Shown piece by piece: positions 1-64,000 of a stretch of DNA of 64,000 nucleotides (the first letter of the stretch is position 1; each line of letters starts with the position of its first letter). Source of the stretch: an uncultured Bacteroidales bacterium (GTDB taxonomy: Bacteria > Bacteroidota > Bacteroidia > Bacteroidales > UBA10428); contig CAWBNI010000015.1 of assembly GCA_963790105.1 (NCBI GenBank), positions 133,793 through 197,792 on the forward strand, in the 5' to 3' direction. The translations under genes were made by a program, and so were the position numbers. The notes under the pieces were generated by a model. The model made no database searches and was not told where the DNA came from. It saw only the letters and a program-made list of their open reading frames with translations.

Positions 1-1
1 T

Positions 2-1138
2 CTGAACTGGAACATAACTGAATTCAGTATTTTGTTGATTTTACTGTTCAACCAGATCCTGGCATCCTTTATCCTGTATTGCAGGGCGAACCTGGGCGGA
101 ATGCATCATTTCCGTGCTGACAGCATTATTTCTGTGGTTGATCGTTTTGTGGTGATTATCATTTGCGGTATTCTGCTCCTTAACCCATTAACCCGGTCTG
201 TTTTCCGGATTGAATGGCTGATTTATGCACAAACTCTTGCCTACCTCATTACTGCTTCACTTGCATTTGGTCTTGTGTTTTCAAGAGCCCATCCCATCCG
301 GTTTCGTTTCAACTACAGGTATTATCTTTCCTTCCTTCGACGCAGTTTACCTTATGCCTTGCTTATCCTGCTCATGGCAACCTACATGCGCATTGATTCG
401 GTGATGCTGGGAAAGATGCTTGAAAACGGCAAAGAGCAGGCCGGAATTTATGCGCAAAGTTTCAGGATAATTGAGATCCTGTCAAATTACGGATATCTTT
501 TCACTATTATTCTGCTTCCTGTGTTTTCACGAATGATCCAACACGGCGAATCGGTGGAGTATCTCACCCGCCTGTCATTTACGCTCCTTTTTATCCCTGC
601 CCTTGTGGTGGCGTTCGGTTGCCTGAGTTACCGGTATGATATTATCGATTTTCTTTATAATGAGCATGTCAAACATTCAGCCCGGGTATTTGGCATACTG
701 ATTTTCAGCTTCCTGGGCATTTGCATGACGTATGTTTTTGGCACCTTGCTGACCGCGAACGGCAGTCTGAAAGAACTGAACACAATGGCTGCAATAGCCG
801 TGTTTATTAATCTTCTGCTCAATTTCATCCTTATCCCGCGTTTTGGTGTGTTTGGAGCCGCAACTGCCAGCATGGTGACTCAACTTTTTACATCAGCGTA
901 CCAGGTCATCCTTGTTAAAAGGATCTTCAGGTTTAAAACCGATTATGTACTACTTGCCCGACTTGCTGTCTTCATTGCGCTGGTTGCCCTCACCAGCATA
1001 TTCATCCGGCAACTGCCCGTAAAATGGATATATTCCTTTGGACTGTTTATGATAACAGGGGCCCTGCTTTCACTTGCCACAGGACTTCTGAATCTAAAAT
1101 CCATTTTTAAGGTTGTTGTTTCAATACCCACTCCCTGA
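2..1138 (+). CDS. MOP/Wzx-type polysaccharide flippase (polysaccharide biosynthesis protein), 5'-truncated by the window edge
   Basis: The frame is open from nt 2 to the stop at 1136-1138. The translation is a continuous series of hydrophobic helices typical of the C-terminal part of Wzx/MurJ-like flippases. Confidence 0.65.
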   Translation: MNWNITEFSILLILLFNQILASFILYCRANLGGMHHFRADSIISVVDRFVVIIICGILLLNPLTRSVFRIEWLIYAQTLAYLITASLAFGLVFSRAHPIRFRFNYRYYLSFLRRSLPYALLILLMATYMRIDSVMLGKMLENGKEQAGIYAQSFRIIEILSNYGYLFTIILLPVFSRMIQHGESVEYLTRLSFTLLFIPALVVAFGCLSYRYDIIDFLYNEHVKHSARVFGILIFSFLGICMTYVFGTLLTANGSLKELNTMAAIAVFINLLLNFILIPRFGVFGAATASMVTQLFTSAYQVILVKRIFRFKTDYVLLARLAVFIALVALTSIFIRQLPVKWIYSFGLFMITGALLSLATGLLNLKSIFKVVVSIPTP

Positions 1139-1230
1139 AAGCGCCTTAATCGGTTTGACCAAAACCGGCTTCCTTTGAATTAACAGAATTAATCGGTAGT
1201 TTTGCTGGTAACTACGATGTACACAGGATT

Positions 1231-1968
1231 ATGAACCTCGTTTTTGATATTGGAAACACCCATACAAAAACCGGATTGTTTGACAGGGGCAAATTGCTGG
1301 AAAGTCAGCGCCTGGAAACAATCACACGCGACGCCCTGAAATTAATCCTTGAAAAACATTCACCCGGGGCCGTGCTTGTTTCTTCCGTCGGCAAAAATGA
1401 GAGGTCACTTTTTGATTCTGTTGGAAGGGATCTGAGAACACTGATATTTCTCGATCACACCCTTCCAATGCCCTTGAAAATAGTATATGCCACACCTGAA
1501 ACGCTGGGGCACGACAGGATAGCTGCAGCGGCAGGGGCCCGGAAACTTTTACCCGGTTCACCCTTGCTGATCATGGATCTGGGAACTGCTATTACAATTG
1601 ATTTTGTAACAGCTGGTGGTGAATTCAGGGGCGGAAATATATCGCCCGGCATGCTAACCCGTTTTAAATCATTGCATGACCACACAGCCAGGCTGCCCCT
1701 GGTAAGAAAAAATTCAAACTTCCCTGATTTCGGAACGGATACCCAGTCCGCAATTGCAGCTGGTGTTCAGCAGGGAATAATCCTTGAACTGAATGGATAT
1801 ATCCAATTGTTCGAAAGCAGATATCCGGGCTGCAAGTTCGTTATCACAGGCGGGGATGCGGATTTCTTTGTTCATAAGCTAAAAAAGCCCATATTTGCAT
1901 TTCCGGATCTGGTGCTGACCGGACTTAATCATATCCTTGAATTTAACAGCCCTGAAATCAGGCAATGA
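1231..1968 (+). CDS. coaX: type III pantothenate kinase
   Basis: 245 aa. The N-terminal MNLVFDIGNTHTKTGLF matches the CoaX/ASKHA phosphate-1 motif (DIGNT). Length and the C-terminal GGDA motif are typical. Confidence 0.9.
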   Translation: MNLVFDIGNTHTKTGLFDRGKLLESQRLETITRDALKLILEKHSPGAVLVSSVGKNERSLFDSVGRDLRTLIFLDHTLPMPLKIVYATPETLGHDRIAAAAGARKLLPGSPLLIMDLGTAITIDFVTAGGEFRGGNISPGMLTRFKSLHDHTARLPLVRKNSNFPDFGTDTQSAIAAGVQQGIILELNGYIQLFESRYPGCKFVITGGDADFFVHKLKKPIFAFPDLVLTGLNHILEFNSPEIRQ

Positions 1969-2561
1969 AAACACGTGAAATTACATGCAGGGCTATGGCA
2001 CGGTGTATTCTGCCCGTGATCATTATAATCGGGTCATTTGTTTCATGCAAAAACGACATCGAAACGATCAATGCCCTCAATAACGAAACAAAGCTTCCCG
2101 ACCAGTCAGGTTTCAACATTGAGATCACTTATACAGATTCAGGAAAAATCCAGGGCAAAATTTATGCCCTGGAAGTGAATAAGTATGACAGGGGCGAAGA
2201 ACCCTATGTTGAATTTCCCAAAGGAATGAAGGTGGTGTTTTATGATAGCCTGGAAAGACCTACTTCCTATATCAAGGCCAATTACGCCATATATTATGCA
2301 AAAAAACAGCTTTGGGAAGCCCGGAACCAGGTAGTTGCCGAAAACCAGGTGAATCATGACAAGCTTGAAACCGAACAAATGTTTTGGGATCAGAAAGAGG
2401 AAAAAATATATTCTGAGAAATTCACCCGACTTACAAATGCAGACGGCATATCCTATGGAGAGGGAGGGTTTGAATCGAGGCAGGATATGTCGAAATGGAG
2501 GCTTAAAGGCTCCAGCGGAACATTGAATGTAACCAATGATAATATTAACGGACCTGAATAA
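1965..2561 (+). CDS. LptC-like periplasmic lipoprotein (tentative)
   Basis: 198 aa. ATGA overlap with the coaX stop. Signal peptide ends in the lipobox-like FVSC. Size and beta-rich composition resemble Bacteroidota LptC/OstA-like proteins. No diagnostic motif was seen. Confidence 0.4.
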   Translation: MKTREITCRAMARCILPVIIIIGSFVSCKNDIETINALNNETKLPDQSGFNIEITYTDSGKIQGKIYALEVNKYDRGEEPYVEFPKGMKVVFYDSLERPTSYIKANYAIYYAKKQLWEARNQVVAENQVNHDKLETEQMFWDQKEEKIYSEKFTRLTNADGISYGEGGFESRQDMSKWRLKGSSGTLNVTNDNINGPE

Positions 2562-2584
2562 ATCAGTAAAGGAAGTGCACTGTT

Positions 2585-3853
2585 ATGATGAATGAGGCAT
2601 TGCTTGTAATTACCACCCTGATGCTGGCTGCTTTTTTTGCAGCCATGGAAATTGCATTTTTTGCTTCCAACAAGTTAAGGTTGCAGCTTGACCGGAAACA
2701 GGGATTGTTTTCTTCCCATATTATCGGGATATTTCAGGCCCGTTCAGGTCAGTATATTGCGACGATTCAACTGGGCAGCAATTTTGCCGTAGTAATATAT
2801 GGTATCATTATGGCACGCTGGATAGAACCAGTTCTTGGCAAATTTCTGCATACCGAATTCAGCATACTGGCTGTTCAAACCCTCATTACTACGCTGATCG
2901 TTCTTACTGTTGCTGAATTTCTGCCGAAAGCCCTGGTGAGAATAAATCCAAACCTTGCACTCCGGTTCATGTCAATTCCCCTGTTTCTTGTTTTTATTCT
3001 GTTTTACCCGATATCCTGGTTTATTCACCGGCTTTCCAATCTGATACTGAAAAGCATCCTGCGGTCGGAATCCGTAAACCAGTATGACAATATGGTTTTC
3101 GGAAAAGTCGACCTGAATCACCTTATTATTGAAAGCCAGGACAGAGGCGGAGAAAGCACAAACGAAGAAAAAGATGAAATAAAACTATTCCAGAATGCAC
3201 TTGATTTTTCCAATGTAAAAGTCAGGGATTGCATGATCCCCCGCACCGAAATTGCAGCAATAAACTACGACAGCACCGTTGAAGAACTCCGGCAGCAATT
3301 TATTGCAAGTGGCTTTTCCAAAATACTCGTTTATAAAGACAATATTGACAACATGATCGGGTATGTAACTTCGAAAGAGTTGTTTAAAAACCCGCCCACC
3401 ATTAAGTCGATGATGATGGAAATATCCTTTATTCCTGAAACTATGCAGGCGAACAAGCTCCTGAAGAAATTCATTCAGGAGCACAAGAGCATTGCCGTGG
3501 TTGTGGATGAATTCGGTGGAATTTCAGGGATGCTCACTATTGAGGACATTATGGAAGAAATCTTCGGTGAGATTGACGATGAGCATGACGTGGATGAATT
3601 CATTGAAAAGCATCCCGAAGAAGGGCAATATATTTTCTCAGGCAGGCTTGAACTTGATTATCTGAATGAAAAATATAATTTAGAACTTCCGGAATCAGAA
3701 GAATATGATACATTAGCCGGATATATTATTTATCAATATCAAAGCATCCCTAAACTAAACGACAAAATCATCGTGGGGCAATATGAATTCAGGATACTCA
3801 AGGTAAGCCGCACCCGCATTGACCTCGTGCAACTGAAATCCCTGCAACATTGA
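2585..3853 (+). CDS. CNNM/hemolysin-family protein (DUF21 membrane domain, CBS pair, CorC_HlyC domain; GldE-like)
   Basis: 422 aa. Four N-terminal TM helices, a central CBS-pair region (VRDCMIPRTEI...), and a C-terminal CorC/HlyC-type domain (GRLELDYLNEKYNL...YDTLAGYI). Confidence 0.8.
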   Translation: MMNEALLVITTLMLAAFFAAMEIAFFASNKLRLQLDRKQGLFSSHIIGIFQARSGQYIATIQLGSNFAVVIYGIIMARWIEPVLGKFLHTEFSILAVQTLITTLIVLTVAEFLPKALVRINPNLALRFMSIPLFLVFILFYPISWFIHRLSNLILKSILRSESVNQYDNMVFGKVDLNHLIIESQDRGGESTNEEKDEIKLFQNALDFSNVKVRDCMIPRTEIAAINYDSTVEELRQQFIASGFSKILVYKDNIDNMIGYVTSKELFKNPPTIKSMMMEISFIPETMQANKLLKKFIQEHKSIAVVVDEFGGISGMLTIEDIMEEIFGEIDDEHDVDEFIEKHPEEGQYIFSGRLELDYLNEKYNLELPESEEYDTLAGYIIYQYQSIPKLNDKIIVGQYEFRILKVSRTRIDLVQLKSLQH

Positions 3854-3980
3854 AAACCTTATTTTGCAGCGTATTGCCAATAATAATCACATCGCTATTT
3901 TTTTAGTTTGATTCTTTTAAAATGAGATTAATTACTATATTCGTACCCTGTTTTTTTGAACCTTTTAACCATAGTTTTAC

Positions 3981-6102
3981 ATGGCAATTTTAGAGAAATT
4001 AAGAGTCAGAGCCGGGCTTCTGCTGGCAATTGTAATAGGCCTTTCATTACTTGCATTCGTTTTGGGTGATTTTCTTAACTCGGGAGGATCTCTTTTCACC
4101 CGGTCAAAATTTGAGATCGCCGAAGTATCAGGCAAATCCATTGCCTATACTGATTATGAAACCAAGGTAAATGAACTTGAAAACATTCAGAAAATGCAGT
4201 CAGGCCAGGAAGGTCTCGACGAACAAACGGTTGACCAGATCCGCAATGTAACCTGGGAAAATATGATCCAGGATATGCTGATGGAAAAACAATATGATAA
4301 ACTCGGCCTGGATGTGTCTGATGACGAATTGAAAGATATGATCGCGGGTGAGAATCCGCATCCTGCAATTGCACAGCTCTTTACTGATCCGCAGACCGGC
4401 GTATTTAACCGTCAGGCATTCAATAGTTTTATGCAGAGGATCCAGAATGAAACGGAAGAATCAAAGGAAAAAACATTCTACCTCTATATTGAAAATGAAA
4501 TCTACAGGCAGCGCAAGTTTCAAAAATACCTGAACCTTGTAAGAAAGGGGCTTTATGCTACAACTCTGGAAACGAACTAGGCAACAGGAGGAATCCAATA
4601 GAAAGGTAGATGGCGATTACCTTGTTCAGAATTTCAATTCAATTTCCGATTCAGCCATTCAGGTTAATGAAAGTGATCTGAAAAAATATTATAGTGATAA
4701 TAAGAATCAATATAAACAGGACGAATCGAGGGATATACGTTATGTGTATTTTGAAGTAGTTCCATCTAAAGCCGACTTCAAAGCTGCAGAACAGGCGATT
4801 GAAAACCTTAGACCTGATTTTGAAAAAGCTGAGGATATTAAACAGTTTGTCAACCTCGAATCAGATGTTGCTTTTGATGAAACAAACTACAACAAAGGTG
4901 AATTACCTGACACCCTGAATGATTTTATGTTTAACGCGGAAAAAGGTGCCACATTTGGTCCCTATTTCGAGAATAACGCCTATAAAATTTCACGGTTGGC
5001 CGCTATTAATTTCCGCCCTGATTCTGTAAAAGCACGTCATATTCTGCTCAGAGCCACACAAAACTCGGCTCAGGCAGTTTACAAACAGGCCGACAGTCTG
5101 ATGACAATCATTAAGAATGGTGCCGATTTTGCCACACTGGCCATGTTATATTCTTCTGATGGTTCAGCACAAAAGGGCGGTGACCTGGGCTGGTTCAAAG
5201 AAGGTGCCATGGTAAAACCTTTCAGTGACAGCTGTTTTGAAGGCAGAAAAGGAGATGTGAAACTGGTTGCCACACAATATGGCCTGCATATAATTCAGAT
5301 CCTTGATCAGTCACCCCTGATCAAGCATGTACAGGTAGGAACACTGGTAAAAAATGTAGTTGCCGGTGAAGCAACCGATCATGAATACTACGTTAAAGCC
5401 AATGAATTTGCCGGTGTCAATAATACCTATGAGAAGTTCAACAAGGCACTTGAGACCGGAAAAGATCAGTTGAAAACGGCTGTAGCCCTTAAACTGGGGC
5501 CTATGGAGAAAAAAGTAAATGACCTGGTTCAGGCCAGGCCGCTTGTAACATGGGCCTATAAGGCTGAATTGCATGATGTAACTACCAATGTGCTGAAACT
5601 GGGAAATAAATATGTAATAGCTGCAGTTGAAAAGGTACGTGAAAAAGGGTATGCCCCTTTCGAAGAGATCCGCGCTGATATTGAAAACAAGGTAAAGCAG
5701 GAGAAAAAAGCAGAAAAAATATCCGCGTCAATTGAATCAAAAAAGAATGGTGCCAAAACACTGGATGAACTGGCTAAAAACCTTGGTGTTCAGACTCAAG
5801 CGGTTACCGAAGTCCGTTTTAACTCTTCTTCACTGGGTAATGCAGGTGTTGAACCCAATGTAATCGCTGCATTCTGTTCGCTTGAAAAAGGGAAGGTATC
5901 ACAGCCGATTGTTGGAGAGAATGGTGTGTATGTTCTTACTGTAAATGATATTGTTCAGCCAACTGAAACAGAAATCAAAGCTATGACTGAGGCATCCCGC
6001 AACAACATCATACGGGGTTATGGTGCCCGCACCAATTATTTTGCCCTGGAAGCCTTAAAAGAACTTGCCAAAATCAAAGACAACCGCCGGGAGTTTTACT
6101 AG
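3981..6102 (+). pseudogene. ppiD: PpiD-like membrane-anchored peptidyl-prolyl isomerase (SurA_N plus parvulin domain), split by one frameshift near 4560-4580
   Basis: Fragments 3981..4580 and 4555..6102 overlap in different frames. Features are an N-terminal TM anchor, SurA_N-like region and parvulin signature (ARHILL...GGDLGWFKEGAMVKPF...GLHIIQ). Combined length is about 705 aa, as expected for PpiD. Confidence 0.75.
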
Positions 6103-6130
6103 CCGACCGACAGGATAATATTAAGTGAAA

Positions 6131-6165
6131 ATTGCCGTCAGTTTAAACTGACGGCAATTTTTTTT
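6131..6165. terminator. bidirectional rho-independent terminator between convergent ppiD-like and nagB genes
   Basis: Perfect 12-bp stem ATTGCCGTCAGT / ACTGACGGCAAT (6131-6142 / 6147-6158) with a TTAA loop. It is followed by T8 on the plus strand and by TTTT on the minus strand. Confidence 0.65.
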
Positions 6166-6185
6166 CATTCAATAGGGGTCCCTCG

Positions 6186-8583
6186 TCACTTGTCACTGCT
6201 TCCCCCAAGCATTTCCTTTGCCTTCAGCAGCCTGCGCACAGGTATAAGATAATCGGTAAATTCACGGTAGCTCATATCTTTCAGGTAAATTGCCCCGTAA
6301 CTTCTGCGGAAAAGAGGATTGGTGCTGCCATAAAAGAATTCTTTACCCAGAAGGTCTATCAGGTGATTTAACTGTCCGACCCATATCTTCTGTGCCAGTT
6401 CGCTGAATGTACCGTCGAGCTCGTAGCTCGGGAAACTGGCAGATTTCTGGCTAAGGAAACAACTATTGAACATATTATGCAATACAGCAAATGAATTAAG
6501 TGATACAGGAACAATTGTACTGATTTCGGTGAGGGAATAACGTGACCAGATATTCCGGTAACCCCATATCCGGATATTCATCTCAGGATGAATGGCCACA
6601 TACCGGTCAATTGCTTCCGACAAGGCAATCAGTGTCTTGTAATGTGTATCCGGTCCGCTGCCTTCCGGGTCCAGTGCCAGCGTAATAATGGTTGGCTTTA
6701 TCTTTTCAAGCAAAGCCACAATTGGCATTACATCCTGTTCAATGTTTGGATATTCAGGAAAAATATTGGCAGAATAAAACGGCAAACGGAGATGAGATAC
6801 ATGATCCATATCAATACCAAAATAAGCCCAAACCAGTTCTGCTTCATATTCCCGTAACCATCCCTTGATCAGGTGAAAAATGGAAGGTTCTGACCTCCCG
6901 GGTTCTATCGCCTGCAATTGGGTCAGCAGTTCTCCGATATACGAGGAAAGCTTCCTGAGGTCATTTGTTTTTAAATGATTCAGAAATAACCTGGTTAGCC
7001 GGGTACTGATGTGAAAATGCTGTATATCTTCATCCTGAAGTGCAATGCCGTTCAAATATCCGGTTATATCATCCTGGGCATTGCCAAAATCAGCCAGCCT
7101 TTTTTGCTCATCGGCTATTCTGCCGCTTGCCAAAAGCATCTGAAGATTCTCAAGACGCTCTGTTACATAAAAATTAGTGACAGCAGTGAAACCGCTTGTG
7201 CAATAAACAAAGTAATTTTCATTGTTCGGTGATCTCACCAGGTGATGTAACAAAGGAAAATAAGCCAGTTCAATGTCATCATGATGCGGAGCTGTATGCA
7301 AAATCCTTTGATTGTCAGGTACATCAATTCCTTTCTGAATTTTCTCCACCAGGCTCTTGTAGGTTTCCTCGCTGAGCTTGTCGAGTGGCTTATTCCTGAT
7401 CTCACAGGCAATTCTCCACTCAGGTGTATCAACCGCTTTGGAATCACAATCAAGCCGTGAAGCTTCGATAAGTGATACCTTATTCTTATCTGAGCCCGAT
7501 ATAATGAGCTTTTCCGAATAATTAGCCGGAAGCTTTTTATCCTTATACAACTGCTTGATATTTTCCTCACTCAGGGTGAGCATGGCAGTTGCACTTTGCG
7601 TGACATAAAACCTTGCATTTTTCAATTTCTGCAGACTGGTGGCCGGGTAGGTAATTCCTGCCTCACGTTCAACAGCGTTGTATACCTGTTCCGACTTGGC
7701 CTGTCCGGCAGCAATAACGATGGCTACCGTATCCGGATTATAGGTAATTGTATCCAGGCCGATTGTGATGACGGCTTTTTTACGAACCAGCTCAATACCG
7801 CCGAGATCAGTGGCAGCAGCAGCCTGGGTTTCATAATTGATATTGGTGAGCCGGGTATGCGAATGATGGGCCGAACCTTTTACATTAAAGGCAATGTGGC
7901 CATCGGGACCAATTCCGCCCAGGAAGAAACCGATGCCTCCCCGTTTGCGGATCTCATCTTCATAATCCTGGCAAAACTGATCGAAAAGCTTTATTGTCTT
8001 CTGTTTTAACAGGTCACGCTCATTTTTGGGTTTAGTAATGCGTAAACCGAGATCAATTAATCCATCCGGAAATACCTCGTCCAGGTTATTGATTTTACCA
8101 TACTCCTTTTTAGCTTTTTCCGGTATGTCAAACGTATTGATGAGATGAACCTTCTTCGGATCGAGACCAAAACTATCGATGTAGAAATTTTTTACAAAAT
8201 AGGTAAATGACCGTTCGTGTTCGGGCTTAATCGGAAAGAATTCGTCGAGCTGGAAAAACTCAAGGGAACGCAGATCAGGCTTCAGGTTCTTATCAAGACC
8301 TATCTTTCCGAGAATACCGGTCTCCATTTCCTTTTGCCAGTTTGCCAGGTAAAATTGCACCCATTTAATAAAGAATTCCGGAGTTTTACCGGTAGGCAGT
8401 GCAATCACGCCCACCCGGGTTGAGGCCAACCCATTCAAGAAACCGAAGCGCCGTTAATTGGCCAAGTTCAATATAGTTGTCGACAATTATGGTGGAAATG
8501 CGACGATACTTACTGCTTAATGCGAAGTCCTGGTGGAGATCGTTGAAATAGGCTTCAACCTTACTTGATGCGTTGTACTTCAT
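6186..8583 (-). pseudogene. nagB: long-form glucosamine-6-phosphate deaminase (NagB domain fused to a LmbE/PIG-L-like domain), one frameshift at about 8410
   Basis: Fragments are 8386..8583 (N-terminus) and 6186..8438. NagB motif ALPTGKTPE. PIG-L-type motif HTAPHHDDIELAY in the C-terminal half. The frameshift maps to CCC at 8410-8412; removing one C restores ...NPGGVIALPTGKTPE. Confidence 0.8.
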
Positions 8584-8584
8584 A

Positions 8585-9770
8585 CTATCTTAATTTATGG
8601 TTTTGACTGCGAAGGATTTTACTTAGAATCAAGGCTGTTGCCCCCATGGCAACTGAAAATTCAGCAAATGATGAAAAGTAAATGTTTGGCATTACAAATC
8701 CCATTTCTACCATTTTTCCCGTTTTACGGGTAATTCCCGGTAAAATATAGGTTGTAAGCAATTCATGGCGGCAGGTGATTTCTCCGCCGATAACAATGAG
8801 ATTGGGATTGAGCAGTCCGGTTATTCTGGCGATCTCATCACTGATCACATCGCATATTTTATCAACGGCATAAGCTGATAGCTTGCAACCGCTGAGGGCA
8901 TAATCAGCAAGCTTCTTAAATGAAACTGCTTCAGGTTGCTGGTTATCCCGAACCAGCGGATAATTTGGTGCCGAATTTCTTGATGCTTTCACGGACAAGG
9001 GTTTGAATATCAGGCAGCGGATCAAATATCTCACCGGCTGTTCCGGCAATTCCTTCATATAAACCATTGTTTATGATCAGTCCGGCACCCAGGTTTTTTG
9101 ATTCCTTATTATAGGTGAGATAAACAATATGCTCCGGCAATTTTTCGCCAATGGGATGGTACCATGAAATGCTGAGTGCCCCGGCATTTGCATCATTCAC
9201 AAAATATACCGGTTTGCCCAATCTCCTTCTGAGCCTTTCGCCGATTTCAAGATTTCTGATCTGCAGCAGGGCGGAATACTGGATCTTTCCATTATAACTG
9301 TCAACCAGGCCGGGCATGGCAATTCCGATTCCCAGAAAAGAACGGGTGTTTAACTCCTCGTCACTTAACGTCTCGTGGATAAATTTCTCCAGCACACTTG
9401 AAACATTATCCTGTCCAATCGTAACAGAAACCGATTTTTCTCCCTGTTCATGTATTTTTCCTTCGAAATCGATCTTTACAAAACGAAGTTTACTTTTAAA
9501 AACCTCAATGCCCAGCATTACACCAATGTCGGATTTGATTTTCCACAATACGGGCTTTTTGCCGCCCTTCTGGGTTGAATCACCCGTGCGGCTGATTGTA
9601 ATAAATCCTTTGCGATCGAGGATGCGGAGAATGTATAGAATGGTGGAAGGCTGGAATCCGGTGAGCCTTGAGATCTCTGCACCTGATATTTCCCTGTGCG
9701 TGCGGATTATATTGAGAACCTGCTTGTGGCTGTTCTCAGTGAGGGAATAGAAATCCGGGCCGGATGTCAT
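8585..9770 (-). pseudogene. ROK-family transcriptional regulator (NagC/Mlc-like), one frameshift near 8950-8990
   Basis: Fragments are 8943..9770 (winged-HTH N-terminus ISGAEISRLTGFQPSTILYILRILDRKGFI plus ROK sugar-kinase fold) and 8585..9067 (C-terminus LNPNLIVIGGE). It lies directly upstream of nagB. Confidence 0.8.
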
Positions 9771-9777
9771 TTGTTAG

Positions 9778-9796
9778 TTTATTCAATGAATAAACA
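9778..9796. promoter_or_regulatory. 19-bp palindrome, candidate operator upstream of the ROK regulator
   Basis: GTTTATTCA-A-TGAATAAAC has 9-bp perfect inverted arms and ends 8 nt upstream of the ROK start codon (9770), in the divergent ROK/tdh intergenic region. Confidence 0.3.
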
Positions 9797-9958
9797 AATA
9801 TAATTCAAACCTGACCGAAAGTCAAGAAAAATCATGAAAATTTTTTTTACAGCTGTCCTTACAGGTTTGGTTAAGGTTAAAGATTGGCTAAACCTGTTAA
9901 ACATCATTTTTTTTGGCACTGCATTTACTTTAACTTCGGAGGTCAATCATTTAGCTAT

Positions 9959-10924
9959 ATGGAAAGAATATTGATCATCGGTGCTGCAGGCCAGATAGGT
10001 TCAGAATTAACCCTGGAATTGCGCCGTATATACGGTAATTCAAGCGTGTTTGCCACCGATGTGAAGGATGCCCCGGCAGATATCAAGGAAAGCGGACCGT
10101 TTCAGCTGCTGGATGTGATGGACGACAAACATCTGATTCATTTCGTGATCCGCAATAAAATAACGCAGATTTATCATCTTGCCGCCGTTTTGTCAGGCAA
10201 TGCTGAAAAACTTCCCACACAGGCCTGGCATATCAATATGAACAGCCTGATGAATATTCTTGAAGTGGCAAAACTGGTTGAGGATGTAAAAAAAGTTTTC
10301 TGGCCCAGTTCAATTGCAGTCTTTGGGAGCACCACCCCCAGGGTAATGACACCGCAACTTACTGTAATGGAACCGTCTACCGTATATGGGATCAGCAAAC
10401 TGGCCGGAGAAAGATGGTGTGAGTATTACCATAAGAGATATAATATTGATATAAGAAGCGTACGGTATCCCGGACTCATAAGTTATAAAACCGAACCGGG
10501 AGGAGGTACTACCGACTGGGCTGTGGAAATATATTTCGAGGCAGTGAGAAAAAAATGCTATACGAGTTTCATCAGTGAGGACACAGCACTTCCCATGATG
10601 TTTATGGATGATGCGATCAGTGCAACGATAAGGCTGATGGAAACCGACAAGGCGAATCTTGCATGCCATTCTTCCTATAATCTGAGCGGTCCAAGTCTTT
10701 CACCCCGGCAGGTAGCCATGGATATCCGGAAATACATCCCGGGATTTGATATCCTTTACAAACCTGATTTCCGACAGGCTATTGCTGAAAGCTGGCCTCA
10801 AAGCATCGAGGACAGTGAACTGAGGAACAGCATAATCTGGAAACCGAAATATGATCTTCCTCAAATCACGAAACGAATGCTTACCGAAATCAAAAAGAAG
10901 GAAGAAATTACAGTGAAAAACTAA
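9959..10924 (+). CDS. tdh: NAD-dependent epimerase/dehydratase-fold L-threonine 3-dehydrogenase
   Basis: I chose the in-frame ATG at 9959 (MERILIIGAAGQIGSEL, a Rossmann GxxGxxG at the N-terminus). It is an extended-SDR fold with YxxxK (YGISK) and sits directly upstream of kbl, the usual tdh-kbl pairing. Confidence 0.75.
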   Translation: MERILIIGAAGQIGSELTLELRRIYGNSSVFATDVKDAPADIKESGPFQLLDVMDDKHLIHFVIRNKITQIYHLAAVLSGNAEKLPTQAWHINMNSLMNILEVAKLVEDVKKVFWPSSIAVFGSTTPRVMTPQLTVMEPSTVYGISKLAGERWCEYYHKRYNIDIRSVRYPGLISYKTEPGGGTTDWAVEIYFEAVRKKCYTSFISEDTALPMMFMDDAISATIRLMETDKANLACHSSYNLSGPSLSPRQVAMDIRKYIPGFDILYKPDFRQAIAESWPQSIEDSELRNSIIWKPKYDLPQITKRMLTEIKKKEEITVKN

Positions 10925-10929
10925 AATAA

Positions 10930-10967
10930 GTTCTGCAGTTCTGCAGTTCTGCAGTTCTGCAGTTCAG
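10930..10967 (+). repeat. octamer tandem array (GTTCTGCA) x4.6
   Basis: TTCTGCAG occurs at 10931-38, 10939-46, 10947-54 and 10955-62, followed by TTCAG. The array starts 6 nt after the tdh stop. Confidence 0.95.
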
Positions 10968-10982
10968 ATACCTCAATTACAT

Positions 10983-11033
10983 AAATCACCTAATCACCTA
11001 ATCACTAATCATCTAATCACCTAATCACCTAAC
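10983..11033 (+). repeat. degenerate octamer tandem array (TAATCACC) x6
   Basis: AAATCACC TAATCACC TAATCAC TAATCATC TAATCACC TAATCACC TAAC. It ends 3 nt before the kbl ATG at 11037. Confidence 0.95.
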
Positions 11034-11036
11034 AAA

Positions 11037-12233
11037 ATGTACGGAAAAATCAAAACCCACCTGGCAAACGAGTTGAAAGCCATTGAAGAGGCAGGTCTCT
11101 TTAAGAAAGAAAGGATAATTACCTCGCCGCAGGATGCATCCATCCGGTTAGCCGGAGGAGAAGAGGTACTGAATTTCTGTGCCAACAATTACCTGGGCCT
11201 TTCCTCCCATCCTGCACTTATCGATGCAGCAAGAAAAGCCCTGGATTCGCATGGATATGGAATGTCGTCGGTTCGTTTTATCTGCGGAACTACTGATCTT
11301 CATAAAAAACTCGAGGAAAAAATTGCCCAGTTTTTTGGTACTGAAGATACAATCCTTTATGCCGCCTGCTTCGATGCCAACGGGGGAGTTTTTGAACCCC
11401 TGCTGGGTGAAGAGGATGCCATTATTTCCGATTCCCTGAATCATGCTTCCATTATTGACGGGGTGCGCTTATGCAAGGCACAGCGTTACCGGTATGCCAA
11501 TGCCGATATGGCTGACCTGGAACAGCAACTGATCAGCGCCCGGGAAAACCGGTTCAGGCTGATTGTTACTGATGGTGTATTTTCAATGGACGGAAATGTA
11601 GCACCGGTTGATCAGATCTGTAAACTGGCAGAAAAATATGATGCCATGGTAATGGTGGATGAATGCCATTCAGCCGGCGTTGTGGGTGAAACTGGCCGCG
11701 GTGTAACCGAATTATATAATATCCGCGGACAGGTAGATATAATTACCGGAACCCTTGGAAAAGCATTTGGTGGAGCTATCGGCGGATTTACCACTGGCCG
11801 TAAGGAGATTATCGATCTGCTAAGGCAGCGTTCACGTCCCTATCTGTTTTCAAACTCCCTGCCACCAATGATCACCATGGCAGGCATCGCCATGTTTGAT
11901 ATGATGGAGGAAACGACTGAACTGCAGGACAGGCTGCATCAGAATACGGAATACTTTAAAAAGGAAATAATCAAGGCCGGCTTTACGATCAAACCTTCAA
12001 AATCGGCCATTATCGCCATCATGCTGTTTGATGCCAGGTTATCGCAGGATTTTGCGGCCCGTCTTCTGAAGGAAGGCATTTATGTCACCGGTTTTTATTA
12101 TCCTGTGGTTCCAAAGGGAGAAGCACGCATACGTGTTCAGCTATCTGCCGCCCATACACGCGAAAACCTCGATAAGGCGCTGAAAGCCTTTATTAAGGTC
12201 GGTAAGGAACTAAAGGTTACCAATCCGCAATAA
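11037..12233 (+). CDS. kbl: glycine C-acetyltransferase (2-amino-3-ketobutyrate CoA ligase)
   Basis: 398 aa. It belongs to the alpha-oxoamine synthase family, with the PLP-lysine context [10 protein letters not shown] and HASIIDG. Confidence 0.9.
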
Positions 12234-12870
12234 CCGTCCTGTTTCCGGTAACCACGTCCCCGATCTTCACATTGATTTTTGTACCTACGGGGAAAAACAT
12301 ATCCACCCTCGACCCGAATTTGATAAAGCCAAGTTCATCGCCCTGGATAACCTGTTTTCCTTCGTAGGTATAGGAAACAATCCGCCTGGCCACAGCCCCG
12401 GCGATCTGCCGCACCAGGATCATTTTTCCATTGCTGCCCTTTATGACGATTGTGGATCGTTCATTTAATTCCGATGATTTTGGATGCCATGCAACAAGGT
12501 ATTTTCCGGGGTGATATTTGTAATAACTCACTAATCCGCTAATGGGGTAACGGTTTGCATGTACATTCAGGGGTGACATGAAGATGGATACCTGAATGCG
12601 CCTGTCTTTGAAATATTCCTTTTCCATGACTTCCTCAATAACAACCACCTTTCCGTCAGCTGCACTCAGCACCAGCGAATCATTCGGTATTACGGAACGG
12701 TCAGGATTCCGGAAAAACCAAACCACCATAAACAGAAAGGCTATGGATGCAATGATCAATATGGATTGCAGCCAGGTATTCCGAACGGCCCAGTAGATTA
12801 AAAGATTAAAACTACTGATGACAAGGAAAAAAATAAGGATAATAATGATCCCTTCTTTATGAATCCTCAT
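12217..12870 (-). CDS. psd: phosphatidylserine decarboxylase family protein
   Basis: 217 aa. N-terminal TM helices, then the short Bacteroidota-type Psd with FGSRVD near the C-terminus (autocleavage GS site). It lies upstream of cdsA-like lipid genes. Confidence 0.8.
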
Positions 12871-12880
12871 GTCGTTTTTT

Positions 12881-13702
12881 TTAAAGGTTACTTAGACTAA
12901 GATACACAGCAGCCAGGGGCATTACAAACAGGATTGAATCAATTCTGTCGAGAAGGCCACCGTGTCCGGGTATAATCTTTCCGGAATCTTTTTGCCCTAC
13001 ACTTCTTTTAAAAAGAGACTCGGTAAGATCACCAAAGACACCAAATACAGAAACGATAAGGGCAAGGAATAACCAGTCAGTTCTGTCCAATACGCCCATG
13101 ATCAGGTGCAGCCAAAGGGCACAGATAAGGGTCAGGACTGCTCCACCGATAGCCCCTTCCCACGATTTTTTGGGTGAAATACGCTCAAATAACCGGTGAC
13201 GTCCGATTGACATTCCTACAAGGTAGGCCCCTGAATCATTTATCCACACAAGGGTCATTATTCCAAGGATAATGCGGTGGGTGTATGCATGTTCATTGCC
13301 AATCGGAAAAGCCAGAAAATTAATCACGCTTAGAGGAATGGAAACGTAAATAATGCCCAGGAAAGAAATGGCCGTATTTCTCATCCCATCCGGTTTATCA
13401 GAATAAAGAGCCAGGATGAAAATTAAAATAACAAAAGGAAGAATAAGAAACAGGAGCCTGGGATCAGCCAGGTGTGCCGAGACCAGAAATGCCAGTATAA
13501 AGGCTGCACCGCCTGTAATCATCGATGGGATAACAGGCGGGTAAGCTCCCGAAGCCGCAGACAAGGCATAAAATTCATAGAGTGCGATCAGGTTGATCAG
13601 CAGGAAAACTAAACCGAAGGCAAATTTACCCATGAAAAGTGACCCAATAATGATCACCAGGTATATAAAACCGAATGCGACGCGTTGAATGAAATTTTTC
13701 AA
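12881..13702 (-). CDS. cdsA: phosphatidate cytidylyltransferase
   Basis: 273 aa polytopic membrane protein with the CdsA signature SLFKRSVGQKDSGKIIPGHGGLLDRIDS. Confidence 0.9.
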   Translation of the reverse strand: MKNFIQRVAFGFIYLVIIIGSLFMGKFAFGLVFLLINLIALYEFYALSAASGAYPPVIPSMITGGAAFILAFLVSAHLADPRLLFLILPFVILIFILALYSDKPDGMRNTAISFLGIIYVSIPLSVINFLAFPIGNEHAYTHRIILGIMTLVWINDSGAYLVGMSIGRHRLFERISPKKSWEGAIGGAVLTLICALWLHLIMGVLDRTDWLFLALIVSVFGVFGDLTESLFKRSVGQKDSGKIIPGHGGLLDRIDSILFVMPLAAVYLSLSNL

Positions 13703-13728
13703 ACTTCGGGATCTTTTAGCAGATATGA

Positions 13729-15801
13729 TCAGGCAGATTGCTTGACTTCCAGACCTTCTTCACCGGATTTGCTTGGTTTCACACGTTTTGGACTTCTGCG
13801 CTCTTTTTTGGGTTTTTCGGGCATTTCAGGCATCTTGCCTTTCTTTTTCCCAAAAATTTTCTCAAGATCCTCTGTAAAGATCACCTCTTTTTCCAGCAAT
13901 TGTTCGGCAAGCTGCACAAGACCGACTTTATGTTCATTTAATAATGCGATTGCCCTCACGTACTGCGCATCAATAATGTCTTTCGCTTCCTTATCAATCA
14001 ACTCAGCGGTTTTATCACTGTAAGGTCTCTGAAAAGCATATTCATTCTGGCCTGTGGAATCATAAAAGCTAATATTTCCAATGGCATCGCTTAATCCAAA
14101 GTAAGTAACCATGGCATAAGCTTGTTTGGTTACCCGTTCAAGGTCATTCAATGCACCGGTGGATATTTTACCGAAGGTAATTTCTTCTGCAGCCCTTCCG
14201 CCCAGTGTAGCAGTCATTTCCTCGAGCAGCTGGTCCTTTGTTGTGATTTGTCTTTCTTCAGGAAGATACCATGCAGCACCCAATGATTTTCCGCGTGGAA
14301 TGATGGTTACCTTTACAAGCGGGGCTGCATGTTCAAGCATCCAGCTTACGGTAGCATGGCCGGCTTCATGGTATGCAATGGTCTTTTTTTCATCCTGGGT
14401 AATGATCTTGTTCTTCTTTTCAAGACCACCCACAATCCTGTCAATAGCATCAAGAAAATCCTGTTTCTGAACCGATTTTTTATTTTTTCTTGCAGCAATC
14501 AGGGCAGCTTCATTGCACACATTGGCAATATCTGCACCGGAGAATCCCGGAGTCTGACGTGCCAGAAAATCCACAACCAGGTCTTTTTCAGTTTTGATGG
14601 GCCTGAGATGTACCTGGAATATTTCCTTTCTTTCATTCAGGTCGGGCAATTCAACATAGATCTGCCTGTCAAATCTTCCGGCCCTGAGCAATGCCTTGTC
14701 GAGGATATCTGCCCGGTTTGTGGCAGCCAGGATAATGACACCTGCATTGGATGCAAATCCATCCATCTCGGTCAGTAGCTGGTTCAGTGTATTTTCACGT
14801 TCATCGTTGGCTCCGAAATTCGGATTTCTTCCCCGGGCACGGCCAATGGCATCAATTTCATCGATAAATACGATGCAGGGAGCTTTCTCCTTTGCCTGTT
14901 TAAACAGATCACGCACGCGTGATGCACCCACACCTACAAACATTTCTACGAAGTCGGATCCCGATAATGAAAAGAAGGGAACATGAGCTTCACCGGCCAC
15001 TGCTTTGGCAAGGAGTGTTTTTCCGGTACCCGGAGGACCTACAAGCAAAGCACCCTTGGGAATCTTACCTCCCAGGTCAGTATATTTTTTCGGCTTTTTC
15101 AGGAAGTCAACAATTTCCTTGATTTCCATCTTGGCCTCTTCCAGACCGGCCACATCTTTAAAATCGAGCCTGATGTTTTCATCCTTATCAAATATTCTCG
15201 CCTTGGATTTACCCACATTGAATATGTTGGTTCCTCCTCCTCCACCGGCTCCTCCGCTCATACGCCTGAAAATGATCATATAGATCACAACCAGAATGAT
15301 TATGGGCAGCAATACATACAAGGTGTCTCCAAAAGTCCGCTTGCGGATGTATTCCGGATAGATCCTGGCCTCATCCGGTAAACCGGCCTGGGCGTCATCA
15401 AGCATTTTTTTGAAAATATCATTTGAACCAACAGGCATAGTATACTGCGGGCCTGTCTTTGAGATCGCCGTAAATCCCTTGCTGGCATTTTTCTGATGCT
15501 TCGGCTCATTTAAATATTGTTCTTTTATAAATATTTCAGCATTTTGTTCATTTACGATCTGTATCTTTTCAACTTCTCCTTTTAACAGCAGCTCGTTGCG
15601 GAAGAACTTCCAGTCAATAACTGTAGGACCCTGTCCCGAATCAAAAAAATAAATCAATATAATGGCTACACCAATCAGGGCATAAATCCAAATTGCATTG
15701 AAACGGGGTTTCTTTCCTCCCAGTAAATTATTGGGCGGTTTAGTCCCGTTGGTATTTTTTTCTTCTTCCTTTTTTCCTTTTACCTCTTTATTTTCTTCCA
15801 T
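13729..15801 (-). CDS. ftsH: ATP-dependent zinc metalloprotease FtsH
   Basis: 690 aa. Walker A GPPGTGKT, the AAA second region of homology, and the zinc site HEAGHA. Confidence 0.95.
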
Positions 15802-15813
15802 GCTATAAGCAAA

Positions 15814-16200
15814 TTAATCTTCTTTAATGAATGTAATTTCAGCATCTCCCCACAAATCTTCCAATTTATAATATTCCCGGGTTTCAGGCTGGAAAATATG
15901 AACTACAATATCCCCATAATCAAGCAAAACCCAGGTTGCATTTTGAAGACCTTCCCGGTGATTAATGACAACCTGAAGTGTATTATCAACTTTTTCTTCA
16001 ACCGAATCAGACAGCGCCTTGACCTGTGTTCCTGAATCACCGTGACAGATTATAAAATTATCACAAGGTGCATATCCCAGCTTTCTAAGATCTATATTGA
16101 CAATTTTCTTCGCTTTTTTTTCCTGTAATCCTTCTATTATATATTGTAAGAGTTGTTCGTGATTTCCCAAACCGGATAGTTTTAATATTTTACAATGCAA
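15814..16200 (-). CDS. rsfS: ribosome silencing factor RsfS
   Basis: 128 aa. RsfS/iojap-like sequence (DYGDIVVHIF, EDLW) immediately upstream of ftsH. Confidence 0.8.
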   Translation of the reverse strand: MHCKILKLSGLGNHEQLLQYIIEGLQEKKAKKIVNIDLRKLGYAPCDNFIICHGDSGTQVKALSDSVEEKVDNTLQVVINHREGLQNATWVLLDYGDIVVHIFQPETREYYKLEDLWGDAEITFIKED

Positions 16201-16351
16201 AAATAGTGAATTTATCCATTTGCACTGAGGTTTAAATGGCTCAACTATTTTTCAAACAACACCAATCCTATCACAATTTTCGTTATTTTACCTGATCAAT
16301 AACAATACCAAATCTACCGTTTCTTCCTATTCAATTATAAATATTCCTTTA

Positions 16352-17106
16352 ATGAGAACAGTAACATTGGGCTTTCCCCTTATACACCTGACCTCTGTGG
16401 ATTCTACCAACAAATATGCTGCCGGGATATTGCGCCAGGAGAACGCCACTGAAGGTACTGTAATTTTGGCAGATGTTCAGACCCGCGGTAAGGGACAGGG
16501 AGACAATATCTGGCTGAGTGATAATGGATTGAACCTGTTATGCAGCATTATTTTAAAACCGGACTTTCTGCCTGCCTTTAAGCAGTTTTATTTGTCGATG
16601 TGCATTGCAACCGGAATAAATGATTGTCATAACTGATCTTGGAATCCGGTCACAGGTTAAATGGCCCAATGATATTCTGATTAAAGGGAAAAAGGTTGCA
16701 GGTATTCTGATCGAAAACACAATCTTATCCCAAAATCTCCATACCTCTATCGTTGGAATCGGGTTAAATGTGAACCAGGTATCATTTCCTCCCGAAATTC
16801 CCAATCCCTGCTTCCCTGGCAGGAGAAACCGGAAAATCCTATGATGTGGGTCAATTGCTTGAAAGACTGCTTCTCTTTCTCGAAAAGAGACTCAACCAGT
16901 TATATGCTGAGGATTTTGTTGCGATCAAATCGCAATACCTGAACAGTCTCTGGCTTTTGAATACCCGTGCCCGATTTACCGATCAGAAAGGTGTTTTTGA
17001 AGGCCGTATCGTTGATGTGGCTGAAAGCGGAGAACTGTTGATCCTCACTTCCGGCGGGGAAACGAGGATGTACGGATTCAAGGAGGTGGAGTTCAATGAA
17101 CAATGA
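16352..17106 (+). pseudogene. birA: biotin--[acetyl-CoA-carboxylase] ligase, split into three frames
   Basis: Fragments are 16352..16636, 16620..16844 and 16846..17106. Biotin-protein-ligase loop TRGKGQGDNIW, KWPNDILIKGKKVAGILIE, and a C-terminal SH3-like domain. Confidence 0.8.
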
Positions 17107-17282
17107 ACAATGAAGATGCTGAATGAACAATGCTAAACGTGAAAAACTAATAGCTAAATGCTAAAAGTGAAGCTGCAATGCAGTAATCTGAGTCTCAGTC
17201 TGCAGATTGCGGAATGCAAGTCTGCAGTAATCTGCAGTAATCCAGTATCAAGCCTATCTAGTACAGCCTACAGTATCCAGTA
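17094..17282 (+). repeat. mosaic of short tandem repeats (CAATGAA x3; TCTGCAGTAA x2; CAGTATC-type units)
   Basis: CAATGAA at 17094-17114 spans the birA stop codon. TCTGCAGTAA is at 17221-17240. AGTATCC/AGTATCA units run to 17282. The mosaic fills the whole convergent intergenic space. Confidence 0.85.
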
Positions 17283-17703
17283 TCATCCTTCCTTAGCAGA
17301 AAAGTCCACCTCGGAGAGCTTATCCACCATCAAATCCACAAACTGCTGAAGCGGGATTGCGGGCCATCATTTCAAGAAACATATTCAGATTGGCCTTTAG
17401 TTTGAGTTTTACTTCGGATAAATCCTTTCCCGATTCATTTATATTGATAATGAACGTAAAATCAGCAGAACTGTCTTCCGAAGCACCTACAGTCAGCATT
17501 GACCAGGGCTGTTTTTCCTGAATTTCAAGTCCAACAGTGCCGAGACCCTGGATATCAAAGATTATTTTCTCCTGTGTAATCTGCAAATTGTTCAGCCGGT
17601 CCTGGGGCAACAAACCGGAGAAATTCCTGAAATCAGAGATATAATTGAACACTGTTTCCTGGCTGCCTTTTGCTATTCCTGTTTTGCTTTCAATGGCAAG
17701 CAT
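17283..17703 (-). pseudogene. small SRPBCC/START-like hypothetical protein, C-terminal frameshift
   Basis: The ORF 17320..17703 ends abnormally. Removing one G from GGG at 17353-17355 gives ...MMARNPLQQFVDLMVDKLSEVDFSAKEG with a stop at 17283-17285. The family call rests only on general resemblance. Confidence 0.4.
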
Positions 17704-17713
17704 ATTACGAATA

Positions 17714-18379
17714 TTAAATTTTTAAAAGAAAATTTACTGCAACAGGCCCTGCACTCCATGTTGCCGGAGACTGTCGCCATTGCTGAAGCGTAGGCAACAT
17801 ATCGGATTGGATATACCCGCTTTCAATGGCCAGTTCAATTAATGCATTATAATTACTTAATGTATACAGGCTGCATCCTGAAGCAAGAAAACTTTCCACT
17901 GCTTTTGGAAATCCATATGTAAAAATAGCTGCCATTCCCAGCACATCACAACCTGCATTCCTCAAAGCTTCCACGGCTTTCAGACTGCTGCCTCCTGTTG
18001 AAATAAGGTCTTCAATTACCACCACCTTTTGCCCCTTTTTGGGATCTCCTTCGATCAGGTTTTCGAGTCCATGTCCCTTGGGCTCGCTCCTGACATACAT
18101 AAATGGCAGTCCCATCATATCCGCCACCAGTGATCCATGTGCAATCGCTCCGGTTGCAACACCGGCAATAGCTTCTGTTGATAAAAATTTTTCTTTTATT
18201 AATTCTACAAAGCTATATTTGATTGCGTTTCTGATGTCGGGATATGCCAGTGTTTTTCTGTTATCACAGTAAATTGGGGATTTCCATCCTGACGCCCATT
18301 GGAAAGGGTTGTCAGGATTGAGTTTTATTGCATTACACTGCAAAAGAAGGCCGGCTATTGTTTTCTCGAATTTTTTCAT
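17714..18379 (-). CDS. pyrE: orotate phosphoribosyltransferase
   Basis: PRPP-binding motif KVVVIEDLISTGGSS. I chose the start at the internal Met (MKKFEKTIAGLL), which gives about 221 aa. Confidence 0.9.
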   Translation of the reverse strand: MKKFEKTIAGLLLQCNAIKLNPDNPFQWASGWKSPIYCDNRKTLAYPDIRNAIKYSFVELIKEKFLSTEAIAGVATGAIAHGSLVADMMGLPFMYVRSEPKGHGLENLIEGDPKKGQKVVVIEDLISTGGSSLKAVEALRNAGCDVLGMAAIFTYGFPKAVESFLASGCSLYTLSNYNALIELAIESGYIQSDMLPTLQQWRQSPATWSAGPVAVNFLLKI

Positions 18380-18386
18380 ACTGTAA

Positions 18387-19003
18387 ATGTACAAAGTTTT
18401 TTTCAACGACAGGGTTGTGCTTTTAACCGATGACTTCATCAGAAATTTTCAGGTTAAGTATGGCTTGTTTTATAAATACAGGAATACGGAAGATCTGAAG
18501 GAACTGATTGATTTCTACCGCAATCTGAAAAGAATTGATACGTTGTTTATTTTCCATCATGATCTGGATGAATTGCAGGAAAGATTCAAATCGTGTTTTT
18601 ATATGGTGGAGGCCGCGGGCGGATTGGTATGCAATGAGGAAGGCCGGTACCTGATTATGAAGAGGCGTGATAAATGGGACCTCCCGAAAGGGCAAGGTCA
18701 ATTTCGGTGAATCAATTCCGCGATGCTGCACTCAGGGAGGTTTCCGAAGAATGCGGCCTCAGCAGTCTCGAGATCATCGGTCCGCTGATGTCAACCTATC
18801 ATTGTTACTGGATTGATGGCCAGTCGATTTTAAAAAGAACCAGCTGGTTTGATATGAAGGCAACCGGAAATGAGCCGCTGGTGCCGCAAACCGATGAGGA
18901 TATCACCGAGGTGAAGTGGGTAAGAAAGGAAGATCTGCGGGAAATAACCCGCAATACCTATATGGGAATACTGGATATCCTGAAATACAAAAACCTGCTA
19001 TAG
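18387..19003 (+). pseudogene. NUDIX hydrolase, one frameshift near 18690
   Basis: Fragments 18387..18710 and 18674..19003. The Nudix box is split across the junction (WDLPKG... / ...AALREVSEECGL). Confidence 0.75.
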
Positions 19004-20414
19004 GTCACCCCTGGCTTTCATTATCTCAAACAACTTTGATTCAAAATCCTCGGAAGGCGATGGTGCCGGTGAAAGAATCAGCTTTCCGTCGGGCCCGATC
19101 AGAAAATAAGTCGGAAAAGCCCTGATATCATATTCCTTTAATACATCCGGCTGCCGGTCATACAGCAGGAATTTCCAGTTGTATTTATTTTTTGCCAGGA
19201 ACTGCCTGAGCACTTCATCCATGGGATCCGTGGCAATTGTAAGTATGGTAAGCTTACCGGCATATTTGGTATTCAGAACCGCCAGTGAATTGAATTCGTT
19301 GAGACAGGCATAGCTCTGGCAGGTACAGAAATTAAGATATACATACTTTCCTTTAAAATCATCCAGGCTGGCAAGTTTGCCATCTGTATCCATCAGTTCA
19401 AATGCCGGCGGTGCATAGCCGGCCAGCAAACGTGTGATTTTTTGTTTGATGGATGCACCTATCTGCCGGTGTGCAGGAATCTTTGTTTTCATCATGAGCG
19501 TATCCAGTATGCTCAGCAATCCCTTCCGTGAAAACTGGTTACCATAAAACTCATCATGCACCTGCTTAAGAATGATCAGCTCCTTCAAGTGTGTCATTGC
19601 TGAAATTTGTATTTTTCGACAGGGTTGCCAGAAGCGCAGAATAGCTGCCAAGCTGGTTTATATCGGTGTAAATCTGCTTGCCCTGTTCCGATCTGCCATA
19701 AAACACAAAATATTTGCTGTATACCTGGTTAAACAGGTCGGCATAAGCCGGATTGTTATACAGCACCGGCTGATTGTTGAAATATTCATCCGACAGGCTT
19801 TGTACCTTTTGCTGATTTGCAAACAGTTTTAACATGCCATACCTGTAACGCCGGAATTCAGTAAAAAACTCACCGGGATATTTTTGAAAAGGAGCCTCCA
19901 TATTCCGAATATCCGTTTCCAGCTTTTGGATATCGATTTTTGAATAGATATGGCTTACATGTTTTTCATAATAAGGCACATAGGCATCCTCAAACATCAT
20001 GATGCGCATGTTCAGCTCATCCTGGTTAAAATTGATGAGGCCAAGATGGATTTCTTCAGGCTTAAAATAAGGATTTAACTGATCCTCAGGCTTTTTATCC
20101 TCCTTTTCAGGCAGCACCAGTTCATATGTTTTACCCGGTTCGGCATAAAAATAACCCAGGTATACACCAAGATGCACAAGGATTTGCTGTGTGGCGGAAA
20201 GATCAATACTCAGCCTGAAATCGCCGCTGTCAGAAACCACACAGGAACCAACCAGTTCCTCACCGCCGGTAATCCAATCTGCAATACGCGTAAATTCCAG
20301 CTTTGTAGAGGCATATGATTTGGCATGCCCTGTGATCAACACCGGCTGTGCGGAAATATTGATTGCAAAAAAGCCCAGTATTAAGGCAGCCCATATCCTG
20401 CCAGTCCTACTCAT
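18998..20414 (-). pseudogene. TlpA/AhpC-like thioredoxin-fold protein with an N-terminal accessory domain, one frameshift near 19570-19650
   Basis: Fragments are 19566..20414 (signal peptide plus N-domain) and 18998..19651 (redoxin fold: FKGKYVYLNF..., AFPTYFLIGPDGKL). A classical WCxxC is not obvious (FCTCQSYAC). Confidence 0.55.
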
Positions 20415-20887
20415 TCACATTATAATTTTTCGGTAGAAATTTACTGGCATCGCCACCCTGGCGGATAATTTCGCGGATAATGGAGGAATTAATGAATGTA
20501 TGGTGAGGCAGTGTGAGCAAAAATACGGTTTCAATATCCGGATACATGGCCTTATTGGTTTGTGCAATGGCCCTTTCGTATTCAAAATCTGCCGCTGTGC
20601 GGAGGCCTCTTAAAATATACCGGGCTTTTTCGGCTTTACAGAAATCAATCGTAAGTCCTGTAAAAGTTCTCACTTCTACCCTTCCCTCCGTGTCCTCTGA
20701 ATACTCGCTGTATCCACTGTACCCTCTTTTCAATGGGAAAGTAGCTTGATTTGGTTGTATTGATCCCGATCCCCACCACTACCTTGTCGAACATAGAAAG
20801 AGCACGACGTACAATGGATTCATGTCCTATTGTAAAAGGGTCGAAAGAGCCGGGAAAAATAGCGATGTTTATTTTATCCGCAGACAT
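20407..20887 (-). pseudogene. coaD: pantetheine-phosphate adenylyltransferase, one frameshift near 20690
   Basis: Fragments are 20645..20887 ([14 protein letters not shown] nucleotidyltransferase motif) and 20407..20733 (RGLRTAADFEYE, SSIIREI). Combined length is about 159 aa. Confidence 0.85.
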
Positions 20888-20927
20888 AGACCTGATATTA
20901 GTGAAGACTAAGAATATCCGGGTAAAC

Positions 20928-21579
20928 TTAGGGATTAATCAGGAAATTTAAAACCCCCGGCAGGTTTTTCTGCACCTGGGCTCCCGTGGCCATAAGGCGT
21001 GCGGCATCATGATGACCCTGGGAAATGAGGATGCATGTGCATCCGAGGATCGCCGACACATCATAATCATGCTGAGTGTCACCCAGCATGATGATCTCAT
21101 CTGCTACCAGGCCTGAAGAATCGAGATAATCCCGGGCAATGGCCGCTTTTCCATGAGCATAGTGGTCTTCAGCACCGAGGATAGCATCAAAATAGGGTGT
21201 AATACCACGATCAGACACATCCTGTATAAGGGTGCTTCGTTCCATGGCAGAAAGGATAATTTGTTTCAAACCCTGCTTCCTGGAAGGCATTTAGCAGGTC
21301 AACTGCACCGTTGTATAAGGAGGCTGCCGGCTGCAATTCGCGATAATGGTCAATAAATTCAATTGAAAGGGATTCAAACGGTTCCTGATCGAAATCAAAG
21401 CCGAGGTCAATATAATAATCTTTTACAGGAAACCGGAATAGTTCCTGATACCGGGTTTCTGACACCAGCGGCATTCCCCGGCGTGTAAGCATACGATTCA
21501 TTGAAGCAATACACACTGCCCTGTCGTCGAGCAGTGTGCCATTCCAATCCCAGATAATGAGTGTCTTTCCTTTTATCAT
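20928..21579 (-). pseudogene. HAD-superfamily hydrolase (phosphoglycolate phosphatase-like), one frameshift near 21250
   Basis: Fragments are 21211..21579 (motif I IIWDWNGTLLDD) and 20928..21290 (motif IV GDTQHD). Confidence 0.7.
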
Positions 21580-21605
21580 CCGCTTACAGATGGGTATTAT
21601 ATTAG

Positions 21606-22142
21606 TTATTCATCCGCAATCACCTGGATGGATCCGAAAACGACCGGCGCATCGATATACAGGTGATTCAGGTTCACAGCAAAAGAATCAGTAGCATACT
21701 GAATACTTCCAAAGGCTACGGAATTACCATCCGGCATGGCGGCAGAAGCAAAAACTGCATCGGATTTGATCTTAACCGAAGTAGATTTTTTGATTCTGAT
21801 CAATGTTTGGCCGAAGATTGTATTGATCTTGATTTTCATGGGCTGATTATCAGGAAAGTTCAAATCCCTGAAATCATAAACCGATTTGCCAAAGATCACA
21901 TTGTATTCGGTATTATCGCGCGGCTGATCACGTACCGCTCTTTCCTCGAAGAGGATATCATTTTCACCCTTTTGCCGGTGCATCATCCAGGGCTTTCCCA
22001 CCAGGAGTCTTACGCCGACAAATATGAGAAACAATGCAAAAAGAACTCCGAACAGGTTTACATCAAAAACCACTCGGAATATCGCTGCCAGACCGATCAG
22101 AACTAGCAGTACCCCCCAAAATAATCCTGGTGCCATTTTCAT
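21606..22142 (-). CDS. hypothetical membrane protein
   Basis: 178 aa. Two N-terminal TM helices, then a beta-rich domain. No diagnostic motif recognised. Confidence 0.5.
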   Translation of the reverse strand: MKMAPGLFWGVLLVLIGLAAIFRVVFDVNLFGVLFALFLIFVGVRLLVGKPWMMHRQKGENDILFEERAVRDQPRDNTEYNVIFGKSVYDFRDLNFPDNQPMKIKINTIFGQTLIRIKKSTSVKIKSDAVFASAAMPDGNSVAFGSIQYATDSFAVNLNHLYIDAPVVFGSIQVIADE

Positions 22143-22227
22143 AAAGTTTTTAATTTATGGATCAAATTAAGGGATTTCATCCTGTTTAGACAATTACTAA
22201 TCGGTGAGTTGCGGTTATATGACGGTA

Positions 22228-24686
22228 TTATGCGAATTTGAAGGGTTTTTCTACTTTTTCTTCCATCAGGGCCAGGTCAAGAACCTGCATGATATTGTGA
22301 ACATAATGAAATGTTAATCCCTTCAGATAGATTTCATTGATTTCCAGTATATCCTTTCTGTTTTCTTCAGAAAGGATTATTTCCGTAATATCAGCCCGTT
22401 TGGCGGCCAGTATTTTTTCCTTTATTCCTCCAACCGGCAACACTTTTCCCCTAAGAGTAATTTCACCGGTCATGGCAATCTGGTTTTTCACTTTGCGCTG
22501 TGTAAGCGCGGAAGCAATGGATACTGCCATCGTAATGCCGGCTGATGGTCCATCCTTTGGTATAGCGCCCTCAGGAACGTGAATATGAAAATTCCAGTTT
22601 TCAAACATTTCAGGGGTAAGGCCCAACAGATCGCTGTGCGATTTGATATATTCCAGGGCAATTACTGCGGATTCCTTCATCACCTCTCCCAGGTTTCCGG
22701 TAAGGGTGAGATGTGCCCTTCCCTTTGCTCAGACTGGTTTCCACAAACAATATCTCACCTCCCACAGCCGTCCATGCCAATCCGGTGACCACGCCTGCAA
22801 ATTCATTTCCCTGGTATTTGTCCTTAACATATCGGGGTGCGCCGAGTATGGTCTCAATATCCTTAATGGTAAGCTTCCTGTTGAAATTTTCATCCGTGGC
22901 AACCTTCCTGGCTATTACCCGCACAACCTTGGCCAATGTTTTATCCAGTTCCCTCACACCCGATTCACGGGTATAATTTTCAATAAGATATTCCAGGATA
23001 TCTTTTGTAAAAGTAACTGACTTTGAAGTAAGGCCATGGTTGACCAGTTCTTTGGGTACCAGGTGCCGGTGAGCGATTTCTATTTTTTCTTCCATGATAT
23101 AACCGCTCACATTGATCAGTTCCATCCTGTCGAGCAGGGCCGGGTTGATCGTATTGGTCATATTGGCTGTAGCAATGAACAATACCTTTGAAAGATCAAA
23201 CTCGAGTTCAAGGAAATTATCATAGAAGTTGCTGTTCTGCTCAGGATCCAGTACCTCCAGCAAAGCAGATGCAGGATCGCCATGATAATCCCGGCCGACC
23301 TTATCGATTTCATCCAGCACGAAAACCGGGTTGCTGGATTTCACTTTCTTAAGGCTTTGCATGATCCTTCCGGGCATTGCCCCGATATAGGTTTTGCGGT
23401 GTCCGCGTATTTCAGCCTCATCGTGCAATCCACCCAGTGACATCCTGATATATTTACGGTTCAGCGCTTTGGCCACTGACTTGCCCAGTGAGGTTTTTCC
23501 AACACCCGGAGGTCCGTACAGGCAGATAATCGGAGATTTCATATCACCCTTGAGCTTTAGAACAGCCAGGTGTTCAATGATCCTGTCTTTCACCTTTTCC
23601 AGTCCGAAGTGATCCTTGTCAAGTATCCGTTGCGCCCTGTTTCAGGTCGAAGTTGTCTTTGGTAAATTCGTTCCAGGGAAGTTCAAGCAGTGTCTGCAGG
23701 TAATTCAGCTGAACCGAGTATTCGCCGGTTGCCGGATTAAGCCTGTTCAGCTTATCTACTTCCTTGTAAAAAGTAGCCGCCACTTCCTTGTTCCATTTTT
23801 TCTTTTTTCCCTTTGCCTTCAGCTCTTCAATTTCCTGCTCCATCGGATTACCCCCCAGCTCATCCTGAATGGTCTTCATTTGCTGGTGCAGGTAATATTC
23901 CCGCTGTTGCTGGTCCATATCAATCTTTACCCTGGTTTGAATATCATGCTTTAATTCAAGCATTTGCACCTCCCGGGTAAGATAATGCAACAGCGAGGTA
24001 GCTCTCTTCTTCAGGTTGTTTTGTTCAAGCAGGTGTTGCTTTTCAAGCATACGGATATCGCTGTTTGAACTGATAAAATTGATAAGGAATGAGGAGCTTT
24101 CAATATTTTTTACAGCAAAGGAAGTCTCAGGGGGTATATTGCTTGAAAGCTTGATTATTTTCAAGGAAAGATCTTTCAGTGATCCAACAATGGCTTCGAA
24201 TTCCGGATCCTTTTTCTTGGGCTTCACATCTTCCATCGCGCTCACCTTGGCCAGATAATAAGGCTCTGTACTGATGACCTCATCTATGCGAAAACGCTTT
24301 TTCCCCTGGATGATTACGGAAGTACTTCCATCAGGCATTTCAAGTATTCTAAGCAACTGGGCAACTGTACCCACATTATATAATTCTTCCGGCCCGGGTT
24401 CATCCACATTCGGATCTTTCTGGGCAACTGTACCAATGATCTTTGATTTATGATAGACATCCCTTACCAGCTTCATCGATTTATCCCTGCCAACCGTAAT
24501 GGGAATGATCACTCCCGGAAAAAGCACTGTATTTCTGAGTGGAAGAATGGGAAGCGTATCCGGAATCTTCGTCATGGTAATACTTTCCTCATCTTCCTCA
24601 GAAATCAGCGGTATAAAATCTGAATCCTCATTAACGGATGATGAAAGAAAAAAATCGGATAATCTCTTTTCCTGCAATTTGCTCAT
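22228..24686 (-). pseudogene. lon: ATP-dependent Lon protease, split into three frames
   Basis: Fragments are 23619..24686 (LON N-domain), 22610..23593 (AAA+ with GPPGVGKTS) and 22228..22683 (protease domain, catalytic-Ser motif [12 protein letters not shown]). One shift maps to CCC at 23635-23637; removing one C restores ...[23 protein letters not shown]. Confidence 0.9.
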
Positions 24687-24823
24687 ATGATTTTAATTCA
24701 ACGAAAATTTAAACAAACTAAACGACAAAATGTCAGCCCTGATCTAAAATAACATGATCCCTCAGATAAGGCAATCTTCATGCCACATTTTGAAAACCCG
24801 ATAAACAGTAGGAAGTAGAATAA

Positions 24824-26031
24824 TCAGAGTGATTTGCGGTAGCGATCTGTAACCTTGAAAACGCTGGCAATAATTTTCCGGTCGACTTCACTGAGCGTTA
24901 AATTTCGGCTCATCATGGCCTTTTCAATTGTTTCAAATGACTTATCTACCCGGTACGTTTCAAACCCGGCTGCACCGCCCCAGGAAAAAGAAGGTATAAA
25001 ATTGCCCGGAAAACCGGCACCATAAATATTTGAACTTATGCCAACAACAGTACCTGTATTAAACATGGTATTGATGCCGCATTTGGAATAATCACCCATC
25101 ATGAGTCCGCAAAACTGCAACCCGGTGTCTTCTGCCCTGCCCGTAACATAATCCCACACCTTTACACGGGTGTAATTATTTTTTAAATTGGATGTATTTG
25201 AATCTGCCCCGATATTGCACCATTCACCAAGGGCGGAATTTCCCATATACCCTTCATGTACCTTATTGGAATAAGCAAACAGGATTGAATTGGTGACTTC
25301 ACCGCCTACCTTTGAAAATGGGCCCAGGGTGGTTGGACCGTATATTTTGGCTCCCATTTTTACAATCGCTCCTTCGCAGAGCGCAAAAGGACCGCGAATC
25401 AAGGCGCCTTCCATGATCTCGGTATTGCGGCCAAGATAGATCGGACCAGTGGACGCATTGAGTGTTACATATTCCAGCTTCACCCCTTCTTCAGCAAAAA
25501 TACGATCGGGCCGTAAAAGATTGTTCGTGGTGCTGATGGGTGCAGAAATTTTTCCGGCAGTAACGAGCTCATAGTCACTGATCAGTTCCTGTCCGTTGTA
25601 ATAAAACAGGTGCCATGGCCTGTTTATCCTGAGAAAGGTGGACAAGGCCTGCTTTTGAACAAATCCTGCCGGAACCGTATAATCAAAATCCCCAAGTTCG
25701 GATTTGTCAAGGCATACTGCGATCAAGAACGAATCTTTAACCAGGGTTTCTCCCGGATTTAATGCTTCTATTTCTTCAACCAGATCGGCATTGGGTGTGA
25801 TAGCCCCATTAATAAGCACATTCATATCACCTTGCTACAAGGGGGTATTTTTCCTGGAGATAGTCCTGTGTCAGCGACGATGCTGTGCATATGCAACCAC
25901 ATCTCCCATTTTTCACGGATAGTAAGTATGCCCAGACGAATTTCAGCTACAGGCCGAATAAAGGTAAATGGCAAAAGACGGTCACGCGACAGGTCATCAA
26001 AAAGGATATAATTGCGATTGTTATCAGACAT
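24824..26031 (-). pseudogene. putative sugar nucleotidyltransferase with left-handed beta-helix (GlmU-family-like), at least two frameshifts at 25820-25870
   Basis: Fragments 25822..26031 and 24824..25825. A third frame carries QDYLQEKYPLVAR between them. The C-terminal half has hexapeptide-repeat character. Confidence 0.6.
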
Positions 26032-26123
26032 GGGTCAACTTCACATGAGTACAAATATACGCTAAATTGCAGTGAAAGATTAGTTTCAGATATTGCAAAA
26101 TCAATGCCGTGAATGAATTGCTA

Positions 26124-26157
26124 TAAAAAAACTCCGTTTCCATATGAAAACGGAGTT
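26124..26157 (-). terminator. rho-independent terminator of rpmE2
   Basis: On the minus strand: AACUCCGUUU, an 8-nt loop, AAACGGAGUU (26130-26139 / 26148-26157), followed by a U5 tract. It starts 26 nt after the rpmE2 stop. Confidence 0.7.
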
Positions 26158-26182
26158 CCAAAGACAGGCATCGTGCCAATCC

Positions 26183-26455
26183 TTATTCTTCTTTCTTTTT
26201 CTTATCGTAATGGCTCTTGTACCGTGTATTGAATTTATCAACACGTCCGGCAGTATCAACAAGTTTCATCTTGCCCGTATAGAATGGATGGGAGGTATTG
26301 GAGATCTCCATCTTGATCAGCGGATATTCCTTTCCGTCTTCGAGGGTAACTGTTTCTCTTGAAGCAGCAGTTGAACGGGTAACGAATGTATGACCATTCG
26401 ACATGTCCCTAAAAGCCACCAGCCTGTAATTCTCGGGATGTATTCCTTTTTTCAT
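26183..26455 (-). CDS. rpmE2: 50S ribosomal protein L31 type B
   Basis: I chose the start at [10 protein letters not shown], the canonical L31 N-terminus. It lacks the CxxC zinc motif, so it is type B. About 90 aa. Confidence 0.9.
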
Positions 26456-26537
26456 TGTTATAATCTTTAAATCTTTCAATTGCAAAATGGGATGCAAAAA
26501 TAGGCAATACTTTTTAAAGATCAAAATATATCTGCTC

Positions 26538-27724
26538 CTATTTCAAATCCCTTTCATGTTTACGGCTAAGGTTATCAAACCTCTTGAATTCCGCATTCCT
26601 GTCAAACAAATACCGGTAGGTGATATGGGTTTTTTCCTTGGTTGCACCAAATTGGCCATACATCCTGTTTACAGTAATATTATAGTCGCCCACCCATGAA
26701 AGTTCCAGTTCACGGAGGCCATCTTCACGCATGGCATCAACAAGTTTCAGGTATATTCCGCCAATGACGCCGGTACGCTGGAATTCAGGAATTACGCCCG
26801 AAATCAGGAGTCTTCCCCTGGTAATGGCCCTCCGCCTGTAATACATGAATTTAAGGATATTCAGGGGGGATAATTTCCCGTTTTTCAATTTTCTGAGTAC
26901 TTCGTTCATATCGGGGAACACCACCAGGAATCCGATGGGCTGCTCATGATGGTATGCAAACCAGATATATCTTTCATTCAGGATCGACTTTGGCATCCTT
27001 AAAAATCTGGTAAAGATCTTCATATTTTAAAGGGGTGTAAGATTCAAGAAAATCGGACCATATTTTATCATACATCACAACCATTTCCCGGAGATACTTT
27101 TCCGGATTTTTCATTTCGATATGGCGGAAATGAAAATTCAGGTTTTTTCCAGATCCGCTCGCCGAATTTTCGCATGGCCTCAGGATAAGGCCTGCTGAAA
27201 TCATCGTGAAAACAGTATTGTTCGAAGTAAGTTTTAAACCCGTACTCTTCAAATAATTGCCTGTAATACGGAAAATTATAGGGCATTCCATATCCCTGCT
27301 GCATAAATCCTTCCACAAGCAATCCCCAGTTTACAAAATTTTCGCCGAAATTGATCGGCCCGTCCATGGCCGCCATACCCTGTGACGTCAGCCAGTCTTT
27401 TGCAGTATCAAAAAGAAGGTTGGCAGACGACTGATCATTGATGCATTCAAAAAAACCAATCCCGCCTGTTGGCTGGGGATTATGAAAGCATTTGTTCTTA
27501 TCATAAAAGGCAGCGATCCTTCCGGCCAGTTCACCCTCCTGTGTTTTTAAAATCCACCGGCGGGCATCTCCATGTTCGAAACATGAGTTTTTTTCAGGAT
27601 TGAAAATATTCTCAATTTCCATATCAAGCGGACATACCCAGAAAGGATCATTTTTGTAAAGGACTTTGGGAACTTCCAGGAACTGCTTCCCTGTGATGGC
27701 ATTATTCACTTCTATAAGTACCAT
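26538..27724 (-). pseudogene. GNAT-like acyltransferase-domain protein (about 395 aa family), two frameshifts
   Basis: Three overlapping fragments: 27068..27724, 26974..27318 (C-terminal part only) and 26538..27023. The C-terminal part has GNAT-like features (QRTGVIGGIYLKL). Confidence 0.45.
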
Positions 27725-27737
27725 AGGATTGGTTTTT

Positions 27738-29259
27738 TCACAGTTTAAACCATGCTTCAGTCCAGTCGGCTTTTAATCCAACCCTGGAGCGGTGTTCAAA
27801 CTCATTTTTTTTCGGATCATAAATATAATCTTTTTTCCATTCCGCCTGATTTTCTACCACTGCTTTCAGGGCATGAAATAAAATAATCCACCTCTTCATT
27901 GTCATAACCGGATGAAGGGAAACCCTTACCCAGCCAGGCTTTTCTGAAAGATCCCCATGGTTGATCTTTTCTGTGATCTGGTGCGACCGGTCATAACTTA
28001 CTTCCAGGAGAAAATGTCCGTAGGTGCCGGCACAGGCGCAACCACCCCTTACCTGAATTCCAAAGCGGTCACTCAGCATTTTCACGATCAGGTTAAAATG
28101 AATATCCGGATGATAAAATGAAATGATGCCCAGGCGATGCTGTATGTTCCCGGCCAGGATCCTGATTCCCTCCACCTGCTGAAGTCCTTTCATCATCCGG
28201 TCAACAAGTTCTTCTTCGCGCTGCATGATCTGCCTTCACACCCATCTGTTCTTTCAGCTTCATGGCCAGGGCAGCCCGGATAGCCTGCAAAAAGCCCGGG
28301 GTTCCCCCGTCTTCCCTGGTTTCAATATCATCAACATATTTATATTCGCCCCACGGATTGGTCCAGTCAACAGTTCCGCCGCCCGGATCATCGGGGATAT
28401 CCGATTGGTATAACGAAGAATCGAATATTAAAACACCACAGGAACCGGGCCCCCCCAGAAATTTATGCGGCGAAAAATAAAGGGCATCTATTTTCTGCAT
28501 CGGGATCAGCGGGATGCATATTGATATCCACATAGGGAGCAGAGGCGGCAAAATCAACAAAGCATAAGCCATTGTATTCATGCATGATGGCTGCCATTTC
28601 GTGGTAGGGGGTAATAATGCCGGTAACATTTGAACAGGCTGTAAATGCGCCAATCTTGAATTTCCGGTCGGCATACTGATTCAGGGCTTCACGCAGGGCA
28701 TCGAGATTGATAAGCAAATTGCCGTCAGGAGGTATCATTACCACATCGGCAAGGGTTTCATACCAGGAAGTATGGTTTGAATGGTGTTCCATGTGGGTAA
28801 TAAAGACAACCGGACGGTCTTTTTCATCAATACATTCCTTTTTAATCCTCCTGTTGCTTGTGCGGAGACCCAGCATCCGCTGAAGCTTATTCACCACAGC
28901 CGTCATGCCTGCACCTGCCGTAATGATCACATCCTTTTCCCCGGCATTAACCTGCTTTTTTAATATATTCATGGGCATAACGGTAACTTAATGTCATCCG
29001 AATGCCCGTTTCATTGGTCCCGGTATGCGTATTGGCAACAAAGGGGCCAAAAACACTGGTCAGTTTTTCTTCAATTGGCGCATATAACCGGCCGCTGGCC
29101 ACCCAGTCGAAATAATAGATTTTCTTCCTGCCATAAGGAGAATCAAACCAGGCATCCTGTCCAATGATCTGATTTCTGAATTGTTCGAAATAACGTTCAA
29201 GGTTCCGGCATAGGGAATAATTTTCAAAAATAACCCCTAAAAATAATATACTTTTTCAT
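27738..29259 (-). pseudogene. class V aminotransferase / cysteine-desulfurase-like PLP enzyme, four or more frameshifts
   Basis: Fragments are 27738..28226, 28201..28674, 28463..28978 and an N-terminal piece (ERYFEQFRNQIIGQDAWFDSPYGRKKIYYFDWVASGRLY) at about 28947-29234. YFSPHKFLGGPG contains the PLP lysine. One shift maps to the T6 run at 28956-28961 (T5 restores ...HEYIKKQVNAGEKDVIIT). The start at 29259 is tentative. Confidence 0.7.
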
Positions 29260-29354
29260 GTAAAATCCTGATTTATATTCTAAAATGTAGTTGACTGCAT
29301 TTTTAGACTCCCCCATTTTTTGGATCAATTATTTCAAAAACTTGAAAAGATCAT

Positions 29355-29362
29355 TATCTTTG
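29355..29362 (+). promoter_or_regulatory. candidate Bacteroidota -7 promoter box (TAnnTTTG) upstream of tRNA-His
   Basis: TATCTTTG at 29355-29362 matches TAnnTTTG and lies 43 nt upstream of the tRNA. It is a single motif match only. Confidence 0.25.
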
Positions 29363-29404
29363 CGATCCTCCCGACTTTTTAGCGGGATGCTTTTGGGATA
29401 TTAT

Positions 29405-29479
29405 GGTGGTCGTAGCTCAGTTGGTTAGAGCGCCAGATTGTGGCTCTGGAGGTCGCCGGTTCGAGCCCGGTCTTCCACC
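29405..29479 (+). tRNA. tRNA-His (anticodon GTG)
   Basis: Cloverleaf folded by hand. Extra G-1 (29405) pairs with discriminator C73 (29479), the bacterial tRNA-His hallmark. D arm GCTC/GAGC. Anticodon arm CCAGA-TTGTGGC-TCTGG. T arm GCCGG-TTCGAGC-CCGGT. The acceptor stem has two adjacent mismatches (T5:T68, C6:T67). No encoded CCA. Confidence 0.8.
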
Positions 29480-29489
29480 CTAGAGAAAA

Positions 29490-29528
29490 GTTCTGCAGTT
29501 CTGCTGTTATGCAGTTCTGCAGTTCTGA
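29490..29528 (+). repeat. octamer tandem array (GTTCTGCA) x5, degenerate
   Basis: GTTCTGCA GTTCTGCT GTTATGCA GTTCTGCA GTTCTGA. It begins 11 nt after the tRNA-His 3' end and uses the same unit as 10930-10967. Confidence 0.95.
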
Positions 29529-29608
29529 TCCGCGGGTTATCACGCACTCTCCGTGAGTTTCGCTTCGCTTCACCCACGGTTATTCAGATTCTGCCCCTTC
29601 AGGGCCCT

Positions 29609-29630
29609 TCTCTCACCTCTCACCTCTCAT
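29609..29630 (+). repeat. heptamer tandem array (TCTCACC) x2.8
   Basis: TCTCACC TCTCACC TCTCAT at 29611-29630. The same TCTCACCTCTCA string recurs at 38591-38602. Confidence 0.85.
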
Positions 29631-29652
29631 ATCATCGGAGCTTAACCTTCCC

Positions 29653-29712
29653 TACTCCCTGCTCCTTACTCCCTACTCCCTACTTGTCCCTCAGTCCCTA
29701 GTCCCTAGTCCC
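29653..29712 (+). repeat. degenerate heptamer tandem array (TACTCCC / TAGTCCC), about 8 units
   Basis: TACTCCC TGCTCCT TACTCCC TACTCCC TACTTGTCCC TCAGTCCC TAGTCCC TAGTCCC. Confidence 0.9.
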
Positions 29713-29778
29713 TATGTTTAATTGAACAAATATCTACATAACGGGTTAAAGAAGGAAAGTCATTAAACAACCAATGCC

Positions 29779-30162
29779 ATGGATAAAAAAAGCCACCCTA
29801 CACCCGGAAATGGCAAGATCTGCTATATTGAAATACCTGCCGCTGATATCAGCGAGTCTGCTTCTTTTTATACCGCGGTATTTGGATGGGAAACCCGCCA
29901 CCGCGGTGACGGTCATCTGGCTTTTGATGATGCCATAGGTGAGGTAAGCGGCACCTGGGTAAAAGATCGCAAACCAACTACCGAAGCAGGACTCCTTATA
30001 TATATTATGGTAGCTGATATCAACCTGGCTGTTGAACAGGTAAAATCGCACGGCGGAGTTATTGTGCAGCCTGTGGGAATGGATGCCCCCGAATTGACTG
30101 CCCGGTTCAGGGATCCTGCAGGCAATATTCTTGGACTTTACCAGGAACCCGTACAAGGATAA
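29779..30162 (+). CDS. VOC-family (glyoxalase/bleomycin-resistance fold) protein
   Basis: 127 aa. Small VOC-like pattern (ICYIEIPAADISESASFYTAVFGWE...; ...RFRDPAGNILGLYQ). Confidence 0.7.
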   Translation: MDKKSHPTPGNGKICYIEIPAADISESASFYTAVFGWETRHRGDGHLAFDDAIGEVSGTWVKDRKPTTEAGLLIYIMVADINLAVEQVKSHGGVIVQPVGMDAPELTARFRDPAGNILGLYQEPVQG

Positions 30163-30184
30163 TTAAACCCTAAAATCAAATAAT

Positions 30185-30719
30185 ATGATACTCAAAATTT
30201 TAATTGTTATCGTGATTATTATGGCTATTCCCTTTGTGGTTGCTATATTTACAAAAAAAGAATACCATGTTGAAAAGATGGTTACAATCAACCGTCCGAA
30301 AAGTACTGTTTTTGATTACATCCGTTTGTTGAAAAACCAGGATAATTTCAGTGTATGGGCCATGATGGATCCTCGAAATGAAAAAATATTTCCGTGGAAC
30401 AGATGGAAATCCCGGCTTTGTTTCAGGCTGGGAAAGCACAAATAAAAAGGTGGGCAAGGGGGAACAGGAAATAAAGAAAGTTACCGACGGGGAAAGGATC
30501 GATTATGAGATCCGGTTTATTGAACCATTTGCCGGTATTGCCCTGGCAAGCATGCAAACAGATTCTCTTTCGCCTGATGAAACCCGTGTCAAATGGCAAT
30601 TTGACAGCCGGATGAAATATCCGATGAATCTCATGCTATTATTCATGAACATGGACAAAATGGTAGGAAATGACCTGGCAAAAGGGTTGGCTAATTTAAA
30701 AAAGGTACTTGAACAATAA
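30185..30719 (+). pseudogene. SRPBCC-family (polyketide cyclase/START-like) protein with N-terminal TM anchor, one frameshift near 30400
   Basis: Fragments 30185..30445 and 30378..30719. Typical features are INRPKSTVFDYIRLLKNQDNFSVWA and the C-terminal helix. Confidence 0.6.
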
Positions 30720-30722
30720 AAT

Positions 30723-31586
30723 ATGCCCTGGGTTAATTTTCATTCTCATTCCCTTTTCAGCGACGGAAAAGCAACTCCCGAAGAGTTTATCAAATCAGCT
30801 ATTTCCAAAAAATTCCCTGCTTTTGGCTATTCCTGCCATTCCCCGGTTCCCTTTCCAACCAAATGGAATATGGATGCCGGCAAACTCCAGGAATACCTTG
30901 GCGAAATTGCCAGGATCCGGCTTGCTTACAAGGATATAATTGAAGTGTATGCCGGACTTGAACTTGATTACATCAATGGCGTCCCCCACCTTCCGGTAAG
31001 CGAACTAAAAGAAATGGGATGTGATTATATCCTGGGCTCTGTGCATTTTATTGACCGTTATCCCGACGGTTCCTGGTTTTGTTTTGACGGTAAACCCGAC
31101 ATGTTTTTCCAGGGGGTTGAAATCATTTACAAAAATGATTTTCGGAAAGCCATTACAGGATATTATGAAAAAACAAGAATGATGGTGGATAAAGACTGTC
31201 CGGATATTATCGGGCATATGGACAAAATAAAAATGCACAATACTGTAAAGCCCTATTTTGATGAAGAAGATGATTGGTACAGGAAGCAGGTGCAGGAAAC
31301 CCTTGATCTGATCGCAGAAAAAGGATGCATCATGGAAGTCAGCTCCCGTGGATTGTATAAGCACGATCCGCCCCTGTTATACCCTGATGCCTGGGTTATT
31401 AAACAAGCCTTCCTGCGTAAAATACCGGTAATGATAAACTCCGATGCACATCACCCCGATGAAATTGACTATTATTTTACAGAGATAGCATTGATACTGA
31501 AACAAACCGGATATAAAACACTGCGTGTATTGCACAAGGGATCGTGGCAGGATATGTCGTTCAGTGAGACGGGTATTTTGTACTGA
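30723..31586 (+). CDS. PHP-domain histidinol-phosphatase (HisJ) family protein
   Basis: 287 aa. N-terminal metal motif NFHSHSLFSDG, with later His/Asp motifs (GSVHF, IGHMD, NSDAHH). Confidence 0.75.
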   Translation: MPWVNFHSHSLFSDGKATPEEFIKSAISKKFPAFGYSCHSPVPFPTKWNMDAGKLQEYLGEIARIRLAYKDIIEVYAGLELDYINGVPHLPVSELKEMGCDYILGSVHFIDRYPDGSWFCFDGKPDMFFQGVEIIYKNDFRKAITGYYEKTRMMVDKDCPDIIGHMDKIKMHNTVKPYFDEEDDWYRKQVQETLDLIAEKGCIMEVSSRGLYKHDPPLLYPDAWVIKQAFLRKIPVMINSDAHHPDEIDYYFTEIALILKQTGYKTLRVLHKGSWQDMSFSETGILY

Positions 31587-31926
31587 TCAATTCATCATCC
31601 TGATAAGTTATTTCGCATAGACTGTTTCCGTTCCGATCCCAATATTCCCATTTTCCGGATAATTTGCCATTCTGAAAAAACCCTCTCCGCTTCATCTTGC
31701 CGTTGCTGTACCAGATCTGTGCCTCGCCGTGAAGACGGCCTTCTTTATAGGTAAATTCTTCAAGCACCTTCCTGTCGTTCAGAGATACCACTGAACATTT
31801 TCCGGTAAAAGGACCATAGCTGCCATCCACATAAAAAATATCCGGACTGATCTCTGCCTCCGTAATAACTACCTTACTGGAGCAGGCAAACGTGGTTAAC
31901 AATAATATAGCGATTAATCCTTTCAT
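31561..31926 (-). CDS. MORN-repeat-variant (YwqK-like) lipoprotein
   Basis: 121 aa. Signal peptide with Cys (TFACSS), then repeated G-x-W-x-Y-Y/W-x-NG units (GEAQIWYSNGKMK, GKWEYWDRNGN). Confidence 0.6.
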   Translation of the reverse strand: MKGLIAILLLTTFACSSKVVITEAEISPDIFYVDGSYGPFTGKCSVVSLNDRKVLEEFTYKEGRLHGEAQIWYSNGKMKRRGFFQNGKLSGKWEYWDRNGNSLCEITYQDDELISTKYPSH

Positions 31927-32053
31927 AACGGGGAACTGATTTGCTTTCGTTTCAATTATATAACGGAAATTCCCAGCCGGGAGTTCGCTTTTATTGATGA
32001 ACCCGGTAAATCACAAATTGAATTATCGATTATGAGGGATGAACAGTGAACCG

Positions 32054-32497
32054 TTATTTGTTAAGTTCCGCGTTCCTTTTCCAGTCCTCGGCCCTTCCTA
32101 TGAATTTCATGCCAAGAACATACCCTTTTAACGTCATTGTATTGGCGTCTCCGTCAAACCAGGCATAGCAGTCGTAGGTTTTGCCATTATCGGGGTCATA
32201 TACTGTGCCACCCTCCCAACGGTTTTTCTCTGTATTGAATGAAAAATCCTTCAGGATCATCAATCCCCAGATCTTTTTGGACCGCTGGGCCTCATCCGGA
32301 TTATTGACATCCAGTTTGTCTTTGTCTTCCTTTAACCATTCCACTTTACCATAATATTTGCCATTGGTTGCCTTGAATATCCTGACCTGGGAAGTACCCT
32401 TGGCCGGAACCCAAATGCCGAGGATCTTATCTGCCTGACCATAGGTAAATGCAGAGGCAAACAAAAGACAGGCAATGAAAAGGAGGTTTTTCTTCAT
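32054..32497 (-). CDS. DUF2147-like secreted protein
   Basis: I chose the start at MKKNLLFIA. ILGIWV...GKYYGKVEWLKE...DPDNGKTYDC...LTLKGYV matches my recollection of DUF2147. Confidence 0.6.
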   Translation of the reverse strand: MKKNLLFIACLLFASAFTYGQADKILGIWVPAKGTSQVRIFKATNGKYYGKVEWLKEDKDKLDVNNPDEAQRSKKIWGLMILKDFSFNTEKNRWEGGTVYDPDNGKTYDCYAWFDGDANTMTLKGYVLGMKFIGRAEDWKRNAELNK

Positions 32498-32533
32498 AGT
32501 GATCTGAATTAAAGGATTAAACATGCACTAAAG

Positions 32534-33028
32534 TTAATTTTTTCTTTTTAATATGATGAATTCATAGGTAAAATCGTTCTGGGGATCTGGTTCCGGCATT
32601 TCCCGGCTGATCTCCTCCCATTGATCTTCAACGATATCCGGAAAAAAAGTATCCGCATCAAAGGAACGATTAACCCGGGTTAGATAAAGGCGGTCGGTAT
32701 ACGGAAGAAACTGCCTGTAAATGGAAGCGCCGCCGATTACAAAACTTTCCTCATTTTCAGGGCAATTTTTAATTGCCTCATCCACCGAAAATACAGTCAC
32801 ACAACCATCGAAATGATCATCCGCGTTATCGGTTATCACTATATTCCTCCTGTTCTTCAGGGGCCTTACCGGCAAAGAAAGATACGTGTTCTTGCCCATG
32901 ATCACCGTATGATCGAGCGTGAGCTGTTTGAACCGCTTTAAATCAGCTGAAATATGCCACAGCAGGTCGTTATTCTTTCCTATTCCATTGTTTTCAGCAA
33001 TAGCTACGATGATTGAAATATTTTTCAT
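32534..33028 (-). CDS. folA: dihydrofolate reductase
   Basis: 164 aa. IVAIAENNGIGKNNDLLWHISADLKRFKQLT and VIGGASIYRQ motifs. Adjacent to thyA. Confidence 0.9.
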   Translation of the reverse strand: MKNISIIVAIAENNGIGKNNDLLWHISADLKRFKQLTLDHTVIMGKNTYLSLPVRPLKNRRNIVITDNADDHFDGCVTVFSVDEAIKNCPENEESFVIGGASIYRQFLPYTDRLYLTRVNRSFDADTFFPDIVEDQWEEISREMPEPDPQNDFTYEFIILKRKN

Positions 33029-33037
33029 TCGAGGTAT

Positions 33038-33832
33038 TTAAACAGATATGGGTGCTTTGATATGCGGATGGGGATCGTAATTCTCCAATGTAAAATCTGA
33101 AAACGTAAAATCTTCGATTTTTTTTACATCGGGATTGAGCTTCATCACAGGCAATGAACGCGGCTGTCGGGCAAGCTGGGTATTCACCTGTTCCATATGA
33201 TTATTGTAGATGTGTGCATCCCCCAGCGTGTGGATAAATTCACCTGGCTTCAATCCGGTCACCTTTGCCACCATCATCAGCAACAGGGAATAGGATGCAA
33301 TGTTAAATGGAACACCCAGGAAAATATCTGCACTTCGCTGATATAGCTGGCATGAAAGCCGGCCATCAGCAACATAAAACTGGAATAACACATGACAGGG
33401 TGGCAGTGCCATATTGGATAAATCACCCACATTCCAGGCACTGACTATATGCCTGCGGGAATCAGGATTTTCCTTGATACTGCGGATTACATTTGATATC
33501 TGATCGATTGATCCGCCCTGGTAGGATGGCCAGCTCCGCCACTGAAACCCGTATATATGACCCAGGTTCCCTTCTTTATCGGCCCATTCATTCCATATAT
33601 TTACCTGGTTATCGTTAAGATACTTAATATTCGTATCTCCTTTAAGAAACCAGAGTAATTCATATATAATGGATTTAAGATGGAGTTTTTTTGTGGTCAT
33701 TAACGGAAAACCATCGTCCAGGTTAAAACGCATCTGGTATCCAAATACGCTCTTCGTGCCGGTACCTGTCCTGTCCCTTTTCTCAGTGCCCTTATCGAGC
33801 ACATGCTGCAGCAAATCAAGATACTGCTTCAT
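33038..33832 (-). CDS. thyA: thymidylate synthase
   Basis: 264 aa. [12 protein letters not shown], active-site [12 protein letters not shown], and DAHIYNNH. Confidence 0.95.
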
Positions 33833-34135
33833 TCTTTATATCACTTTGTGCATGCTGTAAAAATAATAAAGATATTCTTATCCTTTTACCCGTGCCCTGT
33901 AAAGTTATTGGTACATGTTCATTTCTTTTAAGTTATTAACATTGAGGCACCATCAATTTTTTACTATTTTTAGCCATCTTTAAAGATGCAGTTTTCCTGT
34001 GCGGGTTATGATGTTTGGGATATTTTTCAGGATTGTATGGCATATTGACAACTTGCTGATACTTCCTACGTATATTCCAACAGTGAATCTGAATTTTTAA
34101 ATTTAATAACCTTTAAATTCGTTAACCACGCCTAT

Positions 34136-34747
34136 TTGAATACGATACAACATAATAAATCCGGCGTTTTGATCGTCGTGCTGTTACTGTGTCTTTGCTT
34201 TCCGGCGGTTGCACAATATGATTTCACAGCAAGTGAAACAACTGGTTATGCCCCCCTCAAAGTGAAATATCAATTTGTAAATTCAGCTTCAGTGGATACC
34301 ATTCTCAGTTATTACTGGGATTTTGGCAATGGGCAGACCAGCACGTTGAAAAGTCCGGATACAGTCATTTATGATGCTCCCGGAACTTATTCCCCTTCCG
34401 TTGTATTTAATAACCGGATGGATCTTATAATTACGAAATCGCAATACATTGAGGTTCAGAAGACTGAAGATGTGATTAGCATCTCAAATGTTTTTACACC
34501 GAATAACGATGGTTACAATGATGATTTTTTAGTGACAACTCAGGCTGAAGTCCCCTTAAAAATGAATATTTTTACCCGGGCGGGAATTCTTGTTTTTAAA
34601 ACAGAAGGCACCACGCTTTCATGGAATGGTTATGCAGCATCAGGACAAAAACTCTCAGCAGGAATTTACTTCTATACAATCGAAGCATTGGGTGCAGATC
34701 CCAATAATCTTTACAATAAAAAGGGATTCTTCTATATGTATCGGTAG
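34136..34747 (+). CDS. PKD-domain protein with gliding-motility-type (T9SS type B) C-terminal sorting domain
   Basis: 203 aa with a TTG start in the ORF track. Signal peptide, PKD-like YYWDFGNGQTS, and CTD hallmarks NVFTPNNDGYNDDF and GIYFYTIEA. Confidence 0.7.
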   Translation: MNTIQHNKSGVLIVVLLLCLCFPAVAQYDFTASETTGYAPLKVKYQFVNSASVDTILSYYWDFGNGQTSTLKSPDTVIYDAPGTYSPSVVFNNRMDLIITKSQYIEVQKTEDVISISNVFTPNNDGYNDDFLVTTQAEVPLKMNIFTRAGILVFKTEGTTLSWNGYAASGQKLSAGIYFYTIEALGADPNNLYNKKGFFYMYR

Positions 34748-34760
34748 AAAGAGGGGGCCG

Positions 34761-34932
34761 GTATTCAGTAACCAGTATTCAGTATTCAGTAACCAGTATT
34801 CGGTATTCAGTATTCGGTATTCGGTAATCGGTAATCGGTATTCAGTAATCGGTAATCCGAGTCATTCAGTCATCCAGTATCCAGCATCCAGTCACCAGCA
34901 TCCAGTCACCAGTCACCAGTCACCAGTCACCA
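34761..34932 (+). repeat. 24-unit degenerate heptamer tandem array (GTATTCA/GTAACCA/GTATTCG/GTAATCG ... GCATCCA/GTCACCA)
   Basis: Parsed unit by unit. 22 exact 7-nt units and two longer ones (10 and 8 nt). The composition drifts from GTATTCA-type to GTCACCA-type. The last unit ends 1 nt before the ATG at 34934. Confidence 0.97.
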
Positions 34933-34933
34933 A

Positions 34934-37199
34934 ATGAATTCCCTCAGTAAAATATTCTTCCTGCTGTTATTGATTTGCCTTGTGTATCCGGTAATGGCAC
35001 AAAGCAAACCTTCCGAACGTCCAAAAATTGGTCTGGTATTAAGCGGTGGTGGAGCAAAAGGTCTGGTACACATTGGTGTACTGAAGGTCCTTGAAGAGGC
35101 AGGCATTGTACCGGATTATATAAGCGGAACGAGTATGGGAAGCATTGTTGGCGGACTGTATTCAATAGGCTACACCGCCGGCGAGCTGTCTGAACTCAAC
35201 CAAACCTTACCCTGGCAGGTGATGCTGTCGGATTATGTCCCGCTCCGGAATATTTCCCTGGAGGAAAAACATGATTATAAGCGGTATTTCGCTGAACTTC
35301 CTATCCGAAAGCGAAAGATCATGCTGCCATCCGGATTGCTTGAGGGTCAGAACCTGTCTGTCCTTTTATCCTCCCTTACATGGCGAACTGCAGGTATTGA
35401 TTCATTTGACCATTATCCTTATCCTTTCAGGTGTGTTGGAACGGATATTATCAATGGGGAGATTGTGGATTTTAATTCGGGAGACCTCGCCCTGAAAATG
35501 AGGGCAAGTATGGCCATTCCCAGCGTATTTACTCCCGTGGTGCTGGATTCGTCCATGGTAATTGTAGATGGAGGGGTTATCCGTAATTTTCCGGTGGATG
35601 AGGTCCTTGATATGGGTGCAGATATTGTGATTGGCGTTTATGCCGGATTCAAGGAAAAGGAAACCTCGGAAGATCTCCAGTCGATGAGTAAAATTCTGAG
35701 CAGATCGGCAGCAAGTTATGGGATCTATGACTCACGTGAACAGGCAAAGAAAGTGGATGTGCTGATTGCACCTGAACTGAATGGCTATACCTCCTCTGAT
35801 TTCAACAAAAGTGTAGAAATAGAAAAGGCAGGTGAGGCAGCTGCCAGGGAACACATGACTGAATTACTGGCACTTGCGGCTGAACAGAAAAAATACGGTA
35901 CTCGCACAAAACCTGAGCCGTTGCCTGAGAAGGACAGCATTCAGATTAGTCGTGTGGTGGTAAACAAGCTGAAATACAATGATAAGAGCCTGATTTATGG
36001 TATGCTCAATATTCCAAGGAATACTTATGTTACAAAGGCAGAACTCCAGGAAGGACTGGAACGGCTCTTTGGCACACAGTATTTTGAGACGACTGAACTA
36101 TCGGTTTGAAAAAGACCAGACTGCTTTTCGCCTGATCATCGATGCCGAGGAAAAACCACCTTCTTCGCTGAAGGTATCCGTACATTATGATAATTTTTAC
36201 GGAGCGGGGCTTCTGCTGAATTTCACCAAGAGTAACTTCCTGGCCAGTGGTGCCAGGCTCACGCTGGTGGGCGATCTTAGCCAGTATCCCCAGGCAAGGA
36301 TTTACTACAGAAAATATACCGGCCATAAAAAGAAACTGCTCGCCGGTTTTGAATCCTATTATGAATCGAATATGATTCGTGTATATGTCCAGGGGGAAGA
36401 AATTGGTTATTCAAGACAGAATCATTTTACTTCAGAACTTTCCCTCAAACATGCCATCACACTGAACCAGCAAATTGGGGGCGGCCTGCTGTTTGAATAT
36501 TCAGCAGTTTATCCCAATAAGGCCATGCAAACGCTATATCCTACCGAGTTCAACTACAAGCGGTTTGGGTTTGCCGGTTTTGGCTTGTCCGGATCCTATA
36601 AACTCAATACGCTGGATGACGATCTTTATCCCCTTGAAGGAAGTGAAGTAGAAGTTACTCTGAAAGGAATCTATAATCCGGCCACTGATCTGAAATTATT
36701 ATCCGATACAATTGACACGGAAACATCCCTGTCCTCCTTTGGCAAATTGTATATCAATTATGGAACCTATACCCTGTTCGGACAAAAAACAAGCCTTCAC
36801 ACAGGGATATCACTTGGCCTAAGCAAAGATGCTTTTATAGCTTCGGATTACTTTTTTATCGGGGGATTCAAAGACAATTTACGACGCAACCAGATCCCCT
36901 TTGCCGGATATAAATCAGGGGAGGTGGTTGCTTCTAATATCGCACAGATCAAACTCGGATTGAACTACCAACTGACCCGCAATCTCCGGATACAGACTTT
37001 GGGCAATGTATTGATGACTTCAGGCAGTGTTAAGTCCCTTGGTGAAAACATAGTAAACCTTGATACCGGTAACCTTCATGTGGGTTACGGCGCAGGATTG
37101 CTTTATAAAACACCTCTCGGGCCTGTAAACCTGTTTTTATCCGGCAATAATATGGATTCCCACCTCCGGTTTTACATCAATATGGGCTTTACCTTCTGA
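34934..37199 (+). pseudogene. patatin-like phospholipase fused to an Omp85/BamA-like beta-barrel (PlpD-like), one frameshift near 36090
   Basis: Fragments 34934..36109 and 35997..37199. Patatin motifs GGGAKG, GTSMG (GxSxG) and VDGGV (Asp of the dyad). The C-terminal ~380 aa are beta-rich and end in an aromatic residue (...INMGFTF). Confidence 0.8.
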
Positions 37200-37776
37200 T
37201 CAGAATCGACTCCCGATTACTTTCCAGTCGAGAATATTCCAGAATGCCTGAACATAATCCGGTCTCCTGTTCTGATAATCGAGGTAATAGGCATGTTCCC
37301 AGACGTCACAGGTAAGAAGCGGGGTTAATCCCTTCTTCAGGGGATTGCCGGCATTGGATTCCTGGACGATCTCCAATTTGCCATCGGCATTTTTTACCAG
37401 CCAGGCCCATCCTGATCCAAACAGGGTGACTGCCGACTTGGTAAACTGTTCTTTGAACGCCTCAAAGGATCCAAAAGTACCCTGAATGGCATCGGCAAGC
37501 AAACCCTTGGGTTCCCGTTGTCCTGACGGGGAAAAGCTTTCAAAATAAAAAGTATGGTTCCAAATCTGGGCTCCGTTATTAAAGATCGCGCCATCTGCTT
37601 CGCGGATAATCTGCTCAAGGCTGGCATTTTCAAAGCGGGTTCCGGGAACCAGGTTATTTAAATTATTCACATAGGTTTGATGATGCTTTACCATAGTGAA
37701 AATCGATGGTTTGTTTCGTTATGAAGGGAACAAGCGCATCGGATGCGTAATTAAGTTTGGGTAATGCAAACGACAT
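37200..37776 (-). pseudogene. sodB: Fe-type superoxide dismutase, one frameshift at about 37688
   Basis: The N-terminus MSFALPKLNYASDALVPFITKQTIDFHYGK is in one frame (ATG at 37776) and HHQTYVNNL... is in ORF 37200..37694. Shortening TTT at 37687-37689 by one restores the frame. Fe-type AQIWNHTFY, and DVWEHAYY. Confidence 0.85.
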
Positions 37777-37851
37777 TCTAGTGGGTTTTAATTTGGTTAT
37801 TAATACCCACAAGTTAAGGATTTACGCGTAAAAATAAAAGAGTTTTATTCC

Positions 37852-38451
37852 CTATAGTTTCATTCGCCTGGCTACATTATCCCAGTTAACCACATTCCAG
37901 AAAGCCGCCAGGTATTCATTTCTCCGGTTTTGATATTTAAGGTAATACGCGTGCTCCCAAACATCGACCCCCAGAACAGGCATCCCTTTCACCTCGGCCA
38001 GATCCATCAAGGGATTATCCTGGTTAGGGGTGGAAGTTATTTTCAGTTCATCGCCTGTTTTGACAAGCCAGGCCCAGCCGGAGCCAAAACGAGTCATGGC
38101 GGCTGCGGTAAATTGTTCCTTAAACTTGTCGAATGATCCAAAATAACGGTTCAATGCATCCAGCACGTCTGAAGGAGGATTGCCACCCCCTTTGGGACCC
38201 ATTACCTGCCAGAACATGCTATGGTTGAAATGTCCGCCTCCGTTATTTCTCACAGCAACAGGCAATTTTGACACATTGGACAGTATTTCCTCGAGGCTTT
38301 TATTTTCCCAGATACCACCTGCCAAAGCATTATTTAAATTGGTAACATAGGCTTGATGATGTTTTGTATGATGGATTTCCATCGTACGGGCATCAATATT
38401 CGGCTCAAGTGCCGCATAATCATATTCCAGTTTAGGTAGTTCGAATGCCAT
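37852..38451 (-). CDS. sodA: Mn-type superoxide dismutase
   Basis: 199 aa. [17 protein letters not shown], Mn-type [17 protein letters not shown], and DVWEHAYY. Confidence 0.9.
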
Positions 38452-38525
38452 TGTTTTAAATTTAGTTGTTAATTGTTAATTGATTCTTAATCCGTGGTTT
38501 AACGGTTATAATTTTGCTTTGCATA

Positions 38526-38637
38526 TACTCTTATTCCTGACTCTACTCCGTACTCACTACTCCTGACTCACTTCTCACTCTCACTTCATCTCTCACCTCT
38601 CAACTGTCCTTGTCACTAGTCACTAGTCACTGGTCAC
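38526..38637 (+). repeat. degenerate 6-8-nt tandem array (TACTCC / TGACTC / TCTCACC / TAGTCAC units)
   Basis: TACTC TTATTCC TGACTC TACTCC GTACTCAC TACTCC TGACTC ... TCTCACC TCTCAAC ... TGTCAC TAGTCAC TAGTCAC TGGTCAC. It lies in the divergent sodA/waaA intergenic region. Confidence 0.9.
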
Positions 38638-38723
38638 TAAATAGATCTCCCAACTAACAAAACTTACATCTGAAAGTTTACCGGCCCTGCGAAAATGATT
38701 TACTTTGCCTATATTTAACTCAG

Positions 38724-39962
38724 ATGACATTTCTATATCACATATTAATACATGTCTATTACTTCCTGGTACTGATCGCATCTGCTTTTAATCCGAAAGC
38801 CCGGTTGTGGCTTAAAGGAAGGATGGGATGGAGGACACGGATCAGGAAATGGAACACGGCCGGAAAACCAGTGGTCTGGTTTCATGCAGCTTCCCTTGGT
38901 GAATTTGAACAGGGACGCCCGTTAATAGACAAAATCAGGGAAAACCATCCGAAGTGCAGCATCCTGCTTACATTTTATTCTCCTTCGGGATATGAGATCC
39001 GGAAAAATTACCCGGGGGCTGATCTGGTCATGTATCTTCCGCTGGATACATCCTATAATGCGCGGCTTTTTGTGAAACTTGTGAATCCCGTTTTTACTGT
39101 TTTCATTAAATATGAATTCTGGCATTTCTACCTGAAGGAACTGCATAATTCGAAACACCCGGTATTTTTAATCTCAGCTATTTTCAGACCAGGTCAGGCT
39201 TTTTTCAAATGGTACGGAGTCCTGGTTCCGGAAAAATCTGCAGTTTATTGACTATTATCTTTGTGCAGGATAAGGACTCGGCAAATCTTTTGAATCAGCT
39301 GGGATTAACCAATTGCAGGATTTCGGGCGATACCCGGTTTGACAGGGTAAAAACACTTTCAGAAGCAGCAAAGGATATAGAGATTGCCAGATTGTTTTCA
39401 GAGGGTCATGATTGTCTGGTAGCCGGCAGCACATGGCCCGAAGATGAGGAATTCCTCACGCGTTTCATAAATGAATCAGATTCAAAGATGCGTTTTATTA
39501 TTGCACCTCATGAAATTAATGCCTCCCGTATTCTCCAGCTGACATCACGCATTACACGCGATTTTGTTCTGTATTCCCAGGCTGCGCAGGCCGAATACAC
39601 CGAAAAACAGGTACTCATCATTGATAACATTGGCATGCTCTCATCGCTATACAGGTATGGACGAATAGCTTATATCGGGGGCGGCTTTGGCAAGGGGATA
39701 CATAATATTCTGGAAGCTGCAGCCTTTGGTATTCCGGTAATTTTTGGCCCGAATTTTGAAAAATTCCGTGAGGCAAGAGAACTTCTTGAGCCAGGGCGGG
39801 GCGTTCAATATTAAAAGTTATGAAGACCTGGTCAACCTGTTGAATGAACTGGACAGCAATCCTGAAAGATACAACACGTCTGCCCTTAAGGCTGGCTCGT
39901 ATGTGCGTGAAAATACAGGTGCCACATCCATTGTATTCGATTTTTTGGCCCCTTACTTTTAA
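38724..39962 (+). pseudogene. waaA: 3-deoxy-D-manno-octulosonic acid (Kdo) transferase, three or more frameshifts
   Basis: Fragments 38724..39251, 39209..39814 and 39744..39962. Between the first two, the third frame reads SWFRKNLQFIDY. N-terminal Glycos_transf_N features include WFHAASLGEFEQGRPLI. Confidence 0.8.
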
Positions 39963-40100
39963 AACTTTCAGCCTATTTTAATTGTTAAAAGAATGGGTTA
40001 ATTTTAATAGAGTTTTATTTTACTTATAAAGCATCTTTAAACTGAACTTGAATTTTTTTATATGTAACTTATTTTCTGATGAATATATACTCATAAAATT

Positions 40101-40913
40101 ATGAGAAATTTAGAACTTATTTGTATCGGACTGATTTTGTTTCCTTTGTATATTAGTGGTCAGGTTCCGGCCCAGCAAACTGATCCTGATTACAGAATCA
40201 GGGACCCGGAAATAGGGATCATTGAAAAGCTTGATACTACTCTACCATCGGATATTAAACTGGTCAATCAGGACGGGGATACGGTGTTACTTGGAAATAT
40301 CGTGAACAAGCCCACGGTCCTTTCATTCGTTTATTTTCGCTGTCCGGGGATCTGCAGTCCGTTAATGGATGGACTGGCAGATGTTATTGAACGCAGCGAC
40401 ATGAAAATCGGTGAAGATTACCAGGTGCTTACAATCAGCTTTGATGAACGTGAGAAAACTGATCTGGCAGCTCGTAAACATGACAATTATCTTCACCTGG
40501 TAAATAAAGAAGGGGCAAAAAAAGGATGGACATTTTTCACTGCCGACAGCGCTACCATCCGGCGGATCACCACCGCAGCAGGTTTTGGCTTTAAGCGAAC
40601 CGGAAATGATTTCGTTCATGCTGCCGCCCTGATCGTCCTGAGTCCTGAAAGAAAAATAACCCGTTATCTGAACGGTATTTATTTTCAGCCGTTTGAATTT
40701 AAGATGGCCATGGTGGAAGCATCAAAGGGTAAGTCCGGCCCCACCATCAACCGGATTTTACAGTTTTGCTATGCATATGATCCGCAAGGCAAACGCTATG
40801 TAATGAATATAACCCGGGTATCGGGGATACTCATTGCATTTCTGGCCCTTCTGCTATTTCTGTGGCTCGCCGTGCGGCCCTTATTTAATAAGAAACAAAA
40901 AGTCAGCATTTAA
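40101..40913 (+). CDS. SCO1/SenC copper chaperone
   Basis: 270 aa. Thioredoxin fold with CxxxC (FRCPGICSP) and a conserved His region. It lies directly upstream of the cox genes. Confidence 0.85.
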   Translation: MRNLELICIGLILFPLYISGQVPAQQTDPDYRIRDPEIGIIEKLDTTLPSDIKLVNQDGDTVLLGNIVNKPTVLSFVYFRCPGICSPLMDGLADVIERSDMKIGEDYQVLTISFDEREKTDLAARKHDNYLHLVNKEGAKKGWTFFTADSATIRRITTAAGFGFKRTGNDFVHAAALIVLSPERKITRYLNGIYFQPFEFKMAMVEASKGKSGPTINRILQFCYAYDPQGKRYVMNITRVSGILIAFLALLLFLWLAVRPLFNKKQKVSI

Positions 40914-40932
40914 TTAATATGTATCTCACAAT

Positions 40933-42534
40933 ATGAATGTACACGAAGGAAGCTTTTACGAAAACGAGGGAAAATACAAGGGGATCCTGGCGTGGATAAC
41001 ATCCACGGACCATAAGCGGATAGGCCTTCTATATCTCTATTCCATTATGACCATGTTCATTGTAGCCGCGTTATTGGGACTTGCAATGAAAATTGAGCTT
41101 ATCGCTCCGGGAAAAACTATTATGGATGCAAAAACCTATAATGGATTTTTTACCCTGCATGGAATTACAATGGTCTTTCTGGTAGTAATACCCGGAATAC
41201 CCGCCATTCTTGGAAATTTTATAATGCCGTTGATGATTGGCGCCAAGGACGTGGCCTTCCCCAGGCTAAACCTTTTTTCATGGTGGCTCTACGTTCTGGG
41301 AGCCCTTGTTGCGCTTTCTTCACAGTTCATGGCCGGTGGACCTCCTGACACAGGCTGGACGTTTTATGCTCCCTATAGCTTCAGGACGGTGACCAATATG
41401 TTGCCGGCCGTTTTGGGAGCGTTTATTCTTGGATTTTCCTCCATTCTCACCGGATTGAACTTCCTTGTCACAATTCATCGTATGCGGGCACCCGGCATGT
41501 CATGGCTAAAAATGCCTCTTTTCCCCTGGGCTCTTTATGGCACTGCATGGATCCAATTGCTGGCCACGCCCATAATTGGTATCACCTTACTGATGGTTGT
41601 GGGAGAACGCTTGTTTCATATAGGTTTTTTTGACCCCGCACTGGGGGGTGATCCGGTACTTTACCAGCATTTGTTCTGGATTTATTCCCATCCAGCTGTT
41701 TATATAATGATCGTTCCCGCAATGGGCGTCATCTCCGAGATACTGCCTACTTTCGCTCACAAACCTGCGTTTGGTTACAAGGCTATTGTCATATCCACAA
41801 TGCTTATTGCTTTAGTAGGATCACTTGTATGGGGTCATCACATGTACACGGCAGGAATGAGTAAGGCAGCCCTGTTTGCCTTTTCAGCATTGACCTTCCT
41901 GGTAGCCATTCCCAGCGCAATTAAAATATTCAACTGGATATCCACCCTGTACAAAGGGTCTATTGTAATGGAACCACCCTTTTACTGGGCCGCGTCCTTC
42001 CTGTTTGTATTTATGATCGGCGGTTTGACCGGACTTGTTCTGGGTTCGTTGTCTACTGACGTGCATGTACACGATACGGCATTTGTGGTAGCCCATTTCC
42101 ATTACATCATTTTCGGAGGGGTAGGATTCGCTTTTTTCGGAGGGATACATTACTGGTTCCCAAAAATTTTTGGAAGGATGTATGACAGAGGTTGGGCCAT
42201 TATTGGCTGGATTGTTTTTTTCACGGGCTTTGTTACCCTGTATACCCCCATGTTTGTCCTTGGTATAGAGGGAATGCCTCGCCGGTATTATGATTACCTG
42301 CCGCAGTTTCACGGAGGAAATATACTGTCATCATTCGGTGCAATAATCCTGATTGCAGGACTGGCAATTATTATCACCAACCTTGTCCGTTCAGCTCATT
42401 ATGGGCCAAAGGCCGAGATGAACCCCTGGGGCGGAACCACATTGGAATGGACAGTTCCCAGTCCCCCTCCATTGGAGAATTTTGATGAAATACCCACTGT
42501 AACCGAGAGACCATATCATTACAAGCAAACCTAA
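40933..42534 (+). CDS. ctaD: cytochrome c oxidase subunit I (A-type heme-copper oxidase)
   Basis: 533 aa, 12 TM helices. TSTDHKRIGLLY, FWIYSHPAVYIM, CuB ligands WGHHMYT, and HFHYI. Confidence 0.95.
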   Translation: MNVHEGSFYENEGKYKGILAWITSTDHKRIGLLYLYSIMTMFIVAALLGLAMKIELIAPGKTIMDAKTYNGFFTLHGITMVFLVVIPGIPAILGNFIMPLMIGAKDVAFPRLNLFSWWLYVLGALVALSSQFMAGGPPDTGWTFYAPYSFRTVTNMLPAVLGAFILGFSSILTGLNFLVTIHRMRAPGMSWLKMPLFPWALYGTAWIQLLATPIIGITLLMVVGERLFHIGFFDPALGGDPVLYQHLFWIYSHPAVYIMIVPAMGVISEILPTFAHKPAFGYKAIVISTMLIALVGSLVWGHHMYTAGMSKAALFAFSALTFLVAIPSAIKIFNWISTLYKGSIVMEPPFYWAASFLFVFMIGGLTGLVLGSLSTDVHVHDTAFVVAHFHYIIFGGVGFAFFGGIHYWFPKIFGRMYDRGWAIIGWIVFFTGFVTLYTPMFVLGIEGMPRRYYDYLPQFHGGNILSSFGAIILIAGLAIIITNLVRSAHYGPKAEMNPWGGTTLEWTVPSPPPLENFDEIPTVTERPYHYKQT

Positions 42535-42538
42535 TTCT

Positions 42539-43153
42539 ATGTCTGAATCAGTAACTCACGCAGAACATTTTGATGCCACTGCTTCCAAAATCGGGATGTG
42601 GCTCTTCATTTTCACCGAGCTCCTCCTTTTCGGCGGTTTATTTATAGTATACTCTATAGTACGTTTTTCACACCAGAGTGCATTCCACCTGGCTGCCCAG
42701 GAACTTGATCTTTTCTTAGGAGCTACTAATACGGTGCTTCTCCTGATCAGCAGTATGACGATAGCCATGTCGGTTTCAGCCGTTCAATATGGACATAAGA
42801 AATTCACCCTGATACTGATCTGCATCACCATGCTGATCGGTCTCATTTTCCTTGTGAACAAGTACTTTGAATGGAAAGTGAAGTTCGGTCATGGCCTGTA
42901 TCCCGGTTCTGAAATTCTGCACGGTCTGGGTAACGGAGATACACTTTTCTTTGGTCTGTATTTTTTCATGACCGGCCTCCATGCATTGCACATAGTTGCC
43001 GGTCTGAGCATCCTGGGATGGATCCTGTACCGGGTGGCAAATGACAAGATCAATGCAGCCCATTTTGTACATCTTGAAAACGGAGCCCTTTACTGGCACC
43101 TTGTTGACGTGATCTGGATATTCCTTTTCCCGTTATTCTATCTTATAACATAA
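42539..43153 (+). CDS. ctaE: cytochrome c oxidase subunit III
   Basis: 204 aa, 5 TM helices. KIGMWLFIFTELLLFGGLF and a YWHLVDVIWIFLFPLFY-type C-terminus. Confidence 0.9.
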   Translation: MSESVTHAEHFDATASKIGMWLFIFTELLLFGGLFIVYSIVRFSHQSAFHLAAQELDLFLGATNTVLLLISSMTIAMSVSAVQYGHKKFTLILICITMLIGLIFLVNKYFEWKVKFGHGLYPGSEILHGLGNGDTLFFGLYFFMTGLHALHIVAGLSILGWILYRVANDKINAAHFVHLENGALYWHLVDVIWIFLFPLFYLIT

Positions 43154-43167
43154 TAACTTATTCTGCC

Positions 43168-43458
43168 ATGAGCAACCCTGAAAATCAGCCCCACATTGTA
43201 CCGTATCGCACATATGTAGTCATCCTGCTGGCCCTGGTTTCGTTTACTTTTCTATCGATACTTGTTACACGCTTTGAACTGGGACCCCTTGCAGTTACCG
43301 CTGCCCTGATGTTTGCAACGTTAAAATGCACCCTGGTGTTTTTGTATTTCATGCATTTGAAATTCGATGAGCGTATATATGGAATCATGGTTTCAGTAGT
43401 GCTGTCTATATTACTGATCCTTATTGTCGGTACTTTTGTGGATTATAGTTTCAGATAA
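43168..43458 (+). CDS. cytochrome c oxidase subunit IV (prokaryotic CoxD/CtaF-like)
   Basis: 96 aa, 3 TM helices, with LKCTLVFLYFMHLKFD typical of bacterial subunit IV. Confidence 0.7.
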   Translation: MSNPENQPHIVPYRTYVVILLALVSFTFLSILVTRFELGPLAVTAALMFATLKCTLVFLYFMHLKFDERIYGIMVSVVLSILLILIVGTFVDYSFR

Positions 43459-43468
43459 ACCAAAACCT

Positions 43469-44413
43469 ATGTTTGCAAATCTTTCAAATCTTTCCCAGGG
43501 AGTTAATACTGCTTTCGTAGTGATATTATCGATATGTTTCTTTTTTCTTATCGGTCTTACCATAGTATTGCTCATCTTTATCTATCGTTATAATTCAAAA
43601 AGACATCCTGTTGCCGACCAGATTGAAGGCAACAACAAGTTGGAAGTGTTGTGGACAGTGATACCCATTTTAATTGTGGTGGCCATGTTCTACTATGGCT
43701 GGATCGGTTGGACTCCCCTGTATTCCAATGCCCCGAAAAATGCAATCCCGATAAAGACAGTGGGACGAATGTGGAAATGGAGCTTTGAATATGAAAATGG
43801 CAAAAGGACCGACACCCTGTTCATTCCACAGGGCAAACCCGTTGTGCTCGACCTGGTTTCAATGGATGTGATCCACAGCTTTTATATTCCCGCCTTCAGG
43901 GTTAAAATGGATGTGATCCCCGGCAAAAAAATGAAGGTCTGGTTTATTGGCAATGCGCCCGGTAATTATGATATTTTTTGTGCCGAGTTCTGCGGTCTTC
44001 AGCATTCCGGGATGTTTACAGCCGTAAAAGTTATGCCCCGCGATCAGTATGATAAATGGTATATTGATACAACAGCAGTGGCCAGTGCAGCCGCCGCAGG
44101 AGTTGCAGCAACACCGGCCACGGCAGGAGAAAAAGTATATCGCACGATTGGCTGTATGGCTTGTCATTCTATCGATGGTTCCCAAATGACAGGACCCTCC
44201 TTTAAAGGTGTCTTTGGCCATGAAGTTACGGTCATAACCGCCGGAAAGGAAAGAACACTTACCGTGGATGAAGCTTATATTAAGCATTCCATTCTGGAGC
44301 CCAACACGGATATCGTAAAAGGATTCAAAGCCAATTTAATGCAAACCTATAAGGGCCAGCTGACCGACCAGGAAATCGCAAATATTACCGAATTTATTAA
44401 ATCGGTGAAATAG
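43469..44413 (+). CDS. ctaC: cytochrome c oxidase subunit II with fused C-terminal cytochrome c domain (caa3-type)
   Basis: I chose the start at ATG 43469 (MFANLSN). CuA site HSFYIP...CAEFCGLQHSGM. C-terminal heme-c site CMACHS. Confidence 0.9.
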   Translation: MFANLSNLSQGVNTAFVVILSICFFFLIGLTIVLLIFIYRYNSKRHPVADQIEGNNKLEVLWTVIPILIVVAMFYYGWIGWTPLYSNAPKNAIPIKTVGRMWKWSFEYENGKRTDTLFIPQGKPVVLDLVSMDVIHSFYIPAFRVKMDVIPGKKMKVWFIGNAPGNYDIFCAEFCGLQHSGMFTAVKVMPRDQYDKWYIDTTAVASAAAAGVAATPATAGEKVYRTIGCMACHSIDGSQMTGPSFKGVFGHEVTVITAGKERTLTVDEAYIKHSILEPNTDIVKGFKANLMQTYKGQLTDQEIANITEFIKSVK

Positions 44414-44428
44414 AAAATTGAGACTATC

Positions 44429-44459
44429 CCGTCGGGGTGGTCGTCGACCACCCCGACGG
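44429..44459. terminator. 15-bp perfect-stem hairpin between convergent coxII and GH genes (terminator candidate)
   Basis: CCGTCGGGGTGGTCG-T-CGACCACCCCGACGG. The nearest T-run on the plus strand is about 10 nt downstream, so it is not a textbook intrinsic terminator. Confidence 0.5.
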
Positions 44460-44473
44460 AATATCTCCATTTT

Positions 44474-45547
44474 TTATTTCCCGGTCAGTTTTTTAATCAG
44501 GTCCACCTCTTCCTGTTTATAGGGTGTACCGTCTTTGCGGAAGATTTCATGAAACCATAATTTCGGTTCCGAGCCATCGGGCATGGGAGTATCCCAGGCA
44601 TACATTGTATTTGTTTTTCCGGCTACCAGCCCCCAGTTTATGGCTCCGATATTCTCTGCTTTGAGCATGGGCATGATATTTTCGAACCGGCTGTTGTTCC
44701 TGCGGGCCATATACTCTGAACAAATAAGCGGTCGCCGGTAAAGCCTCAGGCTGTCAATGGCCTTGCGATGCAGGGTGTCATTATTGTAATTGTGATAGGT
44801 GATCACATCAGAGTTTTCGAGCTGGAACTTGTTCAGATCGGAAAGCTTTGCATCCCATACAGCCGATGAAAGCGGCTGTGACGGGTTGATCTCACGACCC
44901 CAGGTAAATATCTTTTTAAGAAGCGGCATCGATTGGTTGCCATATCCGGAATTGCCCGGCTCATTATACAAATCCCACAAAAGGATTCGCTTGTCCTGTG
45001 CAAACTGTTGCAGCACGTCTTTTACATACGTTTCCAATTCAACCACAAGGGCAGTATCCTTATAGATCAGGTCACCCGGATCACGCACCCATCCGGAATT
45101 ATGAACACCCGGTTTGGGATCAGGCTGTTTACCGGCATTGTATGTCGGATTCCAGCAATCGTCAAAAAATACAAATATGGTCTTTATTCCATGCCTGTTT
45201 GCGATGGACAGATACTGATCCATCCGGTTTTTAAAACCAGCAGGATCCACTTCCCAGGCAAGGTGATGAAGGTAAACCCGCATTGTATTCATCCCGATTG
45301 ACTCTGCCCAGCCCAACTCACGGTTGATTGTTGCTGTATCAAAAGTTTCGGCCTGCCACATTTCAAGCTGGTTAATAGCCGTACTGGGAATAAAATTACA
45401 GCCGCGGGGCCAACCCTGCTGCTGATACCAGGCATTTGCCTGCTCAATTGTCCATACTTCACGCGCCTTAACAACCGGCTGCTTTTTGCATTGTGAAATC
45501 ATCAGTGCACTGATGACCAAAAGGAAAATGATCTTCTTCGTTTTCAT
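44474..45547 (-). CDS. clan GH-A (GH5-like) glycoside hydrolase lipoprotein
   Basis: 357 aa. Lipobox ISQC. (beta/alpha)8 pattern with acid/base LWDLYNEPGN and a later ICSEYM candidate nucleophile. The subfamily cannot be assigned by eye. Confidence 0.55.
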   Translation of the reverse strand: MKTKKIIFLLVISALMISQCKKQPVVKAREVWTIEQANAWYQQQGWPRGCNFIPSTAINQLEMWQAETFDTATINRELGWAESIGMNTMRVYLHHLAWEVDPAGFKNRMDQYLSIANRHGIKTIFVFFDDCWNPTYNAGKQPDPKPGVHNSGWVRDPGDLIYKDTALVVELETYVKDVLQQFAQDKRILLWDLYNEPGNSGYGNQSMPLLKKIFTWGREINPSQPLSSAVWDAKLSDLNKFQLENSDVITYHNYNNDTLHRKAIDSLRLYRRPLICSEYMARRNNSRFENIMPMLKAENIGAINWGLVAGKTNTMYAWDTPMPDGSEPKLWFHEIFRKDGTPYKQEEVDLIKKLTGK

Positions 45548-45587
45548 GTGTTGCCTTAAATTGAATGCGTTTTATTTAAATTCATCT

Positions 45588-46656
45588 TCATTTTGACTGA
45601 ATAACCGGGACTTTCTGTTTGATCATTGATGGCTCAGAGTATTCGATCATGGGCCATCCTTCATACCATGTGAGCCTGTCGAGCATTAAAGGTCTCCGGG
45701 TGGCACCATTCCCTAAATTGGGATATTTTTTCTCAATTGCATGATATAAAAACCAAAAATCTCCTTTGTCATCCTGAAATATTTCTCCATTGTGTCCGGG
45801 TCCGGCAAAACCATCCAGGTTCCCGTTTCCCTTGATAAGCAATTTTCCGGGTTCTCCACCGGTCTCCAGCAGGGAATGTGAGGAGGGATCGGTATATGGA
45901 CCTTGTATACTCTCTGCTTCTTCCTACCCGAACATGGTAGGTACTATTTATTCCGTCACAACAGGATCCGCAGGATCCGAAATAATAATAATACCCGTCC
46001 TTATAGTAGATATAACTGCCTTCATACTGATTCCCAGCTATCTGGAATTTTTCGCCCGAAAAGGCGAAAGCTCCGTTAACTACAGCAATTCCTGGCCATA
46101 GATTCCGCGGAAACTGCCCCAAAATATGTAAAGCTTGCCGGATACCGGATCCTGAAAGAAGCAAGGATCAATGGAATTACTTACACCGACTTCGGAACTA
46201 AGGAAAAATTTTCCGAGATCGGTAAATGGACCCTCGGGCTTATCACTCCTGGCCAGACCGATCCCCGGATTTGAATCGCCCCATATGGAAAGTGAATAAA
46301 ACATAAAGTACCTGTCCATCATACCTGAAAACGTTGGGGCCCATAGCCCGCCTTGTTTCCATGCAGGCTTTTTCTCGAAAGCATCGCCAGATAGGTCCAT
46401 TTGACAAGGTCTTTCGATCTGATCACGGCCACCAGGTGGTCCTTGCCTTCCCAGTAATCTTCGGTGCCAAAGGCATAATAGTATCCATCATCTGCCTTCA
46501 CAATGGTTGGATCGGCAAATGTTGGTTCGAATACTGGATTTGTATAATACGTCAGGGTATCTTCAACCGGTTTCCCTGTATTGGAGGGTTTCTCACAACC
46601 CAGGGAAATGTCATCACTGTCAGCAGTATGAGCATAATATTTCGAATTTTATGCAT
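45588..46656 (-). pseudogene. GH43-family glycoside hydrolase lipoprotein, four or more frameshifts
   Basis: Fragments are 46552.. (signal peptide), 46319..46501, 46080..46400, 45769..46164 and 45588..45842. The conceptual repair reads ...SLGCEKPSNTGKPVEDTLTYYTNPVFEPTFADPTIVKADDGYYYAFGTE... One shift maps to CC at 46387-46388 (CCC restores WTYLGDAFEKKPAW). Confidence 0.8.
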
Positions 46657-46711
46657 ATCAGAAATTTTAGAATGACGGTTGTCAAAAATATTCCGTGAAT
46701 TCGGATTACTT

Positions 46712-48709
46712 CTATTCAACCGGAACAATAGTACCTTCAAGCCAGTAAATTCCTCCGCTTCCGTTCGGAAAATTCCTGCATGAAATGGCTATGATCGTAG
46801 TGCTGTCTTTAAGAAACAGGGAATTATCCACAGCACTTTCGTTTACCGGGAGCACACCCCAGGGAGTGGAAAGATTGGAGAAATTCTTCGCATTATTATC
46901 ACCGATCAGTACCTGCATGTAATTATTCTGATGCCAGTCCCCTCCCTTATATATATGTGCGGAGAGAACCGTCTCACCTGATGGCAACTGAACCAGGTAG
47001 GGTGCTCCGCCATGGCCTGAGAAATTACCAACAAGCCAGCGGTAAGGACCGTTTTCAAAGTTAGAGGTTGCCAGGATCCAGGGACCAGCCAGGTCTCTTT
47101 TGACAAGATAGGGTGAGCGATTGGCATTTACCGTTTCGATGGCAAAAACTACACCTCTGTTTCCCTGCAGCAGGAGGGGAACTGGCATGCCATCCCTCTT
47201 GCCGGGATAATACGCAACCGTCTGTGGAAAAGACCAGGTTTGCCCGTTGTCGGTTGAATGAATCATGTGGATCTCCTGCTCGGTATATATTCCGTCAGTA
47301 GCTGGCCACCAGTCTGCTTCACTGGAGTAAAACAATTCAACCTCCCCATGTGGAAGCTGCACCATGGAAGGTTCCCACGATCTTCCAGTCTGTATCAGTG
47401 CAGGACCTTCCCAGGTTTCACCGCGATCCTTGCTTGTCAGAATGTGGATATAGCAATTTTCATTTGTCTCGGGTTTTCCGTTGGCAGTATATGCCAAAAG
47501 TATCCATCCATTGGCAAGTTGAATCAGTTCAGGATTGCAAAAACGCCAATAAGTTGAGTATTGTGTTATATCTGCCATGATCTTCTGATCCTGCCAGGTT
47601 ACACCATTATCATAGCTTTTTCTCATATAAACATTCAACCAGTCCTGGTTATTTGATCCTCCATGATATACAAGCAATAAGGTATCCGAATGGCCTACCC
47701 GTTTAACGCGACCATAATCAGCATAGAACCCGGGTTGTGATATTTTCTTTGCTGTTGCATATGGCTTCCATGAAATCTTATGAGCAACCTTCATGGTTGA
47801 TGTATCGATTACTTCTTTGCTGTAATCGGAATAGGTTGTAAAATGAACGGATACCCCCAGATGATAGGTATTGTATTTCCTGAAATAGGGAACGGCATAG
47901 TACGAAGTCCCCGCCTTCAGGTGAGAAAGAATTGATTTCCAGTTTTTCCCCTCAGGAATGCCCGGCTGAGTCAGCGAATTGGTATCCGGCATCTCCGTAT
48001 TGTAAAAAATACCGTGTGTAACAGAAGCCGTATCCCCAATTATCCAGTAGTTAACTGCTGCAGTGGAATCAGTCACATTTATGCGATTGATGGCTCCTAT
48101 TTTATAGGTTGTGAAATCCAGTACATTCCCCATCAACAGTTTTCCGCCCAGGAGTTTTTCATAAACACGTACATAATATTTTTTCCCGGGAACCAGGTTT
48201 CCGAGTACTAAACTGAATGTTGTTTGTTCCTTGGGATCCGAAATACGAAAGGAATTGCTGTCGGGTACTGCCTTTGTATCAATCAATACCCCTTTTTCAA
48301 TTACAGTAACAGCTGATGTGTCAGCCTGGCAGAAAACAATCGCCCGGGTATCGGTAAGGCTATCAATTTTCAATGTACGGATATTCAATACCTTCAGGAC
48401 AGTTATGCCCGAATAAACCGGATCACAGGATCCGGAAGTTATTTTTGCCCTGTACATGGCATTTGTATCGGCAGTAACCCGTAGATTCTTGGTGACTGCC
48501 AGGGGTACCTCTGTCCAGGTATCGTTTTCGGCAAAAACCTGCCACTGGATAAGGCCGTGGTTAGCCGAAGTCCATGACAGGATAAACCTCATATCCTCAC
48601 CCCTCGCCACAACATAGCGAGCAGTATCCACGATTTCCTGTGCCTTACTACTACTGGCAAACAGAATCAAACCAATAACAAGTCCCCTGAAAAGCCTGGT
48701 GTTTCTCAT
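46712..48709 (-). CDS. BNR/Asp-box repeat sialidase-fold protein with N-terminal Ig/Fn3-like domains
   Basis: 665 aa, with a signal peptide. Three Asp-boxes in the C-terminal half: SYDNGVTW, SKDRGETW and STDNGQTW. Confidence 0.75.
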   Translation of the reverse strand: MRNTRLFRGLVIGLILFASSSKAQEIVDTARYVVARGEDMRFILSWTSANHGLIQWQVFAENDTWTEVPLAVTKNLRVTADTNAMYRAKITSGSCDPVYSGITVLKVLNIRTLKIDSLTDTRAIVFCQADTSAVTVIEKGVLIDTKAVPDSNSFRISDPKEQTTFSLVLGNLVPGKKYYVRVYEKLLGGKLLMGNVLDFTTYKIGAINRINVTDSTAAVNYWIIGDTASVTHGIFYNTEMPDTNSLTQPGIPEGKNWKSILSHLKAGTSYYAVPYFRKYNTYHLGVSVHFTTYSDYSKEVIDTSTMKVAHKISWKPYATAKKISQPGFYADYGRVKRVGHSDTLLLVYHGGSNNQDWLNVYMRKSYDNGVTWQDQKIMADITQYSTYWRFCNPELIQLANGWILLAYTANGKPETNENCYIHILTSKDRGETWEGPALIQTGRSWEPSMVQLPHGEVELFYSSEADWWPATDGIYTEQEIHMIHSTDNGQTWSFPQTVAYYPGKRDGMPVPLLLQGNRGVVFAIETVNANRSPYLVKRDLAGPWILATSNFENGPYRWLVGNFSGHGGAPYLVQLPSGETVLSAHIYKGGDWHQNNYMQVLIGDNNAKNFSNLSTPWGVLPVNESAVDNSLFLKDSTTIIAISCRNFPNGSGGIYWLEGTIVPVE

Positions 48710-48722
48710 GCCTGCCTTGTTT

Positions 48723-49337
48723 TTACTGTATTAATATTGATCTTATCAAACTGTTCCCGATACACGTCAACTTAACATAATAAACTCCCCTGTCAAAACC
48801 TGTAAGATCAATCTTCCCAGTAAAATCGGAATGACCTGGTTTAATTTCCTGTTTGAATACAATCCTGCCCTCTGCAGATACAACCTCCAGATTAACAGGA
48901 TTTAAATGGTTTTCCAATTTGAAATAAAATATTCCGTTCGAGGGATTTGGAAATAAAGAAAAACCGGAAACCCAATTCGCATTTTCAATAACGGTTACCT
49001 GTGAAATTAATAACGAATCTCGGGCTGTGCAGTGCTTTTCATCTGTCACTATTAAATAATAGACGCCAGGATCCGAAATAGTAAGGGTTGGTGTGGAATA
49101 TTCATTTCCACCTTCATCCTTCCAGGCATAAAGATATTCAGGCGTCCCCCCTGTTATGGAGGCATCTGTTCCCACGATAATGGTCTGTCCCGCTGAAATA
49201 CTCTGGTTTTCACCAGCATCCGCAATCAATTCCTTTGGCTGGGAAAAGGGTACTCTGATTATAGTTTCCTGTGATCTCAACACAGTAAAAAATAGCAGGA
49301 AAAGCAAGACCAGGCCAAAGCGGGGTTCTTTAATCAT
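48723..49337 (-). CDS. small secreted protein with Ig-like domain and T9SS type A C-terminal sorting domain
   Basis: I chose the start at MIKEPRFGLVLL (the ORF-track start at 49373 would overlap a hairpin). The C-terminal 80 aa, LFPNPSNGIFYF...GVYYVKL...ILIQ, are typical of the T9SS CTD. Confidence 0.65.
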   Translation of the reverse strand: MIKEPRFGLVLLFLLFFTVLRSQETIIRVPFSQPKELIADAGENQSISAGQTIIVGTDASITGGTPEYLYAWKDEGGNEYSTPTLTISDPGVYYLIVTDEKHCTARDSLLISQVTVIENANWVSGFSLFPNPSNGIFYFKLENHLNPVNLEVVSAEGRIVFKQEIKPGHSDFTGKIDLTGFDRGVYYVKLTCIGNSLIRSILIQ

Positions 49338-49358
49338 AATGCGAAAATATTTAAATTC

Positions 49359-49395
49359 ATAAACAAAAACCAAGCGTAGTCTGGAGACTACGCTT
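49359..49395 (-). terminator. intrinsic terminator candidate after the FG-GAP gene
   Basis: On the minus strand: AAGCGUAGUC-UCCA-GACUACGCUU (49372-49395) followed by GGUUUUUGUUUAU. Confidence 0.5.
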
Positions 49396-49435
49396 AGCTC
49401 TGGTATCAGTTAAGCGTAGTTTGCAACTACGCTTG
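49372..49435. repeat. twin near-identical palindromic hairpins (AAGCGTAGTY-N4-RACTACGCTT) 40 bp apart
   Basis: Copy 1 is 49372-49395 (loop TGGA). Copy 2 is 49412-49435 (loop TGCA). The 10-bp arms differ at one position. Confidence 0.85.
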
Positions 49436-49446
49436 ATTAATCCTGC

Positions 49447-51375
49447 CTATTCCACAACTATCTTCCTGACTTCCTGCTGTGTTCCAACCATAACTTTAAC
49501 AATGTATACGCCGGTGCCCAATGACAGGGAATAATCACCGCGAATACTCCGGCTGTCCAGAGCCTGGCCGACCATATTCATCACTGTAACCCTTCCTTCT
49601 GAAGCGGTTTTCAGGTTTACATAAAGGGTGTTGTTCTGTGAATAGATTTTTGCAAGGGCTTCTGAAGGAATTTTACCTGTTGAGGAGGGTACACCAACTG
49701 AAAAAGCACCTGTGGCGAAGGTGGAACCGGCATAGGAGGCATCAATTGCCTGAACTCCCCATGTATAGTCACCGTCAGCGAGGTTATACATAGCGAGCGA
49801 CTTGTTAAGGTTTGCATTTCCCATCTGCAACAGTTTGCGCAGACCATCATTATCACCACCCACAAAAGATGCAGGGGCAATCAGGTAATTTCCTTCGGCG
49901 TCCTTTACGAATACTTCATATGATAATGCCTCAGAAGGGGTCATATCATCGGCGGGAGCAGTCCAGCTAAGAGTAACGCTCTTATCTACCACCTGCTGAT
50001 CAAGTCCGGCTGGTGCAGCTGGTGCTGAATTTGGATTACTGGTATTTTCGTTAAAATAAACCACCGCACTTCTTCCCTGGTCATCACCGGTTACCCACAT
50101 GGCATCCCAGGTGTGTCCCGAAGCAAAATAATCAAGAAATCCATCATCATTCCAGTCGTTAAAAAGTATTACAGTTTCCGAACCACCCGGCACACGACCA
50201 ACTTCAGCAAAGGTCCCGGTTCCGGTACCGGTATATAGATAGCCAGCCTGTGTATTTGTACCCACTTCGTTCACAATTGGATTCCATCCGATAGGATCAG
50301 GTCATAAGTGGCCGTCATAATTCCAGTCAATAGTCGCTGTTGCTTTTCCAGTACTGTTTAAGGGTCTGAGGTCAGGTTGGAAAGCTGCCTGGGGTTGATC
50401 AACAAATGTATTATTCCCCTGGTTCAGGTATACATGGGAAACACACATCCATATATCCTGGCCTGCGCCGGGTTCATCAGTTCCTGCACCACCTTCGCCA
50501 TGAAGGGCAAAATCGAGCCAGCCATCTTCATCAAAGTCGGCAAAGTCAACGCCTCCGTTACCTTTCATTTTCACACCATTATCACCAATATTGGCACGGT
50601 AAAAGGTACCGGGTTCCTCATCATTATTCAGAAAGAAGTCAGCAAATACACGGGCACTATGTTCAAATGATCCTGCATTGTCCCAGTTTGCAGTAACAAA
50701 AATATCCTGTAACCCGTCATTATTAATATCCACTACCCGGGCATAGCCCAAACCGAATGAGAATTCGCCGAAAGTGGAATTATCTGCTTCAAATGTATTG
50801 TCTCCATTGTTTATATAGACGGCAGACCCAAGCGAATCATGGCTCAGGCAAAAATAATCGAAATGGCCGTCACGGTTAAAATCACCAAATACGCCTGCCA
50901 TCGTTGCTGTATCAAAGGGAAAATCCTGTTTTTCAAAATTGCCGTCACCGAGGTTCTTATAAATACCTCCGTGGTAATTTCCAAAGCTGTGTTCCCCGAT
51001 AATTACATCCAACAGGCCATCTCCGTCATAGTCATACCAGTCCATATTGGGTCTGTCTGCTACCCTGAGATTTGTTGGAACTACATCGTAGCCCGTGGTT
51101 TCAGTATTATACATATATACCCTGATCCATCTTTCGGATGAATCAGCCTTGCCATCCTGGTTGGCATCAACCGGATTTCCAAGCTCATCAAGAACTGGCT
51201 GAATCGGATTGTTTTTTTGACCGGCAATAATAAAATCGAGATTTCCGTCATTGTTAAGGTCAACGGAAGTCCCGCCTCCCCAGGCCTGTCCAAGTTCTTT
51301 ATGGACTTCAAAGGATTGTGAAAATGCCCCTGCACATAATAGTGCAAGCGCGAAAGTGTAGAGTTTTCTTTTCAT
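49447..51375 (-). pseudogene. FG-GAP/VCBS-repeat beta-propeller protein with Fn3-like domain and T9SS type A C-terminal sorting domain, one frameshift near 50280-50300
   Basis: Fragments are 50302..51375 (repeated DxNxDGxxD FG-GAP calcium motifs: DLNNDGNLDF, DYDGDGLLDV, DFNRDGHFDY, DINNDGLQDI, DFDEDGWLDF) and 49447..50274 (one more FG-GAP unit, an Fn3-like region, and the CTD ...GVYIVKVMVGTQQEVRKIVVE). Confidence 0.75.
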
Positions 51376-51444
51376 AGGTGTAGATTTTAATTTAAATAGT
51401 TAAGAGACTGATCGTTAGTATTAAGTTTCTTTCAGACTTAGGAT

Positions 51445-52476
51445 TTAATTGAATCTTGGATAGTTATATCCTATGGTAGCTTCGATCGGCTGTGCAGGCC
51501 AGCCGTTGTCATCATAGGTAATGCGGTTAAGCATCAGGACAAATCGTGCATCCCCGGTTGGCAGGGTTGGTATAGAGGACTCTATGGCTGTATATAATAT
51601 CCAGTCGTTTTCCTGGGCATCTGTCTGAATACCTGCGCATTGCCCTAACTCCTGGAAATCTTCCGAGCCGGTTACAAGCGGCGTGCCGGTTCCATTAACC
51701 AGGTCAGTGCCTGAATTATCAAGATAGGGTCCCTCAATGTTGCTGGCTACTCCCAAAACAATCTGTCCTGAATGTGTGCCAACATACTGGAAGCGGGTGC
51801 CTCTTTTTCTTACGTAGGAGCCTGAAAAATCAGGCCCGGCAATTTTGAACTTTTCTCCATCCAGCTGGGGCAGGGTATTTTTCTTCACACTCAGTTTTAC
51901 ACCGTACACACCATCGCCTGAAACAGTAAAAAAGAGGTAGAAATTGCTGCCGGAGGCATATACAAAAGGATCCTGTATGTCGCTGACGCCGAGCGCTTCC
52001 TTGTCAGTATATTTCCCGTAATCCCTGTAGGGGCCCTGCGGAGTTTTTGCATCACCAACTCCCAACCCGGCATCTCCCAGCTTATAGAACAGGTAATACA
52101 TACCAAGTGATTTTGAAAAAAGCCCGGTAACGGAGGTGACATTGCCTTCTGCCCATCCCGGTTTTTCAAGAAATGCCTGAGCCTGTGAGATCAGTGACCA
52201 GTCCATCAGATTGGCAGATGTGAGGGTGGGTACTACATACTGGATTCCCTCAGCCCATGGCTTTTCTGTTCCCATGGCATAATATGGACCGGAACTCAGA
52301 AAGGCACTGGCTTCTGTAAGATCAAAGTTCCACACCGGGTTATAGTAAGCGGAATCTTCAGGAACCGTGCTTCCCTTATATATGATTGTATCGATACCAT
52401 CTCCCTGAACATCGGTACAGGAATAGAAACCAAAAGCGATCCCTGTAATTATCAAAACGAGGATGCTTTTTTTCAT
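51445..52476 (-). CDS. GH43-like five-bladed-propeller lipoprotein (possibly non-catalytic)
   Basis: 343 aa. Lipobox FYSC. By eye it aligns with the GH43 at 45588-46656 (YYNPVW...GPYYAMGTE..W.EG...NLMDWS; DIQDPFVY versus NSIDPCFF). The ADP general-base motif position reads LTE. Confidence 0.5.
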   Translation of the reverse strand: MKKSILVLIITGIAFGFYSCTDVQGDGIDTIIYKGSTVPEDSAYYNPVWNFDLTEASAFLSSGPYYAMGTEKPWAEGIQYVVPTLTSANLMDWSLISQAQAFLEKPGWAEGNVTSVTGLFSKSLGMYYLFYKLGDAGLGVGDAKTPQGPYRDYGKYTDKEALGVSDIQDPFVYASGSNFYLFFTVSGDGVYGVKLSVKKNTLPQLDGEKFKIAGPDFSGSYVRKRGTRFQYVGTHSGQIVLGVASNIEGPYLDNSGTDLVNGTGTPLVTGSEDFQELGQCAGIQTDAQENDWILYTAIESSIPTLPTGDARFVLMLNRITYDDNGWPAQPIEATIGYNYPRFN

Positions 52477-52516
52477 TTTGTTTTTTATTTAACTTCCTGG
52501 AAAAAATCATTGGATC

Positions 52517-54109
52517 TTAATAGCCTTCATTTTGGGTTAAACCCGGATAAAGGGAAATTTCACTGTTGGGAATAATAAACCGATGGCTCACTCCCAGCTT
52601 GAAGGTGGAAAAGTCCTCGTCCCTGTTTAATGCAAGCCAGTTAATTTCTTCCTGGTTAAACAGGGTTCCCCATCTGTCAAGATCATACCAACGGGTGCAT
52701 TCTCCGCATAACTCAACCAGGCGTTCGTGTTTTATCTGATCCAGCAAGACGGCATACACAGTAAACCCGGAAGCATTCAGATCGGCCATCCCTGAACGTC
52801 TTCGTACCTTATTTATGTATTCAACGGCCGCACCTCGGTCTCCATTCAGCTCATTGATTACCTCTGCCTGCATCAGGTATATATCCGCAAGCCTGACCGC
52901 CCTGAAGTTTATTCCGTTTTTGTAATCTTCACTTGCTTTGAATTCAGCATTGGTGTATTTGTTCCAATAGCATACCTGGGTGAGTTTGTCCGCATCGGTT
53001 GTTGCTGCTGCATCCCATTGTGTCCAGGTTTTACCGTAATACTGGGTTGTATCGCCCGGTTTATTCCAGATAAGGGTTACCGGCAGGCGTGGATCTTCCT
53101 TGCCGTCAGCAGTCAATTCCTTTTTAAATTCATCCAGCAGCCAGGCCCTGGCATATACATCATGCCATGCGCCGATTCCACCCACGGGGAATCCGATAAA
53201 TTTTCCGCGCTGGGTGCCAACTTCCTTGCCATTATAGATTTCATCCCTGAAGATGATCTCAAAAATGGATTCTTCATTCAGTTCATTGAATTCAGTAAAA
53301 TTATCGCGGTAGCTGGGCACGAGCCTGTAGATATTCAAGGCTTCAATTTCATCCATCTTGCTTTTTGCCTGCTGCCAGTATGCGGGTGCCTGGGAGGCAT
53401 CATTCCCCGGACGTTTGTAATACCCGGCCAGTTGCATAGCAGTTTTTGCGATCATCGCCTTGGCTGCCCCGATCGTAATTCTTCCTTTTTCTGCCGATCC
53501 GAATTCAGTCCAGTCCACCGGCAATAATTTTTCGGCCTCCTGGAAATCACTCATGGCCTGCTTGTATATTTCTTCCTGTTCAATCACTTCCCCATTATCG
53601 GTGGAGTTCATCTGCCGTGGACCTTTGGCATAGGTACCTGCCAGGTACCAGTAAGAATATCCCCGCATAAAATAAGCCTGTCCGATGATCCGGTCCGCTT
53701 CGCCCTTGTCGGTGAACAGATCGTAACCGCGATCCTTCATATAATCAAAAACCTGGTTACAGTAGTAGATCTGGCGATACAACATCAGCCAGGGTTGTAC
53801 CACACCCTCGGAGGAACTGTAACTGGTGGTATTAAAAGTGGCAATCGCAATCCAATGGGGAGCCGGACTCTTGCTCCAGCCTTCATCTCCCCGGAGAATC
53901 ATATCGGCATGGTACCACCGGCCGAAATAACCGGGCAAACGGAAACACGAATAAGCGGCATTAATGGCCAGCCTGTAATCTTCTTCATGGTTCCAGTATG
54001 TATCGGCCGAAGCCCTGTTGGGGTCTTTCAGATCAAGGTAATCTTCGGAACAGGAAAACCCCAGCATCAGGAATGCGGAAACCAGGGTATTGAGGATAAT
54101 TTTTTTCAT
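52517..54109 (-). CDS. susD: SusD/RagB-family outer-membrane nutrient-binding lipoprotein
   Basis: I chose the start at MKKIILNTLVSAFLMLGFSC (lipobox). TPR-like SusD features are present (YFMRGYSYWYLAGTY, RWYDLDRW). It lies immediately downstream of SusC. Confidence 0.9.
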   Translation of the reverse strand: MKKIILNTLVSAFLMLGFSCSEDYLDLKDPNRASADTYWNHEEDYRLAINAAYSCFRLPGYFGRWYHADMILRGDEGWSKSPAPHWIAIATFNTTSYSSSEGVVQPWLMLYRQIYYCNQVFDYMKDRGYDLFTDKGEADRIIGQAYFMRGYSYWYLAGTYAKGPRQMNSTDNGEVIEQEEIYKQAMSDFQEAEKLLPVDWTEFGSAEKGRITIGAAKAMIAKTAMQLAGYYKRPGNDASQAPAYWQQAKSKMDEIEALNIYRLVPSYRDNFTEFNELNEESIFEIIFRDEIYNGKEVGTQRGKFIGFPVGGIGAWHDVYARAWLLDEFKKELTADGKEDPRLPVTLIWNKPGDTTQYYGKTWTQWDAAATTDADKLTQVCYWNKYTNAEFKASEDYKNGINFRAVRLADIYLMQAEVINELNGDRGAAVEYINKVRRRSGMADLNASGFTVYAVLLDQIKHERLVELCGECTRWYDLDRWGTLFNQEEINWLALNRDEDFSTFKLGVSHRFIIPNSEISLYPGLTQNEGY

Positions 54110-54145
54110 TTTGTAAAATCTATATGATTTAACTTTACTTTTCAC

Positions 54146-57100
54146 TTACAGGGATATCTGAAATCCAACCATATAAGAGCGTACCGGCGGATATTGTCCC
54201 CAGTCACAACCCTGCTCAAATACCCCGTTTCCGGTGAGTTCGGGATTGTAGCCCTTGTATTTCGTTATGGTCACAAGGTTCTGCCCGCTGATGTATATCC
54301 GCAAGCCCCCTAAAAACTTCATTTTTGTGATCAGCGCAGAAGAAAGATTATAGCCGAACTGAAGGGTTTTCAGGGTTAGAAATGATCCATCTTCCAGCCA
54401 GCGATCCGATTGGAACAGGACGTTGTCATTAGGTCCAAACAGGGGACGCGGCGTAGTATTGGAAGGATGCTCGGTCGTCCATGGTTTCAGGTCGGCAGGC
54501 ATGTTGTTCGGCGCATCCATGGCTTCAAGGGTTTGCCGTTGCCCGTTAAATATCTTATTTCCATAGCGGGCAGTCCAGAACATGGTGAAATCAAATCCCT
54601 TATAATCTGCAGATGCATTGAAGCCGAGTTCAAATTTCGGAATCGGACTTCCAACCCACTGCCGGTCTCCTGCAAGGTCAATTTTGCCGTCATGATTAAA
54701 ATCTTCATACCGAACATCGCCCGGATGAGCATCCGGCTGTATCAATGCCACTGTACCATCGCCCAGGGTGGTTGTATAGGCAAATACCTCATCCCAATTC
54801 TGGAAGATGCCCTTCATTTTGATAAGATAGAAATCCGATACGGATCGGCCTTCCTGTGTCCTGTTTACCTGACCGTAGTCTCCTTCCCTGTAACCTTCTG
54901 AAGTTCCGAGTTTAAGTACCTTGTTTTGCAGGGAGGTAACGTTCGCCCCAATGCTGTAATTCACCTGTCCTTTTTTGTCCCGCCAGGCAATGGAGAATTC
55001 CACACCCCTGTTCTGCATTTCCCCGTAATTGGTCCATAAACTCGAACCCGCATAATAATTAACATCATCTATGCCCACCCCGGTGGCAAGGGATATGGGA
55101 AGCCTGACCAGCAGGTCAGACGAGACGGAATTAAACCATTCAAATGATCCTGAAATCCTGTTTTGAAGAAAAGCGTAGTCAAATCCCAGGTTAAGGGTAG
55201 TTTTGGTTTCCCACTTAAGATACGGATTGGCCCTTTGGGTAAGAATGGCGCCTTCATTGGCAATCTGATCCACGCCAAAGAAAGAATAAAGCCCCTGGTA
55301 GGGTCCGCTGAAATCCACAGAAGGTATATAATCATAATTTCCGAGAGCCTGCATATCACCTATAACCCCATAGCTGATGCGCAATTTGAAATCATTCATT
55401 GTGTTCCTGAAGGCTTCAAAGAATGGTTCATTGCTTACACGCCATCCGAAGGAGGCGGAAGGGAAATTACCCCAACGGTTCTTTTCACCGAATTTGGAAG
55501 AACCGTCACGCCGTATGTTGAACTGAAACAGGTATTTATCCTTATAATTATAATTTAACCGTCCCAGGTAAGACAACAGCCTGTTTTCCTGCTCGGATCC
55601 CCACATATTGAATTGTTCCCCAACCAGGTCAATTTGCCACTTACCATCCACTTTCTGGTTATAGCCCTCATTGGCCAGGTATTTAAATTTGTTGTCCTGC
55701 AGGGTAAATCCTGCCAGCACCTCAATTGTATGTTCCCCGAATGTATGTGTATAATCAAGCGTATGTTCCATTAGCAGGCTCATGCGCTCCTCACTGTTCT
55801 GCCACAATCTGTCGTTATATTTTATCTGTGTGGATGCATAACGCATGGTGACTGCCTCATCCATTTGTTTACGCAAACCGGTCCAGTAATCAATTCCAAA
55901 ATTTGCTTTGTATTTTAACCCTTTCAATATTTCAATTTCCGCATATAAATTGCCCAGAATACGGTTACCTGCCTGCCTGTCGTTCACCGATTGCTGAAGT
56001 GCAACAGGGTTGGTATTGTAAGTCTCATATTTGCCGTTACCATACCCATAACCACCGCGGCCTGAAGGTTCATTGGGATCATACACAGGGATAACCGGGG
56101 GCATGCTAAGCGCATTGGTAAACGAACTTGTCCAGAGGTTGGTAAGTTTCTGATCAGTATGAATAAGCGACACATTTTCTCCAAAAGTAATTATGCCTCG
56201 TTTTCCTTCTGAATTGATCCTGAACGTGTATCTCTTGTACCAGGGTCCTTCAAGCACTCCTTCTTGTGAATAATACCCCGCTCCAAGCATATATTTTGTA
56301 TTTGCGCTACCCCCGGAGGCGGAAAGGTTTAAATCGGTTATTTTGCCTGTCTCAAAAATGGCTTTCTGCCAGTCCGTGTTTGGAATTTCTTCACCCAGTT
56401 CGGGACGGCCGGGCCATTCCCTGCCTGCATTGATATAACTGAGCTGATTGTAATACAAAAACTGTTCTGTGTTCATCATGTCAATTTTCCTTCCGATTTC
56501 CTGCCATCCAAAATTGCCTGTGAAATCAATTTTCATTGGACCTTCCTTGCCTTTTAGGGTAGTAATGATGATCACCCCGTTGGCTCCGCGTGAACCATAC
56601 AGTGCAGTGGCCGAGGCATCCTTAAGGATCTGGATAGACTCGACATCAGAGGGATTCAGGTGGTTGGCATCATTGAGGATCAGGCCGTCAATAACATACA
56701 AGGGGCCTACATCAGAAAAAGAGCCAACTCCCCGGATGCGGACATCTGCCATACGGCCCGGATCACCATTGGTCTGAACAGATACACCGGCAACCTGACC
56801 CTGTAAAGCCTCCGCCACACCGGATACCTTCACTTTTTTCATTTCTTCCACATTTACAATACCCACAGATCCGGTGAGATCTTTCTTTTTTTGTACACCA
56901 TACCCAATCACAACCACCTCATCGAGACTTTTTACATCGGGCTCCATGGTAACATCAATGGTTGTTTTATCTCCTACCTCAATCTTTTGAGCAGTAAACC
57001 CTACAAATGAAAATGACAGCACGGCAGATGGCCCCGGCACATCGATCTCAAAGTGCCCGTCCACATCCGTTGTAGTTCCCTGCAACGTACCCTCAATCTG

Positions 57101-57559
57101 GATGTTAACCCCGATCAGCGGTTCAGAATTGCTGGCGTCCTTAACGATGCCGGTTACCTTTTGCTGCTGAGGATTTCTCATTTCATTAGCGGCTTTTTTG
57201 GGAGCCAGGATAATCTGCCTGTCATAAACCACATATTCAATGTCCGAATCCTTGAACAGACCATTTAAAATCTCGGAAATTGGCAGATTGTCTGCTGTCA
57301 CATCTACCTTTCGGTTGACATCAATCAGCTTCTGATTGAAGAAAAAATAGAAATCACTTTTTGCCTCTATTTCATTGAGAACTTCCTCAATGGTCGCGTT
57401 TTTCAGATCCAGAGAAATCCTGGCCGACTGCGAATAGGATGTTGCGGCAAATGACTGAAAAACTCCGGCTATGAGCAAAACAAATGTGATTTTCATGATG
57501 AGAAGTAGTTTTAAACAATTTGGTCGTGGAAACCAACTGCTGTTGTAGGCATTTTTCAT
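54146..57559 (-). CDS. susC: SusC/RagA-family TonB-dependent transporter with N-terminal STN signalling domain
   Basis: 1137 aa. The STN-like segment (LDLKNATIEEVLNEIEAKSDFYFFFNQ...ISEILNGLF) is followed by the CarboxypepD_reg-like VTGIVKDASNSEPLIGVNIQIEG, then the plug (DEVVVIGYGVQKKKDLTGSV), then a 22-strand-sized barrel. Confidence 0.95.
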   Translation of the reverse strand: MKNAYNSSWFPRPNCLKLLLIMKITFVLLIAGVFQSFAATSYSQSARISLDLKNATIEEVLNEIEAKSDFYFFFNQKLIDVNRKVDVTADNLPISEILNGLFKDSDIEYVVYDRQIILAPKKAANEMRNPQQQKVTGIVKDASNSEPLIGVNIQIEGTLQGTTTDVDGHFEIDVPGPSAVLSFSFVGFTAQKIEVGDKTTIDVTMEPDVKSLDEVVVIGYGVQKKKDLTGSVGIVNVEEMKKVKVSGVAEALQGQVAGVSVQTNGDPGRMADVRIRGVGSFSDVGPLYVIDGLILNDANHLNPSDVESIQILKDASATALYGSRGANGVIIITTLKGKEGPMKIDFTGNFGWQEIGRKIDMMNTEQFLYYNQLSYINAGREWPGRPELGEEIPNTDWQKAIFETGKITDLNLSASGGSANTKYMLGAGYYSQEGVLEGPWYKRYTFRINSEGKRGIITFGENVSLIHTDQKLTNLWTSSFTNALSMPPVIPVYDPNEPSGRGGYGYGNGKYETYNTNPVALQQSVNDRQAGNRILGNLYAEIEILKGLKYKANFGIDYWTGLRKQMDEAVTMRYASTQIKYNDRLWQNSEERMSLLMEHTLDYTHTFGEHTIEVLAGFTLQDNKFKYLANEGYNQKVDGKWQIDLVGEQFNMWGSEQENRLLSYLGRLNYNYKDKYLFQFNIRRDGSSKFGEKNRWGNFPSASFGWRVSNEPFFEAFRNTMNDFKLRISYGVIGDMQALGNYDYIPSVDFSGPYQGLYSFFGVDQIANEGAILTQRANPYLKWETKTTLNLGFDYAFLQNRISGSFEWFNSVSSDLLVRLPISLATGVGIDDVNYYAGSSLWTNYGEMQNRGVEFSIAWRDKKGQVNYSIGANVTSLQNKVLKLGTSEGYREGDYGQVNRTQEGRSVSDFYLIKMKGIFQNWDEVFAYTTTLGDGTVALIQPDAHPGDVRYEDFNHDGKIDLAGDRQWVGSPIPKFELGFNASADYKGFDFTMFWTARYGNKIFNGQRQTLEAMDAPNNMPADLKPWTTEHPSNTTPRPLFGPNDNVLFQSDRWLEDGSFLTLKTLQFGYNLSSALITKMKFLGGLRIYISGQNLVTITKYKGYNPELTGNGVFEQGCDWGQYPPVRSYMVGFQISL

Positions 57560-57632
57560 ATTTTTACACGGTAAATTGGTTGATAAAACACGTTATACAC
57601 TCATGTATAGTAAATTATTGGCCAGTTTCTCA

Positions 57633-57665
57633 GGGGGGAATGCCGCAAACATTTCCCCCTTTTTT
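57633..57665 (+). terminator. GC-rich hairpin plus T6, oriented as a plus-strand terminator inside a minus-strand operon
   Basis: GGGGGGAATG-CCGCAAA-CATTTCCCCC (one bulge) followed by TTTTTT at 57660-57665. It lies between the fecR stop (57680) and the susC start (57559). Confidence 0.35.
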
Positions 57666-57679
57666 GGCTAAGGCTATCT

Positions 57680-58760
57680 TTACGCTCGAATCTTTCGGGC
57701 AGGGAAAATGATAATTTTCTTTTTCGGAAAAGAACCATCCGGCAAAGGTTCCCGCTTAACTTCACGATAATCAACCGGCGAGGAAATTTTCAGGAGATGA
57801 AGAATCTCATCGAGGGATTCTTCTTCAAAAGTTGCCCGATACCGGTATTCTTTCAGCTTTTCATCTTTCAGTTCTATGTCAACATTATAGAAATAGCCGA
57901 TTCTTTTAATAACATCTTCAAGGGGTTCATTTCTGAAAATCAACTTTCCATCCTTCCAGGCAACAAATCTATAGGTATCTTCTGTAAGTAAATTAAATGA
58001 TCCGGACAGAGTATCAAAGGCCAGGTGCTGGCTGGGTATCCATTTTTGATATTTCCACCGTTTTCCCTCCCGTCACATTTTTGGAAACGGAAATTTTACC
58101 TTCAACAAGGGTAATCTGGCTGTCTTTCTCAATCGAAGAGACATTTACATTAAAGCGGGTACCTGTTGCCCTTACATTCAACCTTTTTGTGTGAACAATA
58201 AATGGCCTTGATGCATCGGATTCAACTTCAAAATAACCTTCACCGGTAAGGAATACCTCCCTGCGACGGCTCGCAAAGTCCTGGGGATATTTTAACTTAC
58301 TGCCTGAATTGAGCCATACCCTGGATCCATCATCAAGAGTAAGCATAGAACGGGTACCAAAAGCGGCAGACACCTCGTTGTAAACCGGATTGGAGGAGTT
58401 GGCAAGGGTTTCATGCCTGAGCGTACCCAGATAATAACTACCCGCCAGCATAGGTAAAAATAAAATGGCTGCTGCCTTTAATAAAAAGGTTAACGCTATA
58501 GAGGACTTTCGTATAAATCCAAGCCTTCCCTTTACTTTCAAATAGGCCTTTTCTATATCAACATCATGTGGATTGACATCATTATGCCAAAGCTCCCAGA
58601 TGTTTTTCATCCGCTGATAGTACAACAAATTGTCTTTTGAATCGGATACCCACGTGTCCAGTCTATCTGTATCTTCCGCTGTGGCCGATCCCGCAAGGCA
58701 TGCGGCTATTAATGAATTAATCTCTTCCTGGTTATAATCTTCCATATCGCTGTTTTTCAT
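57680..58760 (-). pseudogene. FecR-family anti-sigma factor, one frameshift near 58040
   Basis: Fragments are 58014..58760 (cytoplasmic N-domain, TM helix ALTFLLKAAAILFLPMLAG, FecR domain) and a frame that is open down to 57680 (LAFDTLSGSFNLLTEDTYRFVAWKDGKLIFRNEPLEDVIKRIGYFYNV, a DUF4974-like C-terminus). An A5 run lies at the junction. Confidence 0.85.
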
Positions 58761-58844
58761 AACAACGACGTTTCAAAAATACTTTCCCACTCAAAAAGGT
58801 TGTTTTTTTTCAGAAAAATTTCGGGGATAAGCGGGGCTTTTTCT

Positions 58845-59419
58845 TCAAATTATGGTAACCATTATTAATATGGTGATGAGGTAATCCTTTAAATATTGTT
58901 TCAGCAAGGAAAGCGCCTTCCCCATCCGTACTTCCACCATTCGTACCGAAATATCAAGCTGACTGGCGATTTCGGCATATGTGAACCCCTCAAAACGATT
59001 CAGAAGAAATATTTTACTGATGTCTTCCGGAAGTTTTCCGAGGGCCTTCTTTAAATCATCCTCCAGTTCAGAATATAACACGTAGTTTTCTGTATCATTT
59101 TCAAGCAATAACGGATGATTCTGCAGTTTTGACTGGTAGTTGTCAACAATTTTTAAATGCCTGATGGTATCAATACACCTGTTTTGAATTGATTTAAGTA
59201 AAAAAGAACGCAGCGAAGAAGTAATTATAACACATTCCCGGTTTTCCCAGAGACGAATAAAAACATCCTGGGCAATCTCTTCTGCTGCCTGTTTATCCCT
59301 GACAAATGTAACTGCAAACAATACAAGATCTACATAATAGGTTTTGAAAATGATTGAAAAAGCAGATTCATCACCCCCGAGCATCCGTTGAATAGTGAGT
59401 TATCTTCTTCGCTGAACAT
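58845..59419 (-). pseudogene. ECF-type RNA polymerase sigma-70 factor, N-terminal frameshift near 59385
   Basis: ORF 58845..59384 carries region 2 (AQDVFIRLWENR) and the region 4 HTH (FTYAEIASQLDISVRMVEVRMGKAL). The likely true start MFSEEDNSLFN at 59419 is in another frame. Confidence 0.85.
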
Positions 59420-59439
59420 AATCGTTTATAACTTCCGGT

Positions 59440-61501
59440 TTATGGCACAATGGGGAAGGCCACAATACGAACCTTTGTAAAGCCATAGGGTACTAAGGTA
59501 ATGGTTTCAACTGAATCATTCACCGCCCCCTTGAACAGTCCGTTCCTGTCAGTTACAGGAATCGGGGCCACGTCATTGAGCAGTTGCCATGAAGGAATGC
59601 GGCGGCCGGTAGTGATCAGTTCACCCGGCACATGGGCAAGATTCCAGATAAAACCGGATGTTAGCTGTGAAGATTCAGCGGTTTTTCTGAATTCAAAATG
59701 ATTGGCCGGGTCAGATATTGCCTGTGCAGAAATTCCATAATTCCACTTGCCGATCGGATAAACGCAGAAATAATCTCCTTCCTTTTCATCATGGCCTTTT
59801 TCCCAGCGTTCATCCAGCTTCAGGGCATAAACAAGCGGTCCGCGTTCAACAGCCCTGGAATTACGTCCCCACTCGGAGATTTTCACTTGCATGGGAAATT
59901 GCACCACAAGGATGTCTCCGTTTTTCCAGATGCGTTTGATGTGAATGACCTGCCCTCCTTTTTCACGCTTCAATTCAATCCCATTCAGCATTAATACTGC
60001 CTCGTTGCACCAGCCCGGAAGACGAACAAAAAACGAAAATTCCACCGGACGTGAAACACCCAACTCAAACCGGATATTTTCATCAAAGGGATAACCGGTA
60101 ATTTCTTTTATGGAAATTTTTTCTTTCCCCTGCCCCACCAGGGCGGTTACCTCACAGGGAGCAAACTCAAGGGCGGCGAGTCCGCCGTCACCTGCGGTAT
60201 ACCAGAGGTGTGACGCAAATTTTGTCCATCCCTGGTGCATATTCGCCAGGCAGCAGGTATAGCCGCTGCGCATGCCAAAAACATTGGTCATTTGCCTGTC
60301 AAAAGGTAGGGTGAAGCTGAAAACGCCTTTTTTAACCTGTACCTGGTTGGCAATCTGGAAGTACTGTTTCGCATTATAATCATCCGTAGTCTGAGTTGGC
60401 AGGGCATTATAGGCCATTCTTTCAAGGGCATCCATGTACTCAATATCCCCTGTAATGGCCATTGTTTGTTCCATGGAATACATGGCTTCCACAAGGGCAC
60501 AAAGTTCAGTGCCCTGCTCCGGATTATTCCCATGCAGGTCTTCATCGGCGGAGAAAATTCCCATCGGAAGTCCATGCAACAACATGAGATCGTGGAAACC
60601 TGTCTTTTGATCCGTGAGATACTTTGAATTTCCGGTTCGCTGGTAATTCAGGGCAGGTGCTTTTAATCCCATTCCCACATTCACCCCGTGCCGGTGCATC
60701 CAGTTATCCCTGCTCTGATGGGCTGCTGCCTCTATCACCCAGTCGCGGTTTCCAAGCCAGGTGCTCCAGGCAAAAGACTGAGATTCAATTAAGGAGGCCA
60801 GTTCCAGCAAGGATGCATCATGGTTAATCGAATACAGCCACTGGGCAACCAGGATGTTTTCAGTTCCCCGGGAAACTGCCCATTCAGTCCATTGACCGAG
60901 AGGACATCCTTTTAATGCAGCCAGCTGGTAAGCAAAATATTTCCTGAGAAAAGGAATCACCCTCGGATCGCCGGAAGCCAGGTAATACTGCTGCATAACT
61001 TTTAACATCAGCATTTTGGGCCACCAGTCCTCGCCTGTGGCACAACTGGCCACCTCAACGAAATTGCTTTTTTCTCTTTCTGCCTTGGTTACCGGTCCGA
61101 AATAACCTGAGGGTCTTTGATGTTCCAGGGTCCAGTTGATATACTTCATATACTTTATCCTGCAGAGTCTTGTCGGCCAAAAGCCAGGCCAGTGGAACAG
61201 CCCCATCAAGCCAGTAGGGGGTTTCTTCCCATCCGTCCCCGGTTCCGCCCAACCAGCCATTGCTGTCCTTTACTTTGGCATACACCTCATCGAGATGCCC
61301 GGTAGTACCGTCGCGCATAATCTGCAACTGGTGAAGCAGCCATCCGCCGGGTTTTACCGCACCCGGTGGAAGCTCGGAATAAACCGGCATTACAAAACCT
61401 TCGGCCGACATGGCATTTGGTTCGATCCGGTTCTTAACCTCCGGACTGATTGAACCTGCTGTCAGCAAAATAATGGCTAGAGAAACAAGGATACTTTTCA
61501 T
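59440..61501 (-). pseudogene. GH127-family (DUF1680) beta-L-arabinofuranosidase-like hydrolase, one frameshift near 61130-61150
   Basis: Fragments 61055..61501 and 59440..61260. An ExC (GTELCALVE) plus CC (GYTCCLANMH) pattern is consistent with the GH127 Zn-Cys3-Glu site as I recall it. Confidence 0.75.
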
Positions 61502-61524
61502 GGACAGGGATATTTAATAAGGTC

Positions 61525-63802
61525 TTATTTTTTGTTTGAAAAGGAATACGGAGGAACAGACAACACTTGTTTTTGTGGCGAATCAACCATATTAAAATCG
61601 ATTACCGCCCCTTTCATCAGTTCAAAATGGTCAAGCCACGTACCCGACCATACGTTACCGTTGAGCGAAACAGATTTTACATACCTGTTTTCCCCGCTGT
61701 TCTGAGGAGCATTAATGACAATTTTATTTCCATTTTCCAGCAACAGGGTGATCTTTTTGAATAGAGGCGCTCCAATAACGTACTGACTGGTGCCTGGACA
61801 AACCGGGTAAAAGCCCATGGCAGAAAAGACATACCATGCGGAAGTCTGCCCGTTGTCCTCATCCCCGCAATATCCGTCAGGAGCCGGAGTATAGAGACGG
61901 TTCATGATTTCACGCACCCAATACTGCGTTTTATAGGATTCCCCGGCATAATTGTACAGATATACCATATGCTGAATAGGCTGATTGCCATGAGCGTAAT
62001 TTCCCATATTCATGATCTGCATCTCCCTGATTTCATGAATTGGAAATCCATAATAACTGTCATCAAATACCGGTGGAACCACGAATACGGAATCGAGCAT
62101 GGCAACAAATTGCTTTTCTCCTCCCATCAGGCCAATTAAACCCTGGATATCATGAAATACCGACCAGGTATAATGCCAGCTGTTGCCTTCCGTAAAGGCA
62201 TCACCCCATTTGAAGGGGCTGAAAGGAGCCTGGAATGACCCATCCAGGTTTCTTCCCCTCATTAGTTTTGTGGAGGGATCATAAACATTCCGGTAATTCT
62301 GACAGCGCGACAGCAAATTTGTCGATCTCCGCAGCAGGTCTGCCAAGGGCTTTGGCCAGCTGCATAATGGTAAAATCATCGTAAGCATATTCCAGCGTCC
62401 GGGCCACATTTTCATTCACTTTCACATCGTAAGGAATATACCCTTTCTCATTATAGTATTTCACTCCCTTACGCCCCACAGAACTCAGCGGACCTTCATT
62501 TTCCGAGTTTTTAAGGATGGCCTTATATAAGGTATCAATATTATAACCTCGCAGACCCTTCAAATATGCATCGGCTATTATGGATGCCGAATTGGAACCA
62601 ATCATGCAGTCGCGGTGGCCCGGGCTTGCCCATTCAGGCAGCCATCCGCTTTCAAGATATGCATTCACAAGACCTTCCTGGATATGTGTATTCAGTTCCT
62701 GTTCCATCAGGTTAAACAAAGGGAATGCTGCCCTGAATGTATCCCAGAAGCCATTATCCGTAAATAGATAACCGGGAAGCACCTTGCCATTATATGGACT
62801 ATAATGCACTATTTTTCCTGCCGCATCTATTTCATAAAATTTACGGGGAAACAGCATGGTGCGATATAAACAGGAATAAAAAGTACGCTGCTGATCGGTA
62901 GTTCCTCCCTCAATCGCAATCCTCCCAAGCTGTCTGTTCCAAATGTCCTTTGCCTCGCGTTTGATGGTCTCGAAATCCTTTCCTCCGATTTCCTTCAGGT
63001 TTAACAATGCCTGCTCCTGGCTTATAAATGAGGAAGCAACTATAGCATGTACCTGCTCACCTTTGCGGGTGGAAAACTGAACCAGGGCCCCCACGTGCTT
63101 GTCCTTTTTTTCAAGAACCTTTGAATCCAGGCTGTTGTTATGCCATACAGACGCTTCCCTGAATGGCTTATCAAAATGAATTACAAAATAGTTTCTGAAA
63201 TTGGCCGGCACTCCGCCACTGTTTTTCGTGGAATAACCAATGATCATATTATCCGAGGGCATAATTTTAATGTAGGATCCCTGATCAAAGGCATCTATTA
63301 ATATACTGGCACTGTCTGTCTCCGGAAAAGTAAAACGGAAGGAGGCCGCTCGTTCGGTAGGCGTTATTTCAACCGAAACATCATAATCGGCCAGGTATAC
63401 CTTATAATAATAAGGCCTCACAGTTTCTGCCTTATGCGAAAACCAGCTTGCCCTGGCCTCCTCGTCTATTTTGGGCTTACCCGTTTCCGGAAAGATTGAA
63501 AACTGTCCGTAATCATTGATCCAGGGACTGGGTTGATGGGTTTGCTTAAAACCCCTTATCTTTTCTGCATTGTAGGTATAAATCCAGCCATCCCCCATCT
63601 TGCCGGTTTGCGGTACCCAAAAGTTCATTCCCCAGGGAAGTGCAATGGCAGGGTAGGTATTCCCGTTTGAAAGGCTGAAAACGGATTGAGAACCCATAAG
63701 CGGATTTACCAAATCAACGGGATTTGAGCCCGGCGCCGGATTTTGCGAAAATAAAATTCCCTGTATCAGGCCAAATGTCAGTATCAAAATACATCTCATC
63801 AT
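61525..63802 (-). pseudogene. GH92-family alpha-mannosidase, one frameshift near 62300-62400
   Basis: Fragments are 62279..63802 (NPLMGSQS...SNGNTYPAIALPWGMNFW, GYIPYD, TLEYAYDDF) and 61525..62415 (GNYAHGNQPIQHMVYLYNYAG, YCGDEDNGQTSAWYVFSAMGFYPV). Confidence 0.9.
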
Positions 63803-64000
63803 AGAAGAATGGTTTGTTGAAATTCCTTTTCTATTTAATCCTCAAGTTACAAAATGTTTGATTATCCCAGTAAAAATAATGGTTTCAGGATATCTATAAT
63901 CTGCATAATGAGGTGAAAAACAGGAATGTTAAAATTATTTAGACTACTTTTAACATAATTATTTATAGTCATTCCAAATAATGGCCCTAATTTTATACAA

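Follow-up and report, generated by a model that had tools for sequence, protein, structure and literature searches.

Arrays of 7-8-nt tandem units, drawn from a restricted vocabulary of words that recurs between loci, occupy untranslated DNA at gene boundaries in a 64 kb window (the whole stretch of DNA that was analyzed) and in its relatives. With moderate confidence, these are read as hypermutable arrays characteristic of a genus-level clade of uncultured Bacteroidales. They most likely represent a multi-word form of the STRR/long-SSR kind of repeat; slippage would have generated them, dispersal carried them from locus to locus, and selection at the mRNA level filtered them. Intergenic location and dispersal were seen across the 64 kb window, ~100 kb of relatives and >55 metagenome loci.

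Array loci and their distribution

Between 10.9 and 38.6 kb, TRF, direct reading and exact coordinates place about 12 sub-arrays of 7-8-nt units in five spacers. At locus A, array A1 (10929-10965, plus strand) holds 4.6 copies of AGTTCTGC and begins 4 nt past the TAA stop of a tdh-like gene, and A2 (10984-11032, plus strand) holds six copies of the G-free unit AATCACCT, ending 4 nt short of the kbl ATG at 11037. At locus B, 5.7 copies of CAATGAA (B1, 17094-17132, plus strand) run over the 3' end of a frameshifted birA, taking in its final four codons and its TGA stop (17104-17106). B2 (17221-17249, 2.2 copies of TCTGCAGTAA) precedes B3 (17271-17288, CCAGTAT units); no strand was assigned to either, and both read as GGATACT on the minus strand, right behind the stop of a minus-strand gene (17320-17703). 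Locus C, on the plus strand, opens with 4.9 copies of AGTTCTGC (C1, 29489-29527), 9 nt 3' of tRNA-His (29406-29480), and continues with CTCTCAC x3 (C2, 29610-29629), TCCCTAC x5 (C3, 29649-29683) and TTGTCCC/YAGTCCC x4 (C4, 29684-29714); on the strand that is sense for a glyoxalase gene (ATG at 29779), C2-C4 (29610-29714) are rich in C. The plus-strand array of locus D (34760-34931, up to 18 copies by TRF) passes from a GGTATTC/AGTAACC/GGTAATC block through AGTCATYC and AGYATCC to four copies of AGTCACC, ending 2 nt short of the patatin ATG at 34934. Locus E, also on the plus strand, comprises TACTCC, CTCACTT and TCTCACC units (E1, 38541-38604) and TTGTCACT/AGTCACT x3 (E2, 38610-38639), upstream of a conserved block of ~85 nt that is itself 5' of the kdtA ATG at 38724. 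Outside the range covered by the original prediction, a two-unit minus-strand array, CTCGTCACTTGTCACT (6182-6197; AGTGACA AGTGACG on that strand), overlaps the stop of a minus-strand gene (6186-8438) and adjoins a bidirectional terminator at 6127-6162.

The flanking genes are unrelated and housekeeping (kbl, birA, tRNA-His, glyoxalase, patatin, sodA, kdtA). Also present in the window, with Pfam scans covering 20 of its ORFs, are a T9SS CTD protein and a SusC/SusD locus; its closest named relatives are Bacteroidales MAGs. Several window genes are frameshifted, which suggests long-read indel errors.

Six strict arrays were observed in the window; 30 dinucleotide-preserving shuffles gave 0.2 on average and never more than 2. 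Across unselected loci, array periods peaked at 7 (31 arrays) and 8 (22 arrays), with almost none at 6 nt or less. Arrays of 7/8 nt were not equally frequent in coding regions: 76 were intergenic and 14 coding, in DNA that was 88.5% coding (P = 6e-57), vs. 18 intergenic and 25 coding for 6/9-nt arrays. As in the long-SSR class, the arrays are over-long relative to shuffles with a unit length within 5-11 nt, and units that are not a multiple of three are kept out of coding sequence. The expectation that the arrays would be strictly intergenic was nearly correct, the exceptions being B1, which covers birA codons and stop, and 6182-6197, which overlaps a stop; nothing comparable was found in the minus-strand PUL (the SusC/SusD locus, 44-64 kb), as had been stated. 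Array density per 100 kb was 12.5 in the clade vs. 2.3 in other Bacteroidales loci (~5-fold), with 62 of the 79 other loci carrying no array at all. Many unrelated Bacteroidales sporadically carried similar arrays, as did L116, a proteobacterium-like contig.

Shared words and turnover at orthologous sites

Every case of unit sharing named in the original prediction proved correct: GTTCTGCA is common to loci A and C, CTGCAG-containing units to A, B and C, TCTCACC and TACTCC to C and E, and YAGTCMCY to C, D and E. Identical cross-locus unit pairs numbered 115, vs. 17.6 in shuffles (6.5-fold). A metagenome scan returned AGTTYTGC arrays on >120 contigs, ~55 of which were mosaics with AGTGACR/AGGGACW and their complements, GGTATTC, TACTCC, CTCTCAC and AGTCACC. 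The AGTT register fell at the exact array start in 28 of 52 AGTTYTGC arrays (12.5% expected), and a recurring syntax, (AGTGACR)n-(AGTTYTGC)n-hairpin-(C-rich arrays), was observed. Single words also occur beside different genes, CCCTAARC being found 5' of kbl in L001 and 3' of birA in L206. The vocabulary sharing, the sharp 7-8-nt period and the clade enrichment together uphold the proposal of a real, dispersed, intergenic array family.

In relatives, arrays occupied these same spacers, with the number of units differing and the unit itself often replaced by another; arrays were identical at 99% flank identity and differed at ≤87%. In the tdh-kbl spacer of six relatives, array 1 (AGTTYTGC/AGTCATGC; orthologues of A1 in L001, L002, L203, L205 and L206) and array 2 were both kept, and the units of array 2 before kbl were, across the window and relatives, AATCACCT, ACAAATCA, TCAAATYA, TTCAAATT or CCCTAARC. 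The same spacer of L040 carries G-rich arrays. The B1 site held CAATGAA in L002 and L205, and GGATRCT in L001, L003 and L206. C1 was kept in L183, L207 and L209, and C2-C4 were variable in the same three contigs. At locus D, the start-proximal AGTCACC/AGYATCC array had the same place and orientation in L207, L208 and L209, ending ..CCAATG, and this position and orientation were held across a clade of 84-95% protein identity; compared with these three contigs, the GGTATTC block was present in the window only. Arrays at locus E were gained or lost beside the conserved block, with TTGTCCC/TGGTCAC in L207 and L208 and no array at this locus in L209. The 6182-6197 array had grown to 4-5 units in L203, L205 and L206, with a GGTATTC array across the terminator, and in one convergent spacer arrays were gained and lost among relatives.

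Orientation, predicted RNA structure and interleaved elements

Polarity was counted with AGTTYTGC and duplicate loci left out. Before start codons, C exceeded G in 46 arrays vs. 17 with the reverse (P = 3e-4), and after stop codons G exceeded C in 43 vs. 18 (P = 0.002). The polarity was weaker in unselected loci alone, at 22 vs. 10 before starts (P = 0.05) and 18 vs. 11 after stops, the latter not significant. One word took opposite orientations according to boundary, as GGATRCT after birA and AGYATCC before patatin. The common plus-strand orientation that had been described holds in the window, but not as a rule for the family, in which the same words are found in both orientations, even inside a single spacer: what orientation follows is the closest start or stop codon, not the plus strand. 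A replication-linked signal, also put forward originally, was not borne out, the leading/lagging-strand bias being not significant. Loci C and E show the C-rich orientation although their arrays sit 5' of a conserved block; this block probably holds the promoter, and the C and E arrays may be outside the downstream mRNA. The polarity could be due in part to ORF ends set by a crude gene caller. It is also formally the same as saying that each spacer, on whichever strand, has a G-rich arm followed by a C-rich one, and a DNA-level cause could produce such a pattern.

Predicted folds differed with position. Arrays of AGTTCTGC form predicted hairpins, and start-proximal arrays are predicted to be unpaired. 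As RNA, A1 folds on itself via its CTGCAG palindromes (-19.6 kcal/mol, z = -3.3) and A2 is predicted to be an unpaired leader array; the B2/B3 region gave z = -2.7, C2-C4 were unpaired (z = 0.0), and no stable RNA structure was predicted at locus E (z = +1.0). Arrays before starts were in the predicted less structured orientation in 33 cases vs. 12 (P = 0.002), and those after stops in the predicted more structured orientation in 33 vs. 18 (53 vs. 24 when AGTTYTGC was included). Spacers with both arms gave fold z values of -5.3 and -9.4. The suggestion that arrays act as structure-poor leaders is supported by these predicted folds for arrays adjoining start codons. A2 stops 4 nt and D 2 nt short of validated starts within co-oriented gene pairs, and any mRNA reaching kbl or patatin therefore contains them.

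A REP-like double-hairpin element (29528-29608, minus strand, core ATAACCGTGGGTGAA) sits between the C arrays, and C1 with this element gave a predicted fold of -41.1 kcal/mol (z = -3.2). The element, ~60-80 nt long, was found in at least 6 spacers, interleaved with arrays, including the tdh-kbl spacers of L001, L002 and L205 and the sodA-kdtA spacers of L207 and L208. Together with a second dispersed element, it was present or absent between relatives in the same spacers.

Proposed origin of the arrays and comparison with known repeats

Slipped-strand mispairing at replication could lengthen and shorten the arrays and switch their dominant unit. A 7-8-nt period would not be tolerated in reading frames, so that arrays would pile up only between genes, where they may grow right up to the flanking stop and start codons. 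Modules such as RAAA-(AGTTYTGC)n-AGT, often after (AGTGACR)n, may be copied between spacers by recombination or a mobility mechanism, which would account for both the shared words and the shared array boundaries. Selection on transcripts would then decide which orientation survives. By start codons, only the G-poor, NTG-poor, unstructured orientation would persist, in keeping with SD-independent initiation in Bacteroidota; past stop codons, the G/U-richer, self-pairing orientation would persist and supply 3' hairpins, and an after-stop array could pair with a complementary array on the opposite side to give a very long stem-loop. If the arrays are transcribed in this way, effects on translation or mRNA stability may follow.

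It is possible, though unlikely, that the arrays are a neutral by-product, in which a lineage-specific slippage propensity fills free spacers with no effect on expression and the polarity arises from codon composition at ORF boundaries and from locus ascertainment. The fast change of units and copy numbers at orthologous sites, the coming and going of arrays, the unrelated housekeeping neighbors, the marginal polarity in unselected loci and the sporadic arrays in unrelated Bacteroidales and L116 all agree with this. However, words recur far above the expectation from composition, exact array boundaries are common to unrelated loci, a given word is flipped between starts and stops, predicted RNA structure correlates both ways with orientation, and the patatin start-proximal array keeps its place and orientation across the clade. 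The limited recurring vocabulary, the fixed register at array boundaries and the placement directly at start and stop codons also accord with words being sites for a DNA-, ssDNA- or RNA-binding protein (S1, cold-shock, KH or nucleoid) acting cooperatively at gene boundaries, an idea likewise put forward for TAACTGA repeats (PMC4679880). Such a platform is considered doubtful: there are at least 10-15 different words, periods 7 and 8 are mixed, no candidate protein was recognized, and wholesale replacement of units at orthologous sites with the array kept is hard to square with one specific reader. Similarly low credence is given to a lineage-wide cis-acting 'word code' of ~10-15 hepta-/octamer words with boundary-specific orientation and fixed register, which sequence-specific proteins that bind single strands would read, or which a mechanism of templated reiterative synthesis or of mobility, of a kind not known from bacteria, would write; foldback-type elements with tandem-heptamer arms would be one case of the writing mechanism.

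Arrays may alternatively be the arms of non-autonomous mobile mosaics (BIME, MITE or foldback elements) inserting in spacers. The recurring syntax, with inverted arms that fold to long stem-loops, the boundaries common to several loci and the presence/absence of the REP-like hairpin and second dispersed element fit this, yet no target-site duplications or intact empty sites were recognized, both arms were found in 0/5 window loci, and orthologous arrays change gradually instead of all-or-none, which makes it improbable. A role as G-quadruplex/i-motif regulatory elements, as proposed for Xanthomonas GGGAATC and Nostoc GGGGAYT, is very improbable. (AGGGACW)n is a canonical G3N4 quadruplex-type motif, with two overlapping copies on the minus strand at 29671-29712, and the strand and distance polarity matches that of published quadruplex-forming heptamers; against this, the motif occurs at locus C only among the five array loci, a run of at least three G within the unit is found in AGGGACW words only, and most words, among them AGTCACC, AATCACCT, GGTATTC, AGTTCTGC, CAATGAA and GGATRCT, have no G runs. 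Tandem repeats near promoters or starts are a classic substrate of phase variation, and the window frameshifts point to indel errors; even so, contingency switching or an assembly artefact is scarcely credible as the explanation. The neighbors are not surface or contingency genes and the arrays are outside ORFs. Slippage-driven tuning of expression in the phase-variation sense, one of the roles originally suggested, is unlikely given the housekeeping flanks and the identity of arrays between close relatives. An artefact was rejected: in relatives (84-89% nucleotide identity), contigs assembled independently from Illumina or long reads carry arrays at the same spacers, including the JGI short-read contigs L183, L203 and L208. 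The slippage-born, selection-filtered arrays described above remain the most likely reading.

Intergenic heptamer repeats have been known in cyanobacteria since 1990, and later in Xanthomonas and Beggiatoaceae; we know of none with an established function or origin. The STRR heptamers of heterocystous cyanobacteria, described by Mazel et al. in 1990, are reportedly CCCCAGT, TTGGTCA and CAACAGT. The predicted STRR resemblance is one of kind, with several heptamer words per genome, tandem, intergenic and dispersed. A single substitution separates AGTCCCT from a rotation of CCCCAGT (Nostoc GGGGACT), and likewise the AGGGACW/AGTCCCT words here from STRR-type GGGGACT/AGTCCCC; exact units, however, were essentially absent, with no STRR-unit dimers in the window, and STRR1 once (L195) and STRR2 once (L060) among ~209 loci. 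The host belongs to another phylum, the Bacteroidales arrays mix periods 7 and 8, of which octamers exceed the STRR definition, and their vocabulary is far larger, with different words joined into mosaics. Enterobacterial BIMEs, built on imperfect palindromes of ~35 nt and linked to RAYT transposases and IHF/gyrase binding, are likewise extragenic mosaics of few motif types in recurring order, often between co-transcribed genes or past gene ends, with transcript hairpins; the Bacteroidales arrays, as 7-8-nt tandem units, are themselves not REPs.

GGGAATC in Xanthomonas and GGGGA(C/T)T in Nostoc are ~90% intergenic (Rehm et al., 2015; PMC4692102). According to that paper, the G-rich strand is coding 0-50 bp after stops and non-coding 0-50 bp before starts, a polarity shared by the Bacteroidales arrays. 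Also alike are the paired inverted copies, the lack of linkage to surface genes and the positions kept among relatives as length and sequence vary. Those genomes each have one dominant quadruplex-forming unit, whereas most words here cannot form quadruplexes, and GGGAATC was essentially absent from the window and fetched loci. The statement that no such family had been described in Bacteroidota was too strong, as TAACTGA direct repeats are reported from marine Beggiatoaceae, some Cyanobacteria and five Bacteroidetes, with other heptamer repeats besides TAACTGA in Gramella and Aequorivita spacers that are absent from relatives (MacGregor, 2015; PMC4679880). TAACTGA arrays also lie a few nt 5' of start codons in forward orientation; the Bacteroidales arrays, by contrast, are equally common after stops and before starts, and no TAACTGA dimer was found in the window or any fetched locus. 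The long SSRs with 5-11-nt units surveyed by Mrazek et al. (2007) are similarly an over-long statistical class, mostly heptamers and non-coding, with slippage proposed as origin; as that survey is related in PMC4679880 and PMC4692102, it defines a class of which vocabulary, syntax and polarity are not part.

The Bacteroidales clade is unusually informative: its words are many instead of single, their orientation at start and stop codons obeys a clear rule, and unit replacement is traceable at fixed sites over graded relatives. The same polarity in three unrelated phyla suggests a general constraint or mechanism. Translation in Bacteroidetes proceeds without SD pairing, and mRNA structure together with the nucleotides upstream tunes it (PMC6847099); as the host phylum initiates without such pairing, the idea of an unstructured leader is directly testable. 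Arrays are likely hotspots of assembly and binning errors in metagenomes, and they mislead gene callers, kbl in L203 having been extended by 33 codons.

Array loci and gene surroundings in the window

The window was scanned with Tandem Repeats Finder and by direct reading, exact coordinates were then checked, and the five array-bearing spacers of the original prediction (loci A to E) were confirmed. The genes flanking all five are ordinary. Locus A, between a tdh-like epimerase gene and kbl, carries (AGTTCTGC) x4.6 at 10929-10965 and (AATCACCT) x6 at 10984-11032. Locus B, between birA and a hypothetical gene, carries (CAATGAA) units at 17094-17132 and TCTGCAGTAA at 17221-17249, followed by CCAGTAT units up to 17288. 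Locus C, between tRNA-His and a glyoxalase-family gene, begins with (AGTTCTGC) x4.9 at 29489-29527, next to which lies a structured non-repeat element, and continues with CTCTCAC, TCCCTAC and TTGTCCC/YAGTCCC arrays at 29610-29714. Locus D, between genes for a T9SS-CTD/PKD protein and a patatin-Omp85 protein, is a 172-nt run (34760-34931) of GGTATTC/GGTAATC units drifting via AGYATCC to (AGTCACC) x4, and locus E, between sodA and kdtA, consists of TACTCC/CTCACTT/TCTCACC units and then (AGTCACT) x3 (38541-38639). A strict detector found 6 arrays in the window; when the sequence was shuffled 30 times with dinucleotides preserved, it found 0.2 on average and never more than 2. The sharing of units between loci had been listed correctly in every case. 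The description of the arrays as strictly intergenic holds for most of them and fails for the first array of locus B (B1), which covers the TGA stop of birA and the four codons before it; at 6182-6197, a family member of only two units overlaps a minus-strand gene at its stop.

As had been predicted, 7-8-nt arrays are absent from the minus-strand polysaccharide utilisation locus (44474-63802), which encodes SusC-like (54146-57559, minus strand) and SusD-like (52517-54145, minus strand) proteins together with GH43, GH127, GH92, BNR and FG-GAP proteins. Several of the window's genes are interrupted by frameshifts, a sign of a long-read assembly: birA (16352-17106), ROK (8585-9770), patatin-Omp85 (34934-37199), kdtA (38724-39814) and an aminotransferase (28201-28978). 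These genes are single ORFs in relatives, splits were also seen in ENA loci L002, L206, L207 and L209, and the frameshifts are probably long-read indel errors, not pseudogenes. Tandem minus-strand ORFs lie at 37200-37694 and 37852-38451; the latter encodes a full Fe/Mn superoxide dismutase, and the former corresponds in position to a second SOD gene of contig L208. A sigma-70 promoter scan was uninformative for Bacteroidota, and the array-bearing spacers yielded one strong terminator, a bidirectional intrinsic one between convergent genes (6127-6162; 16-bp stem, A and T runs on its sides).

Turnover and orientation at gene boundaries

An exact-protein look-up returned no record for the window's kbl. 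Syntenic contigs of relatives (83-89% nucleotide identity) were reached via kbl and patatin homologues, and turnover at fixed sites was observed. In the tdh-kbl spacer, an array directly follows the tdh stop in 6/6 versions (units AGTTCTGC, AGTTTTGC, AGTCATGC or, in L205, a decayed form of these) and a second array abuts the kbl ATG, again in 6/6 (units AATCACCT, ACAAATCA, TCAAATYA, TTCAAATT or CCCTAARC). Downstream of birA, relatives carry CAATGAA or GGATRCT. Upstream of patatin, AGTCACC or AGYATCC arrays keep their place and orientation, ending ..CCAATG every time, and the GGTATTC block is found in the window only. Three relatives have arrays at locus E and one lacks them, with an ~85-nt block alongside conserved in 4/4. 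The convergent spacer holds only the terminator and two units in the window, while relatives have STOP-(GGTATTC)n-terminator-(CTCGTCA)n-STOP, with arrays between each stop codon and the terminator. Arrays were identical in contig pairs with 99% flank identity and different in pairs at ~87%, which is the behavior expected of slippage-prone repeats that would be vertically inherited and rapidly remodelled. Near-identical contig pairs offered little as a test of unit-number polymorphism, since most were identical or had no array covered in both.

The original prediction also had all arrays reading in the same orientation on the plus strand. This fails as a family property, the orientation of AGTTYTGC, one word of the family, being random relative to its neighbors (9 '>>', 9 '<<', 8 '><' and 6 '<>' at all distances, among the matches listed). 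A fixed orientation of this word relative to genes was rejected, with bias only within ~30 nt of a stop codon, as was a replication-strand bias (among co-oriented spacers, 8.7% of the leading and 14.3% of the lagging ones hold arrays; P = 0.15, judged by local GC skew only). Polarity was instead observed at gene boundaries, counted with AGTTYTGC arrays and duplicate loci left out. Within 60 nt before start codons, 46 arrays had C>G in gene sense and 17 had G>C (P = 3e-4); within 30 nt after stop codons, the counts were 18 and 43, respectively (P = 0.002). The same word takes opposite orientations by boundary, as GGATRCT after birA and AGYATCC before patatin, or AGTGACR after stops and YAGTCAC before starts. 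A spacer thus runs from a G-rich arm to a C-rich one, regardless of gene orientation. Where both arms hold the same word, a very long stem-loop is predicted (z = -5.3 and -9.4).

Further candidate rules were tried and rejected. For stop-codon-rich trailers the difference was small (stops in 50 arrays sense vs. 41 antisense), for ATG-free leaders there was none (ATG 7 vs. 7 within 30 nt), and NTG depletion (21 vs. 36 within 60 nt) merely mirrors G-poverty. A G-poor leader as a universal rule was rejected because loci L040 and L024 have G-rich arrays.

Shared vocabulary, interleaved elements and distribution

Metagenome contigs were scanned for 2.5 units of AGTTYTGC, and at least 120 loci were found. 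About 55 of those listed are mosaics of 38-50% G+C, flanked by arrays of the window's own words. Upstream of AGTTYTGC lies (AGTGACR/AGGGACW)n, and the mosaics also hold GGTTCTGC, AGTCRTGC variants and hairpins, along with CTCTCAC, TCCCTAC/TACTCC, TTGTCCC/TAGTCCC, AGTCACC, GGTAATC/GGTATTC, TTAATCAC and ACAATGA. Identical units across loci (rotation and strand ignored, AGTTYTGC excluded) numbered 115 among the matches listed, vs. 17.6 (maximum 28) in composition-preserving shuffles. At 28 of the 52 mosaic loci listed, vs. 12.5% expected, the AGTTYTGC array starts exactly in register AGTT, after a purine-rich tetramer, and among the matches listed it ends after AGT or AGTT at 25 mosaic loci. CCCTAARC precedes kbl in one relative; in another it follows birA. 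The recurring units, the shared start and end register and the occurrence of CCCTAARC at two sites indicate, on sequence grounds, that arrays at separate loci are related copies and not independent inventions.

A REP-like double-hairpin element (GACCYCGAAGRGGTC ... ATAACCGTGGGTGAA..CCCACGG) recurs within array-bearing spacers, and its presence varies among relatives at the same site. It lies at 29528-29608 in the window (minus orientation), with a remnant at 38492-38509, and in relatives at L001 9880-9935, L002 9910-9955, L205 9895-9960, L207 ~9570-9620 and L208 ~8640-8690. An Rfam scan of the window at gathering thresholds returned tRNA-His only, the arrays and hairpin element matching no curated RNA family. 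A second dispersed element of ~150-330 nt, possibly MITE-like, has the core TAATCGAATGCAATGAGATTYCTCTG and ends near TCGCAGATT repeats (L003 ~6195-6300, L146, L172 and L183); it occupies the tRNA-His/glyoxalase spacer of L183 and not that of the window.

Distribution was counted in unselected Bacteroidales loci surrounding kbl, 1.5 Mb in all. Among arrays of three or more copies, periods peaked sharply at 7 (31) and 8 (22). The 7/8-nt arrays were 76 intergenic vs. 14 coding, in DNA that is 88.5% coding, and the 6/9-nt arrays were 18 intergenic vs. 25 coding. Array density was 12.5 per 100 kb in the window's clade vs. 2.3 elsewhere; 62/79 other loci had no 7-8-nt arrays, and a few other lineages were rich in them (L040/L045, L070, L075 and L081). 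The array habit extends beyond the window's clade. The proteobacterium-like contig L116 (58% G+C; ORFs read as LemA, DEAD-box helicase, RF3 and RpoN-like) carries intergenic (TTCGCCC) x6 and (TTCTGCAR) x13 at 7350-7480, and a eukaryote-like seawater contig (L118/L134) is packed with 7-9-nt arrays including GTCACGC and AAGTGACG. Arrays of (AATTCTC)n recur in Tidjanibacter-type MAGs and a termite-gut Bacteroidales MAG (L069 15748, L070 12573, L074 6719), a hint that other lineages have word families of their own. At L040 6354-6396 and L045 6390-6434, orthologous positions in two other Bacteroidales MAGs, the 11-nt unit TGTTATAACAT, with the 10-nt palindrome TGTTATAACA inside it, is repeated four times; the tdh-kbl spacer of these MAGs also holds 7-8-nt arrays particular to them.

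RNA structure, candidate explanations and known systems

As RNA, the AGTTCTGC arrays are predicted to self-fold via CTGCAG palindromes (locus A, -19.6 kcal/mol, z = -3.3; first array of C with the hairpin element, -41.1, z = -3.2), and start-codon-adjacent arrays are predicted to be essentially unpaired (z = 0 to +1). Across all loci, pre-start arrays were in the weaker-structure orientation (33 vs. 12, P = 0.002) and post-stop arrays in the stronger (33 vs. 18; 53 vs. 24 including AGTTYTGC). The second array of A stops 4 nt short of a validated start codon and the run at D 2 nt short of one, with a short A-rich linker between, and their placement in co-oriented gene pairs means that any transcript reaching those genes must contain them. 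In Bacteroidetes, according to PMC6847099, translation initiation proceeds without Shine-Dalgarno pairing, and mRNA structure and the nucleotides upstream tune it; the proposed role as structure-poor leader is therefore reasonable for these two arrays. Its extension to C and E is not obvious, the arrays there being separated from the gene by a conserved block that is probably promoter and leader. Start-proximal arrays can corrupt automated start-codon calls, since the public gene call at L203 5772-7067 stretches kbl to 431 aa through such an array without an in-frame stop.

The best explanation, to which we give about an even chance, combines slippage, module copying and selection on transcripts. 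Slippage would generate and reshape the arrays, whose period, disruptive to reading frames, would keep them out of coding DNA; modules would be copied from spacer to spacer; and, if the arrays are transcribed and affect expression, only harmless or mildly useful orientations would persist at each boundary. That the arrays are instead purely neutral filler is unlikely. A role as protein-binding platforms, one of those originally proposed, is quite improbable, and we rate slightly lower the view that they are primarily mobile mosaic or foldback elements; the varying presence of the hairpin element at the same site speaks for that view, and the finding of both arms within one spacer at 0/5 window loci speaks against it. 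Quadruplex or i-motif elements are very improbable, as only the AGGGACW words qualify. Phase variation and artefact, taken jointly, we consider barely credible: independent JGI contigs (L183, L203 and L208) carry the arrays too, so they are not assembly artefacts.

No description of the family was found in the literature, a repeat-string search matching unrelated virology only. The closest kinds, similar in behavior, are the cyanobacterial STRR heptamers, the G-rich heptamers of Xanthomonas and Nostoc, the TAACTGA repeats of Beggiatoaceae and the long-SSR class (Mrazek et al.). MacGregor reported the Beggiatoaceae repeats, plus other heptamer arrays, also in five Bacteroidetes (PMC4679880), and Xanthomonas GGGAATC and Nostoc GGGGAYT have exactly the same strand and distance polarity, with paired inverted copies, according to Rehm et al. 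(PMC4692102). Judged by unit sequence, the window family falls outside every sequence-defined known family, since their exact units are essentially absent here. It differs from the known kinds in its larger vocabulary, mixed 7- and 8-nt periods and Bacteroidales host, and, unlike theirs, its words are strung together with hairpin elements in mosaics that recall enterobacterial BIMEs.

Follow-up and report, generated by a model that had tools for sequence, protein, structure and literature searches.

Two heptamer arrays of opposite polarity joined in the spacer before a patatin/Omp85 gene of an uncultured Bacteroidales bacterium

Introduction

Cyanobacterial STRR heptamers were reportedly described by Mazel and co-workers in 1990. 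Heptamers also dominate the long simple sequence repeats with units of 5-11 nt, for which polymerase slippage was proposed (Mrazek, Guo & Shah 2007, as summarised in PMC4679880). Repeats of the heptamer TAACTGA occur in marine Beggiatoaceae, some Cyanobacteria and five Bacteroidetes. The largest class of these repeats ends 1 nt before a start codon, strains differ by 7-nt indels, and a post-transcriptional role has been proposed (MacGregor 2015, PMC4679880). A second group consists of G-rich heptamers, GGGAATC in Xanthomonas and GGGGAYT in Nostoc PCC 7120. Most of these arrays are transcribed, and one of them, with 26 units, separates pecE from pecF within an operon (Rehm et al. 2015, PMC4692102). 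Tandem tracts in the promoter or 5'-UTR of uspA1 and uspA2 of Moraxella, as outlined in PMC4679880, are associated with phase variation.

Here, a heptamer array from an uncultured soil/wetland Bacteroidales, named locus D, is compared with these systems. It is located in a window of 64,000 nt, the whole stretch of DNA analysed, within a metagenome-assembled genome (G000) of 50 contigs, 5.48 Mb and 83 % completeness. The nearest named relatives of this genome are MAGs labelled 'uncultured Bacteroidales bacterium'. Similar to the TAACTGA repeats, locus D consists of intergenic forward tandem heptamers which continue up to 1 nt before the ATG without an SD in between; the TAACTGA arrays end one or a few nucleotides before the start. 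In Bacteroidetes, both kinds of repeat can run to tens of copies; they stand beside other heptamer repeats and are tied to no single gene function (PMC4679880). The unit, however, is not TAACTGA, as the start-proximal units read GTCACCA, GCATCCA and GTATCCA, and the array is fused to an after-stop array of opposite polarity. Moreover, one word dominates in the described repeats, whereas well over 100 different unit sequences are found in the arrays of G000.

With the G-rich repeats of Rehm et al. (PMC4692102), locus D shares the strand rule, i.e. the G-rich strand is sense within 50 bp after a stop codon and antisense within 50 bp before a start codon, and the preference for spacers between aligned ORFs. 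In contrast to these repeats, it belongs to another phylum and has no G3-G4 tracts. The longest G run in the units of both sub-arrays, on either strand, is GG (e.g. TGGTGAC and GGTAATC); hence, G-quadruplex folding, the focus of that study, is inapplicable. The head-to-tail units place locus D among the LSSR/STRR repeats, which are likewise heptamer-dominated, dispersed in many arrays per genome, quick to turn over and attributed to slippage; the STRR and LSSR surveys are not known to have reported an anchoring at stop or start codons or a two-part polarity switch. The Moraxella tracts resemble locus D as potentially slippage-prone tandem repeats before the start codon of a surface protein. 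According to the same summary, they differ in having units of 1-5 nt, few contingency loci and demonstrated expression states. Locus D has 7-nt units, is accompanied by about 1,000 loci genome-wide and affects neither a promoter spacing nor a reading frame. The kind of repeat is thus already described, and locus D differs from the described examples by its unit sequences, the lack of G-tracts and the fusion of both polarity classes in one spacer.

Results

Anatomy of the array and its flanking genes

The sequence-only reading had reported a 172-nt array of 24 units, 22 of them exact heptamers, at 34761-34932, and the parse of the sequence, TRF and autocorrelation reproduced it (Table 1). TRF scored 102 for a period of 7 and 123 for a period of 21, and the period-7 autocorrelation was 0.73 in comparison to a maximum of 0.39 in 10,000 shuffles. 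The array takes up 172 of the 186 nt of the spacer (34748-34933) between the TAG stop codon of the CHU_C gene (34745-34747) and the ATG at 34934, leaving 1 nt before the latter; the statement that it fills the spacer after the T9SS-CTD gene was therefore accurate. The heptamer types in the stop-proximal sub-array are GTATTCA, GTAACCA, GTATTCG, GTAATCG and GTAATCC.

Table 1 Features of locus D, its flanking genes and further arrays in the window
Feature	Position	Strand	Details
PKD + CHU_C (T9SS C-terminal domain) gene, small secreted protein	34136-34747	+	PF13585 (5.7e-18), PF00801/PF18911
Non-repeat linker	34748-34760	+	AAAGAGGGGGCCG; 13 nt, G-rich, between stop codon and array
Stop-proximal sub-array	34761-34858	+	14 heptamers GTAWWCR (phase-shifted GGTAWTC/AGTAWYC); G>=C in sense, weak RNA structure
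Irregular junction units	34859-34876	+	GAGTCATTCA (10 nt), then GTCATCCA (8 nt); polarity switch point
Start-proximal sub-array	34877-34932	+	8 heptamers: GTATCCA, GCATCCA, GTCACCA, GCATCCA, GTCACCA x4
Patatin-like phospholipase part of the patatin/Omp85 gene, signal peptide	34934-36109	+	PF01734 (2e-31)
Omp85 beta-barrel part, same gene, other frame	35997-37199	+	PF19143, PF01103
Sister arrays	10929-11032, 29489-29714, 38543-38639		

The start codon at 34934 is supported by the N-terminus MNS..., which is conserved among the patatin/Omp85 orthologues of the relatives. In the assembly of G000 the gene is split into two overlapping frames of 391 and 400 aa with a break near 36090-36109, whereas the frame of the relatives is continuous over 760-800 aa. 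The split comes down to one extra base near 36090, as seen against a contig of a related strain in run X4 that is one base shorter at this position. It is either a real frameshift, with the gene a pseudogene, or a sequencing or assembly indel; in the former case, relaxed selection might have permitted an unusually long array. The CHU_C gene was followed by the patatin/Omp85 gene in all 16 genus genomes with a read upstream flank and in the metagenome loci (gene-pair loci: window 34136-37199, L002-L016 and L021-L031), a conservation that suggests a functional link between the two proteins. An ORF of 115 aa that runs through the array (34590-34937) covers the end of the real CHU_C gene in a different frame and was for this reason regarded as a by-product of the stop-free repeat. 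Further downstream, two adjacent genes on the minus strand (37200-37694 and 37852-38451) encode Fe/Mn superoxide dismutases. The first of them (164 aa), whose N-terminal domain is missing the initial ~28 positions, is a truncated or damaged paralogue.

Repeat arrays in the genome and polarity switch

TRF reported 951 rows of period 7 or 8 for the whole genome (595 and 356, respectively), which, once merged, amount to about 1,007 arrays with a total of 47.7 kb. Intergenic positions account for 828 of the 951 rows in a crude ORF-based gene model with a coding fraction of 0.79, so that the genome-wide counts are approximate and some of the 'non-array leaders' mentioned below are perhaps mis-called. 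The arrays are thus many, mainly intergenic and built from shared unit sequences. They adjoin all sorts of genes, including housekeeping genes, and locus D ranks fifth by length among the merged arrays. Because locus D is one of about 1,000 arrays, it is not special, and a role specific for patatin/Omp85 is not indicated. AATCGGT and ATTCGGT, rotations of its first 14 units, are among the commonest after-stop units of the genome (13 and 9 arrays). Two other after-stop units, ACTGGTG and ACTGGAT, are complementary to GTCACCA and GTATCCA of the start-proximal half. Genome-wide, the distance between before-start arrays and the start codon peaks at 1-10 nt.

Within the window, the octamer arrays (AGTTCTGC)n at 10929-10965 and 29489-29527 contain the palindrome CTGCAG and begin immediately behind a TAA stop codon and a tRNA gene. 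With 35 arrays, AGTTCTGC is the most frequent unit after stop codons in the genome. In G009, the orthologous stop codon carries one copy of the unit (TAGTTCTGC).

The arrays of G000 follow a strand rule. Among 355 after-stop arrays (within 40 nt of the stop), the sense strand has more G than C in 86 %, and among 96 before-start arrays (within 40 nt of the start) C exceeds G in 77 %. When the stop-proximal third was compared with the start-proximal third of each co-oriented spacer with at least 70 nt of array (n = 123), G>C was followed by C>G in 74 spacers and the reverse order was found in 2. In locus D, the G-rich strand is likewise sense after the stop and antisense before the start, with a GC skew of +0.14 at 34761-34854 and of -0.46 at 34855-34932. 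Given 74 spacers versus 2, the architecture of locus D, in which an array anchored after the stop adjoins one anchored before the start, is the standard one. The composition of the array had initially been read as a gradual drift by local duplication and divergence. This reading holds in part: the one-step unit variants and the 21-nt period fit slippage or unequal exchange, whereas the apparent drift is the junction of two arrays of opposite polarity.

Predicted RNA structure and other elements of the spacer

The two halves of the spacer differ in predicted folding. For the start-proximal 78 nt (34855-34932) the MFE is 0.0 kcal/mol in sense and -20.7 kcal/mol in antisense orientation, and with 30 nt of coding sequence added -1.9 versus -32.5 kcal/mol. 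The stop-proximal part (34761-34854) shows the opposite relation, -15.2 kcal/mol in sense versus -2.8 kcal/mol in antisense orientation. The same tendencies hold across the genome. Before-start arrays were less structured in sense than in antisense in 37 cases versus 11 (48 informative cases, p=6e-6), and after-stop arrays were more structured in sense in 155 cases versus 16 (171 cases, p=6e-24). Leaders of 60 nt consisting of arrays had a mean of -1.9 kcal/mol and 7.8 % G, non-array leaders -8.1 kcal/mol and 18.5 % G (p=1e-13). For the last 60 nt before the ATG of locus D the MFE is 0.0, a value matched by only 1.3 % of the non-array leaders. If transcribed, the ribosome-loading region would consist of (GUCACCA)n-like RNA, as had been proposed from the sequence.

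The spacer yielded no terminator-like hairpin and no sigma-70 promoter or sigma-70-like pair. The absence of the Bacteroidetes -7 box TAnnTTTG from the array, noted in the sequence-only reading, extends to the plus strand of the whole region 33488-37672, and covariance models of Rfam had no match at E<=1 in 33800-35300. A reading of the spacer as a palindrome or hairpin cassette was rejected: the halves are not complementary, and the z-score of the fold was -0.9 against dinucleotide shuffles and +3.3 against mononucleotide shuffles. About 26-29 % of the other array-rich spacers are strongly structured. In metatranscriptome runs, array words were matched only with foreign flanks, from other loci.

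Orthologous spacers in relatives

The earlier suggestion to look for an array at the orthologous position was borne out by arrays at the spacer ends of G001, L029, L031, G014 and G010. The relatives with 86-91 % amino acid identity came from the genome collection; among JGI metagenome contigs searched for closer strains, those with an upstream flank that could be used reached at most 76 % identity. In G001 (91 % aa identity) about six units, (GGTAATC)2(GGTATTC)3(GGAATTC), start inside the stop codon (cGG TAA TCG G...). They are followed by ~250 nt of non-repeat sequence with GC-rich hairpins (GCGGAAGCGCGAGCAACGCGAGC...), perhaps an insert of the REP type, and GTATTCAGTTACCCA precedes the ATG. 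In L029 (86 % aa identity) ~4.5 GGTAWTC units begin at the stop codon, a non-repeat core of 75 nt keeps the two arrays physically separate, and eight RSYATCC units lie flush with the ATG. L031 (89 % aa identity) has no after-stop array and about six GTCACCC/CTCACCA units up to the ATG. Copy numbers therefore vary between species and strains at orthologous spacers: stop-proximal units number 14 in G000, ~6 in G001, ~4.5 in L029 and 0 in L031, and start-proximal units 10, ~2, 8 and ~6, respectively. In G001, L029 and the related strains in runs X1 and X4, the CHU_C gene ends in a TAA that belongs to the first GGTAATC unit.

The cores of G001 (L028, 340-590) and L029 (470-530) have the motif GCGCTTTGCTTTTTTGAG in common, a terminator-like hairpin with a T-run, and the CHU_C and patatin/Omp85 genes may thus not form an operon there. 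The spacer of G000 contains neither a non-repeat core nor GCGCTTTGCTTTTTTGAG, and its linker AAAGAGGGGGCCG is absent in G001 and L029. The start-proximal array of L029 sets in with ...CCAGAATCATCATCCGGCATCC..., which the G000 units at 34859-34876 resemble. Judging from this comparison, the core was probably lost in G000, so that the two arrays now touch, with 34859-34876 as the probable site.

More distant relatives are variable. In G014 and G010 (~70 %), 3.5 GTCACCA units run into the ATG; the spacer of G002 contains (GTTACAW GTGACAA)2; and L026 has 4-5 GTTACGA units starting at a TAG stop codon. Array-free short spacers (~15-200 nt) were found in 11 genus genomes and at the loci L021 and L022/23. 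The metagenome contigs L024 and L025 are nearly identical (1 mismatch over 1,300 nt), yet the orthologous spacer of one is longer by a single 14-nt unit, direct evidence that the unit number changes between very close strains.

Unit words across the genus

Three consecutive GTCACCA units (at most 2 mismatches) were found in 11 of 25 genus genomes, with 177 matching windows in G019 and 49 in G000, and many other genomes had none. Three consecutive GGTAWTC units were present in ~20 genomes of the genus, at more than 10 matching windows in 16 of these, and in a few other families of the order; G000 alone had 307. A backwards-read control was near zero in most genomes, the exceptions being G002 for GTCACCA and G005, G017 and G023 for GGTAWTC; in the latter three it is the control word that abounds. 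The abundance of heptamer words differs enormously among species of one genus; the repertoire is nevertheless common. The unit words also recruit very many contigs of soil and wetland metagenomes. As GGTAWTC and GTCACCA recur at many loci and in many genomes, the units are not local inventions. Arrays turn over at single loci while the repertoire of words persists, and local slippage alone is insufficient as an explanation.

Integrity of the assembly

The array is probably not an assembly artefact. All 31-mers within it are distinct and all 41-mers occur once in the 5.48-Mb genome; an assembler can therefore walk through it. In three independent low-coverage metagenome runs from soil and wetland (word share <=0.38), contigs of strains with ~92-97 % identity enter the array from the correct flanks, on the left side in X1 (record 1), X3 (record 17) and X4 (record 29) and on the right side in X3 (record 24) and X4 (record 30). 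Homologous arrays at the same place in relatives also speak against a mis-assembly of repeat-rich reads, which we regard as an extremely improbable source of the array or of its length. In favor of it, the Logan contigs break inside the array and none spans it, so the number of 24 units rests on one assembly, which is a fragmented and incomplete MAG with a frameshift in the neighbouring gene. The array words, moreover, draw hundreds of metagenome contigs from other loci or organisms.

Discussion

Locus D is probably a slippage-prone, polarity-constrained filler, the start-proximal half of which serves as a tolerated or mildly helpful unstructured leader, and not as a dedicated switch of patatin/Omp85. 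According to this explanation, an after-stop GGTAWTC array at the 3' end of the T9SS-CTD gene and a before-start GYMWCCA array at the patatin/Omp85 start would have grown until they met. Growth, shrinkage and mutation of the arrays presumably proceed by replication slippage or unequal exchange in steps of 7 and 21 nt, as indicated by chains of one-step unit variants, the higher-order period of 21 nt and indels of 7 or 14 nt between relatives. The strand rule would limit which arrays persist: RNA leaving a stop codon may be G-rich and prone to structure, RNA entering a start codon would have to be G-poor and free of structure. This rule could, alternatively, stem from a mutational or replication bias instead of selection on RNA. 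The spacer is likely transcribed together with the upstream CHU_C gene, since it has no promoter box or terminator and several of the orthologous spacers leave no room for a promoter; the likely promoter lies upstream of the CHU_C gene, in an AT-rich divergent region of 300 nt. Translation initiation in Bacteroidota proceeds largely without SD pairing and depends on low structure around the start codon. The last ~78 nt, if transcribed, are predicted to form an unstructured leader without SD that would suit such SD-independent, structure-sensitive initiation, and the array may therefore be tolerated or perhaps mildly favourable.

Three further functions of the leader were weighed against this filler. 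The array may be a selected translational enhancer, either as a landing pad for bS1-type ribosome binding that replaces the SD or as a binding site of a post-transcriptional regulator, similar to the role proposed for the TAACTGA repeats (MacGregor 2015, PMC4679880). The structure-free sense leader, the far lower structure of array leaders in comparison to ordinary leaders and the strong orientation bias all agree with an enhancer, as does the persistence of a start-proximal array in the four closest genomes and in G014 and G010; its retention in all four closest genomes could mean more function than that of a tolerated filler. However, neither the sequence nor the number of the units is conserved (GTCACCA, GCATCCA, GTCACCC and ATATCCA all occur), most orthologues in the genus are array-free, and low structure may be merely a condition of tolerance and not a selected function. 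We therefore consider a selected enhancer rather unlikely. A tunable or phase-variable control, in which slippage alters the leader length and thereby translation or mRNA stability to create population heterogeneity in an outer-membrane lipase, appears less plausible still and is quite doubtful. Such a control would be in line with the surface or outer-membrane location of the patatin/Omp85 product, with unit numbers that differ at this spacer among all close relatives and with the one-unit indel between L024 and L025. On the other hand, arrays of the same kind stand at ~1,000 loci beside all sorts of genes, and 11 of the 16 genus orthologues do without any array. The repeat, located wholly within 34748-34933, is neither part of the coding frame nor flanked by promoter boxes, and hence corresponds to no known ON/OFF mechanism.

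In E. coli, rut sites are classically recognised as untranslated RNA that is rich in C, poor in G and free of structure. The stretch 34855-34932 has this composition over at least the ~70 nt expected, with 30 C (38 %) and 11 G (14 %) among its 78 nt, two YC dinucleotides per unit, a predicted MFE of 0.0 and a position in an untranslated gap of 186 nt. Rho recruited to it could exert a length-dependent polarity on patatin/Omp85. We hold this to be very improbable, as rut sites flush against the start codons of dozens of genes would lower their expression, the after-stop halves are opposite in composition and the specificity of Rho in Bacteroidota is poorly known. A more far-reaching proposal sees the two-part arrays of SD-less Bacteroidota as selected modules, with the G-poor start-proximal run as a length-tunable landing pad for ribosomes in place of a ribosome binding site, and seeded or renewed by a dedicated sequence-specific process instead of random slippage. 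Such a process would explain why separate loci, many species of the genus and soil and wetland metagenomes share the same unit words; overall, we judge this proposal to be improbable.

Though ordinary for its lineage when considered singly, locus D is a clean worked example in which four related genomes show arrays anchored at stop and start codons growing, shrinking and fusing. The strand rule maps onto a physical property of the RNA: no structure before the start codon and more of it after the stop. If the arrays have no effect on translation, they would remain polarity-filtered junk that mostly serves to tell strains apart and to caution users of short-read assemblies. If an effect on translation is true, they would represent a self-renewing substitute for the ribosome binding site in non-SD bacteria, and this would explain the published, as yet unexplained strand rule.
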